Shown here one piece after another: positions 1 to 64,000 of a DNA stretch of 64,000 nucleotides. Source of the DNA: Chrysomallon squamiferum (Eukaryota; Animalia; Mollusca); the NCBI GenBank assembly GCA_012295275.1, contig CM022677.1, forward strand, positions 930,001 to 994,000, written 5' to 3'. Under the pieces are notes generated by a model. That model was not told the origin of the DNA, made no database searches, and saw only the letters and a program-made list of their open reading frames with translations. The position numbers and the translations under genes were made by a program. Numbering within the stretch: the stretch's first letter is position 1; every line of letters starts with the position of its first letter.

Positions 1-2
1 GA

Positions 3-125
3 AAAGTAACACACGAATCTGTGTCCAGCGGCAAGGTCACTTTTCAGTTTACATACGCTGCAGGCAACAACAACGGTACATCAGTAGAGGACGGACAAAT
101 TCCTGAAATCATTTTCTACACATAA
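3..125 (+). CDS. BTBD2: 3' end of BTB/POZ-BACK-PHR protein (BTBD1/BTBD2 orthologue), partial; gene starts upstream of window
   Basis: Frame 3 reads [40 protein letters not shown] (TAA 123-125). This matches the PHR-domain C-terminus of BTBD1/2 (GNNNGTS[IV]EDGQIPE[IV]IFYT). A long AT-rich stretch consistent with a 3' UTR follows. Confidence 0.9.
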
Positions 126-2770
126 ATTGGTATTTTTGTCATGTTTATAGGATAATAGATTTTAAAAAAAGAGATAGTGTCTGACAAAAGAAAATCAGTC
201 ATATTTATTTATTATGTTTTAAACTGTTGTTATCTGTATATTAGTTGTTTCGTATTTAAGTGATTTATCTCACAGAATTATAATCAAAATGTAAAACCAT
301 AGCAGTTCATCATGATGTCATATTAAAAATTTCTTAGCTTTTCCTTTATATTTTCATTTTCTTTTTTTAATGCCTAACATAAATAACCTTTTTTTTTTAA
401 ATATTAATTTATTATTTTCTAAATTATTACAGAATGTATTTTAAGTTTACTATAACTGTTTTGTGGGTTTTTTCTCCTCTATCACTTCAAATAAATAGAA
501 AAAAATCCTTTTAACAGATACACCATTTATACACACTTTTTAATAAACAATCATTAATATTTTGAGAGGTTGGGAATTAAGAATAATATCATATATCAGA
601 ATTTTAACGGAGTACCTCTTTGTTTACCAGCAATAACACCAGGATTTAATAGATCAAATTTAGAAGAAAATAAGTAGGACATACAGTACAACGGAAATAA
701 ATTAAATATGTTACTACTTCTGTATCCAAAAACATTTTGATTACCTATGACAAAGGATATAGTACAACTCTCTGCTGAAAGTGAAATCATAAAAGATCTT
801 ACTTCTGTAAATCCACTTAAAAGATTGGGAAATGGGAGCAGTTTCCAGAAACAAGTATAGTATCCAAAGTATTCTTTTATTGTAATGAAAACTACACCAA
901 AATGTTTTGTAAGATTTATTTTGTTTTGTTTATTCAAATACATATATCAATAATTCTCTTTTTTTTTTTTTTTTTTTTAACCTTGTTATGTTTGAATTAG
1001 GCAAGGAAGATAGAAATAATTTATCTAGCAAATTATAAAAAATATTCTGTGCAATGACATATTTGTTTAATAATATGAAATAATCATTGAAATGAAAAAT
1101 ACATTACACATGCTGCCATATATAACTTAAAACACAATGTTACTTTTAATAGTGTTTAACCTTGCATGTTACAGATTCTGCATGTTATATATAAGTTGCT
1201 GTATTTTAAAAAATATTAATGTTTCATACACATTAATTATTAAAAAGAATAAAATAAATTATCATGTGTGGTGGATAATGATTTAGCTAACCATCATTCT
1301 CAAATATATTATACTTTGTGTGAAGAAATAGTGAAATTATTATTTTTTTTAATCTGCAGTCTGATAATTTTAACTTGTTAATGAAAAAAGTTAATTTCAA
1401 TAAAAAATTACATCTATTATTTTATCTTATTAAGCATGATAAATTATTTTTCTGTACTAATATTTTGGTAAGAGTGGCCTGTTTGTTATTTGTTTGAGAG
1501 ATATTAAAAACTTATTACTTTAAAAAGGCTTTAAAAGTAAAACAATCAAATTTCTTGTGAATTTTATTACCAGATGAAAACAGCATAATATTGTTAAACA
1601 TGTAGCATTTATTTTAAAATTAAAACAAGAGTTCCACTCTGACCTATGTAGAGTTGTTGCACATGGTAAAGCAACATATATTTATTTCTTTGACTTTGAA
1701 CCTCTGAGTTAGACAATTACGGACATTTGTGTGTGGAAAATGTATTAAATGGAAATGTGTTATATTTTCTTATTTAGAAAATGTGTTAATAAAAATGAAT
1801 TTATGTCTAGAAATATAATGTTAATGGAAATATGAAGTGCATTTTGTGGTTTCTAAATGTAAGAAAGGAATATGTTTATTTAGTTTTTGGTAAAAATGTA
1901 CAAAATAGAAATGTTCAGAATGTATTTTGAGACAAATTTCTTTTGAAAAATTCCCTGTGTATGATTACTGTAAACATTTGGAAAAAATTAATGAATTTCT
2001 TTATTCCTTACATTTGTGTATATATTTTTCTCAAATTAGTAGGTAATCTATATGAAATAGACATTTTGTAATTTCTGAATTATAAATGTTTCTGATCAAG
2101 TTAGAATTGAATTTGTGTAATTATGCCTCCTTTCAGCTTTTTTCCATACCAAAAAAATGTGTTATCGTTATTCCGATTGTGTGTCAGAACTTCCAGTTTT
2201 GTAGTAATAATACTAATAATTACAAATATATTAATGTTGTTATTAACTAGTTGTTATAAAAATGTATTTATACATGATAAAAAGGTGTAACTCTTAAAAT
2301 TTAACTTGTAAATAATTATATTCTTTTTCAACAATTTTGTTTATAAATCAAAACCTTTTTTCTTTTTTCCTTTTCAGTGTAATATTATTATTAGTAGTAG
2401 TTGTAGTAGTAGTAGTAGTATTTATTATTATGTTTGTATGTATGTACATATTATAGTTTTGTTATGTGAGGAGAAAATAACCACAGTATGCTAGTCGTAT
2501 AAAAGTATTTCAGTTGTGATACTACGGGTATATATATTTGTTGATTATACATGTCCAGTGTAAAAACATAAAGTATTTAACAGTTACTGATGTCTTTCAG
2601 AATGTTTTTGTAGTTAATTATGTATTATATGCCTGTCATTTCTTCTTTCATTTCGGTTCTTTTTATCTTCCTCACCCATTCTCCACAATGTTGAATTATT
2701 GTTAACTTACCATTAAATCAGAACTTATTTGTTCACGATTTCTTTTTTAAAATTTATTTACTTATTATTA

Positions 2771-2809
<39 letters not shown>

Positions 2810-3659
2810 CTTTCTTACCTTTTTTTTATTTTGTGTTATATTGATATTCATAAAAAAAATTCCTTATTTTCTTTAATTATTTATTTTATGTTGTTATTTT
2901 ATTTTTGTTTATTTTAAAAGCTGTCTCGACCTGTAGAATTAAATAATAAACGCGCTTGATACAATCATGTGATTCAAACATGCAATAGATTCAGACATTA
3001 CCAGTGTACAGAAAAAGAAAAACACAAAATGTGTGCATATGGTGATACGAATAAATAGTCTAATAAAATTCTGTATACTTCCAAATTATCATTTTGGCTT
3101 ACCTATCATCACTCATAACAGTGTGCGCTAGTCAAATAGTACTGTTAATAGATTTTTGAATGCGGCCATTTTCCCCCTTTACAGGTGAAATCGTTACGTC
3201 ATAGCGTATGTGGGCGAAGTGACAGCTGTATTTTTCTAGTGCATGAGGAAGTTTTAGAAGAAAATAAATCTTTCCCAATACGTAATGATGTCATGGCAGC
3301 GCCCAGATGTTGTAAATTGTAATCTTTTGTTGTTAGTTATTAATTATGAGGATTGGCAACAGAAAACAAAACAGTCTGGAATAATGCAGAATGTATTTAG
3401 ATAATATTTTTCCTGTCTACACCAATGGCTGTATTATTTTTGAAGGTAACTTATTTGGATTGCTAAATATACTAATAAATGTTAGTTACATTTTGTTTTG
3501 TTTGTTATTTTGATTTTAGTTTATATATTCGTAACAGATCGAATGTTTAGTATCTCAGTAAAGTTACATTTTATATGAATGTGTGTGTATTTCTTTTCCC
3601 CATATTTGTATATTTAATTTAGTAGTAGTAGTAGTAGTATACAGCACTGGCCTGTAACA

Positions 3660-3765
3660 GTACTGCTACATCTTTTGCGATTAGCTGTGAGGGATCTTTT
3701 ATAAGCAGCATCCCATAGAAAGGACAGTACACAGTGCAGCCTTTACTTATCAGCTGCAGTGTTTG
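3660..3765. mobile_element. Probable degenerate SINE-like repeat fragment
   Basis: gattagctgtgagggatcttttataagcagcatcccatagaaaggacagtacac resembles, from memory, an abundant gastropod interspersed repeat core (attagcagcaagggatcttttatatgcaccatcccacagacagg). It lies between (TAG)n and (TAA)n tracts. Not verified by search. Confidence 0.4.
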
Positions 3766-3874
3766 AAAACAAAATATTCAACATGGAACACTATTATATT
3801 GGCGTACTGCCAGCCTTTCCTTTGGCAGTAATGGGTTCGTGGATTCGCAGTAACTTAACCTGCGATATGGTACA

Positions 3875-3917
<43 letters not shown>

Positions 3918-4295
3918 GTCATTGTCAGTTCAGTGTCCCAATATAACGTACTTGCACACACTTATAAACAGAGCTGGGCTCTTCGACACTAGAATATCCT
4001 TAAATGAAGATGAGAACATTTTCTCTAGCCTGTATCAAATACGGAATCACTGTTGGACCATTGTAAGTACGATTACGCTTGTTTCTGTTATGTGAACAAA
4101 CACAGCGATGTTTCTAAGAAGCCCGTAAAGCTTTGACATTTGAAACTAACAGAGAAAACTTGACGGTAATCATCGGTTTGTTATTTCAAAGGTTAGAAGG
4201 CGTAACGCAAAAGCCCATCGAAGGTCATCTTCCATGTGTTTATTAATAGGACTGGATTTTCTTATTATTTATATTTTTAAAAAATGCTTTAAACA

Positions 4296-4350
<55 letters not shown>

Positions 4351-5263
4351 TTAGCTATAAAACAGAATGACTGAATAAAAATAATCAAACTCACAGTAAA
4401 CAAAATGTGTTTGGTCGGTTTGGTCAGATATTAGTTGCGCAAAACGGTATTCTGACTAACGTGTAAATAATCTTTACTGCTAGAATAAGGGTTGACACCG
4501 GCATGGATTGCTTTTCTGATACATTATAATTATTCTAGTTAACTGATAAAATAGTCATAATAAAAAAGAAAATAGCTTTAAGTCTGAATAAAACCAATAC
4601 GTAATAAAACTAACATTTTCTTTTGACTGACACGGCTCTGTATTCACAGCAGTCAATAGCTGAAAATAGTGAGGTGAGCTGGGAAATAATTTCAGTCACG
4701 CAAATGCAAAATTAGGTTTGTCGATTTTCTGTCATATAAATAGACTAAAATTATTTGAAATTAGGGATTATTAAATGTGTTTGTGTATGTTATGTGTGTG
4801 TTAATAAGTGTATGGATTGTTCGAAATAAATGTGATCGGTTTTCAAACCTGTTACGTTTTGCATACTAAGCATGATTAATGCTGTTGGTCACAAACTTGA
4901 ATACTGGTGAGTCTCGAATGATTATCAATAAAACAGTACTATGCAGGAATATCTTCAAGATTTTTTTTTAAATTTATTATCAGTCAAGATATCTATTTCC
5001 AAACAACGAATTCTCGCCTTTATTATTATAAACTTCGAATTGGTCAACAATAACTTCCGTCCACCATAATAGATATTCATAAAAATGATTTTAAGTTTTA
5101 AAATTCATAACAATTCGATAAAACAGATAAATAATTAAATTAAATATTCTTTTACACATAGCTTTATACAGCATAACTATAGTAAACGGCGCGGTCAGTG
5201 AATTCCAGCTTGTTAAAGTCACGAGATTTTTAATTAAGCTACCCATTGACTTCAAAGATTATT

Positions 5264-5746
5264 CAGTGGTACCTTGACTTTCGAGTTTAATTCGTTCCGT
5301 TACCGAGCTCGTAATTCAATTTGTTCGTATATCAAATCAATTTTCCCAATTGAACTTACTTGAAATACCATTAACCCGTCCCAGGACCCCCTAAAACCAC
5401 CCCATTTCTTTGTAACATGTTTTTAAATAAGAAAAATGTATTTATAAATGACAAATAAAAATGACAAATGTAAGAAAAAAAAAGAGAATGTAAAAAAATA
5501 AATTGGTTTTGTAAAGTGTATTTATCTTGGAGATTAGACAAATTATTTTAACGTCTTTGGCTGGAGTTACAGCCTTCATCGACTCCTGTTTCAGTATGGT
5601 ACATATCGTAGAAATACCTTGAACTGTCTAGCCAAGTCGACAACATGCAGACCTGGCTTGTAACTCGGATTTTGGCTCGTAACTCAAAGCAAAATAGCCG
5701 GGCGACTGCTCATAACTCGAAAAATTCGTAAGTCAAGGTACCACTA
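5264..5746 (-). mobile_element. Non-autonomous Tigger/pogo (Tc1-mariner superfamily) DNA transposon, about 480 bp
   Basis: Terminal inverted repeats cagtggtaccttgactt (from 5264) and aagtcaaggtaccacta (to 5746), followed by TA. Both arms align in reverse complement to the element at 50423-51147, which keeps a transposase remnant. Confidence 0.8.
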
Positions 5747-5915
5747 TATTTATATTATTTTTATTATTATTGTTGTTATTAAATGTTCAATTTTTAAATT
5801 GTTTATTTATTCATTTTTCTATCAGTGTTGGTAGAAGAAATATTATTATTATTATTATTATTATCTCCTTCGGTACAAATGTGAGGTACAGTAACTAAGT
5901 ATATTCAAAATACTG

Positions 5916-7559
5916 TTATGGGCAATGTTTGAGATCATATCTAATGTACATATCTAGATCATCATTTGGTCCCTCGCACACACTCTGAATGTGTGGTATA
6001 AAACCAACAGCCGCCCTCCAGGCTGATATCCATTTAAGACTACAGTCACATTTAATATTGTTGTTGTAGAGGTCGACGTAGAGCAGGCTGTACGCATACT
6101 GAAGAGCTCTGGGAACTGTTCCTATATCACAGTCGTTCATATGTAAAGTTTCTAGCGATGTTGTCCCACGAAACGCCATTCTCGAGATATTTCTGAGCGG
6201 ATTCCCTGAGAGGGAGAGATCTTTAAGTGACTGCATATTTGGGAAACTGTCGTCATAGAGTTCATTTATCTTATTGTAAGAGAGATCCACAAACTCGAGG
6301 TTAGGCGGCGTGCCGAGAGCGGCACTGGGGATATAGTCTAAGGAACATCTGGACAACCAAATCCTAGTCAAATTGTTCATTCCAGAAAATGCCAAGTATT
6401 TAATGACGCTGATTAGGTTTCTGTTAAGCACGATCGACTTCAGCGACGTCATCGTACTAAACTGGTGCTGCTCAAGCACGTGCAAATGATTTCCAGTCAG
6501 ATTCAGCAACTGTAGAATGTTAAGTTTATTGAGAGCCGGCGGAACATGAGTTAAGTAACAATTGTCAAAAAATAAAACCTCCAATGTCGGACCTACGCTG
6601 TCGAAAGCATCATGGGCGACGTTAGTGGCTGTAATTTGATTAGATCCTAAATAAAGTTTTTTCAAAGTCTGTAGATCATTAATAGCTGTCGGAACTTCGT
6701 GGAGTCCTGTTTTAGTTATGTTTAAAATTTCCAGCGATCCACGTATGCTGCTAAAAGACGATGGCGGGATTACACCAAACGGATTATCTCCCAGATATAA
6801 TTCTTTTAAATTATTTAATAACTTAACTGTTTCTGGAAAAGATGTAAGGTTACAGTTTTGTAGATTCAGAACTTGTAACCTGGACGCAGACTGGGCAAGC
6901 GCGTCAGATGGAAGTGAATGGATGTCATTTCCAGAAAGATCTAATAAGGCCAGGTTTTTCAGAGAACTTATGACACTGGGCCATGAAGTAAGTTTGATGT
7001 TACTGGCGTATATCTCTTGAATCGTATACTTCAAATCACCAAGTACATTGTCGTCCAGTGATGTCAGTGACGAGTGATCAACATGCAGCGACTGCAACTT
7101 TTTAAGTTTGCCAACAGAAATAGGAAGTGATGTCATGGACGTTCTTGACAAGACCAGGTGTTCCAAAGTGTTTTCCAGACCGAGAAATGCACCGTTATCC
7201 ATATTTAGTTCTAACGAATTGTAACTGAGGTCGATAGTCGAAACGTTCACGCCTTCAAATGCACGTGCTTGCACGTAAGCAATATTATTGTGCGACAGGT
7301 CCAAGGCATAAAACCGTTTTCGAGAAGGGACAAAGGTTGGAACTATAGTCAGACTTCGTCTGTCACAGCGAACTGCAACACCACAGTAACATGTACCAGG
7401 GGCCGGGCATGCGTTATCAGATAAAATAAATCTTTTACTGCAGAGACAAACTGTGACACCCACACAGAGAATAGCATATCTTAGCCACATATCTGTAAAA
7501 TAATAAATAAACACGTAAATCGGTAATACTTTTTATCTATTTACATTCGTTGTAACCAG

Positions 7560-7636
<77 letters not shown>

Positions 7637-8141
7637 AAATTTGTGTAATTATTATTATTATCAGACATACAAAACACACACACATCTGTCTACCCGTGGT
7701 CAAATTCATGTAACCTTACTAAGCAGCTACGATGTCAAGTCAAATCCAGAAAACGTCTATAATAGTAGTTTCCAAATTGCTTGCTAAGTCTAAGTTGATC
7801 GGAGTACCTCTACGTCATCAGCAAGCTAGTAAATCATTTACAAATTATTAAAAAACAGACAACAAACTTATATAGTTGTCTGTATGTGTATGTGTATGTG
7901 TTTATAAACACACACATACATATAAACAATTATATTTTAATTTAATCATCAATGGTTCTCTAACCACGGATAATCGAGTCCCATGATGACCTTGGTTATT
8001 TTCCAAGCCTTTTTTTTAGCTGTGGTATTAATTCTTTCGCTCTAGTAATTACAGTTTTACGTATTTAAATCAATGATAATAATAAATATATATACTTGGA
8101 TACATACCTTTATACTTATTTTTGTATTTGTCTTTCAACAT
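5916..8141 (-). CDS. Secreted leucine-rich-repeat protein (signal peptide, LRRNT, many LRRs, LRRCT; no transmembrane segment)
   Basis: Main exon 7492-5916 (acceptor ttttacag|AT ATG; ATG at 7490). A possible in-frame upstream exon 8141-8108 (MLKDKYKNKYK, donor AAG|gtatgt) joins it. Hydrophobic leader WLRYAILCVGVTVCLC, LRRNT CPAPGTCYC...VRC, repeated LxxLxLxxNxL, LRRCT NNIKCDCSLKW...CEGP...CP*. Confidence 0.88.
7564..7632. repeat. (GA)n microsatellite
   Basis: Perfect GA dinucleotide run in the putative first intron of the LRR gene. Confidence 0.97.
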
Positions 8142-8372
8142 GGTGAATAGCAAAATGAAAACGCAATTTTTATTCGAGATCGTCCATGCCACAAGGCTGG
8201 GAAGAACAAATGTTTAGTTTACAGATAAGTATACAGTCTTATCAATGACTTTCATATCTAAGGGTGTTTTCTTAGTCGACAAATTTTGTTTAGAATAGTG
8301 ATTTGATAACTCGTTATGAAACAATGGGAGGTAACTAACAAATAATAAATGAATAAATAAATTAATTAATTA

Positions 8373-8416
<44 letters not shown>

Positions 8417-8851
8417 CTCAACATAAATTAAGCCTGATTATTAATTTTATTCATATTCGTCAGAAATGTTTCAGTATCTTTGATAGTTAAAAAATGTCAT
8501 GTAATTATTATTATTATTATTTTGGGGCACATATTCTGGAAAAGGCCATGATGAGAAAAACGCATCATTCAACCACTGATTTCAAAAAGCGCAACGGTCC
8601 AACCGGATAAAGAGCAAAAATTCGGTTTAAAACACAAAGAATAATGTTGCTGACTAAAGCAAAACGTTAATTGTTTATTCAGTCCACTAAAAGATATTTC
8701 AAATCAAAAGTCAGATTATTTTCTTGGTTTCTTTATCGAAATATCAAAGTTCGCAGATTGTTTATCGATCCCAAACACTGAGAAACAATTCCTTTTAGCT
8801 TTCGAAGCTTGGTTGTATCTGATATATACGTGTATAAATGTATATGTATGC

Positions 8852-8870
8852 GTGTGTGTGTATGTGTGTG

Positions 8871-8904
<34 letters not shown>
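8852..8904. repeat. (TG)n microsatellite
   Basis: Interrupted TG run. It explains the spurious HTHT and VCVC ORFs at 8716-9035. Confidence 0.95.
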
Positions 8905-8908
<4 letters not shown>

Positions 8909-9019
8909 AAATTAACGCCTGCATTAAAATAGAATCGAAACAAACTATTTTTGCAGTAATTAAACATTGGTTCGTTTCAGTATACTTGTTTGTATAATTT
9001 ATTTGAGCCGCGTTTTGGA

Positions 9020-9175
9020 ACATTGGCTTCCGCACCCAACTGAAAGAGGTGTCCGAGTTTACAACACAAACTGCAGTGATTAGTCTTTTCTTCCGGTTAA
9101 AAACGGAATCGATGTTTCTACGAGTCTAACCGAAAATGTACGACGAGAATTACTGAAAAGCGGGAAGAGACGAAG
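9020..9175. promoter_or_regulatory. Putative promoter of MFSD3, divergent from the LRR gene
   Basis: Locally CpG-richer patch with ETS-like CTTCCG (9027) and CTTCCGG (9090) motifs between two divergent genes. Confidence 0.45.
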
Positions 9176-10002
9176 TTACAATTTATGTGATACAACTAAT
9201 GATGAATGAAAAACGAAAAACGAAAAAACAATTGCATACATCAAAATATTCATTAATATTTTGTTTATGATAAGGCCTAGAACTAAAGCGCAAGATTACC
9301 ATATTAATATTCGTTATGTACAAAAACAGTATTATAAATATAACATTTTAATAATTCTAGTTAACTATTCGGTATTTCGGATTTTGACATGCACTATCAT
9401 GACTATGAACGTGGTAATGGTAACACTAACAGAGTAACGTAAATGTGTATATCGCCTAACTTCAGACTAATGGAGTTTGTGTTTGGACTTGACCAATTAA
9501 AAAGTGTAAAATTCACAGTAACTATCTGGTCAAGTTACAACTGGAGATGCTCAAGCAGCAAGTATTTATATAAATGTACGTCTACTTGTAATTAGCATTT
9601 AACTTGCTGTTTTCTATTGCCATTTGTTGTATTCTTAATAAGTACTTAATAAGTACTGTGACTTAAAGTGAGGACAGTTAATTTATTACTTTAAACAGAA
9701 CATTTACATCGCTGTATAATTTATATATCTTCATAATTAACTTTATTTAAATCGATTCTTTGGAATGCAGTGAAAAAAAAGACCATTAACTGCATTCAGC
9801 ATTGTATAAGAAAACTGACTTATAATTTATGTGAATGAAGACAGCAGAAATAAAATGATTTTTGAATAAACCTTTACACACAGCCATAAAATAGAACATA
9901 TCTCCTGATGCATTAAAAGTAAATAAATGGAAAAGCTTTGATTGCTAAATAGAAGTTACAACTATAATAATTTAGTCAAATAATGAACCTGTGAAAGATA
10001 AA

Positions 10003-12595
10003 ATGCTAGTGAATAGTAACATTGTTTTTCTGGCATTCCTGTATTTTGTACAAGGTTTACCATATGGGCTCCAGAACCGTTTCCTACCCATCTATTTTAG
10101 ACTGCATGGCATGTCGCTGTCTGTTGTTAGTTACTTTAGGATATTGTATCTGCCATGGATGCTCAAAGCATTATCAGCACCACTGATTGACTGCTATGGT
10201 ACCAAAAAGCTATGGTTAATCTGGAGCATGCTGGGATTAGCAGGAATGTGTTTGATTGGTTCATTTTCAGGACCAGATGATCTTGCAAAACTGATTGTTG
10301 TTTTATTTTTGTTTAATGTTCTAACTTCAACCCAGGATATTGCTGTTGATGCTCTTGCTGTTCAGATTCTTTCATCTGCTCATCTCTCCCATGGAAACAT
10401 TGCTCAGGTGGTTGCCTACAAGCTGGGTGCCCTGTGTGGAGGAGGACTTTTAACCTGGCTTAGCGGTTACTTCACATGGTCGGCTTTGTTTCAGATCCTA
10501 GCTGTCACTTACTTGACTGCTGTTGCCACTACTGTTGTTTTTGTGCCATCTCAACCCAGAACTGAAGCTGATGTTACTGCATTGGAGAAACCGACTCATT
10601 CTGACAGATCTGATTCAGCTGAAAAACAGCCTGGCTGTTCACAGAAAGTACAAGAAGTGACAGGGTTGATGTGGCTTAAAAATCATCTTTCACAAGTGTT
10701 GAAATCAGAGGGAACAACATGGACTGCCTGCTACATTCTCGTCTACAAAATAGGTAAATAAACAACAACTGTTTTCAGGAGATGTTCAAAAATCATAATT
10801 CAAACCTTAACTTTAACAACTTAACACAAATTCCATTCCCTTCAGGGAAGCATATTTACAATTTACCATGAATGATTTTATTAAATTCAGGATCACATTT
10901 TAATATTACAAATCTTTAAATTTTGATTTAGTTGCTGTTTTAATACTAATTTTATTTATGACAGGAGAGCAGGGGATGTTAAGCATGATACCTCTGTATC
11001 TCATTGACAACAAGATGTCAGCCTCTGTCACTGGCTTTTGGACTGGGGTAGTTGGAATGATTATCTCAATGTCAGGGTCTTTCTTTGGAGGATATGTCAT
11101 TCCTGTCTACAAGTAAAATTAGTGAAATATTACTCTTTTATAGAAATAGTTACATTTATAATTTTAATCCAGAACTTTATCATATTCTTTGTTGTTTTTT
11201 GTTTGTTTGTTTTTTTGTATTTATTGGGGTTTTTTTTGATAATAGTAATAGTTTCTGTTTTCCTCTTTTTTATAAAAAGAAATTGCTTACATTTGGAATA
11301 AATCATTGGTAAAATAATATTTCATCTTGGAAATTTTACTGACATTTATTTTGTTTCATAAAAGATGTATTATTATTTATATTATTATTATTATTTACAT
11401 TTATTAGTAGTACATTTACTGTTAATTATATTATTGTCATTATTATTATAATTATTATTTTTACAGTTACTTTTATTTATATATTTCAGATGGCAGTCAG
11501 TGAACTTACTAAAGACAACCTCTGTCATTAAAACAGTTTTAATGAGTGTTGTTTGCATGTCTGTTTTCACAGCAACAGTTTCAACCCAGTCAAATGTTTG
11601 TAACGGTAAATGATTTTAATAACTCATTTTTCTCTAATGGTTATGCTAATAAAATATTTTTAATTATCAAACATGATTCAACACTTAAAACAATGCTGTG
11701 TATATTTGTAATTTGAAAATAAGAAATTCATGTTGACCTTTTGAAACTGAAGTTCACTCACCTTTAATGAGTAAACTTTTTTTTTTCAACCTCTGAGAAT
11801 ATTCATTCTTGTCTTTTTAGAGGGAAAACAATTACATTGCTTAAGCTAAATACAGAACTTTAATAGCCCATCATGCCAGTCTGTATGAAATAAAACTGCT
11901 CCAGTAGTCATATCTCTCAGTGGTGACCCCTGAACCATCACAGAGCTGTATATTGTTTGTTAAATTTATTATCATTTTTAAACTTTATTTCACAGTGAAA
12001 CATACACAGTATTTATTTAGTTTATTTATACATATTAAAAAACAATGAAATAAAAACAGTTTTGAAATTATCTTGACAGATTTCATGGATTGAAAAATGA
12101 ACATTGATTGGTGACATCATTGACAGATATAGTTTTGGATAATAGTATTACTTCATATTAAATATGCTGCATATCCATTTTAATTTATTTATTTAAAACA
12201 GATTAGTAACAGAAATTTAATTTGATTTTAAAAAGGGCTGAAAGCCTGAAATGATAATAATTAACACAAGTATTTTTCTTTCAGTTGTCACTATTGGAAG
12301 CATGTTGATGCTGCTGTTTTTTGGTGGAATGACAACCACAGTGACATTCACATTAATGATGCAGTGCACGAAGAGGGCATCTCCAAATATTCAAGCCAGT
12401 CATTACAGTGTTCTTGCAACAGTGGAAGTTCTAGGCAAGCTTAGTTTCTCTGTGTTTGTTGGGACTGTCACAGATACTATGGGATATCCTTTTGTTTTTT
12501 TGACTTGTACATTGTTAACTGCAGCAGTCACTCCATTTTTTACATATGCTCCAGAATTTTTATTGCATGAGGAAACTGAAAATAAAAATTCATGA
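10003..12595 (+). CDS. MFSD3: MFS transporter MFSD3 (AmpG/AT-1-like family), 4 coding exons
   Basis: Exons 10003-10753, 10965-11112, 11490-11605 and 12285-12595, all GT-AG and phase-consistent. Motifs LYFVQGLPYGLQ, LYLPWMLK..APLID, TQDIAVDALA, YKIG-EQG and QASHYSVLATVEVLGKL are typical of MFSD3. Confidence 0.92.
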
Positions 12596-14973
12596 TACAT
12601 TTTTGTTTTAAATATATTTGTTTTTCTTGTTTGTTTTCTTTTTCTTTTTTTTTTAGTAATTGTGGAGTTTTGTATATGACATATATACAAACAATATTCT
12701 GTTAATATTATTAGAAATCAACAATCAAGACTGTTTATTTGAATTAATAATTAAAACAAAAATATTAGGATATTAAAGAATTGTTGTATATCTAACATTT
12801 TCTTATTCCTGCAAGTTAATAGTAAATAAATCAGTTTGGAATATTCACTGCTCAGAAACATGTGCTAGGATTACTTGTCAGAGGAAAATAAAACCCCTCC
12901 TAATGTCAAATACATCCAGACACTTCAAGTAAATGTAGTTATCTAGAAAACAATGCCTGTCAAATACAGAGTTCTGTATGATGATGGTGTTAGATGGGAA
13001 ACCTACTGCTGCCATTCCATTTCTTCCCACTGACAGAACAACAAATATGTCTGACAAACAAAGTATCACTGTCTATGCTGCAAACCAGTCAGTGACAATC
13101 TTGAAAAAGATCATGTGACCATCTACTGTAGCACCTACCCCATAACATAAAGCAACATCATGTATGTTGTTCTGAAATATTTACATTACTCGTGTGCACA
13201 GCTGATGAATTAAAACAGACTAATTCTCACAAAAAACAACATTTATTCAGTGATATAAAAAGAAAATAATAATAATAATAATAAAACATGATGTGAATCA
13301 CAGCCATATTTATCACAGACATCATAATTTTATCAATATGAAATAAATTGTTACTTTCCTGTTTTCCAAATTTCAATATGTAAATGGATGGATTGTCTTT
13401 TAAAACCCTCCCCACATTTCACAGATTAACTTAAATAAATGATGTGCTTGTGAAATTTATTATTCGGTTACATAAATTGCAATGTAATGTGGCACATCAT
13501 ATCTTAAATGATATTATAGTTATCTGTGTTTCAGAAAACAGTGTGTTAAACTGTATGCTCTATAGCAATTCACCAATTGTGTCTTGTCTCACGTCAGTTT
13601 TAGAAAGTCAGCTGCTATTTGTTGCTCTTTACCTTCATTCACCCAGTTTACTGTTATTTTCTTTTAACCAAATGTCTAAAATAAAACCAGGAAAGCAACG
13701 TTAAAACTGAAAAGGGAACATTTTTCACTAAGAATATCAAAGAAAAAAGAGTTACTTGAAAACCTGAAATTAAAGAATACCAGTATGAAGGTTCTGGTAC
13801 CTGTACGTTATTTTTCATAATCAGATAGACTAAAATTAGAATTAAGAAGTACGCTCTTAGTATGGTCTAAGGGCCCTTTTCCAAATTTGTTTTAATTTGT
13901 TAAAAATATAAAATTGGGGTTAGTTATGAGTTAAAATCAGTTTTATGTACACTTTTCACTTTTTGCTGTAAAACAGACAGATGATTAGACAAAATATAAA
14001 ATGATTACATATCTTTATGAAACTATTCAGACAGGAAAAAAATCTGGTATATATCCTTGTTAATATGACATGTTTAAATAAAAATAGTATATTTGTGCAA
14101 GAACTGTGCAACACATTACTAATACTAATAACATTTTTACAAATATGATAAATAAACATCTTTTTTAATATATTGATGAGATTTAATGTTTACATAGATC
14201 AGAATGGTGAAGATTTATATTCATTTAAGGCACAGGAAGTTGTAAAAATAAATAGAATCTCTCTATATAATGTACAAACAAAATGGTATTAAAAATGAAT
14301 CTCATACATGCAAAAAGTAAAACATAATGAAAATAAAATATTAAAAAAAAGAATGAAATGTTAATAAATGATTTTTAAAAATAAAAATAGTTTTTGCTTA
14401 AATAACAAACTTCTGAAGAAGTACCATCCATGTACATATTGCATTATGATCGCTAATATATTTATGGATATAAATTAAATTGCATAAATGTTTGAATTTG
14501 ATCATTTTTAACAACAAATATTACTGTTGTATAATAATAAAAACTGTCTAAAACAAAGTTAATTAAAAAATAAAACGGCTATACATTACTAAAATGAAAT
14601 ATATGTGTCATACTAAACACTAATTAATAATCTAGTTAATAACATTAATTTCACATTAAAAAAAAAATATCTAAATTTCCAAATAAATAATTTATCATTT
14701 GGACGACAAAACTGTTTTTGATTTTTTTTTGTTTTAAATGTTTTTGATTTTACAAAGATATATTATAAATATATTAAATATTGAGTCACCATGACTTCAA
14801 GGTATCAGATTTAATTTAAAAAATAAAATCTCAGAAATTATATTGTATCCAGTTATAATAAATACATTTAAAATGTGCAGTAAATTGTCCTTCTAAAGAA
14901 GTTTTCAAATTCTTTCAGTATTTCACCGGCACTATCAAAAAGCTGCTTCCGACATCAGCACCAAACAAAATAA

Positions 14974-17505
14974 TTATCTCATCGTTTTCCCCATCGACTT
15001 CCCAGACTTCACCGACTGCTGGGACACGCAGCTGTAACTCCTCTCAGTCATCTCGTGCTTCGGACTCAGGCCAGGCTCAGTGTCCAAACCATGCTGGATG
15101 AAGTTGTCTATGAGTGCGTTCACTTTATCAGGAACCTCAATCATCACCATGTGACTGGCTTCTTCTATCACCTCAAGATGTGAGTTGTAGATAGCCTGCA
15201 ATATATTTACATTTCATACTGTAAATACTTGTAGTCAGACTGCAACGTTTTTACATTTCACTTAATACAATACACACGTATTTAAATTTCTAACACTGTT
15301 GACCCTCGATTTAATGGATTAACAAGAGGTCTGGAAAATGTAAAATTTCTGGAAATCACAAATGTAATCATTAATACTAAACTTTACCGAAATATTAATC
15401 TTAGTACATGTAACAGCTATATAATACAGTAATATAATAATGTAACAAAAACATACAGACATAAAAACAATGCAAACAAATATCAGCCCGCAATCCAGAA
15501 AATCATGTTCAATGAAACTGAGGGTCAACAGCAGTCAGCCATCAATATATTTATAGTCAAGGCATATTTTAAAATTCCACTGTAAGTTAAAACTGTTTGA
15601 AACAGAAGTGTTTAGAAATCCCCCGTAAGTGTTAACAGCTCTTCAGTAAATTGTTACCTCTTCCATCTCCTTCTCCTCCTGCAGAGAGATGAGCTGGTCC
15701 TGCAGACCATAAATCAACAGTGTGGGACACATGAGCCAGTTGTGAAAGAATTCATCACCTTCCGGCCAGATCTGTCCATTCATTGTGTGCTGCAGGACAT
15801 ACGTAGGTATACTGAATGCTTCCTCGGGAGAAATTACTGGCTCCTTAGTAAAAGCACCTCTGTTTTGATTAACAATAAATAGCTAATATTAATAACAGCA
15901 ATAAATTACTAACATTAAATGACAGTAATACATTACTAATATTAAATGAAAATAATAAATTACTAGTATTAAATAACAATAATAAATAGCTAATATTAAA
16001 TAATAATAAATTACTAATATTCAATGACAATAATAAATTACTAATATACTAAGAAATAATTATAATAATTATATATGGGTGAAAATGTAACATTAATGTA
16101 CCTCCCTATTTTCCATGTATGATTATGACTATCTGGTATTATTTTGCTGTTAAACAATATTCTTCTTGTGTTTTTTCAAACTTATAAATTATGTAATATT
16201 TATTCAATAGCATCACAACCTTTCCTGAACCACTGGTATACAAAATATAAAGAAAAGAAAATTTTAAAACTGATTTACTTTTTGTACTTGCACTGAACAC
16301 AGGGCCGTAAACACACAACCATGCATAAAGGCAGACTGAACACGCCCGGCTGTGGACTGAGTGGGGTGGGGCTCCCCCCACTGATAAGAATTAACTTTGA
16401 TACCCTTCTTGACCTCTGGCGACCCAGAACTGCAGCAAATGAGCAACTGAAGAAAGGAAAGAAAAGAAAATAACAAAATAGATTGAAATAGCTGATTATA
16501 GAAGTAGAACGTAATATATAGTTCATAAAATTAATTAAATAATATTTATTCTTAAATTGTTAATGAAGACTGCAGCCAAATATTAATAAAATAATTGTAA
16601 TTCTGAACAGTGTTGAAATAATCTAATTTAATAATTCAGTTAATTGTATATCTTTAAGCAGTTTGTTGAAAAATACTGTTTAAAATAAAATGTAGATTAA
16701 AAAAAACTTACCCATAAGAATGAGCAATAATAATATTTTTTCTGTTGCAGTATCTGTCAAACACTGCTATAATGTCGGCAAGGATTTCATCAAAATGATA
16801 GGCACTTGCATTTCTTGGAGCAGAACTGAAACCATGACCAATAAGATCAGGTGCAACAATTTCATATCCCATTGAAGAAAAATAAGTAAGCTGTGGCTTC
16901 CACACCTCACTTGATCCCCCCACACCATGAAAGAAAAAAAGCACAAAATCACAATGTGAAGAAGAGTCATGATGTTCATTCAAGTTATTTAAACTATCTT
17001 GAAGTCCCAAGTCTTCGATGGAGTGTGTATGAGGTTCAGTGTTGGTCACAGTTCCATTTTCCATTTTGAGAACATCGTCGTTTTTCTGACCGACAGCAAC
17101 CTGGACTCCCGATGCTGATCTCACACCAGGAGTCATCTGACTGAAGGTGGACTCGTTAGACAACCATCCACTGACTGCCCCTGGTAAAACAGGATTAGCT
17201 TCGTCATAATGGGAGTCAGCAGGCACTTCAGGTAATGTATTTTGAGTTGTTGATTTTCTTCTTTTTGGCAGCTTCAGTGGGCCAGATGTGGCAAATTTAG
17301 GATGCAGTCCACGTTCTTTCATTTTCAGGTACATCTCCATATCTTTTTCAAACTGCTCATCTCGGGGTTTGGGGTTTAGATGAAGTATCCTCAGTCTTCG
17401 ATTTTGACGAATTTCAATAATCTCATATCCATTATGAATGCCTGGTGTGGGAGACACTTTCTGTCTTCTTCCACAGAAACAACACAGACAGCCACCCTGT
17501 GACAT
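14974..17505 (-). CDS. ABHD8: Alpha/beta hydrolase ABHD8, 4 coding exons
   Basis: Exons 17505-16712, 16446-16279, 15859-15658 and 15195-14974 join in frame. Motifs: Cys-rich N-terminus, LFFFHGVGGS, APDLIGHGFS, nucleophile elbow AHSYGC, GQIWPEGD, and EASHMVMIEVP (catalytic His). Confidence 0.92.
15296..15531. mobile_element. Small MITE-like element (Tc1-mariner/Tigger-type ends) in ABHD8 intron
   Basis: Inverted ends ctgttgaccctc (15296-15307) and gagggtcaacag (15520-15531), about 235 bp apart, with weaker complementarity extending inward. Confidence 0.5.
15872..16050. repeat. AT-rich minisatellite, about 27-bp unit, 6-7 degenerate copies
   Basis: Unit approximately aataataaattactaatattaaatgac, immediately intron-side of the ABHD8 exon-3 acceptor (15860). 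Confidence 0.75.
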
Positions 17506-17686
17506 CAGGCTGTTATTTCACTTTGCACTGCTAATAAATACCATACCTTTGTTTTATTACGTTACAAATATTTAATTATCTCAAATTTTGAAGGAAGAAA
17601 GATTTCACAAAAGATCACAGTGTAAAAATTATAACAGTGTAAAAATATAAAAATTAGCTGATTTAGAATAAAATAAATATGAAAGG

Positions 17687-17734
<48 letters not shown>

Positions 17735-18139
17735 TTATAACTTAATTTCGTTTGTTTTAATAAATCTTTGACATTACTTAAATAAAATAAAATTCAGTTA
17801 TATCATCAAAACTGTAACTTACTGCGTGTTTATTCATTCAACTAATGAAAAATAAACTTGTTCGCTCTGCCGAAATTATGACACGTCCATGATCATGATC
17901 ATGATATTGATAATTTCCACCGATTTGACAGACCGACTATCTTTCCATTCTTAATTTGATTATTATACTTTGCAGAACTACATAAACATTTATTAATAAT
18001 AAATTTCGAAGTCATTCCGAATGGAAGTCGTAGATTTTTCTTTTTGTCGTAAATGTGTAATTTATAATTGTTTAACTTTCTGGAATTTGTAATTTCCTAT
18101 CACTATCAGTGTATCAATGTTTACAGTCTCTATGAATGG

Positions 18140-18190
18140 GCCAAAATTCCACTTCCGACAAAAAATATGTTATTCTTCCGGAATATAGTT
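18140..18190. promoter_or_regulatory. Putative bidirectional promoter of ABHD8 and MRPL34
   Basis: ETS-like ACTTCCG (18151) and CTTCCGGAA (18175) between divergent start codons at 17505 (-) and 18424 (+). Confidence 0.5.
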
Positions 18191-18423
18191 ATAAAGTAAT
18201 GATATGATGTATGATGCAAACATTATTTTTATCATTCATAATTGAGACACATTATTATTGTTTTTTATTACTAATTATTGACAATTAGACATTACTTCAT
18301 TCTTGTGCCGTATATGAAATAGTTATGCTCTTGGCGTATTAATATGCGAACGTGTTGATGCAATACGGTCGCTGTTCCTTAAATTAAGCAAGTACTTGTT
18401 AAAAACAACGTTTCGCGATAATC

Positions 18424-20939
18424 ATGTCCGTTTTGCTGAGGTATGAGATTTTATTTTTAGCACTTTGAATTCAGTTTAATATGTATTACATTTAATTTTG
18501 TTTGACAGAAAATCTAAATGCTTTTCCAAAATATGCGTCTTATCGACATGTGCGCACACGCATCTCAAAACAATTCCCCACTCCATAATGACAATTTCGG
18601 ATAATTCCCAACTCGTAATTTTTTTTTTTTTTTTTATTAAATGTCTTTTACATGTTTATCAGAGTATTATTTCTTTGATTGCACTTGATAGGATGGATAA
18701 TCCTTGGTTACACCTGGTTGATCTTTGTCAGTTAGTGCACAAAGAAGGCACAAGGTGGCTTCTCTTTGCAATTGCACGCGATGACAGGAACGTGTGCTTT
18801 GTGATCTCATGCTTGATGAGGATTGGACTGACACTAATGATCCGAAACAGTGACAGTGGAGGTCTGAGACCTCTGATAGGATGTTAGTGTTTTCTACTTG
18901 TGATGCCCAGCGTTACCTCGCTAGTTCTGACTCCTGGTAATGGTATAGTGACGGAATATTCAACGTTGCACCACTACTGTTCACTCAGCTGTGTGTGATC
19001 CGCTTACTGTTTGGAGAGTCAGCTGTGACCTGTGTGTATGCATCCCTGCCAAACTAGCATTAGTCCACCTAAGAGGAACTGTTCACTGCCATACAAGTCA
19101 GATACAGAGTTCGGTTTCCAGGGTGATCCCACAACCATCATCCTTGACTTTGAGCAAGCTGTGATTAATGCTGTGACGTCATCCTTCGGAACACAAGTCA
19201 ATGTACAAGGCTGCTTCTCTCACCTAACACACATGGAGGAAGATCTAGACCCTTGGTCTTGTACAGCGATATAAAGAAGATGACGTGAAACTCTTCTGTG
19301 GCGTGGTAGATGAACTGGCCTTTTTACCAGTGGATGATGTTCCTGAGGTGTGACATATCTACAGCAGCACACTCCAGAAGGACTCCAACCTCTCCTGGAC
19401 TACTTTGACAGCACCTATGTGTCCAGACCCTTCCGTCGTATTCAGCCTCCACAACTTGCAGACAGATCCATCCCTCCACTTAGGATGTGTTGCATGCCTC
19501 CCATGTACCCACCATCCATGTGGAACATCAATTCCATTACTCATGAACGGGGGAATCAAGAACCAACAACATTAGGAAGGGATGGAACAGCGCCTTTGCA
19601 GAGTTAGCTGGACATGCACACCCTACCATCTGGAGGATCACTGATAGCATACAGAAAGATCAGGCCCAGGTTGCCACTGACCTACTGCATGACCTGCGTA
19701 GTGAGCCACCAGCAAAGTGTGCAAGATGCCACACCCAAAACTGCAGAAATTGTGCACTGACTGTCCCAGATGTACTAAGGGCATTGATCATAAGATTTAA
19801 ATAAATGAAGCAGTTTTATATATCAATACTAATGAAAAATATTGTTGGTTAAAGTTTAATAAAAAAAATACTAATTCTGTTCATTACTAATGTGTGGAGT
19901 GGGAAATTGTCCGTTTACCCAGTGGTACTTTCATGAGTTGATTTTCAGATTATTGCTCTGCATGCATTGTTAATGCATTTTATTGTGGCTATAAAAAATA
20001 CTGGTTGTCTAATTATATTTAGAATTCTTACCCAATTTACTTTCCATTGATCCAAAGTTTGTTCAATCTGATCCATTATCCATTCTATAGGCTATGAATA
20101 GAATATGACATAAGGTTGCTGAAAAATAATTTAAATACAGGTCCTAACACCTTTTCTTTTTTTATCCATCTTTGTGGAGTATGGTATTTTCAGAACTGAT
20201 AATCAAAAAAAATTGAAGTTTTATATTTCCAACCATATCAAACATCATGCCAGATTACAGCAAAATGAGAAAGGGTTGTGGTTTGTAAAACATTTTTGGA
20301 GATTTGACATGAAATAACTGACATATATACATGCACACTTCATTTATTATCTACATATTGTTGGCATTTCTGATATTTCATAGCTAGCTAATTATATAAT
20401 GTGATACACCCAGTGACACATATCACAAATATAGCAGATTACAGCAATTTACTATTATGTTTTTCAGGTCATTAATAAAAGTTCAAGAGCATAATTCAAA
20501 TACTTTCAAATTTCTCTTCAAAAGATTGTCAGAAGTTCAGTTCTGTTCAAGTGCTTCAAGTCCTTTATCTTCACAAGCTTCTGTTTCATGTGGCTTTTCT
20601 AAAAGTTCACAGTGCAGAGGCCTGCCTTTATGTACCAAAACTGTAACAGATTTTCAACAAACTACATGGGCAGATGTTTGTGTTCAGTCTGTGAGAAACT
20701 CAACAAGGAAACATTATCAACCCAGTGCTTGGAAGCGAGTTAACAAACATGGAATAGAGAAACGTCTGCTGACCGAATCAGGAATACATGTTCTGTGGCG
20801 AAGGCTTCTGAAAAATCGTTTCAATTTAGCACCATTTGAGAGGATTTTACCAGGAACAATTGATGGAAAAATACTTCCAAAGCATCAAATTCCAAAAGTA
20901 TCAAAGAAAGAAATAGAAAGAATTTTAAAACAAAGATAA
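18424..20939 (+). CDS. MRPL34: Mitochondrial ribosomal protein bL34m, 2 coding exons
   Basis: Exon 1 18424-18440 (ATG TCC GTT TTG CTG AG|gtatga) joins exon 2 20468-20939 (ttttcag|G TCA) in frame. Ser/Lys-rich leader resembling a targeting peptide, then the L34 core YQPSAWKRVNKHGIEKRLLTESGIHVLWRRLLKNRFNL. Confidence 0.88.
18570..19920 (+). mobile_element. Decayed Mutator-like (MULE) DNA transposon in the MRPL34 intron
   Basis: Frameshifted transposase pieces at 19120-19700: PTTIILDFEQAVINAV..FG....QGCFSHL, LAFLPVDDV, LLDYFDSTYV, PMYPPSMWN, RTNN...GWN and HAHPTIW. Inverted ends caattccccactcca (18571) and tggagtgggaaattg (19895). Confidence 0.85.
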
Positions 20940-21961
20940 AAACATTTTTATTCAGCAAGTATTGGTATTTCATGTTTTGCGTCTGTGTGAAATTTAAGAG
21001 TTTAGGTGAGATAGATAAATATCATTGTAAGCTGCAGTTTATTTCTTAAGATGAAAAAAAAAAAGTGATGAATAAGCTGTGTACCTAATAAAAAAATATA
21101 TATTAACTTTTAACGAAATTTTATTTTTTATTTAGTAGCATCAGATTCTCTAACAAATTTTTTAAATGTAAACTGACTAAAAGGTGGTTTGAATCCATTT
21201 TGTGTGCCATTTCCTGTTGCATAAAAAGTTTCTTGTAATGTACAAGTGGACAGGCTAGCATGAGTTTTACATGTTTGAAAGATGCATATTAATCACTGAC
21301 CATTTGACAAACAAATATTTAGTATAAAATTTCATGTATGGGTCATCAATGGGAAACAGAATTAGCTGTAATGATGCAGCCACCAGAAATGTAGATAATA
21401 AATTAATAATATTTAAGCAGTTATATATATATATATATATATATACTACCATATTGTTACTGAGAAATTGTTGCCATCACCATATACAGATTATTATCAA
21501 AATGAGTTGAATAGCTGTAAAAATAAATGTAATTTAATTTTATGCATATTAAACAAATCATGTTTTACAACTTTTAGTCACCAACTGTCTTGAATGTAAA
21601 GCTGAGCTAATATAAAAATGTTTTTTTTAAAAGTATGTGCATAGATGAATGTATGATTTTCAGTGTGACTGTTTTTACAAAAAGCAATCTTCTTGAAGAA
21701 AACCCACACAAATTAAAAATACCAGGTAATATTTGAGTGTAAACAATTAAAGCAGATAATAAGTATATTGGAAAAAACATCTGTTTAATGACTACTTTTG
21801 ATATACAGAGTTTTTTAATAATGTGTTTGAGAGAACCTGTTTGTACCACCATTTGTATTGGGAAGGTGTAATTCAAATGATCATTCTGTAAAAACTAATG
21901 CAGATACATCATAGGATGTCCAAGAGATGAGGAAATAAATCAGGCTTACAGAGGAAGAAGC

Positions 21962-21993
<32 letters not shown>

Positions 21994-24237
21994 CTCTCAT
22001 CTAAAAATTTCTTGCAGACATATATCTGTCTGCATTCTGTCCATCCCATCTACACACCTACCTAAAAATATATATATGTAAGTTGATATAATTTAACATA
22101 TAATACTGAGTAAAGTGAGTATGTTGGAACTGATAAATATTGTCAATACAGGTTGATGCAGCACATGGTAAAAGATGCATTACCATATTAGCAGTCATTT
22201 ATTGTTAAGGCAACAGAATGAAACAATTAAATTTGTTAATATTTTAAAATTTAAAAAGTATTTTTATGATGTATATTTATAATTTTATATGAAAAAAACA
22301 ACAACAAAAAAGTTTTTTTTTTTTTGTCATTCTTATTGAATATTCCAAGACAGTAATCCATTTCTAAAACTGTGAAACCAACATGTGTAACAACTAAAGG
22401 TATCTATATTAAAAACTTCAGTTTACAAAAATCATTTGAATTATCAAGGGAACCAAATGTGCAGCAAGCTATAAATTTGATAAACATAATATATATATAT
22501 ATATAAAAAAATTAAATTTAAAATCTAATTTAATAAATTATTGGTTAAGTTAAATAAAAATACACCAATTAATCATATAAAATTTTTATTTGGCACATTC
22601 TAATGAAGATGAAAATGTTTTCATTATTTATTCTTTTGTTTTCATCAGAATATTTAAAACAATGGGTCATGTTAAAGGCACAGTGTCATAAAATATTTTT
22701 ACAGCTGAATCATTTAAAAACAAGGAAAAGAATATACTAGCATAATAAATAAATTCTAAAGAATATAATAAACCTTGTTTTAGTAGCTGGAATGTGATTT
22801 AGTTCGTGGGATAGAGATGGGAGACAAGAGACACCATTCTGCAGCCTATTATAGTATCTGACCTTATTTTTTCATTTAAACTGATAATTATTTACAATAA
22901 TATAATGTAAAAGATGAGTATTCTTTGAAACATTAACATTATGATTATAGAAATCATAAGAGAAAATAAAAAATAACACAAAAAAAAAAGAATTATATAA
23001 ATTTAGAAACACCAACATTATACTAAAATTGACATAATTGAAAAGTGAAAAATGTTACAAATTAACTTCAGTATGAAATTTTGATTCAGATACCTATGGA
23101 ATGTTCAATAATTTAGTCAACCTGAACAACAGAAAAACAAAGAAATACACAATAACCAAATCTAATTCGAACACCTAAATTTCTCTGGAAAAAAGAAAAT
23201 GTTTTCATGTAATAAAATAATAAACATTTGATGTATGACAATTCAAAGTACAGTATTTGAAATGCGGACTTCATTGGCATCATTTCTTGCCTGTCCATTA
23301 CAGCTCATTATTATTCATGATTATGTGTTTAAAGTCAAATATTTTTCTTTTAAAATTACAATTTACTTTTAATTTATAACTACTATATACAGTTTTTTCT
23401 AAACCTTACAGTTACCTTTCTAAACAAGATTTTTTTTGGTGTACTTTTCCCCCCAAAATTTCCACATTTTAAAATGTATGTGTTTAGAATGCCAAATATT
23501 TTAAACTTGATTAATAAAATTAATGGTTTAAAAAAGCAGAATCTACTTAAAACTTCCTATCAATATACCATGTTGCATTTCAGTCAAAAATATAACTGGC
23601 TAAGCAGATGTCACTGGAAAAAAAACCTAAGTTTTAGGACAGAAAAGTGATCAGAAGGATGCTTATCTCCACAGATACACAAAACTGATAAACCAAACAT
23701 ACATACACACTGCAATTGCACAACACTGTATTGGTAAAACAGCAAGTTCATACTGCATTTCTGTTTTACATGTAATTCTCCATTTGTTCTAGTTTGTACT
23801 GAACTAAATTCTTTCATTCTGATGTGATTAGTTAAATAAAAGTACAATAATTTGAACAATTTTTCTTCAGCCCATAATAATTATTAACTATTTTACTTTA
23901 TTACTTTACAAAACAACTCCATATCTAACGATTAAAAATCCTAGAAATATTTAAATTAACAATGTATTTCAGAAAAATTAATTAGTTATGCTGCATTGTT
24001 CAACAACTTTACCAAAACTGACTAAAACGTTACAGCATTGACTATATCCACATTAAAACCCTATTTTTGTACAATTAAAATAGAAAATGTATCACATTAT
24101 TAGTATTACATTTTAAGATTTTTTGTTTTGTTCGTTATACAACTATTAGCATGATCACATATTTAAACAATTCACATATTAAAAATACTCTGACTGGTCA
24201 CAATGTTACAGAATTGATAAATAAATGCCAGAATTGT

Positions 24238-27200
24238 CTAAGAAAATGTCTCTTTGTTCTGTTGAACAATAAAGTCCTGTGTGTTCAGATTTTTTCTTTC
24301 TTCTTCTGTCAATTCCTTGGCTGAGTATGGCGTGTTCATAAACTGCTGGAGATGAATCTGACAAACAAATAATACTGATAGTAAAATTACAAATAACAAT
24401 AATATGAAATGTAACAACAATATAACCCACAAAATTAATCAAAATGACAGTAAAATGTATCCATATAATTGGAATGTACATATAATGCACAGTATTAATT
24501 CTCCTGTGTCTGTGATAAGTAGTTTTGTGCAGATATGGAAACAACTGAACATACATCAGATTTTTATATTCTCCATAAATCATTACTAGGGCTTTGTTTC
24601 TATTTTCTTGTGCTTGGGGGCTGAAGACCAGAATTAAGTCATTTCTGTTTACTTCTAAATCAAAACCACTTGTAAATTTATTTTGATAAAGTTTCCTATT
24701 TCCTGGGACGCATGTTACAAATAAAATTTGGTCAGTTCTTGTTCTTTACAGCAAGTTAAATGTGACTTTAGTTTGAATACATTTTTAAAAACTGTTCTAG
24801 AATTTTTTAATACTATATTTTTCTTATCATTTGAAATCAATGTAGCCAGCATTTGTTTATATTTCACAAAATGTCAGTTTTCTTAATAGTTTTCTTAACT
24901 GTTAACTATTTGTGTAACAACAGACCTGAATAAATATGTTGACCTCCACACTTCGACTCAGGTAGGGGAAGTTTCCTCCAGATTTTAAATGAGCTCGCTT
25001 AGCATTTGGATAGCATTTGTACATGTCTTCTTTCACTGCAGTTGACAGCGCACAGTCATCAAACACCTTTAAAACAACATTTAAATTTAGCATTTCTTCT
25101 AAAGATTATTCTTTTGTTCAATTAAATGTCTTGCTAATCATAAACCTTAAAAAGTGAGGTAAATCTGCTCCTCTCTTTCTTGTGTCAATAATCACATTAT
25201 AATAATGTAACTTACATCAATAACAGTGATGATCACACTTTGTAACTTCTGTGGCTCCACGTAACAATTCATGCAGTTGAGAGTTAACCTTGATGCCAGT
25301 TCTGACTGTGACAACTGGTCAAGCTGAAATTAACAATATCCTTTTTAAACACAAACACATACAAAAACCTTTATAGGACTCCAACATTTTGTAAGAACTA
25401 TTAATTCCATAAATAATAAGCCCAAAACTAAAAATTATTTTAACAAATTGTATACTCCAACACAATAAACAACTTATGTAAAATATTTTCACTAACCTTT
25501 TCTACAAGGAAATCAACAGAATCAGCAATTCCATTGTCCATCAAACCCTTATTGAAGTTTCCCATCACCATTCTCTTTAGTACTAAAGCTGGCATCATCC
25601 AAAACCTGAAAAACAATCTTTAAAATAAGCATAAAAATAATCTAAAACACACATAGACACAAAGAACAGGTGCAAATTGTTCAGTATCAAAAGTTAATTT
25701 TTCAATTAGAGATACAATGGCTGACAAATGCCACAAACAACAGAGCACAACTTAAATCAGCCCAGAATCTGTTGTGTGAGCATATTAACTTTGGGGTATT
25801 TTACAAAATTTAAACAAAAAAGACAACAGTGAGTTTTAAAAAAAGAAACAAAGAGCTGAACTAGTGTTGGTGAAAGACTGGTGTGTTTTGTCATTTTAAA
25901 TGAATTGCATAAAATAATGGAACAGTTTTAAGACAACTGATTGGTAAAACTCAGCAAACATCTGAGCTAAAAATCCTCCAAGAGAGGCTCTGAAAATGTG
26001 TACCTGGTGAAAAAATGTGTACCTGAAACAACAAACAGACATCATCTCAAAAAAATTGTGTACCTGAAACAACAAACAGACATCATCTCAAAAAATGGTG
26101 GGTGAAACAACAAACAAACATCATCTCAAAAAAATGTGTACCTGAAACAACAAACAGACATCATCTCACAAAAATGTGTACCTGAAACAACAAACAGACA
26201 TCATCTCACAAAAATGTGTACCTGAAATAACAAACAGACATCATCTCAAAAAAATGTGTACCTGAAACAACAAACAGATGTCATCTCCTCAAAAACAATC
26301 ATTTTTATTTAACTTAAGAAAATGCCATTATTTCATGGGCATGCATGTATGTGCACTTTTATTGTGTACAAATGTTTTTCAACTGTAATACAGAGTAAAA
26401 ACAATTCAGTGAAGGTTTTTTTCCACGACAGATAAATAAAAATGCATTACGCCTTTTCTACTAAATTATTGTAATACATGTGATATTCTGAATACATATT
26501 ATTTATTCTATCCAGAATGTGACTACTTATTACTTATCTTATACTGGTTTAAGTAATTAACTTTTTTGCATGATAAAGAAAATAAATATGAGACGAAGAT
26601 TGTGCACATATTCTCTGTATATATGAATAATAATAAGTGATATACTGAGAGAACATGTTATACTCATTCTGTGTATAGATAGGTGAATGATATAATATAA
26701 GTGATATACTGAGAGAACATGTTATACACATTCTCTGTACAGATATGTGAATAATAATAAGTGATATACTGAGAGAACATGTTATACACATTCTATGTAC
26801 AGATATGTGAATAATAATAAGTGATATGATATAATTCTGTGTATAATAGTGAATGATATAATATAAGATATACTGAGAACATGTTACACATTCTCTGTAC
26901 AGATATGTAATAATAATAAGATATACTGAGAGAACATGAATTCTATGATATGTGAATAATAATAAGTGATATACTGAGAGAACATGTTATACACATTCTG
27001 TGTATAGATAGGTGAATGATATAATATAAGTGATATACTGAGAGAACATGTTATACACATTCTCTGTACAGATATGTGAATAATAATAAGTGATATACTG
27101 AGAGAACATGTTACACATTCTGTGTATAGATAGGTGAATGATATAATATAAGTGAAAACTCCTTCATTGTCTGTGTACAGATATGTGAATAATCAACCTC

Positions 27201-28174
27201 TGTCCAGTTGTAAGTGGTCAAGAAGACGACGGAAGCCATGTAAAAACTCCTTCATTGTCCAGTAGATAAAATATTCAAATTGGAGAATATCAGTTCACTA
27301 AAATTTCAATTATTATTATTATAACGCTGTTTTAAAATATATTCTTTATAATTTAATTAAAACATATAAATTTTACAGGCAAAGTCTGAATATATTTATA
27401 ACATTCTTAATATAAAAATCATTCATTAATTTTGTAAATTAAAAGCATTTAAGATCTTTTTAAACAAACTGTGTTAATGTTTAAAAAGAATAAGTAAAAA
27501 TAATTGATGATCAATTAACTTCATAATTTATTGTTAACATATCTCATGATCTGTTAGTTTTCAGCAGAGGTTTGCTCATTTTCCTATTATCTAAATATAT
27601 AACTAACTAGATATAATCATAATTAATTGTTGCAAGTTGCATAATTTAATTCAGTCTCTCACAGCAATCACTCTGTAACCTGCCACAGACAGAGACAAAA
27701 TCTGGCGGAAAAATACATCTGCTGTTCCACTAGCTGGTGGAAAACACATCAGAGGACATTTGACAGTGCGAGGACCCGCATCATATATCGTCCATTCTTT
27801 ACTGCTGTCATCATCAACAACAATCTGAAAATGTATTTAGTGTGAATAGTATTACACAATTGTTTATTCATTTTACTCTCACTTAAAAGATGAATAAATC
27901 AAATATTTTACAACTAAGCACTTCAGTTCTTTTTATATGCTGCTTTATAATAAAGATAAAACTGTAAAATTGGCCATTTAAAGAAACTGTGTACAAATGT
28001 GTGTGCATGTGTGTGTGTGTGTGTGTTTGTTTATATGTGTATGTGTGGTTGTGTGAGTGAGAGGGAAACAAACAGAGATGCTAACAAAATATCAACCACA
28101 ACGAAACTTACCTTTTTCTGTGGTACTGAGCTTCGGAAGCCTTGATATTCTGCACTTTTTGTTATTTCCGCCAT
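24238..28174 (-). CDS. SPG21: Maspardin (SPG21), 8 coding exons; exons 3 and 4 are corrupted in this sequence
   Basis: Intact exons: 28174-28112 ([21 protein letters not shown]), 27824-27663 ([19 protein letters not shown]...GYRVIA), 25605-25497, 25323-25216 ([12 protein letters not shown]), 25066-24926 ([15 protein letters not shown]) and 24357-24238. Exon 3 (about 27281-27198, [22 protein letters not shown]) and exon 4 (about 26003-25855, [19 protein letters not shown]) are recognisable but have broken splice sites or indels. Confidence 0.9.
25994..26290 (-). repeat. About 40-bp minisatellite containing the SPG21 exon-4 splice acceptor (about 7 copies)
   Basis: Plus-strand unit aaaatgtgtacctgaaacaacaaacagacatcatctcaaa. 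On the gene strand it reads tttgttgtttcag|GTACACATTTT, i.e. pyrimidine tract, AG and the first bases of the exon. Confidence 0.9.
26605..27195. repeat. About 60-bp minisatellite with two interleaved unit variants, SPG21 intron 3
   Basis: Core gtgatatactgagagaacatgttatacacattct followed by either ctgtacagatatgtgaataataataa or gtgtatagataggtgaatgatataatataa. About 10 copies, ending a few bases from the exon-3 donor. Confidence 0.9.
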
Positions 28175-28233
28175 CTTTTATCTTTTAAATATCATATTCT
28201 TGATTTCAACATTAATCTGAAAGATGGGCAAAA

Positions 28234-28280
<47 letters not shown>

Positions 28281-28465
28281 TTAATGACAATGTACATTTC
28301 ATTTACTGGGGGGGGGGTTAAGGACCATTCGAAAAAATAAGAAATTACTGTATTATTTATTATGATTACTTTTTATTTTATTTTTAGCATCAAGATGCTC
28401 CAACATTAATCCAGGAAAGCATTTATAACTGATAGAACAGTGAAAATCGTCTTGGGTGAAGACGG

Positions 28466-28520
<55 letters not shown>

Positions 28521-28739
28521 TGGATGAGTTAAGAAACTAAGGATTAAACTTCAAAAGTAAATATTATTATTTTCATGGACATATAAAACAATTGTCTAAA
28601 TTGTCAATCTTTCTGATCATATTATTAGGTCAGAATGTCATTTAAATTTTATCAATTAATAATGATAATCAATATAACAATAGACACAGTTAAATTAAAC
28701 GCCTACAGTAATTTCTTTTTCGTTTCATAACCAGCCAGG

Positions 28740-28800
28740 AAGTCATCTGATCTGTTCACGTGAGAAACCTCGAGATCCGGAAGTAACTCTTCAGGGGTGT
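28740..28800. promoter_or_regulatory. Putative compact bidirectional promoter of SPG21 and the ODF3-like gene
   Basis: E-box TCACGTGA (28756-28763) and ETS CCGGAAGT (28777-28784), within 100 bp of the ODF3-like ATG (28855). Confidence 0.55.
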
Positions 28801-28854
28801 TACTAACGGTTCGCAATATTTGTAAACAATTGATAGCGGGAATTTTAAACCACA

Positions 28855-29395
28855 ATGCCAAAAGAAAAAGCTGAGAAACGTATAGTTGCTGCAAGATTGG
28901 CAGGTTCGGATGCAGTTAGATAATAACAATAATTAACAATACCAATACCAATAGCAGTAGCAGAATCACTACTAGGAGTAACAGTAACAGTAACAATAAC
29001 AATAACAATAACAATAACAATAACAATAACAATAACAATAGTAACAATAAAAATGACAATAATTAATTGTTAATAATGATAACGATGATAAAAAACAAAC
29101 ATGTAGTAACAAAAAGATTATTACTTTTTGTTCGTATTTATTTGATTTATATATTTATTATTGTTGTTGTATATTATGTGACTGACATCTTCATATAGGT
29201 CCAGGACCAGGGGTTTATGGTCTCCCCAATCTGACGGGGTTTGTGGACCATGATGTCACAAAAGATAAAAGACCTGCATACTCATTCGGAAAGAGATATG
29301 TTTACACAGGTTAGTTAGTTGTGTTATTTTGTCATATTTATTTTATTTCTTTAATTTTGGTGCGTTTTTTTTTTTTTTTTTTTTTTATTATTTAC

Positions 29396-29438
<43 letters not shown>

Positions 29439-30516
29439 TAATGGTTTTATAGGGAGAATTAAATATAATAACTAATCAACTATGTTGTTTTATTTAATTA
29501 TTATTTAGAAAAATATCATAGCCCAGGACCAGCTTATTTTGTAAAAAGTGGATTAACACATAAAGGAGTTGATGGTATTCCAGCATATACTGCAAGAATT
29601 AGATTTAATGACCAAGGTATGATCACTTCTAAACATTGTCTTTACTTCTTACCATACGTGGTACATTTTATTTATCATACACATAATTAGAAATGGAAAG
29701 AAACAACTGTACTTAGTGCTTTTACTTTCAAGAATAATTTATTATTTTTTATCAATAATGTCCTAATACAAGCATGCAGTAACTGGTTCTTTTCAAGATC
29801 ATTTTAAGTGATTACATTTTAACTGCTGCATCTGTATTAATAAAAAGTTATAATATAAATATTTTGAGTCAGTTTAAGTAAACTGCTGATAAAGATTTTT
29901 TTTTTAAACTTAATTTGTTTTGTTTTCTTTGTAAGTTTTTTGTGGTATAAAATGCATCCTCCCAGATTTATTTTATTGGTATATAATTTATTATTAGCAG
30001 AAGTCAGATTGATGTTACACATATAAAATTTAATTGATAGGTATTTTCCGAACTCCTGCTCCTAATGCTTACGAAAATGAGAAATGTCACCCCCAAGGTG
30101 AGAAAATTGCACCAATGTACACGATGAGAAGTCGAACCCATTACAGGAAATCTGACCCTAACCCTGCTCCAAACCGATACACTCTGCCCCGAGTGATTGG
30201 ACCTGACCAGGCGTACAAGAGGTCTGGTTCTGCGTACACAATGCGGCAACACCTGAAGACAGGCCATTTTGCTGAGGATTATGTTCATTCTCCTGGTGCT
30301 GCTGGCTACGGTTCAACAAAGATAAATGCGTACAGACCGAAGCTTCCAGAATACACAATGAGAGAAAAAGTTGCACTGCAGGGGGCTGACACCAACAAGC
30401 CAGGTCCTGATGCTCACAAACGAGAGGATGTCACGGTCAACATGCCGCGAGCGCCACAGTTTTCTATGGGAGTCAAACACACAGACTTTGAAACACTGCT
30501 GTTTGTCGAACCCTAA
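28855..30516 (+). CDS. ODF3: ODF3/CIMAP1-like SHIPPO (PGP)-repeat axonemal protein, 4 coding exons
   Basis: Exons 28855-28903, 29199-29309, 29509-29616 and 30041-30516, all joined in phase 1. Repeats GPGPGVYGLP..G...HD......PAYSFG, SPGPAY, TPAPNAY, NPAPNRYTLP, SPGAAGY, KPGPDAH and APQFSMGVKH. Confidence 0.88.
28975..29052. repeat. (TAACAA)n hexamer microsatellite
   Basis: Direct run of taacaa and taacag units in intron 1 of the ODF3-like gene. Confidence 0.9.
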
Positions 30517-31557
30517 TTTCATGTAACCAAATCTAACATCTTTTTTTTTTTTTTTCATTACAATAAACTGCATAGAAAACTGGTATCTTGTGAAACAAAA
30601 TTTGCCTCAAACGAATGAAAAGTTAAAATCTTACTAAAAAATATTTGTAATATTAACAGTTATAAAGATTACACCAAAATGATAGCTGGTTTCTAAATTA
30701 TGAAGTATTTATAACTTGAAAGGTGCATTAAAAAAAAAAAAAAAAATGAATTTGTCTTTGTAGAGGCATACATTTTTATTTAGTTTGTTATGTGCATGTA
30801 TGCACACTATTTTTAGAATTAAATATTTAATGTTCTATCAAAGATCCAATAGTCTCTTTGCATGGTCTGGTATTAGTTGTGTTCAACATTTGAACATTAC
30901 ATGTCAAAACTGTCATAAAAAAAATCTCTGTTTATTAAAGTATTTTGATAACCCATTTAAACTGTTACATAAAGTGTGAATAAAAAAATGATACATTGAA
31001 ATGGTGCTGTTAATCAAATTAAAAAAGTATGAAAGCTTGTATAAATTATTTGTTTGGTACCCAGATATTTATATTTGCAGAAGAAAAATATTTCCTAACA
31101 AAAATACTGTATTCAAATATCTCAGCATAAGCATATTCTTATTCCTTCTTGTATTCCATAACAGTGTTTGGAAGTTCCAAAAAAAAATATCTCTGTACTA
31201 ACAGTACACATACATCTTAATCTGAAGAGAAAACAGTCGACAATATCACATACAAAATTTATTCTTATCTAACACCAGAACATTGAAATAAGAGAAAAAA
31301 GATGGTGCTTTTCAATAATAAAAGTATCTTGTTTTTCAAGCTGTTTTCCATGATGTGTTTCAATGTTGTGAGTAAGAATAAAACTCATTTCTGAAATGAA
31401 GTCGTTGAGACAAAGTACTGAGCTCGGAACCAGTCCTGTAGCAGTGAGATTGTCAGGTAGGATATGAACAGAAATGTTGATGTGATGAGGACACCTTCAG
31501 TTTGTATCACAGTAAAATCACAGGCAAACCAGACGACTGATCAGTGCAAAACGTCTG

Positions 31558-32817
31558 TCAGGAGCTTGTTGGAAGTTTGCGTCGGAACAGAAGTATATGT
31601 GGCTCTACAAAACAAAAATGTAAAGATAAAAGAAAACTATTATATAATCACTAACCTAATTCCTAATAAGTAAAAACTATATAAACTTGTCAGTACAAAT
31701 TTTGAATTTAAATTTGAAAATATGCCTTGAAGTATTAAGCTATTATTATAATGTTTGAACAGTATTTTAATTTCACACTTTTGGTTATAAATATTGTGGC
31801 AGATAATGTTTTGTCAGTATTTGTTTTGTTTAAAATTTTAAGTAAATATTTCATGTCATTTACTGAATATTGTTCAGAAAATGCAAATTCAGAAAAATAA
31901 ATTTATGAAAACAATGCTAAGAACTATAGAAGAGTCCACATTTAGTGAGATCAAGCAAGCAGCTAAAATGCACCCACCTTACGGTGAGGAACAATTAGTC
32001 ACACATGCATTTTTTTCATATTTAACAAATACGGGAAACATTTCAACTTTAAATTTTAAAGCTGTCATTAAAAACAAGGTCATTTATTTATATCTAAAAA
32101 CAAAAAATAAACATTAAAAAACAAATTAGAGAAAAGTTATAAAGAATTAAAAATACTTTACCACATAATTCTACCAGTAGTTCTAAACCACATTATGTCG
32201 TTAGTGTTTATTCAGATCACGAACTTGTTAAATGCAACTCACCTGGATCATGTTTCATGTAGTGGACCCAGCCATGGCTCTGCTGAACTCCTATACTCCT
32301 CCATTCTGCTTCAGACATCAGGTGCGTTCTCGGCACTAATTTTGAGATGTCTTTAGGTAGCATAACATGCCTGCAACAACAAAGAAACGAGTTTATTTTT
32401 AAATATATTTTTTTTTAATCCGTGTTTCGTAATCTATTCAGTAATCTCGCAAATTTGAGGCACTCCACGTTACTGTTACACAACTTTAACTTACAGTGTT
32501 GGTCAATTACATGAACGATTCAGTATTTCTAAGCGGTAACAAATCAGTGATATTACATTGCTGGTTATCAACAACATCCTGTTCAGATGCTATATCATTA
32601 GTCATTAAGTGTATGCAAATATTTCAAGCTGATTAATACCCTGTTAACGATTTAAAATGAACAAAATATTTAAATAATAATGATGCAAGTTCGCACATGT
32701 TTTAAGCATTTAACTTACAATCGACGAATCGAGTTTTCTGATTTTGCACACTCACCTGTATTCATATATACTATCTGTATATTTATCAGAATAATATATG
32801 TTTTTAACAGAAGACAT
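31558..32817 (-). CDS. CKS1: Cyclin-dependent kinase regulatory subunit (CKS1/2), 3 coding exons; absent from the ORF track
   Basis: Exons 32817-32756, 32370-32243 and 31604-31558 give [78 protein letters not shown]. Confidence 0.97.
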
Positions 32818-32879
32818 TTTTAACCGATTTGAAACTAAAAGACAGAGAAAACTTTCCGCACACACAAACGACAAACCAT

Positions 32880-32980
32880 TCCAAATTTCAAAGTGACGTA
32901 GAGTAGAAGATTTACTTTAAAGGAGACTGAAGATCAATGATTGGCCGAGATCACATTCTAGTTGAATGTGATTGGTTAAA
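32880..32980 (-). promoter_or_regulatory. CKS1 promoter: CHR-like element plus two CCAAT boxes
   Basis: On the gene strand, CCAAT occurs at 32975-32971 and 32944-32940 (31 bp apart) and TTTGAA at 32892-32887, about 70 bp upstream of the ATG. Confidence 0.6.
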
Positions 32981-33341
32981 ATTGTATGGCTGGGGAAAAC
33001 ATAGACTGGTGTATAATATTTACGGTCAACTATTTTTGTTTCGTATTTGTGGAGTTCTGGTCAAAACAAAGTTATTTGGTTGGGTGGGGCAGGATTTTTG
33101 AATTCAGAACGGTATGGAAGAGCCTGTTTTATAATGCTTAATAAATGGGATGAATATGAATATGTAAATAAAGACAAAATACAGTATGCCCTTAGTTAAC
33201 GGACACAAACGTTTCCTTTAGCTTTGAATCGAGAACTCACGATCACTGTAAAGGTGGATTGAAGGGGGCACCAGGTATTGTTCTGCAGGCAGTTCTCAGC
33301 AAATTTAACAAAAATGAACATGTCTACTAAACGATTATAAC

Positions 33342-33395
<54 letters not shown>

Positions 33396-33609
33396 AAATA
33401 TGACTTTAAAATATGAGAAAAAAAAATAACATAAAAAAAATAAACAACAACAAAAAGTAAAAAAAGAAGAAAACAAAACAAAATCTAAACAAAAAGAGAA
33501 ACAGAAACATTAGATTAAATTAATGAATGCATATTAACCTAAACAAACTTTAAATATTAAATGCTTATAGATATCAGTAATTCGAGTAATTCACAGGATT
33601 GGCTCTATG

Positions 33610-33649
<40 letters not shown>

Positions 33650-36092
33650 AGCTGACGATGTGTGTGTGTGTGTAATGCGCGAGCTTATTGAATGATTTTG
33701 TTAAATTTGTTATATAAATTTATTCATACCATCCAGTTACCATTTCACTGATATTAAATAGTGGATAGTAGATAAATAGTCGTTAACAAATGTGCGTAAA
33801 TATTTCTCGGAAATGATTAAGTATTTAAGGTGTTTTGTCAACCATGTTAATTAACAACGTCACTGATAATAAAATTGTTAAAGATAAGTTTTGAGCATGC
33901 GTATTTGATCTCTTTCGCACTTCTTCCTGTTTACAATCACTTCCTCGTTTAGTGTTCTCATGAGGTTTGAAACATATAAATTAAAATATAAATAATACAA
34001 GCTTTATTAAGTCAGGTAAGGGACATTTTTCTTCTTTAGTTTACCTAATATGTATTGATTAACATTAAGTTGAACATATTTACTAAGTAGGAAGCAAAAC
34101 AACTACAGTAGTAGTAGGTACGGTCATTTCGAAGTTGCAGTTCAACTTTATGCTCTGCTAATAATATCATGTATGGCTTTGAGTCAGCAAAAAGTACTTA
34201 CTTCACTGTAGTCATCTTGTTAGGATAATATGTTTATCCGATAGCCTAATCACTGACATTTATTCATATATCGTATGAAATAATTGTTCTATTACTATTA
34301 CGATTAACTGCAGATATAGTCGTATAAAATGTATTATTAAAACCATGTATTATTGTTCTGATTTCACAGCCTGTACAAATTTATAATATTTCAGTAAATA
34401 AAAATGTAATAAAGTGTAATAAAATTAATAACACTTTACAATGAAGAAAATTTATTTAATTATATGTTTATTATTAATTAAAGCAATGTGTTCTATAAGT
34501 GTAATTATCAAAACTGAGAAGGAAAATATAAGGAAGAACATCTGTTATATTTTTTTTTTTTTCTTCTTCTTTGATTTTTTTAAATCTTTGTTTATCATTT
34601 GAAAAAGGAATTTCTTTTACAACTTCAATTTCATTATATAGTAGTTCCTTGACTATCAAACCAGAAAGATGATTTTATTTTTCATTTTTACAAATGAATA
34701 TTCATCTTGTACTTGTTTTGTGTTTTTGTTGTTATTAATATTGATATTAATGTTTTGTTTTGTTTTATTTTGCATTGTATTGTATATTTAACAAATGGTG
34801 TTCTCATTCTAAGGCTATGGTGACAATAATTCAAAATATAATGAAAAAACAACAACAACCAAACAAGTCTTTTTGGGGGTATTCTCTCATTATTATTACT
34901 ATTTTTTAATGATTTCTGTAAGTGATGCAAATCTTTAAATGATTCTTTTCAGTTACTAACTGAGGTTTCAGTGGCTGATAGGTGCTGTTATTCAGTAGGA
35001 GTGACAACTTTCTAATTACTTTCATTACTTCAGTTTCAGTTGTTTTGCAAAACATACATAATTATTTATTTTATAAAATGTTTTATTAAAAAAACTTTTA
35101 ATTGAAAGGCCTAGATTTAATGGAAGAAATTGTAAACAATAACAAAATAATTACTTTTTAAATTCTGTATTTGCATAAGAACATTTTATTTTATTTATTT
35201 TATTTTTAATTATTTTGTCAATTCACAATCAGATATATCAAACTGTTGTGTAGGTAAACTCTAAATAACAAAGATGTAAAAAGGAAAATAAAAATTCAGA
35301 GTTTATTTTAAAGAAATAGATATAAATACACAATGTTAAAAATCTGAACCAGTAATCCACTCATATTAACATATGAAAAAACCCATTACCGAATAATTTT
35401 AAATTTAAAATTAATATCAATTGCAATATATTGTAATCTGTTATAACTTGTCAAAGTGTCATTCCATTGTCATAAATTTAAATTTAAATTATTCATTTGT
35501 GCTTAGATTGATTTCAGTTATTCTCGTTTTTAATTATTTGCTGTCTACCTTGAAATAGAATATTTATTTATTTATTTAATTATTGCTAAATCTGTTTTAG
35601 TTAAAAATAAAATGATAATTAAAAGCAGATATCTTTAAATATTTTTATGTAGCTTTTTACTCCTCATATAGATTTATCTTTATTCCTTTTTTTTTAATTA
35701 TTATTATTATTATTTTATATTTTTTTAATGGATTGGTTAACGCTATTTCAAACAGTTTTGACATAAAAGTTGGTTATATTGACATCATTCAGTCTAAATG
35801 TATGTAACAGAATGTCGTAAACAGGGATGAATAATTATTTTAAGATGTGATAATCTGCCAAGCCAGGAAATAACAACTAGCTCTAAGTAGCTGTTAAGAA
35901 TGAAGTTATAACAGAAAAATACTGGAATCAAAAAAAAAATCCTACTGAAATTATCACAAGAAATTAACATTTATTTTATTTCACCACACATCTTTAATGT
36001 AAACTGAAGAAAACTTAACACTTGCTACAATTATTTTTTTTTTATTAAGAAGGCATTGCAGAATATTGCCTATATCTTTTAAGTTATAAATG

Positions 36093-36140
<48 letters not shown>

Positions 36141-36628
36141 AATAGCTTTCATTGTTTTGTTTAGGAAATTAAATCTAGTTCAGCTCAGAGTAACTAATTT
36201 AAACACAATAAGTCAGAATATAAAGTCCACACAAGTGAGTGATATGTGAATGAATGTTGACAAAGTGAGTCATTTTAGTTTGTCAGTTACTAATAGCTGA
36301 AGATATTTCTTTAAGTCTTGATAGTATTCTTTTATCATCATCATCATTTTTTTCTTCTACAAATGCTGATATTAACTTTTTTTTTTTATGATAGTTCCAT
36401 AGTTATTTCTTAAGTACGTTTTCTCTTTTGAGAAGATTGAAAATGTTTGCTTTAAAATAATTAGTAATTCTGAAATTCATAAAAGTCCTAATACAAAATA
36501 AAAAGGTTTATCGAAGCTAATTTCAGTTTTTGTTAGTAACATTATACAGTATAGAAAAATAATAGGCATTTTTTACAATTATTTTTATTACTATTATTGT
36601 TTAGTTATTATTATTAATCTTCATTAGA

Positions 36629-36717
<89 letters not shown>

Positions 36718-37917
36718 ATTGTAGGTACAAAAGATTAAAAAATAATATAGAATAAAATTTTCATTTTTTTTTATAATTTACTTTGTACATGATTTTCATT
36801 TTAGACCTACACTATCGTTAACAAAAGAATTAACTGTAGAAAGGTAACATGACTGGCTGATGCAATAGATATTTATTTATATAGTATAGTATAAACCTTA
36901 CAAAGAACGATGACTCATTCATCTGTGTTTTTGTCATGATTTTCAGCGAAGTGTGGTATAAATGACCCTGTTGACAAACAGAAAACAGATGTAACTGTGT
37001 GTTAGCAAAGACTAACATTGTGTAATGTGCAGGTGGGGTGTTTTGAAAACTACACAGTCTTTAGACTGGCGTGTCTGAGTGTGGCAGTATCTGTGTGAAT
37101 TTGTCAATGTATTTTGTAGAGAGTTGTTTTTGTACATTATTCTTTTCTTCTTTATTTTTTTCTTAAATTTATTTTGTATTTAAACTTTATGGCATATATA
37201 TGTAAAAATATAAAAAGAAAAAAAAGAAAAAAGAAATATACAGAAACAGAAAATATATATATATATATATATAAGAAAAAAAAAGACCAAAATAACAAGT
37301 CAAAAACACTGAAACTGATTCCAGAGTAACCTAAAATACAGAGCCAGCACTGATCTAAGACTGTTTTGTCCTCATAAAATAAAAATATCATTTATATAAT
37401 CATAATTTTTATTTTGTGCTTTTTCAGAATATTTATGTTTATAAACAATGTGCGACACAACAGTAAAAATAGGTGCATGTAGTAAAAAATATTTTATTAT
37501 CATTGTGGTAAATTCTTGTTTCATTTGACAACATAGTAAAATATCCATGAAATAATCACATACATACATAAACACACATCAGTGTGGCTAAGAAAATGTA
37601 TAAAAATAGTTTTATAACATTCGTTTCTGCTTACCGTAATATTTTACTTCATTTCAGATTTAAAGTTTGGACCATGGTTCTGGGAAAAATTAAAAATAAA
37701 TGTTTAGTCTTATTTATTTATTTTGTTTTGTTTTGTTGTTTTGCTATTATTACTATTATTATTATTATTATTATTATTACTATTATTATTATTATTATTA
37801 TGGGCTTTTGGGGGGTTGTGTATTTGTATGTGTTTTTGTTTGCAGTGATTTAACATTTTTAGAAAATATAAATAAATGTTTTGTTTTCTCATTTTTTTTT
37901 TTTTTTTTTTTCTCAGA

Positions 37918-39238
37918 ATGGCTGGTCTGTCAGAGAAGAATAAGAAGAAAAAGAACAATCTTTCCGAGTGGTCAAGAACGGGAAGTTTTGTCAACAAACC
38001 AGACCACGGCTGGATCCACCCAGACCAGCAGCTTCAACCAGACGCAGGAATCTGTTACGGTGTCAGAGTAAGTCACGCTACTTTGAATTAATCTCACTGG
38101 AGTTTGTTACGGTGTCGGAGTAAGTCACGTTACTTTGAATTAATCTCACTGGAGTTTGTTACGGTGTCGGAGTAAGTCACGTTACTTTGAATTAATCTCA
38201 CTGGAGTTTGTTACAGTGTCGGAGGAAGTCACGTTACTTTGAATTAATCTCACTGGAGTTTGTTACGGTGTCGGAGTAAGTCACGTTACTTTGAATTAAT
38301 CTCACTGGAGTTTGTTTATTCTGAGAAACAGAAGGATTCAGAACAATCATGAGACATCAGTTAATGCATTTTGTATTTATTTGAATTAGACATTTCAGTT
38401 CTGTTCACTTTTTCTTTAGTGTTCAGCTAATTGTATTCAGTGTTACTGCATATAGCTTTAATTTTATTTTATTTTATTTCATTTTTTTTTCCACTTTTCT
38501 TCTTTGTTCATTGTAACAACTGCACCAATTTAAAGTGTTTGTTTTTGCAGTACATTGGATGTATTGAAATCAAAGAATCAATGAAATCTTTGGATTTTGA
38601 AACAAGGACTGCACTAACTAGGTAAATATTTATTTAGGCTGAATAAACATCAGAATATTTTAATATTACATCTTTAATGATTAATAGATCTTTGTCTCAT
38701 AATGATAATTTCATAAAAATTGAAATAATAATAATAGAAAAAAAACACAACTAAAATCAAGTTTAATTTTCCATTAATTTAACTGATCAAACCAACACAT
38801 TCAGGGAAAAATAGCGTGACTGTTGACATGAAGAAAAGAGTGTACTAGATGCTCTGTATTTCCTCACACTGGTTTCTACACAACCAGTCTTCTTTGTAAT
38901 CTCTCCTCACACTTTTCAGTACATGATGACACATACTGTTGAATCACACCAAGCAGATATTTTAATTTAATGACTACTTGTTGGCAACTGACAAAATGTA
39001 TTTTATATAAGTACACAAGATTATTTTGTTTTGTCTTTGTTTAATAGTACCAGTTTAATGTGACATATTAAAAATCTATTTATAATTAACTGTCTGATCT
39101 TTTTGTGTCATATTCTTTAGATGTTTTTTAAAACTTAGATGTTAAGAAAGGTTAACACACACATTGCCATACATACGCATGCAAACCCTTACATATACAA
39201 GTACAAAAGCTTAACATACACATACTTACACACATATA

Positions 39239-39276
<38 letters not shown>

Positions 39277-42200
39277 ACTTAAACACACACTTAAACACAT
39301 ATAACAATAACGACAAAGAAGGAAAAATAAATAAAAATGTTTTTATTCTTTCAGAGAGGCAATCAACAAGGTGGCAGAGGCTGCTGGATTGAAAACAGTT
39401 TCTAAAAAAAGAAAAGTAAACAATTTACCTATCAGCATATAAAATTAATGATATTAAAACAACTCTATATTTAGTTCATTTCTTATTTCTAAAATTAATC
39501 ACCCACTTATATGATCTGTTCTGTCTACTTTACTGCCAGAGCCATTTCTTTGCCTCTACAGCATTAAACATTATTACATTCACAGTTTATCAGAAATTTT
39601 ATTATATTCTAAAATAGTGTAAAATATTTTTTATTGTAGAATTTTAGTAAATGTCATTATGAACTTGTAGATATTTATAGTCAGTCTGCAGCAAATGGTT
39701 CACTTTATATTCCATGTATGTCAAATACAAAGTATTTACCCCCTGAGTAACAAAATATTATTACCATTTTGTTTCCAGGTGGAAAAGAAAATACTGAAAA
39801 TGATTGGAGACAATCCATACATGCTTCACGCTGGTTCTAATGTAAACATGACCATCACTATTGATGCCATAAACCTGATGGTCATGGAATCAGGGGAGGT
39901 AAGTTATGTGATACCTCAACCTCCTTTTTAAAAAAAAACTATTAAAATTCTTTAATTACTATCATTTTCTTTTTAAACGATGTATTTGCCAAGTGAATAG
40001 ATTTTTCAGTGACACTCAAATTCTCTGATGTCTGCTGCACCTCTTTACTTTGTACATTTAATTTTATTGTAATAATTATAGAACATGTCTCCAGGTCATT
40101 CTCTTATTATTATTGTCATTGTGTTATTGTTTTTTCTGTTCTGTTTATTTGTGTTTTCATTGTTGTTGTTGTTGTTGCTGATATTCCTGTTGTTATTTTC
40201 AGATAATTGCAGACCATCCAATGCAGGTTGTGTCATTTGCTTCAGGAGGTGATGCAGTAAGTTTAAAATTCTCATGTTTAAAAAAATGTATAAATCATTA
40301 ACCTAACTGTACAGATCTTTTTAAATAATCAGGAAATTTTGTAATGTGCTTTTGTGGTGAAAAATTTTGAGGACCGTGAAAAACGAATTTCATCTGATAC
40401 TGAAGTAAAAACATTTATCAGTCAAACCAAGCCAACAGACATTAGAACACATTATTAATCTTTATGTGAATGATCTAATATAAATATTGATTGTATAATA
40501 TGCTATACATTTTAGTTTATTAAATAAAATAAAATACTTTTTAACTGATTTGCAAAGTAACTGTACCAGGTATACTGTAGATCATAATAATCTGATCATG
40601 TTTTGCTTCAAGCAATACAGTTTTCACTGTAAAACAAAACTTTTGTTTTTAGGAAACTTTGGACTTTGTGGCGTATGTTGCCAAAGATGCCAGCAGAGGG
40701 CGTGCCTGTCACGTGCTAGAATGTGGAGGGGGCCTTTCTGAGGATGTTGTTACAACAATAGGCCAGGCCTTTGAGCTGCGATTTAAGATGTACCTCAACA
40801 GAAAACCGAAGGCAGTTCAACTGAATGACATGTGAGTGTGTAACATGAAACCTGTGTTTTTTATCCCAGTATCATCCTACCTTCATCACACATTAGTTGT
40901 CAGAAATAATAAAACTTGTGAAAATTATTCTGATTTAGAACAAATTGACAGTAATACTTTTCTAATTTTCTTTGAATTCCGAGGTGAAAAGGTTGTTACA
41001 CTGGTGAGAACTGGTTTTAAAACCAGGCAGATAACAGGAACAGAAACTGATAGCTGATGTGTTAGAATTAGTTTCTTAGTTTATACCACTTTATTCCTGA
41101 GAATAATAAAATAATGAGAATGATTTATACTTTTGTTTAAAAAGAAAATAATAATGATGTAAGTATTGATCAGTGAAACATAGCAGTTGTGAATACTACA
41201 CAACTAGTGTATGTAAATGTAAAGTTAGGGAAGAAATCATGAAAACAAGAGAAAACTGTCTATCCATGAACTTTTTTTTAGATATCAGTAACATTTTTCA
41301 CTAATAATATCAAATGAAAAATTATGAATTTTGTATGTATATGAACTTGAATCATGTATCAACAATTAAAATGATTAATTATAATCTGAAACTACATTCA
41401 ATAAAAATTTAAGACAATAAAATGAATTAATTTTAATTAATTTATTCTGACATTCTCTTAAGCATTTTTCAGTGTTGTGCAGTGGTATTTTAGAGAAGAT
41501 TAAATCAGATTATTTATTCTTAAATAATATGTTATCACATTCTTTTAAAAGTATTAATGTGATTTGAAAGTTTTATTCATTTCAAAAATTTGTAAATTCT
41601 TTTTTGTCTTTAGTCGTGATAATTCAGAGTTTGAAAATTCCAAATGGGGAGAAGAACGAGAATATTACAATGACAGGGAAGGAGCTAGCCCCCCTTCTCC
41701 CCCACCTGTACCTCCTATGCCAGAATATAACACTCCCAACAGTTTGCCAGTGAGTGTGTGTCCTCCATTTGTTTATTTATTTATTTATTTTATTTATTTT
41801 GTAAGTAATAAATTATTGAAAGTTCAGCAATAATTCACTGATTTTAAGCACATATTTTAAACTTATGTGATAATATTTTACCATAATTGCAAGAAACATT
41901 TAAATAAAAGAATAATGCCATGAACAATTGTTATAAATTTTTAAGTTTTACACATTTGAGAGAAAAAACATTTGATGGAATTATTTTTATAAATTTTATA
42001 GTTTGCAGTATTTTTTTTTTGTTTATATTTTTTTTTAATTCTTTTTTTTTTTTTTTTTTTTTATCCACTAATGAGAAATTTAAAATATTTGTGTTCAGGT
42101 TGGCATGTATGTGTCAGTAAAGGACAAATCAGAGAATGCTGTTTACTCAGAACCTACCAAACCACTGATAGACCTGTCAGACAGCAAAGTGTACGACAAC

Positions 42201-44424
42201 ACTCCAGGTTCACTTATTTTCTTTGTTAAAAATTAATACCAGTTAAAATAACTTTTTGAATACATATTAATTTGTCAAAAAAAAATTTCTTAAAGAATCT
42301 CTCTGGAGAATAAACAGGCACTGCACTTTTAATATTTGATAAAATAAACTGACAAATTTTATTATTTTATTACATCGTTTTTTTTAATGTAGTTAATATT
42401 TAAACTGTTTTTCACATCGAAGCATATTTTACTGGCTGACTCATGACTAAGTGCAATGTACTCTGCAGTGTGTATAAATAAATATTAGCAGAGCACCATT
42501 TTGTTAATAGTAGTCAGGTCTGTGATCAATTTAAATTGATTTATTTTGCATGATTTATACTTGCTATCACATACACATTATTTATACCTGTTTGTTTGTT
42601 TGTGGTACTGATTGTTCAGAAAGTACATCTATTTAAATTTAGCCAGGTTTACATTCACTAACACAACACATTGTTTACACCTGTTTGTTTAGGGAGTAAA
42701 TGTAATGGTGCTGACAGTGCTGAGTGTGACAACGTTTGTAATGTGTATGACAACAAAGGCAGTGATGTAACAGAAAACAAAGAAAACATCGTCTACGACA
42801 ACAAAGAAAACATCATCTACGACAACAAAGAAAACATGTCAGAAGAAGCATCCACTGGAGCAATTGACCCTTTTGATATGAGTAAGTAAACACTTTGATA
42901 TGAGTAAGTAAATACTTTGATATGAGTAAGTAAACTCTTTGATATGAGTAAGTAAATACTTTGATATGAGTAAGTAAACACTTTGATATGAGTAAGTAAA
43001 CTCTTTGATATGAGTAAGTAAATACTTTGATATGAGTAAGTAAACACTTTGATATGAGTAAGTAAACACTTTGATATGAGTAAGTAAACACTTTGATATG
43101 AGTAAGTAAATACTTTGATATGAGTAAGTAAATACTTTGATATGAATAAGTAAACTCTTTGATGTTTGGTGAACAAAACTCTTTGATGTATGTAGATAAA
43201 CTCCTGTTAAAAGTTGTTTGATATCTATGAGTACAGACTTTGATGTAAATACAGTGATGTGTGTAAAGTTTTTGGGCTGTATTTGTTTAAAGATAAATGT
43301 TAACAATTATATAGTTAAATGGAAATATATATTTATTTAAAAATAAATGAGAACATTTAATATTTCAGTGTGATTGTATATTTTCTAAAAAACTAACATA
43401 ATGATATTTAAGATTTAAATGTGACTGTTCCTTTGTTTAAAATGATGACATTTGTGTATTTAATAGTATTGTAGATCTGATTAAAGATAAAATTGTAATA
43501 TTTGTTGACAGATTCATTTGGAAGTACAGTCCCAGAGCCAGTGTCCAGTGTTGGACCAAATCAAGATAATCACAAAAAAAGTGAAAACTCTGCTCCCATC
43601 TTTGAAGAGTGGTTCCATGGGCAGTTATCCAGAAAAGAGGTACAGTGAAAGTTTTAATACACTCACACGTGTTCAGTGTAATGTGTAGTTAAAACTTTGA
43701 CATACAGAATTAATGAAATAACAAAAGATACATCAAACTAGTATGTATTTGTTAAAATGTCGCATTAAAAATATCCTTCTAATCTTTATGGAAGCAGGTA
43801 GTATATTTTGTTGTTTTATTTTTGTTGTATTTTTTTTTATTATTATAATGATAATAAAAAATATATATTTTTATTCTTGTAAACTGCATTTAATATTATT
43901 CATAATAAAGAAATAAAAATGGGTTTCAAATTAACATTTTTTTAATTTCAGGCAGAAGTGTTGTTGGTGGAAGATGGAGATTTCTTGGTTCGAGAGAGCA
44001 GTAACAGTCCAGGCCAGTATGTGCTGAGTGGACGACAGAATGGACACACGAAACACTTGCTGCTGGTAGACCCAGAAGGCGTGGTCAGTTTGTGTTTAGT
44101 AAAAAATTTAGAACATTTTGTTTTTAAACTGTCTTCTTTTCAATACATTGATGTGCTGTTTATTCTAGATAAATATAATATATGTTGTTGACTAGATATT
44201 CTGAGGTTATATTACATTTTAATTTTAATAATGATTAAGAATATCAAGATAAAAGTATTAAAAAAAATTATGTTTTGTTCTTTCAGGTACGAACAAAAGA
44301 TTTTATTTTTGACAGTGTCAGCCATCTTATTAGTTATCATAGACTGAACAACTGGCCAATCGTGACACAGGGGAGTGAACTACTTTTGACTCGACCAATC
44401 AAAAACAGTTTAACATCTTGTTAA
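37918..44424 (+). CDS. SHC1: SHC-family adaptor (PTB-CH1-SH2), 12 coding exons
   Basis: Exons 37918-38067, 38551-38621, 39355-39415, 39779-39898, 40203-40256, 40653-40831, 41614-41749, 42099-42207, 42693-42881, 43512-43639, 43952-44083 and 44287-44424. Motifs [74 protein letters not shown] and [16 protein letters not shown] likely non-coding first exon ends at cag|gtaagg (34015). Confidence 0.95.
38053..38316 (+). repeat. 52-bp minisatellite containing the donor of the first SHC coding exon (5 copies)
   Basis: Unit tgttacggtgtc(a/g)ga|gtaagtcacgttactttgaattaatctcactggagtt at 38053, 38105, 38157, 38209 and 38261. The first 15 nt are exonic in copy 1. Confidence 0.95.
42872..43163 (+). repeat. 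22-bp minisatellite containing a SHC splice donor (13 copies plus degenerate tail)
   Basis: Unit tttgatatga|gtaagtaaa(cac/tac/ctc) with exact 22-bp period from 42872 to 43136. The first 10 nt are exonic in copy 1. Confidence 0.95.
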
Positions 44425-47400
44425 ATGTTTTGGACAAATCTGAAGGGTATCTAAAGTGAAGCTGAACATACTGAATACAGAAAAATGAACAGTTTTATTG
44501 TGTCTAAACTTAAGAATATTTTCTAATAATGAAAAGCAATAATCTGGATCTGTGATTTTGTAAACAGTTCGTTTTAATAAACCTCTTTTGTCTATAAATG
44601 TTTGGTAAACTGAAACACTATTCTAAACCATGTATTTTGTAACAGAAAATCGTTTTTTTTTTTTTTTTTTTTCAGACATATTAGCAGAAGTAAATTGAAT
44701 GTAAAAAAACATCTTTTCTCTTAATTGTAACTACTTCCTCTGTTCTAAATTTTTCTTAGGTAGGAAATTAGCATGTACTATTTGTTTTCAGCCTGTTAAC
44801 TTAACACAGATTGGTTAGTTTGATTAATTCCATATATTAACAGCTTAAGAGTCAGTGATATTTTATTATATCTTATTTTTTATTCTTTTTCTCTTTCCAG
44901 TATTAATATATTATTTGTTTTGTCTCTTTATGAGTTTTTTTGACACAACACAGTGTAGTAAAATGAATGGTATTTTATAATAATCATGTACGCTGTTACA
45001 TTAAAGGTGAAATACAGGTATGTGAAGGTAAAATGTACATAAACACTAATTGTTAAGTTTATATTCAGCCTCTAATTAATGTGGAATCAGTTTTCAAAAC
45101 TTAATTCTTTATTATACAGTAACAAAATCTGTTGTAAATAGTACTTATATTGTTTAAATTACTGAGAATTTATTCATATCAAAGATCTCATTTTGATTTG
45201 TACAATTCATGTAGGTGGATACTAAATTTTAAGCTGATCTGTGTAAGTCTTCCAACTGTCAGTGATTCGGAGAAAACTTGATAGATTTTGTTTTTATTTT
45301 GTTGTTATTTATTTTAATGAACGAAAGAAAGAATAGTTGTCTTGTTTACAGATAAACCCAAATTTACGACTGGGTTACGTTTTGACTAACTCATCATTCT
45401 TCATTTTATCTGAACTGCTGAATGAGCTGCTGGACAGTATTCACAGTAAGGATTGGAAACATCTTTTTATTTATCTTTTCTTTTTGTGGTGGTTTATGAA
45501 TGGGCATAAGTCATAGAGGTCATGTATAATAGTTACATACAATGTAAACAGACTGACAAATACACTGCACTTAAGATAACTAATTACTCGTATTTAATTG
45601 TAACCAATCAGGCTTTACACAGAGACTGAAAATAAAACAGCGAGGTCTTAGTTGTGTCATGTTGAACATCAAAACATGAATTTTAAGAGGAACATGGTAA
45701 ATATCTGGATCACAGAAACAAAAACACAGAAGTGAGGAATACAATAAATATCAGATCCAGACAAAAACACTGTGTTTACCAGTCAGTTTTCAAATTATTC
45801 AAAATAACATCACCATGGTGATGCTGTAACTATTAAGAAGAGTGATTTTCTTATTTGTATAATTACTTAATCATATTTTTTATAAAATTCTTGTTAATAG
45901 TATTTTTTATTGAAAGCAGGTATTTCAGAACAAATCAAATACACATGTCCTTATGTCAAAACACACTTTTTAAAAATTTACTTATTTACTTATTCCAATA
46001 GTTGACATTATTGCACTGAATTTTCTGAAATGTATTCTGCCAGGTTAAACAAATTGGAAGAAAAATGTTTAATATAAAATTAATTATACAATTACCTTCA
46101 TTATTTATCCTGCATTCAGGTTTAGTAATAAAATATTTATTCAGTTAGAAGTAAAATAAGGAGTAAAAGACTGCGTAGAATATAAAATGTAGCTTCTTAA
46201 TCAAATCATTTATAAGGACACACGTTTTTTTTCTGTATACTTCTATAGTTTCATACTGATTTGGTAAATATATTAGTATTTCATTTTTAAAATGAGTATA
46301 TCATACATTAAGAAACAAATTTAGCATTTACTGTTTTTATTGTTGTCTTATCTGCCTGCTGTACTCTGACATAAACGTTTTTTGTATTAAATCTAATAAA
46401 TTTGCAGATTTTATGTAATTATTATTATATATATAATATATGCATGTTTTAATTTATTACCATTTTAAATTTTTTCAGTATTGATTAATATGTGTACTTT
46501 TGATGAATTTTTTGTATTTGTCAGTTTTTTTTGTAACCTATGACAGATGAAAAGCCAGAGAAAGAACTGAAGTTTTTCTTTGTAAATTATCATAAGGTTG
46601 TGACAAGGAACACTGTTTTTTTTATTAAATACACTTTTTTCTTTCTTTAACCATGCTCATGATGAATAAATTTTAATAAAGAAAGGTTTCATTAATGTAT
46701 AGAACATATTTTTAATCAGTGTAATTAATTGGCGTAGCCAATGGCAATTTGTTTTAGTAAGCAACATAGGGTTTTTAATACAAACTTTTGCAAAGCCAAG
46801 AATGTGTATCAGTTTATATACCGGACATAGCTGCTACAAGAAACAAATATCTTTCAGACATTAAATCTGTGATTCCATTATTGTCCAAGAAGCAGTTTCT
46901 TCCAAAAATATTTTGTTTCATACATCAGTAGTCAAATGGATGCTTGTAGTTGTTGCATTTTAGTGGGTTCATTATTTCAACTGTATCAAAACATGGCTTT
47001 TTTAATGCTTACCTTCATGGAGCTATAAACAAGATTAAATAAAATAATTTTACATTTCCTTACTGAAAGAAAAACTAATAAGGATTCATTTGTTTTTATT
47101 CAGCCTCAAAGAGTAGCCTGTAAATCTCACTTTCCCCAAGTTGAAAAAATCATTGCTGTTTTTGTTTGGAGATTCTATCAGTGAAGTGAGACAATGTGTT
47201 ATTACTCAATGACTTAATAAAAATCAACAAATCCAAACAAAGGTTCTTTAAACAGATTTTTAATAAGTGCTTCACACTATGGCTTTGCAGTGAGTTACAC
47301 TTGATTTTCGTATCAACTGTTTTCAGCAAGGTTTACACTGAATTACCTATTAGGGATCAGATGTCTTTGCAAAACAATTTAATGATAATGTTGAGGAAAT

Positions 47401-47519
47401 AAAACAGGATTTTATTACTAATTTCTACAACAGGTGGTATGTTATAACTTCTGAGGTGATTTGTCTGTTTTAACAGTATTTTATTATACATCATTGTCTG
47501 TATATCAAAGTAAAATGTA

Positions 47520-50353
47520 TTAAAATTTTATAACTTTGGTTCGATTTTTCTTTGTCTTTTGAGCGGTTTCTTTTTTCTCCTCATATTCAGCATCTACACT
47601 TTGATCTTCTGCAATTCGTTCAACAGTCTGAGAGGAAATACCTGACAAAACAAAACAGTTAATAATTAGATAATAAAAATAAGTTTATGTAGGAATTTTA
47701 TCTGACTTATGGATATTTCAGAAGACTGTTTTTATTAACAGAAATAATCATGTTTTATGGAAAGAATAAAAATGTGTGTTAACAAAACCGTTTCTAAAAC
47801 TCAGTGAAATATAATTGTTTTATAAGAAGTAGGATCAGTGGCAGAGTTCTCAGTGAAATATTTTGTTCTGAACGATCAACATACACGATAGATTACACCC
47901 CTTTCACTCCAGCAACTGCTGCACAAATATATATAATTGTTTTATCTTTGAGACACAAAACAAAAACCTAAAGTATTCATGTTTACCCTGTTCTTCCAAA
48001 TGTTGTGGACAGTCTTTCATGTAATGATCAACAGCACCGCAAGCACGACAACAGCCTCCTTGAAAAATACAACATTTTAACTTAGTTTTGTCATGAAAAC
48101 TTTAATTCTATATACTATATACTATATAGTGTGTTTAGTGGTACAGTGGACATATGAAATCAGTGAAAAAACTAATAAAATTATTACTTCTGAAAAAAAG
48201 AATGAAATAACAGTTGATAATAAAATGAATGAACAATCTAATACTAAATTAAGTTTGGGAAATCTGCTAAAGATATTTAAGCTGTTTGCCAGCACTGTCA
48301 CATGTACAGTTCAGATGTCTGTGTTTTGAGGTGGGTGTGCAGTTCAGACATAAACTAAATATTACTTACCTTTTGGATAAAGACCTCTTGGATTATCTGG
48401 ACACTGTCTGGTTATGTGTCCCATTTCTCCACAGATGAAGCATTTGGCAAAAGGGTATTCACCTAGAACAGGACAAATAACATTTAATAAAGTTTGTTTA
48501 ATCATATTCCTGAATAATAAAAAAATGAAATAGTTATCAGTTGTTTATTAAAATGTTAACATAGGTAGGATCAAGAGATCAAAGTGGTAACTTTAATGAG
48601 GTGTATTCAGGAAAAATAATAAATAATTTTGTTTTGTACAAAACACACAGGACTCTATTATCTGTTTTCCAGATAAAAAAACTGCTTTTTCTTGTTTGTC
48701 ACAGGAAATCTTTGTCTCAACAATCACTGTTGTTTTAGTCCTGTTTCCAGCATACCACGTGTCATCAATGTTAAAAATAATAAATATCTTCACAATGTCT
48801 GTGATGAACATGTAACATCTGATACCATAAATGAGGTGTTGCTCTTAATGCATAATGGTAAGTAAACCCAACATGAAGCAACCATTTCAAAAACAAGATA
48901 CCATGGAAAAAAGCCAATCAGTAGCCATGACATAAAACACTATTATTTTACTGAAGCTGATAACATTATGACTGAGTTGCTATACAAATAATTTTTTGTT
49001 CAAAAAAACTATAACAACAGTTTTATATTCATAAAAGATAATTTAGGTTACATCATTTGAGAAAATACAACCTACTGAAAAAAGAAATATTATTTTGTAT
49101 GAAACAAAGTTGACATTACTGACCTGGACTGAGTTTCAGAGAGCAGTTAGAGGCTGAGTGTTCTGTGGAGCCACACTTAAAACAGATCCCAGTGCCCTGG
49201 TCCGTCGACTCCCTCAACAACTCACAGTCCTGCATCTTGTGTCCAGGCTGCCTGCAGTTATAACACACCTACAAATAACATTTTAGTAAGTCCATCTAAA
49301 ATTCATCAGTTTAAATCATTTATTTAAAATACAAACGAAATATATAAATAATAAAAACAAAAATTAAAATGCATAACTTTCAAAAGTCCATTTCCAAATA
49401 AATAACAAAAATTAAAACTTTCCTACAAAAAAAATAACATTTTAATAAGTCCATCTAAAATTCATCAGTTTAAATCATTTATTTAAAATACAAACAAAAT
49501 ATATAAATAATAAAAACAAAAATTAAAATACATAACTTTCAAAAGTCCATTTCCAAATAAATAACAAAAATAAAAACTTTAAAAAATATAGTAATAAATT
49601 AATAAAATAAAAACAGTGTATTACCCAGACAGACCAGAAAAAGAAAGAAAAAGGTAAGACCACCCTGTCAGTGATACAAATAAAAGCTTTCTAGTTATTT
49701 AGCAATAAATATATATTTATAAAAACTGGTATTATTATGTTCATACTACTAAAATTTTAGATGTGAACATAATAATAAATGGACCAAATATTAGTGTGAA
49801 ATTAAATGAATAAACAGATGCACAAAGAACAAAAATCAAAATTCAGCTAGGTTAATTATTCACCACTAATAAATGGTAAAATTATGTATTTTGGTGAAAT
49901 TTGGAAAGTTTTTTGGACAAATGAAAGACAAGCTGATCTCAAAATTAAGTATCCTTCCCCAAATAATAGCAATAAAATAATAACTCTTACTTTTTCAGAC
50001 TTTTTCTGCTGAATTCTTTTTACTCTTCTGTGTTCACGTTTGGTTTCTTTATTGTAAACTTTAGCCAAATATCTCTCCTTTTCATCTGACCACTGTCCAC
50101 CTTTATTTCCAAATTTATTCTTTATTCCTGAATGTTTCAAAGGTGTTTTCCATTTTTTCTCTTTACTTCCTCTACCTGCTGATAATTTTGATTCAGTTTT
50201 ATTACTTTTCATGTCTTGTTTTGAAGATGAACTGTTTGTTTCATTTTTGTTTTTAGTATCTGAGTCTGACACATCTTTCTTCATTTCCTCCCACTTCGAA
50301 GCATCAAGTGGTTTCCTTCTGTTTGAATCCCCAGCTCTGGCCCACCGTGTCAT
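47520..50353 (-). CDS. ZCCHC9: CCHC zinc-knuckle protein ZCCHC9, 5 coding exons
   Basis: Exons 50353-49991, 49268-49124, 48462-48370, 48058-47987 and 47641-47520. Starts MTRWAR. Four knuckles: CYNCRQPGHKMQDC, CFKCGSTEHSASNC, CFICGEMGHITRQC(PDNPRGLYP) and CRACGAVDHYMKDC. Ends KVIKF*. Confidence 0.93.
49268..49580 (-). repeat. About 154-bp tandem duplication starting at the ZCCHC9 exon-2 acceptor
   Basis: cctacaaa...taacatttta(g/a)taagtccatctaaaattcatcag... occurs at 49268 and again at 49422. cctaca reads tgtag|G on the gene strand. Confidence 0.85.
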
Positions 50354-50422
50354 TCTGTCCTGCCAAAGAAATATAAAAAATGTATAATAATAATATTATT
50401 ACTGCTATTATAATATCAAAAA

Positions 50423-51147
50423 TAGTAAATATTTGAATTACGAGTTCCCCAACTTATGAGTTTTTCAAGTTAGGATCAGTTGCCCAGTCGATTTTTTGCT
50501 TTGAGTTGCAAGCCGAAATCTGAGTTACAAGTGAGTTTCAGATACGCTCTGCTAGTTGACGCAATGAACAACACAACATCCACCCAGCATCCCATGTCTC
50601 ACTCGTTAGCTTCATGTGGTTACCTTGCTGTGGAAGCATCTCTGTTGTGTTGTGCTCGCATTATGACCAGTATTTTGCCAAATTTCCATGGATCCTAAGA
50701 AAGTGAGTGCAAAGGACAGTGCTGAGAAGAAGCGGATGTGTCCATTGAATTAAAGCATAAAATCATAGAAAAACACGAGTGAGGTGTGCATGCAGTCAAC
50801 TTGGCTAGGCAGTATGAGCGTTGTACTTCTAGTAGAAGTTCTGAGGTGCACCATACTCAACCAGAAGAACTGATAAAGGCTAACTCCAGCCAAAGGCATT
50901 AAAATAATTTGTCTGATCTCCAAGATAAATACTTTACAAAACCAATTTATTTGTTTACATTCTCTTTTATTTTGTTTTTATACATACATTTTTCTTACTT
51001 AAAAACATGTTACAAAAAATTGGTGTGGGTTTTGGGGGCTGGAACAGATTAATGGTATTTCAAGTAATTTCAGTTGGGATATATGAATAAACTGAGTTAT
51101 GAGCTCGGTCATGGAACGAAATAAACTTGTAAGTCAAGGTACCCCAG
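50423..51147 (+). mobile_element. Internally deleted Tigger/pogo DNA transposon with an N-terminal transposase remnant, in the ZCCHC9 5'-UTR intron
   Basis: From 50688, across frameshifts: MDPKKVSAKDSAEKKRM / SIELKHKIIEKHE*GVHAVNLARQYERCTS / TILNQK...TPAKGIKII, a CENP-B/psq-type HTH. Right TIR gtaagtcaaggtacccca. Arms are homologous to 5264-5746. Confidence 0.85.
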
Positions 51148-51502
51148 TATTTGTAAAATACTACATTGATAATCAATGTTCTATGCTTATTCTACTTTGA
51201 AAATCAATGATAATATTAACAATTAAATGATAGCTATGTTTCTTATATAGGTGTTATACAAACATGAAAGAAAACCAGTTTATAAGGAAACATTTTGTTT
51301 TCAACATTTTTAGTAGTGAGAAAATATTTTATTAGTAAAATTGTACAAAACATTTTAGAATTGCATAACAAATTTTGAAACTTCCAAGGCAATTTACATG
51401 ATAATGACCAAAATGTTTCCTGTATTATGTGTATCATCTATATGTATTAAATCAGAAGTTATGTAACCCAATCAATTTGATCATCATCATCATCATCATC
51501 TC

Positions 51503-51519
51503 TGTCCCTCTGTATGTGT

Positions 51520-51572
<53 letters not shown>
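51503..51572. repeat. (TG)n microsatellite
   Basis: Long TG run upstream of the ZCCHC9 coding region. Confidence 0.95.
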
Positions 51573-51574
<2 letters not shown>

Positions 51575-52019
51575 GACAATGAATTTGATCTGGAGAGAGA
51601 AAGAAAATTAATTTGACAAATGAGACTGTTTACAGTTTTATTTGACTTTTTTTTAATATAAAATACTATCGTAACTATAAAATAGTTGATTAAAAAGGAG
51701 AAAATCAAAACCAGAAAAGTTAAATAAACTGTCAGATAATCATAATGAAGCCCACCCGATTCGCTAATAGTAATAATAATAATCATATTAATAAATATGT
51801 GTGCATTATTATATACTAATATATAGTAATATATTTTCATATTTTAAAGAATATATATTATATGTCGACATCAATAAAAATATAAAAATAAAAATTATTT
51901 AAGCATTAGCTGTCCAAAATTCTTACACTATTGTTTTCGTAATTTTGATGTGATGCTTAGAAACCTCTACATCTTCACGAATTCAATACGAACTTTACAA
52001 CATGTGTTTATCTTTATGG

Positions 52020-52135
52020 TGTTACCGGTTCCATAAATAACTTCCGTTTCAGCTGTAAGAAATATATCTATTGGTTTTCTTGAATTTGGTCAACCAATAG
52101 AAAAACTTTTATTAAATGTAATACACGTGCATGTC
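52020..52135. promoter_or_regulatory. Putative bidirectional promoter of ZCCHC9 and TTC37
   Basis: ACTTCCG (about 52040), oppositely oriented CCAAT boxes (attgg 52070, ccaat 52094) and a CACGTG E-box (52124) between divergent genes. A minus-strand donor-like gtaaga lies at 51926-51921. Confidence 0.5.
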
Positions 52136-53147
52136 AAGAAAATAGTGTAGACTGAATGTTTAGTACGTATACTGACAAATGTTTAGGGGGTTGGGGAATG
52201 GAACTTTTTTCTATAAACAGAACCACGTTTTAATTTAATATCAGAATAACAACCTATAAAATATTTATAATTTAGATTAGGTAGTAACTCAATTTATAAA
52301 ATGTCACTTTCATAAATCGTACTTAATCAAATAACTACTGAATTATCATTTATGAGAAACTTACCTCTGTGGTTGTAAAATAAAACCTGTTCACGAACGA
52401 CAACTCTTACTCAGAAATGATCTCATATTCGTCTATCAATTGAAACCAGCCTAAAACATAATATTTATCTCTGTAAGTCTACCTCTATTCAGATCTACAT
52501 AACAAAGAACATTTTAATGATAATGCAGATTTCATAAAAATATTTTTGAAAATAATTTTTTTTTTTACATCAGCTAGGCTATTTTTTTTTTTTTTTTTTT
52601 TTTAACCCAAAAAATATCAAAATGCCGATACCTGGAAAGTGGATTTTTGAAACATTTGAAATGCGAAACCTTTTACACTGTTATAGATGTCTTCAAAATA
52701 TTTTTTTATTTGTTTTTATATTTGGGATTGGTTGGGTTTTAATTGGTATAGAATGAATCATGCGTTAGCACCGGTACTTGAGAAATGTTGATCATTCTCT
52801 TATCTTTGAAAATATTAATTTAATAATTAATGTCATTCCAATTTATTTTTTAATACATATCTTAATTTATTTATTTATTTTATTTTATTTTTTTGACAGC
52901 TGTATCTAAGCATTAATTAGTAGTTTGAAATACTTGTTTGACAACTTTCTAATTAAATTATTTCCTTACACAAATGATACATATCTCCATTATCTGCATT
53001 TTTATTTTCTTAGTTTTTATTGGGTCACTTAAAAAAATAAATAGAAGTAACAGCATAACAAGTATGTATGCATAACGGATTACTTTTCATTATCATTCAC
53101 ATTTCAGAATAGTTGTTATTTATCAGATGAAATCACTGGATTGAAAC

Positions 53148-54520
53148 ATGGATGCCAAAGAAGTAAAAGCGACTTTGAAGAAAGCCAGAAATGCTATACA
53201 AAATAAAGAATTCAAAGAAGCCCTCAAATGTTGCAAGGTTAATATACTGACAGACACATGTACACTGCTACATGTCATAAAACTGTCACAGTCAGTATCA
53301 CTCTTAGCGATAACCAAAGTATAAGTTTAATTAATAAATTATACTGAAAAACATTAATGAAAAGTTAACAGGCATAGATGAATGTGATTGAAGTTGATGA
53401 ATCTAGATCTCTAAACATTTATGTATTTATTTAAATAATTCTGTTTCTCACTTCTTCATTCGTATTGTAAGATTTACAAATATTTATAGATGGATATAGG
53501 CAGACACACAAACAGAATTCTGTATGTTCAGCAAAAAAGTTAATTTTTCATCAAGGAGATCCATTGGAATTGTCATAAATGAATTTATTCGTAAAGTTAT
53601 ATTTAGAGGAAATGATCATGCTGACAAAGGTTGTTGTATTTATTATTTAATTACTTAAAACATTTTTATCTTCACTTTTTATTTCTACAGAGTGTTCTGG
53701 CACATGATAAAACAAACTACAATGCCCTGGTGTTTGTGGGCGTGGCAGCAGAAGGGTTGGAGCAGACCGATCAAGCCCTGAAGGCTTATAAAAAAGCTAC
53801 AAGTGAATGTCCAAATCAGCTTCTTGCTTGGCAGGTGCTGTTTCATTTTACCCAGTTCTAATTTATAGTGATATAAAGGCTTAAACACATTGTCAGCACC
53901 TTCATCTTACTGTGGCATTTATGTGTGAAGAATAAATAGAATTGTATTTACTTTTTTATTATAATTATTTTATTTTATTTTATTTTATTTATTTTTATTT
54001 TTTTATTTTTGTTATTTTGGTGGGGATGGCTTAACATGAATTCATAAAATCCAGTACTCTTCTATGCCTTGAATACCACAAAAGAAGAACATTGAAACTG
54101 ATGCAGAATGCATGTATCTGCTGCAATTGGAACAAATACATATATATTTCTATTTATTTAAATCTGTATATTTCTGACATTTCCTAATAATCTTTTTAGC
54201 ATTCTTTTTAAATTTATTTCAAATTTTTGTCTTGGTCCTTTTGACATTTCCAGTACATAAAACTGAGTAAATGTAAATGTAACTTGCTGTAAGAACATGG
54301 AGGCATCTTTTTCTTTACTTTCAGGGTTTATGTGCATTCTATGAAAAAAACCCAAACCCAGAAAATAACAAAGATCTTGTGCAAGTTTATGAACAACTAC
54401 TGACACTTCATACAAAGTAAGATTTGAGCAAGTATTTGTGTTTGTGTATGCATCTGTATGTGTGTTTGTGTCTGAATGTGTGTGTGTCTGGTCATGTAAA
54501 TATTAAATTGATTAGTTATG

Positions 54521-54563
<43 letters not shown>

Positions 54564-57500
54564 TATAATACAGTTTTTACTTCAAATCATTTGTATATAT
54601 TTCTTTTATTATATTGTTTTGTTATTTCACTTTAATTTGAAAATGGTTGTTCAGCAAACTTCTTTTTCAAACAAAGTCATAATTAATTTATGTTTAGGAT
54701 TTGATTTAAATAGTATGTGTCTGTGTAAATGTTTCATGTTGTTTATCAGTTTTTACAAAATTTACTTCATACTGATAAGAGCTAAAAAATGTTTTTAAAC
54801 AATATTATTCATGAGGAAGCTGGCACAGAAACTTCCAAAATAATTAAAATAAAAATTCTGAATTCAAAGACTACCTAAAGTATGTTGTTTATTAGAATAA
54901 GAAAAGGTTTCAAATTTTAAAAAACAAATTTTCCAGTGCAAAAGAAAAAGAAATTGAAATAACAAAGAAGTTAATAATTTTGCTGGCATCCATGAAAGAA
55001 GAAGAAGAAAAGGTGAGTTGTCAGAAATAATTATATACAGTTTGTTTTAAATGGATCTCATCATCTTTACAGACAAATATCTTACAAAATTAATATTGTA
55101 TGATGTAGTTTCCACTCTATAAGAAAATAAACAAAAAACCCAAACATTTCTGCTTGATAAGAAAAGCCTAAAACAAAGTTGAGAAGTGTTGCATTTATCC
55201 ATGAATGAGCATTTTAATTGATTTCTTTGGACTTCTGTCACTATCCATATCAAATATTTTTATTTCATTAATGAAATAAAGTATATATTTTTAAGGTAGC
55301 TTATATATATATTTATGAAATATTTGAATATTATTATTTGAAATGTGAGAAGTATTTGTTGTTTGAAGGTGATGAAGCTGTTTGGAAGTCTGGTCTGTGA
55401 AGGACATACAGAGACAGTGAGAGAGATTGTCTCAGTGATACAGAGAGACACGTCTCACAGTGAAACACTTGTAAGTTTGACTTGTACAAACCAGCTTTGA
55501 ACTCCCAGAACTCTAAACTGAAGCTTGGGAAATTAATAAAATGTATTTGAGCTTTTAGACAATAATATATAATATTTTTCTTATAACCAATAATCATAAT
55601 AAATTTACATTTCATTTAGGTTGTTATCCAAAATTACTTTGTATTCTTACTGTTCTACCATTAACAATTTTTCATTCATATCCATGGTTTTGCACAGTTT
55701 AAATTTTATGTTTTTACAGTTTAAACAATGTATTATAAAACTTTGTTGAAAATCGTAGCTAAATTTCAGAATTAACATGTTTTTTGTTTTTGTTAAATAT
55801 CAAAAATATTTCAGGAAAAATCTTCATGTTTACAACGTGGTAACAAAACTAAAATTAAATTGATTGTTGGAAATCATCTAATATTCAGCTAGTCTTCTCT
55901 CTGTCTCTATGTCTCTTTTGCTCTGTCTCTTTTTCTGACTGTCTTTCTGTCTGCCTCTCTCTCTCTCTCTCCCACCCACCCTCCCTCCCTCTGTGTAAAC
56001 TGGACATAATTTTGATTAACACCTGTATGCAAACATTTTCAGGCAGATGTTATTCATTAAGCAGTCTTAGTGAAATGTCACTGTTTAACTGGGTAATCTT
56101 TCCCATTACACCTCTGTACTCCTTTCTGTCTGTGGGAAAGTCCATATAAAGTAGTTTCCTCATTATCAGAGCTAACAACACTGAATATAAACAGTTCATT
56201 ATTAATTCTAGTTTTCTGCTTGTTTCTAAAGTTGTTGAGGATGCTGAACAATGCTGTGTCACTGTCTGACTTTCTTCAGGATGAGGTGATGATAAAAAAA
56301 TATCTTGACCTACTTGTTAAGGTGAGCCACATACATAAGTGATTAAATAAAACAAAATTTGATAATTAACAACTATGGTCAATGATTTTTAACTTGTGGA
56401 AAATTAGTTTAAAGCTGAAAATTGAATCATTAAAATAAAATAATTATAAAAGGAAATATTAATATTATATGTATGAATATATGTGTGTATGTATATGTGT
56501 ATGTAAGTGTGTGTGTGTGAGTGTGTGTGTAAAATATGTAGGGAAACATCAAGAAAGTTTTTCTAAATAAATATAAATGTATTTTCAGAATTGTGATGTA
56601 CAAAATATTGAAAAAGTTTGTAGTCGACTTCATGAACAGTTTCCTTCCATGTGTGCTCCATTGCAGATGTTGCTGCAGCTGCTGTTAGACAAGAACATGG
56701 GTAAACTCAGTGTTAATGCTGTCTTTGTGTGTGAGTGTGCACGTTCCTTACACATTTTCATTCTGTTCCATTCACAATGTGTAATATAACAGAAAATAAA
56801 AATAACACTGAAACTAAAGCAGGTAACGTTAGTTTATCAGTTTTGAGACAAATCAGTGTTTTTTGTTTTTCTGTTGTCAGGATGTGAGCTGGTTGATGAA
56901 CAAATCAGACGTCTTAGTGAGAAGCTGAGAACTTTGGACAATGGTGAATCTACTGCCATAGCACATATAGCAACAGGCTACCTTGATTTATGTGGAAAGA
57001 AATTTGTACAGGCCAGGGAACATATTCAAAAAGGTATTCTGTGTTGTATTAGGTTTGTATACAAAACAGATGTTGGTAAAAGTCAGTCATTGTTGTTGTT
57101 TGTGATAAAAACATATTAGTGAATTACACTGTTTATTTTATCACTCAGTATGGGGTGAGGGGGCAAATGTTTTCCCCACCCCTTCTTTGTAGGTGCAGAT
57201 TTTAGTATTTATTTCTAAATATGATAATATAAATCAGTAGAAATAACAAAAGTAAAATCTGTTTGTTGTCATGTTACTAAGACAGTGTATATTTACAGGT
57301 GTAGATGCTGACTCATCACTGGTGTGTGGACACTACTATCTGTCCAGGAGTCTGTTTCATATCCATGCTGACTCAGACTGCATCCAGGCCTGTCTCACTG
57401 GTACAGTCTCTGATTAAAGCTTTTTATTTACACCGCACATTTTATTTATAACTATAAAAAGTAATGTATCATTCTTTTATTACAATAGTCTTTTTATAGC

Positions 57501-60500
57501 AAATCCATTTAGATTATTTAATATTTGACTGACGTGTTTGTTAGTTCTCCATCTTTCTCTTCTTTTTGTTTCTCTGTGATTCCTTACTGCACATTCTTAC
57601 CAAGTATCTCTGTCCTTCTGACAGTTTCTCTCAAATTTATGGAGCTATTAAAAATTGGTTCACCTTTCTGTTTAATCCAAATTAATTTATTAAATGTTTG
57701 TAAATGAATAAATTTTATTACTCTAATTACCTAATTATTATTATTATACTGCTGTTTTCCAGGTCTGAGTTCACTGGAGAAGAAACAGATGAGAATAACA
57801 GTGTCCAGACAGTCTGGTACAGACATTGTTAAAGTTAATTCAGACAAAATGTCTCATTAGAAAAGGGACTGAGGCTTCACTGAGACAAGCAGAAGACATT
57901 CTGACAAAGGTATGATAAACAAGAATAGTCTTGAGCTTTGAAATTAATATCTATTCTGAGCACTTCTAACAAATCCATGAGGATATTTTGGTATTTTTTT
58001 TTAATTATTATTATTACTGCTACTACTACTTCTACTATTATTATTATCATCATTATTATCATTATTATTGTATTATTATTATTATTATTATTGTTATTAT
58101 TGTTGTTACTGTGGTTATTTTTTATCTTCATAAAAGTTAATTCATTTTATATAATGCTGCAAACTGAACGTTGTTTTTACATCTAAAGTTAATTATGAAT
58201 AATTTGTGTTAATTATGAATCACACTGTTTCAGATGAATGATGTAAAACATGAGGATGTTCAGTTCTGCTTGGCTTTGATTCACATCGCTAAACAAGACA
58301 TGGAGAATGTGGAGGTTTGTATTCATTTTTTTTTTTTTTTTTTCCACACAGACAAGATTGTTTACATATTGTCAGTTATTTACCCAGACACATCTCTTAT
58401 ATACAATTTATATATTTGTTAACTTTTTCTTCTTTTTCATTTTGTTTTAATGCAGTTCACTTTTAATACAAATCTAAAATGAAATGTAATTGAGATGAAA
58501 AAGTGTTGTTATAAATCATCCAGTTTAATTGTGATCTGCATTCTCAGCAGTAAGCAGTCAGGTTAAAATATCCAGTCTTGAAAACATTAAACTATCCAGT
58601 CTTGAAAACAGTAAACTATCCAGTCTTGAAAACATTAAACTATCCAGTCTTGAAAACATCAAACTATCCAGTCTTGAAAACATGAAACTATCCAGTCTTG
58701 AAAACATTAAAATATCCAGTTTCGAAAACATTAAACTATCCAGTCTTGAAAACATTAAAATATCCAGTCTTGAAAACATTAAAATATCCAGTCTTGAAAA
58801 CATTGAAACATCCAGTCTTGAAAACATTAAAATATCCAGTCTTGAAAACAGTAAAATATCCAGTCTTGAAAACATTAAAATATCCAGTCTTGAAAACATT
58901 AAAATATCCAGTCTTGAAAACATTTGAATATCCAGTCTTGAAAACATTAAAATATCCAGTCTTGAAAACATTAAATTATCCAGTCTTGAAAACATTAAAA
59001 TGTAAGATAGTTGTAGTTCTACTCTAATCAGTGTAAATGTTGTCCTGGTATATTTTTTATTTTAAATGTTTTTAATTTTCTAACTTGTTTGTTTTAGAAA
59101 TGCATTTCTCTGTCATCAATGGAAAGCAAGAAAAAAATATTTCTGACTGGTCTGAAATTGTTTAGCCTGAAACATTTTGAAGAGGCACTGAAGAGGTTTG
59201 TTTGGATTATTTTGATAATAACATAGTTCAGTGTAATGTGCATAAGAAACATTGTTAAACCTCACAGAGACTTGAGAGAAATGTGATGTCAAAATGTACA
59301 TGTTAAACTGCACAGAGAGAAATGTGATGTCAAAATGTACGTGGGCTGGCTGACAGCACACTTAACAAGCCAGTGTCTGTGTGTGTGTGAGTGTGTCCTT
59401 ACACAAACATCTATACACACAATGTGTCTCATTATATTTTATCTCTGTGCACATATGTACATGTTTATGTATGTTTTGTGCAAATACCTATATGATGTAT
59501 AAATTCAAATACACGTATATAATTTCAGTTTTAATGAAGCTGTTTACTAATGTGTGTTTAAGTGTTGTGTGTGTGTGTGTATGTGTGTGTGTTTTGTGTT
59601 GAGTTGTTTTGTGTTACGGTTTCAGCATACATAATATATATTGAAAATCATATAAACATCCACACATGTATATAATTTCAGTTTTAATGAAGCTGTTTAC
59701 TAATGTGTGTTTAAGTGTGTGTCTTGTGTTGTGTTGTTTTGTGTTACGGTTTCAGCATACATAATATATATTGAAAATCATACAAACATCCAAACATGTA
59801 TATAATTTCAGTTTTAATGAGGCTGTTGTACACGATGCAGATAACAGCGAGGTTCACTTCATGCTTGGTAAAACGCTGTGGGAACTGAGAACGTCAGAGC
59901 AAAGTGAAGTAACAAAAAAGAAATGTATTGAGGCTTTACTTAAGGTTTGTTTTACTTTATTTATCAGAACATTAGATTTTTGCAAAATAGTTCTAAAAGT
60001 TTTAACACTGTTCTTTCAATATAAGTTGTTTTTATAATCGTGCCTACTTTTTTTTCAATTAAAGTGAATAAATAAAACACAAAAGGACCCTAGATGTTGA
60101 CTCATTATAAAATAACTAATATACAACAGTTCAGCTGTCACAGAATAATGACAAGGTTACACATCTGAGATCTATAACACATACATTCCAAAGATTTAGA
60201 AACTTACTGAAATGTTTCATTTTCAGTAAATAATGTTATTGTTATGATAGCTTTTTTTTCAATTCAAAACAAATAAAAACTATCAACAAATGTAGTAAAT
60301 GTAAAGACTGAAATTTCACCATGGACCCATTTTTTTGAGATATTAAAATGATTCAGTTAACTATTACAATTTTGTTTCGCACTATTTTGCTTCTTGGGAG
60401 AAACTGTTTTACAACACATTTAAATCTGGTGTTTCTAAATTCATTTTTCTGTCTCAGCTCCCTATCAGTAATAAAATACATTACTTTATTCTTTTTCTCT

Positions 60501-63500
60501 TACACAACACATTCACTGTATTACTTTCTGTAACTGTTCTCATTACACAGGCTGCTCAACTTGATCCTTACAACAGTCACATATTTTTATACCTGGGTCA
60601 CTTCTACAAAGAAATCCAAAATGATAATGTGTAAGTAAAGATTGTTATTTTTGACACCTGTTTATACTTGTTTGTGCATGTTTATGTGTTTTTGTTTCAT
60701 ATTCTTCTTTTTTAAAATGTTCCTCATTTACAGTTAATGTAAAATCAAAGTTAGATTTAGTTACTGCTAAATAAATATTAAAAATAAAGCTTTTTCTGAA
60801 ATATTCACATACTAAAACATGTATAATATAATAAATAACAATGTGGACCATAACAAACTAATACAACTTCTTAAAGATGAAAAATGCAAAACAGATGAAA
60901 TTCAACTTACAACCTGTTACAGGTTACATATTATCATGTTAAAGATTTTCTAGTTGTTAGACATATAATAAATATTAATATTTCTATATTGATGGAGGCA
61001 CATATCTAAAGAACAAGTTTATTTTTTTTTAAATATTTTTAGTTCTAAAAAAACAAAATAACAACAAAAGAAACAGCAAACCCTCCCCCCCCAAAAAAAA
61101 ATGTTTTTGTCTTGTCTGTAACTAAAAGTGACAAATACACTGAAGTAACAGGCGTGTTCTGTTACAGGAGGGCAAGGAAGTGTTACCAGAAAGCGTTTCA
61201 GCTGGACAACTCCAGCGAGGAAGCTGGAGCTGCTCTCTGTGACATGATGGTCGCCATGGGTGACGAGGTGATTATGCTTTCATTTAGTGTATGAAATTCT
61301 CATGAGACAACTTTTTGATGTGTGTGTGAGTCTGTGTTTCTTTTTGTTTTGTCTTTGTGTGCAAGCATGAATGTGTCGTTGTGTTCTTGTGAGTGTGTAC
61401 ATGTGAGGGTGAAAGTTTAGAATTGTACATACATTCACATTTGATGTACAGTATATAAATATAATCTTTGCTAGTCTTTTTTTTATTATTATTATTATTT
61501 ATTACTAATAAGATGTTATATTTTCTGTGTTAAATTTCTGGTAAAATAAGCACACATTACAGTAATGGTGTCACTGGTTATTTTGTAGGAAGCTGCTAAA
61601 AGTTTGCTTCTCTCTGTCACAGATCAGTGTCTGGCTGCCAGGTTGGTCTCTGTTCTCTACAAACTCTATTTTATAAAACTCTATTTTATAACACACACAT
61701 GCAGGTTGTCATTTGTTTTTAGTATTTTTTTTTCTTTTTCAGTTATTATTCATTGTTTACCAGAGTCATGTTGTAATTTTATTTATCCTTTCATCCTCTC
61801 AGTCATTCTTTCACTTGTTCAATCATGCACTAGTCACTGACGTATATTACTATTCATTTCATCTTTTACTAAATCCCTCACAAAAACAGCTTACTAACAA
61901 GTGGCTGATTTTGTTACCCCTGTTTGGAATCTTTCAGTGGGAAGTGGGCGTGGCTGCGCCTGGGGCTGTATCAGATGAAACATGAAGATCCCTCTGTGGC
62001 CATCAAGTCCTTCCAGTCGGCTCTGAGAGCTGACCCTGCTGACCAGTGAGTGACACACAGAATACTTTAACACAGAACCTTTTATATTTTATTAGAACTG
62101 TTTAAATTTCAAAAATAACAGATTAAGTAGCAGCAATGTGATGATGAGTGTTTGAATGTGTTAGTTTGTTAGTGACATGGTTTCTCACAGACAGTTTAAC
62201 ACTTTCAGTCGTGTTTGGGAATGTGATGATGAGTGTTTGAATGTTGTTAGTTTGTTAGTGACATGGTTTCTCACAGACAGTTTAACACTTTCAGTCGTGT
62301 TTGGGAATGTGATGATGAGTGTTTGAATGTTTTAAATAGTTTGTTAGTGACATGGTTTCTCACAGACAGTTTAACACTTTCAGTCGTGTTTGGGAATGTG
62401 ATGATGAGTGTTTGAATGTTGTTAGTTTGTTAGTGACATGGTTTCTCACAGACAGTTTAACACTTTCAGTCGTGTTTGGGAATGTGATGATGAGTGTTTG
62501 AATGTTGTTAGTTTGTTAGTGACATGGTTTCTCACAGACAGTTTAACACTTTCAGTCGTGTTTGGGAATGTCTTGCTGAATCGTACCTGTACAGAGGCAG
62601 TTATACAGCAGCTCTCAAAGCTTTCAACAAAGCAGCTGAGGTCAGTTTATTTCTCTTTGTTAACATCTTACATCCGATATAAATGTAATATATAAAATAA
62701 TATAGCTTGTTTATTTTGTTAATTTTTCTAATTTCTATTAATTTTTTTTTTTCCTTTTATTTTATTTTTTCATATACGTATTCATTCATTCAGTAATTAT
62801 TTAATAAAATAACACTAACAGTATTAATACTGTTTCTTTTGATAGTGATAATCCTGTTGTCAGATTCTTTTCTAATCCTCAGGCAGCTATTAAATCTGCT
62901 TAGATGTTGAATTTGTTTAACAAGATGTCTGTATTTTTAAAAAGCTGTTTAACAGTTTTATCAGTTTTAACATTTTCATTACTTCACAGCTGGATCCAGA
63001 TTCTATGTACAGTCTGTACCAGTGAGTATTGTTTATTTGTTTGTTTGTTTTTTGTTTTGTTTTTTTGTTATATAACTTATCTGTAATACTTAGAAAAACT
63101 GTTTTACTTTTCTTTCTTTTTTTTTTTTAACTTTAATTCATTGCTGAAAATTTAATTGCAATTCAAAGAATATAGATGTTTGTGGCTGTTTTGAAAAAGT
63201 TTTCAGACTTGTTGTTGTTTTGTTGTATTTTGTTTAGGATGGCCAACATCAAGCAAGCTTTAGGTGAATTAACAGAAGCTATTAGCGAATACAAGACAAT
63301 ACTGACAAAATCACCTAACTACGTTCCAGCATTAAAAGGTATTTGAAATTAAAAATGTCATTGGTAACCTTTGATACATAACATAAAATTTTGTTTGTTC
63401 ATCCAAAATAATGTCAGTTGTTGGCAAAATGTTGAATGAATTTGATTTACAGTCTATAAAAAAAGAAGAAACAATTTGTATTTGTTCTTTACTCAGTGTT

Positions 63501-63874
63501 AAAACCTCCCTCTCACAAATTAACTGGTTATATTGATTTATGTTGTCAAGTTATATTGATCTGTGTTGTTTTACACCAGAATTTTGTCTTTCTGTTATAT
63601 TACAACAATTAAAATTAACTAATTAAATCATAACAGTTTAAAAAAACAAATAAATAAAAATAAAAAAAATATAAAAGGCACTTTACTTAGAGCTGTACAC
63701 ATTTGGATGAAATTCAGATCAGGTGTACTTCAAACAGTGATATAGAAAGACTGATGTTGTTTTTCTTTCAGGTGTTGGAGAAACATTAATGCTTCTTGCT
63801 AAAGAAAATCTTGGCAGATATTTAAATGATCTTGCTCGAGACAATTGTCAGGAAGCCATCGTGTACCTCACAAG
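53148..63874 (+). CDS. TTC37: TPR-repeat SKI-complex subunit TTC37/SKIC3, 5' portion (continues beyond window)
   Basis: Exons 53148-53237, 53691-53834, 54325-54416, 54937-55012, 55369-55470, 56232-56321, 56589-56700, 56881-57033, 57299-57400, 57763-57909 (apparent frameshift), 58234-58314, 59098-59195, 59812-59944, 60551-60630, 61168-61267, 61589-61641, 61938-62045, 62556-62640, 62990-63021, 63238-63338 and 63772-63874. Motifs [94 protein letters not shown] and YVPALKGVGE. Confidence 0.93.
58565..59001. repeat. 24-bp minisatellite (about 18 copies) in a TTC37 intron
   Basis: Unit aaaatatccagtcttgaaaacatt. The flanking exons 58234-58314 and 59098-59195 join in phase 0 without it. Confidence 0.95.
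59516..59828 (+). repeat. Triplicated TTC37 splice-acceptor segment (periods 153 and 130 bp)
   Basis: gtatataatttcag|ttttaatga(a/g)gctgtt with AG at 59527, 59680 and 59810. Only the last continues as coding sequence. Confidence 0.9.
62135..62571 (+). repeat. 86-bp minisatellite containing a TTC37 splice acceptor (5 copies)
   Basis: acagtttaacactttcag|tcgtgtttgggaatgt with AG at 62207, 62293, 62382, 62468 and 62554. Only the last continues into WECLAESY. Confidence 0.95.
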
Positions 63875-64000
63875 GTCAGTTCTTATTTTAAAGTTTTTGA
63901 AAAATAATCATTAATGTGTAAAGAAACTGCTGTAATAAAAAATAAAAATAAAACTGAAAAATAAAATAATAATAATAATAATAAACCAACACAATAAACC

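What the first reader, a model, noticed from the sequence alone, without database searches (positions are those of the whole stretch)
25994..62571. Recurrent splice-junction-anchored tandem repeats: six independent arrays of decoy splice sites in four genes
Seen: six tandem repeats with unrelated sequences and periods (about 40, 52, 22, 154, 130-153 and 86 bp) each include an exon edge, the GT or AG dinucleotide and adjacent intron. There are two donor arrays in SHC and four acceptor arrays (SPG21, ZCCHC9, two in TTC37). Two more arrays (15872-16050, 26605-27195) abut junctions, and only one long array (58565) is mid-intron. In each case the copy giving the shortest exon is the one that keeps the frame, and the alternatives I translated give a stop or frameshift. 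Short microhomologies sit at several duplication joints (TGTT, TTTGAT, AATGT). Inference: junctions are a small fraction of this window, so the coincidence suggests a process that duplicates DNA at exon edges, such as microhomology slippage at exon/intron composition or nucleosome boundaries, or transcription/splicing-coupled repair. It also implies splicing that ignores up to 11 perfect decoys, or copy-number-tunable NMD, or raw material for intron sliding and gain. I do not know of this being described as a genome-wide system.
Basis: partly seen in the sequence, partly recalled or inferred. Interest (0 to 1): 0.85.

Follow-up and report, generated by a model that had tools for sequence, protein, structure and literature searches.

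The report
Splice-junction "mirage" minisatellites in snail genes
In four neighbouring snail genes, six stuttered DNA repeats copy an exon edge together with its splice signal, and the RNA seen joins at the copy next to the real exon, so this is a dense example of a repeat type already named "mirage" in lancelets and is likely a tolerated by-product rather than a regulator.

Summary
The arrays are in the window, in SHC, SPG21, ZCCHC9 and TTC37 of a gastropod (nearest named protein relative Gigantopelta aegis). Three of the six junction arrays are confirmed as real in short-read contigs; one is confirmed in a second study. Assembled RNA uses the exon-side copy at 4 of the 6 (3 directly, SPG21 by inference). 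Within the window the junction excess beats chance: 6 of 9 long arrays hold a splice dinucleotide against 1.2-1.7 expected (P 2e-4 to 1.5e-3, post hoc), while microsatellites show no excess. The element is known: amphioxus "mirages" and human F7/CBS/ABCA7 junction minisatellites. This scan has already noted it in annelids, urchin, shark, mussel, abalone and an octopod; the unreviewed octopod note found it rarer than chance genome-wide. Corrections: the ZCCHC9 unit holds 1 exon base and 2 copies; the window's SPG21 sequence is error-laden, so its frame argument fails. Best reading: microhomology-seeded duplications expanded as minisatellites and ignored by splicing. A junction-targeting mutational process is possible but untested, because no genome was available.

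The parts
15874..16047 (-). AT-rich 24-29 bp array in an ABHD8 intron, ending 13 nt before the acceptor AG (15860-15861); holds no splice site
26004..26287 (-). SPG21 acceptor mirage, about 40 bp x7 plus a 19-nt partial unit; used acceptor gives exon start 26003; 6 decoy AG; window consensus unreliable here
   Evidence: RNA piece ends at 26003 inferred from from_end values
26605..27195 (-). 60-64 bp array in the same SPG21 intron, abutting the donor near 27198; run X1 has 12 other letters in place of 27085-27197
   Evidence: table 5c
38053..38316 (+). SHC donor mirage, 52 bp x5.1 (15 exon + 37 intron bases); used donor after 38067; 3 intact decoys, 1 lost
   Evidence: RNA contig X9 record 25 covers 37921-38067
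42573..42690 (+). Decayed two-copy duplication (25 nt, 93 bp apart) of the SHC acceptor tract before 42693; the upstream copy lacks the AG
42872..43163 (+). SHC donor mirage, 22 bp x13.3 (10 exon + 12 intron bases), with decayed units on to about 43245; used donor after 42881; 11 intact decoys, 1 lost
   Evidence: RNA X8 and X9 end at 42881; X1 contig ends at 42901 as the array predicts
49268..49580 (-). ZCCHC9 two-copy duplication (154-159 bp) of the acceptor region; includes AG and 1 exon base; decoy at 49422 scores higher than the real site
   Evidence: not covered by either read call
58563..59001 (+). 24 bp x18.3 array inside a TTC37 intron, 95 nt from the acceptor; holds no real splice site; 7-bp microhomology
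59515..59827 (+). TTC37 acceptor mirage, units of 153 and 130 bp; used acceptor gives exon start 59812; 2 decoys
   Evidence: RNA joint 59193->59810 GT..AG (cut +2) in X8 and X9; X1 and X6 contigs start at 59794
62135..62571 (+). TTC37 acceptor mirage, 86 bp x5.1; frame-keeping acceptor gives exon start 62556; 4 identical decoys
   Evidence: X6 cyclic 116-nt contig at depth 420.7, X1 contig ends at 62188; RNA does not bridge this junction
37919..44424 (+). SHC gene, 12 coding exons, open spliced frame of 488 residues
24250..28174 (-). SPG21 (maspardin) gene, 8 coding exons as modelled; damaged in the window between about 24.6 and 27.3 kb
47520..52450 (-). ZCCHC9-like zinc-knuckle gene, 6 exons modelled
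53148..63874 (+). TTC37/SKI3 gene, first 21 coding exons; runs off the window

Best explanation
These are 'mirage' minisatellites: short stretches spanning an exon edge are duplicated in tandem, likely seeded at 4-7 bp microhomologies and expanded by slippage or unequal exchange, and the spliced RNA seen joins at the copy next to the intact exon, so the extra splice signals are likely tolerated by-products. Shown: the arrays, their splice signals, the microhomologies, their presence in short-read DNA for 3 of 6, the use of the exon-side site for 4 of 6, and an in-window excess at junctions. Inferred: the origin by microhomology-mediated slippage or repair; site choice by exon definition or oriented scanning, as shown for human F7; removal of rare mis-spliced RNA by NMD. 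The local excess at junctions most likely reflects where such duplications start: repair or recombination that pairs in a conserved exon and slips on entering an indel-rich intron. That last step is untested.
For: Real DNA: X6 (a different study from X1) holds a 116-nt contig identical to 62397-62512 whose first and last 30 letters match, i.e. an 86-bp cycle, at depth 420.7 against 25-59 for its other listed contigs. X1 contigs end at 42901 and 62188, exactly where the last unique 31-mers end. X1 and X6 contigs start at 59794, and X1 depth doubles at 59670-59793 (153.5 vs 72). Splicing: RNA contigs stop at 38067 (X9) and 42881 (X8, X9) and join 59195 to 59812 (X8, X9). Decoys score as well as or better than the real sites on matrices built from this window's other sites, so position, not strength, decides. 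No sign of upkeep: one decoy has lost its dinucleotide in 3 of the 6 arrays, and decayed units trail the 22-bp array. The mid-intron array has the same kind of joint. Same anatomy as amphioxus Adh3, globin, troponin C and PGBD5 mirages, which do not disturb splicing, and as F7 IVS7. Introns differ between samples by indels of 49-103 bp while exons differ by substitutions only in the rows shown.
Against: The excess at junctions (6 of 9 vs 1.2-1.7 expected; 8 of 12 within 20 nt vs 1.9) is not explained by plain tolerance, and the exon-edge origin I propose is untested. RNA contigs drop rare variants, so minor decoy use is not excluded; in human 6-16, CBS and ABCA7 the nearest decoys are used. 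The SHC 52-bp, SPG21 and ZCCHC9 arrays were not directly seen in reads. RNA does not bridge the 62556 junction. In the 22-bp array the 10 exon-derived bases are unchanged in all 12 copies (0 of 120) while 9 of 144 intron bases differ; the 52-bp array shows no such pattern (5 of 60 vs 5 of 148).
Confidence: 0.75

Rival explanations
1. No junction bias at all: a repeat-rich, short-intron region, picked for the scan because several arrays happened to fall on junctions.
For: Introns are short (median 390 bp, n=54), so long units often hit a junction (26-37% for the two longest). The window was flagged because of the pattern, among some 250,000 scanned. An unreviewed note reports such arrays rarer than chance genome-wide in an octopod (e1-9950288). 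None of the 8 notes listed of 12 for other windows of this genome concerns this pattern.
Against: P = 1.6e-4 (window null) and 1.5e-3 (genes-only null) for 6 of 9; 2e-6 and 5e-5 for 8 of 9 within 15 nt. Microsatellites (3 of 50 vs 7.6 expected) and 7-19 bp repeats (4 of 44 vs 6.1) show no excess. All 13 complex duplications found lie within 95 nt of a splice site.
Confidence: 0.35
2. Functional rheostats: decoy number tunes the share of PTC-bearing transcripts and so gene dosage through NMD.
For: 21 of 21 intact decoys in SHC, ZCCHC9 and TTC37 would give a stop or frameshift. The 86-bp array seems to differ in copy number between samples (about 5 in the window; X6 depth suggests roughly 8-10). 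ABCA7 VNTR length correlates with splicing and expression (PMC5954066 passages).
Against: Stops are expected in 70% AT intron sequence and from periods not divisible by three. No decoy-using RNA contig was seen. Decoys decay. Units are unrelated and the genes share no pathway. Contig depth is not a copy-number measure.
Confidence: 0.07
3. Assembly or polishing artefact at exon edges.
For: The window is locally wrong: 20 substitutions and 24 gap letters in a 1,043-bp X2 contig at 24813-25855; RNA and X1 disagree with SPG21 exons; one TTC37 exon is frameshifted. X1 may be the source sample.
Against: Short-read contigs show the repeat structure for 3 of 6 arrays, two of them also in X6 from another study. 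Elsewhere X1 matches the window with 0 differences over 1,149 bp. It remains open for the details of the SPG21 array.
Confidence: 0.04

Closest known systems
Amphioxus 'mirage' minisatellites (Adh3, globins BflGb6/BflGb9, troponin C, PGBD5; PMC3087553 and PMC3902484, passages read; the original Adh3 paper was not held)
   Same: Tandem copies of an exon-intron boundary, on donor and acceptor sides, unit sizes 10-160 bp, several genes of one genome, normal splicing, length variation, proposed as raw material for intron gain.
   Different: Here a gastropod; six in 36.5 kb across four adjacent genes; an in-window enrichment is measured. Somatic instability was not tested.
Human F7 IVS7 37-bp VNTR, with 6-16 (IFI6), CBS, LAMIN B2 and PDGF cases (PMC1557585; abstract, introduction and discussion read)
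   Same: First unit spans the junction; identical pseudo-donors follow; only the most upstream donor is used in F7, LAMIN B2 and PDGF, as in both SHC arrays.
   Different: Those are donor-side single loci; four of the six here are acceptor-side, where the last copy is used. In 6-16 and CBS the two nearest decoys are also used; not seen here, but contigs could not show it.
ABCA7 intron 18 25-bp VNTR (PMC5954066, passages read)
   Same: Unit starts at the donor GT; use of the second unit gives a frameshift.
   Different: Length-dependent effects on splicing and expression are reported there; none is shown here.
Internal tandem repeats at exon-intron boundaries in human segmental duplications (PMC2812944, passages read)
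   Same: Minisatellites at exon-intron boundaries, linked to new introns through cryptic sites.
   Different: Those alter gene structure in paralog families; here the single-copy genes keep intron positions and frames matching other molluscs.

Membership tests
Mirage minisatellite | Tandem unit spans an exon-intron boundary and repeats the GT or AG | tested here: met
   5 arrays with 10-16 exon bases; ZCCHC9 marginal with 1 exon base
Mirage minisatellite | Unit of minisatellite size (10-160 bp in amphioxus) | tested here: met
   22, 40, 52, 86, 130/153, 154-159 bp
Mirage minisatellite | Regular splicing at the authentic copy | tested here: met
   RNA contigs at 38067, 42881, 59812 directly and 26003 by inference; not seen for 62556 or 49268; rare isoforms invisible in contigs
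Mirage minisatellite | Some copies lose the splice signal or decay | tested here: met
   38223, 43145 and 26102 copies lack the dinucleotide; decayed tail after 43158
Mirage minisatellite | Length variation between haplotypes or individuals | tested here: inconclusive
   X6 depth 420.7 on the 86-bp cycle vs 25-59 elsewhere suggests more copies than the window's 5, but contig depth is not a copy number
Mirage minisatellite | Somatic instability (reported for Adh3) | not testable with these tools
   needs single-molecule or small-pool PCR data
Splicing-regulatory VNTR (ABCA7 type) | Decoy use or exon skipping that depends on allele length | not testable with these tools
   only assembled contigs from two RNA runs; none uses a decoy
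Intron gain or sliding by tandem duplication | New or shifted intron position relative to orthologues | tested here: not met
   spliced SHC and TTC37 frames through the real sites match mollusc orthologues without insertion at these junctions
Genome-wide junction-targeting duplication process | Excess of arrays at splice sites across the genome | not testable with these tools
   no genome held; in-window excess only; metagenome scans empty

The most novel reading that the evidence does not exclude
In this snail lineage nearly all complex tandem duplications start at exon edges, because homologous repair or recombination pairs in conserved exons and slips where it enters indel-rich introns. Mirages would then be the footprint of a genome-wide mutational process tied to gene structure, touching about 4-6% of splice sites and supplying hundreds of natural tests of splice-site choice and intron gain.
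Probability: 0.25. Interest if true: 0.65.

Novelty: new member of a known kind. Interest (0 to 1): 0.32.

Why it matters
As it stands: a dense, read-supported set of a known repeat type, useful as natural donor-side and acceptor-side tests of splice-site choice, and a trap for gene annotation and short-read assembly. The mechanism that makes mirages was called unclear in PMC3087553. If the junction excess held genome-wide, with the microsatellite control flat as here, the question of why exon edges duplicate, and whether this feeds intron gain, would become directly testable in one genome.

Tried and rejected
Whole-genome test: impossible, no genome held. Orthologous loci: the SHC scan of metagenome contigs found 221 pattern matches and no relative; a 25-base junction pattern found 0. 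The RNA gap at 62044-62564 in X8 (depth about 4) is uninformative. Most joints listed (sides 20-26 nt in AT-rich DNA) are noise and were ignored. Bin depth over the 22-bp array (X1 209.7, X2 21.4, about 3x) is only a hint, since depths are summed over all contigs. Rejected: 'all decoys give stops' as evidence of selection (expected in AT-rich introns); microhomology as junction-specific (mid-intron array has it too); a shared element or transposon behind the arrays (units unrelated by eye). Literature: 8 full-text searches listed no genome-wide enrichment test of such arrays; the library lacks most subscription journals, and two papers asked for by id were not held. No supplements were read.
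Full report
Setting. The window is 29% GC animal DNA with short introns (median 390 bp over 54 modelled introns). An SHC exon is 95% identical to Gigantopelta aegis and 81% to Haliotis, so it is a gastropod. tblastn with seven named mollusc proteins places ABHD8, SPG21, CKS, SHC and TTC37. Spliced frames are open for SHC (488 residues), ABHD8, CKS, the ZCCHC9-like gene and TTC37 exons 11-21. No whole genome was held.

Observation. TRF finds nine non-coding arrays with period 20 or more and score above 200, counting 26619-27143 as one. Six include a splice dinucleotide. Exon bases per unit are 15 (SHC 52 bp), 10 (SHC 22 bp), 16 (TTC37 130/153 bp), 16 (TTC37 86 bp), 11 (SPG21 40 bp) and 1 (ZCCHC9). 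Intact decoys number 3, 11, 2, 4, 6 and 1. Two more arrays end within 15 nt of a junction, and one lies 95 nt from an acceptor. On a stricter test, 4 of 102 canonical annotated sites have a near copy of their junction-spanning 26-mer within 600 nt. The ZCCHC9 case is marginal.

Are they real? For three arrays, yes. Run X6, from a different study than X1, has a 116-nt contig identical to 62397-62512 at depth 420.7, against 25-59 for its seven other listed contigs. Its first and last 30 letters are the same, which is what an 86-bp tandem cycle gives with 31-letter words. X1 contigs end at 42901 and 62188, exactly 30 letters after the last unique 31-mers. X1 and X6 contigs begin at 59794, where the copies of the 130-bp unit diverge, and X1 depth doubles just upstream. 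X1 may be the source sample, so it tests the assembly, not independence.

A caution on SPG21. Between about 24.6 and 27.3 kb the window disagrees with the runs: 20 substitutions and 24 gap letters in one 1,043-bp X2 contig, many differences from both RNA runs at 25928-25960, and from X1 at 27268-27309 and 27085-27197. In the window one acceptor and two donors are missing and the exon after the array hits a stop after 35 residues. I infer a poor local consensus.

Splicing. RNA contigs end at 38067 (X9) and 42881 (X8, X9), the first donors of the two SHC arrays. Both runs join 59195 to 59812, the last acceptor of the 130-bp array. The SPG21 RNA piece ends at 26003, inferred from the from_end values. 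The 62556 junction is not bridged. Decoys score equal to or above the real sites on matrices built from the window's other 50 donors and 49 acceptors, so position decides. Contigs drop rare forms, so minor decoy use is open. 21 of 21 intact decoys outside SPG21 would give a stop or frameshift, which AT-rich introns make likely anyway.

More than chance? With arrays collapsed to one unit and 121 splice sites (112 from gene models, 9 added to be conservative, some off by a base), 6 of 9 hand-chosen arrays hold a dinucleotide against 1.17 expected over the window (P 1.6e-4) or 1.72 within genes (P 1.5e-3); counting only 5 gives 2e-3 and 1.2e-2. With automatic TRF sets, 8 of 12 clusters of period 20 or more lie within 20 nt of a site against 1.89 (P 7e-5); one exonic cluster was set aside. 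Microsatellites give 3 of 50 against 7.6, and periods 7-19 give 4 of 44 against 6.1. All 13 complex duplications from my own finder lie within 95 nt of a site. These values are post hoc: the window was flagged for this pattern.

Mechanism. Shown: 4-6 bp microhomologies at three clean junction arrays, and 7 bp at the mid-intron one; loss of GT or AG in single copies; decayed outer units. Inferred: a microhomology-seeded duplication, then minisatellite turnover. The exon-side copy keeps its full exon and wins by exon definition or scanning; rare errors would go to NMD. Tolerance explains survival, not excess. My best guess for the excess is mutational: repair or recombination pairs in conserved exons and slips on entering introns, which differ between samples by 49-103 bp indels. 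This is untested.

What is known. Tandem copies of exon-intron boundaries are termed mirages in amphioxus (Adh3, globins; units 10-160 bp; both boundaries; normal splicing; mechanism unclear; proposed route to intron gain; PMC3087553, passages; PGBD5 and troponin C, PMC3902484, one passage). Human F7 has 4-8 identical pseudo-donors and uses only the first; 6-16, CBS, LAMIN B2 and PDGF are cited there (PMC1557585, abstract, introduction, discussion). ABCA7 shows length-dependent splicing (PMC5954066, passages). Boundary repeats in human duplications are linked to new introns (PMC2812944, passages). I found these papers before consulting the scan's notes. Those notes, unreviewed or unchecked by me, report the same element in annelids, a sea urchin, elephant shark, mussel and abalone, a window-wide case in another invertebrate, and an octopod case said to be rarer than chance genome-wide. 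Eight searches of the held library listed no genome-wide enrichment test.

Verdict. Real, correctly seen in the main, and a new member of a known kind. Interest 0.32. The open point is whether the junction excess holds across this genome (probability 0.25; interest 0.65 if so).

Noticed in passing
window 24600-27310: SPG21 exons and introns disagree with DNA runs X1, X2 and RNA runs X8, X9 by many substitutions and indels; splice sites and the GXSXG glycine are lost in the window. Likely a poor local consensus, not a pseudogene.
   Followed up: partly
   Followed up: partly
window 42776-42837: In-frame 24-bp coding repeat in SHC (two YDNKEN motifs); Gigantopelta has one at this place, Haliotis two.
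   Followed up: partly
window 27155-27171: A 17-base copy of SPG21 exon sequence (27243-27259) sits inside the end of the intronic 60-bp array; it lies in the stretch that X1 replaces, so it may be an assembly chimera.
   Followed up: partly
window 59274-59340: Two-copy 26-base duplication 41 bp apart, 77 nt from a TTC37 donor; an X6 contig replaces 59261-59314 by 15 letters, so it appears polymorphic.
   Followed up: partly
window 14974-32817: CKS-SPG21-ABHD8 order looks conserved in molluscs: database models fuse SPG21 with ABHD8 (Gigantopelta P0141, Haliotis P0151) or CKS with SPG21 (Pomacea P0145). Annotation fusion or read-through was not tested.
   Followed up: no
window 5270-5750 and 50430-51150: Two stretches that look by eye like related small elements with inverted ends (MITE-like); not tested.
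   Followed up: no
window 18500-19800: GC-richer stretch between ABHD8 and SPG21 that looks by eye like a decayed transposase; not tested.
   Followed up: no
window 5990-7490, 10054-12594, 29200-30517: Other genes: a long open frame on the minus strand that looks leucine-rich-repeat-like (untested), an MFS transporter (PF07690, PF13000) and a SHIPPO-repeat gene (PF07004). None carries a junction array.
   Followed up: partly
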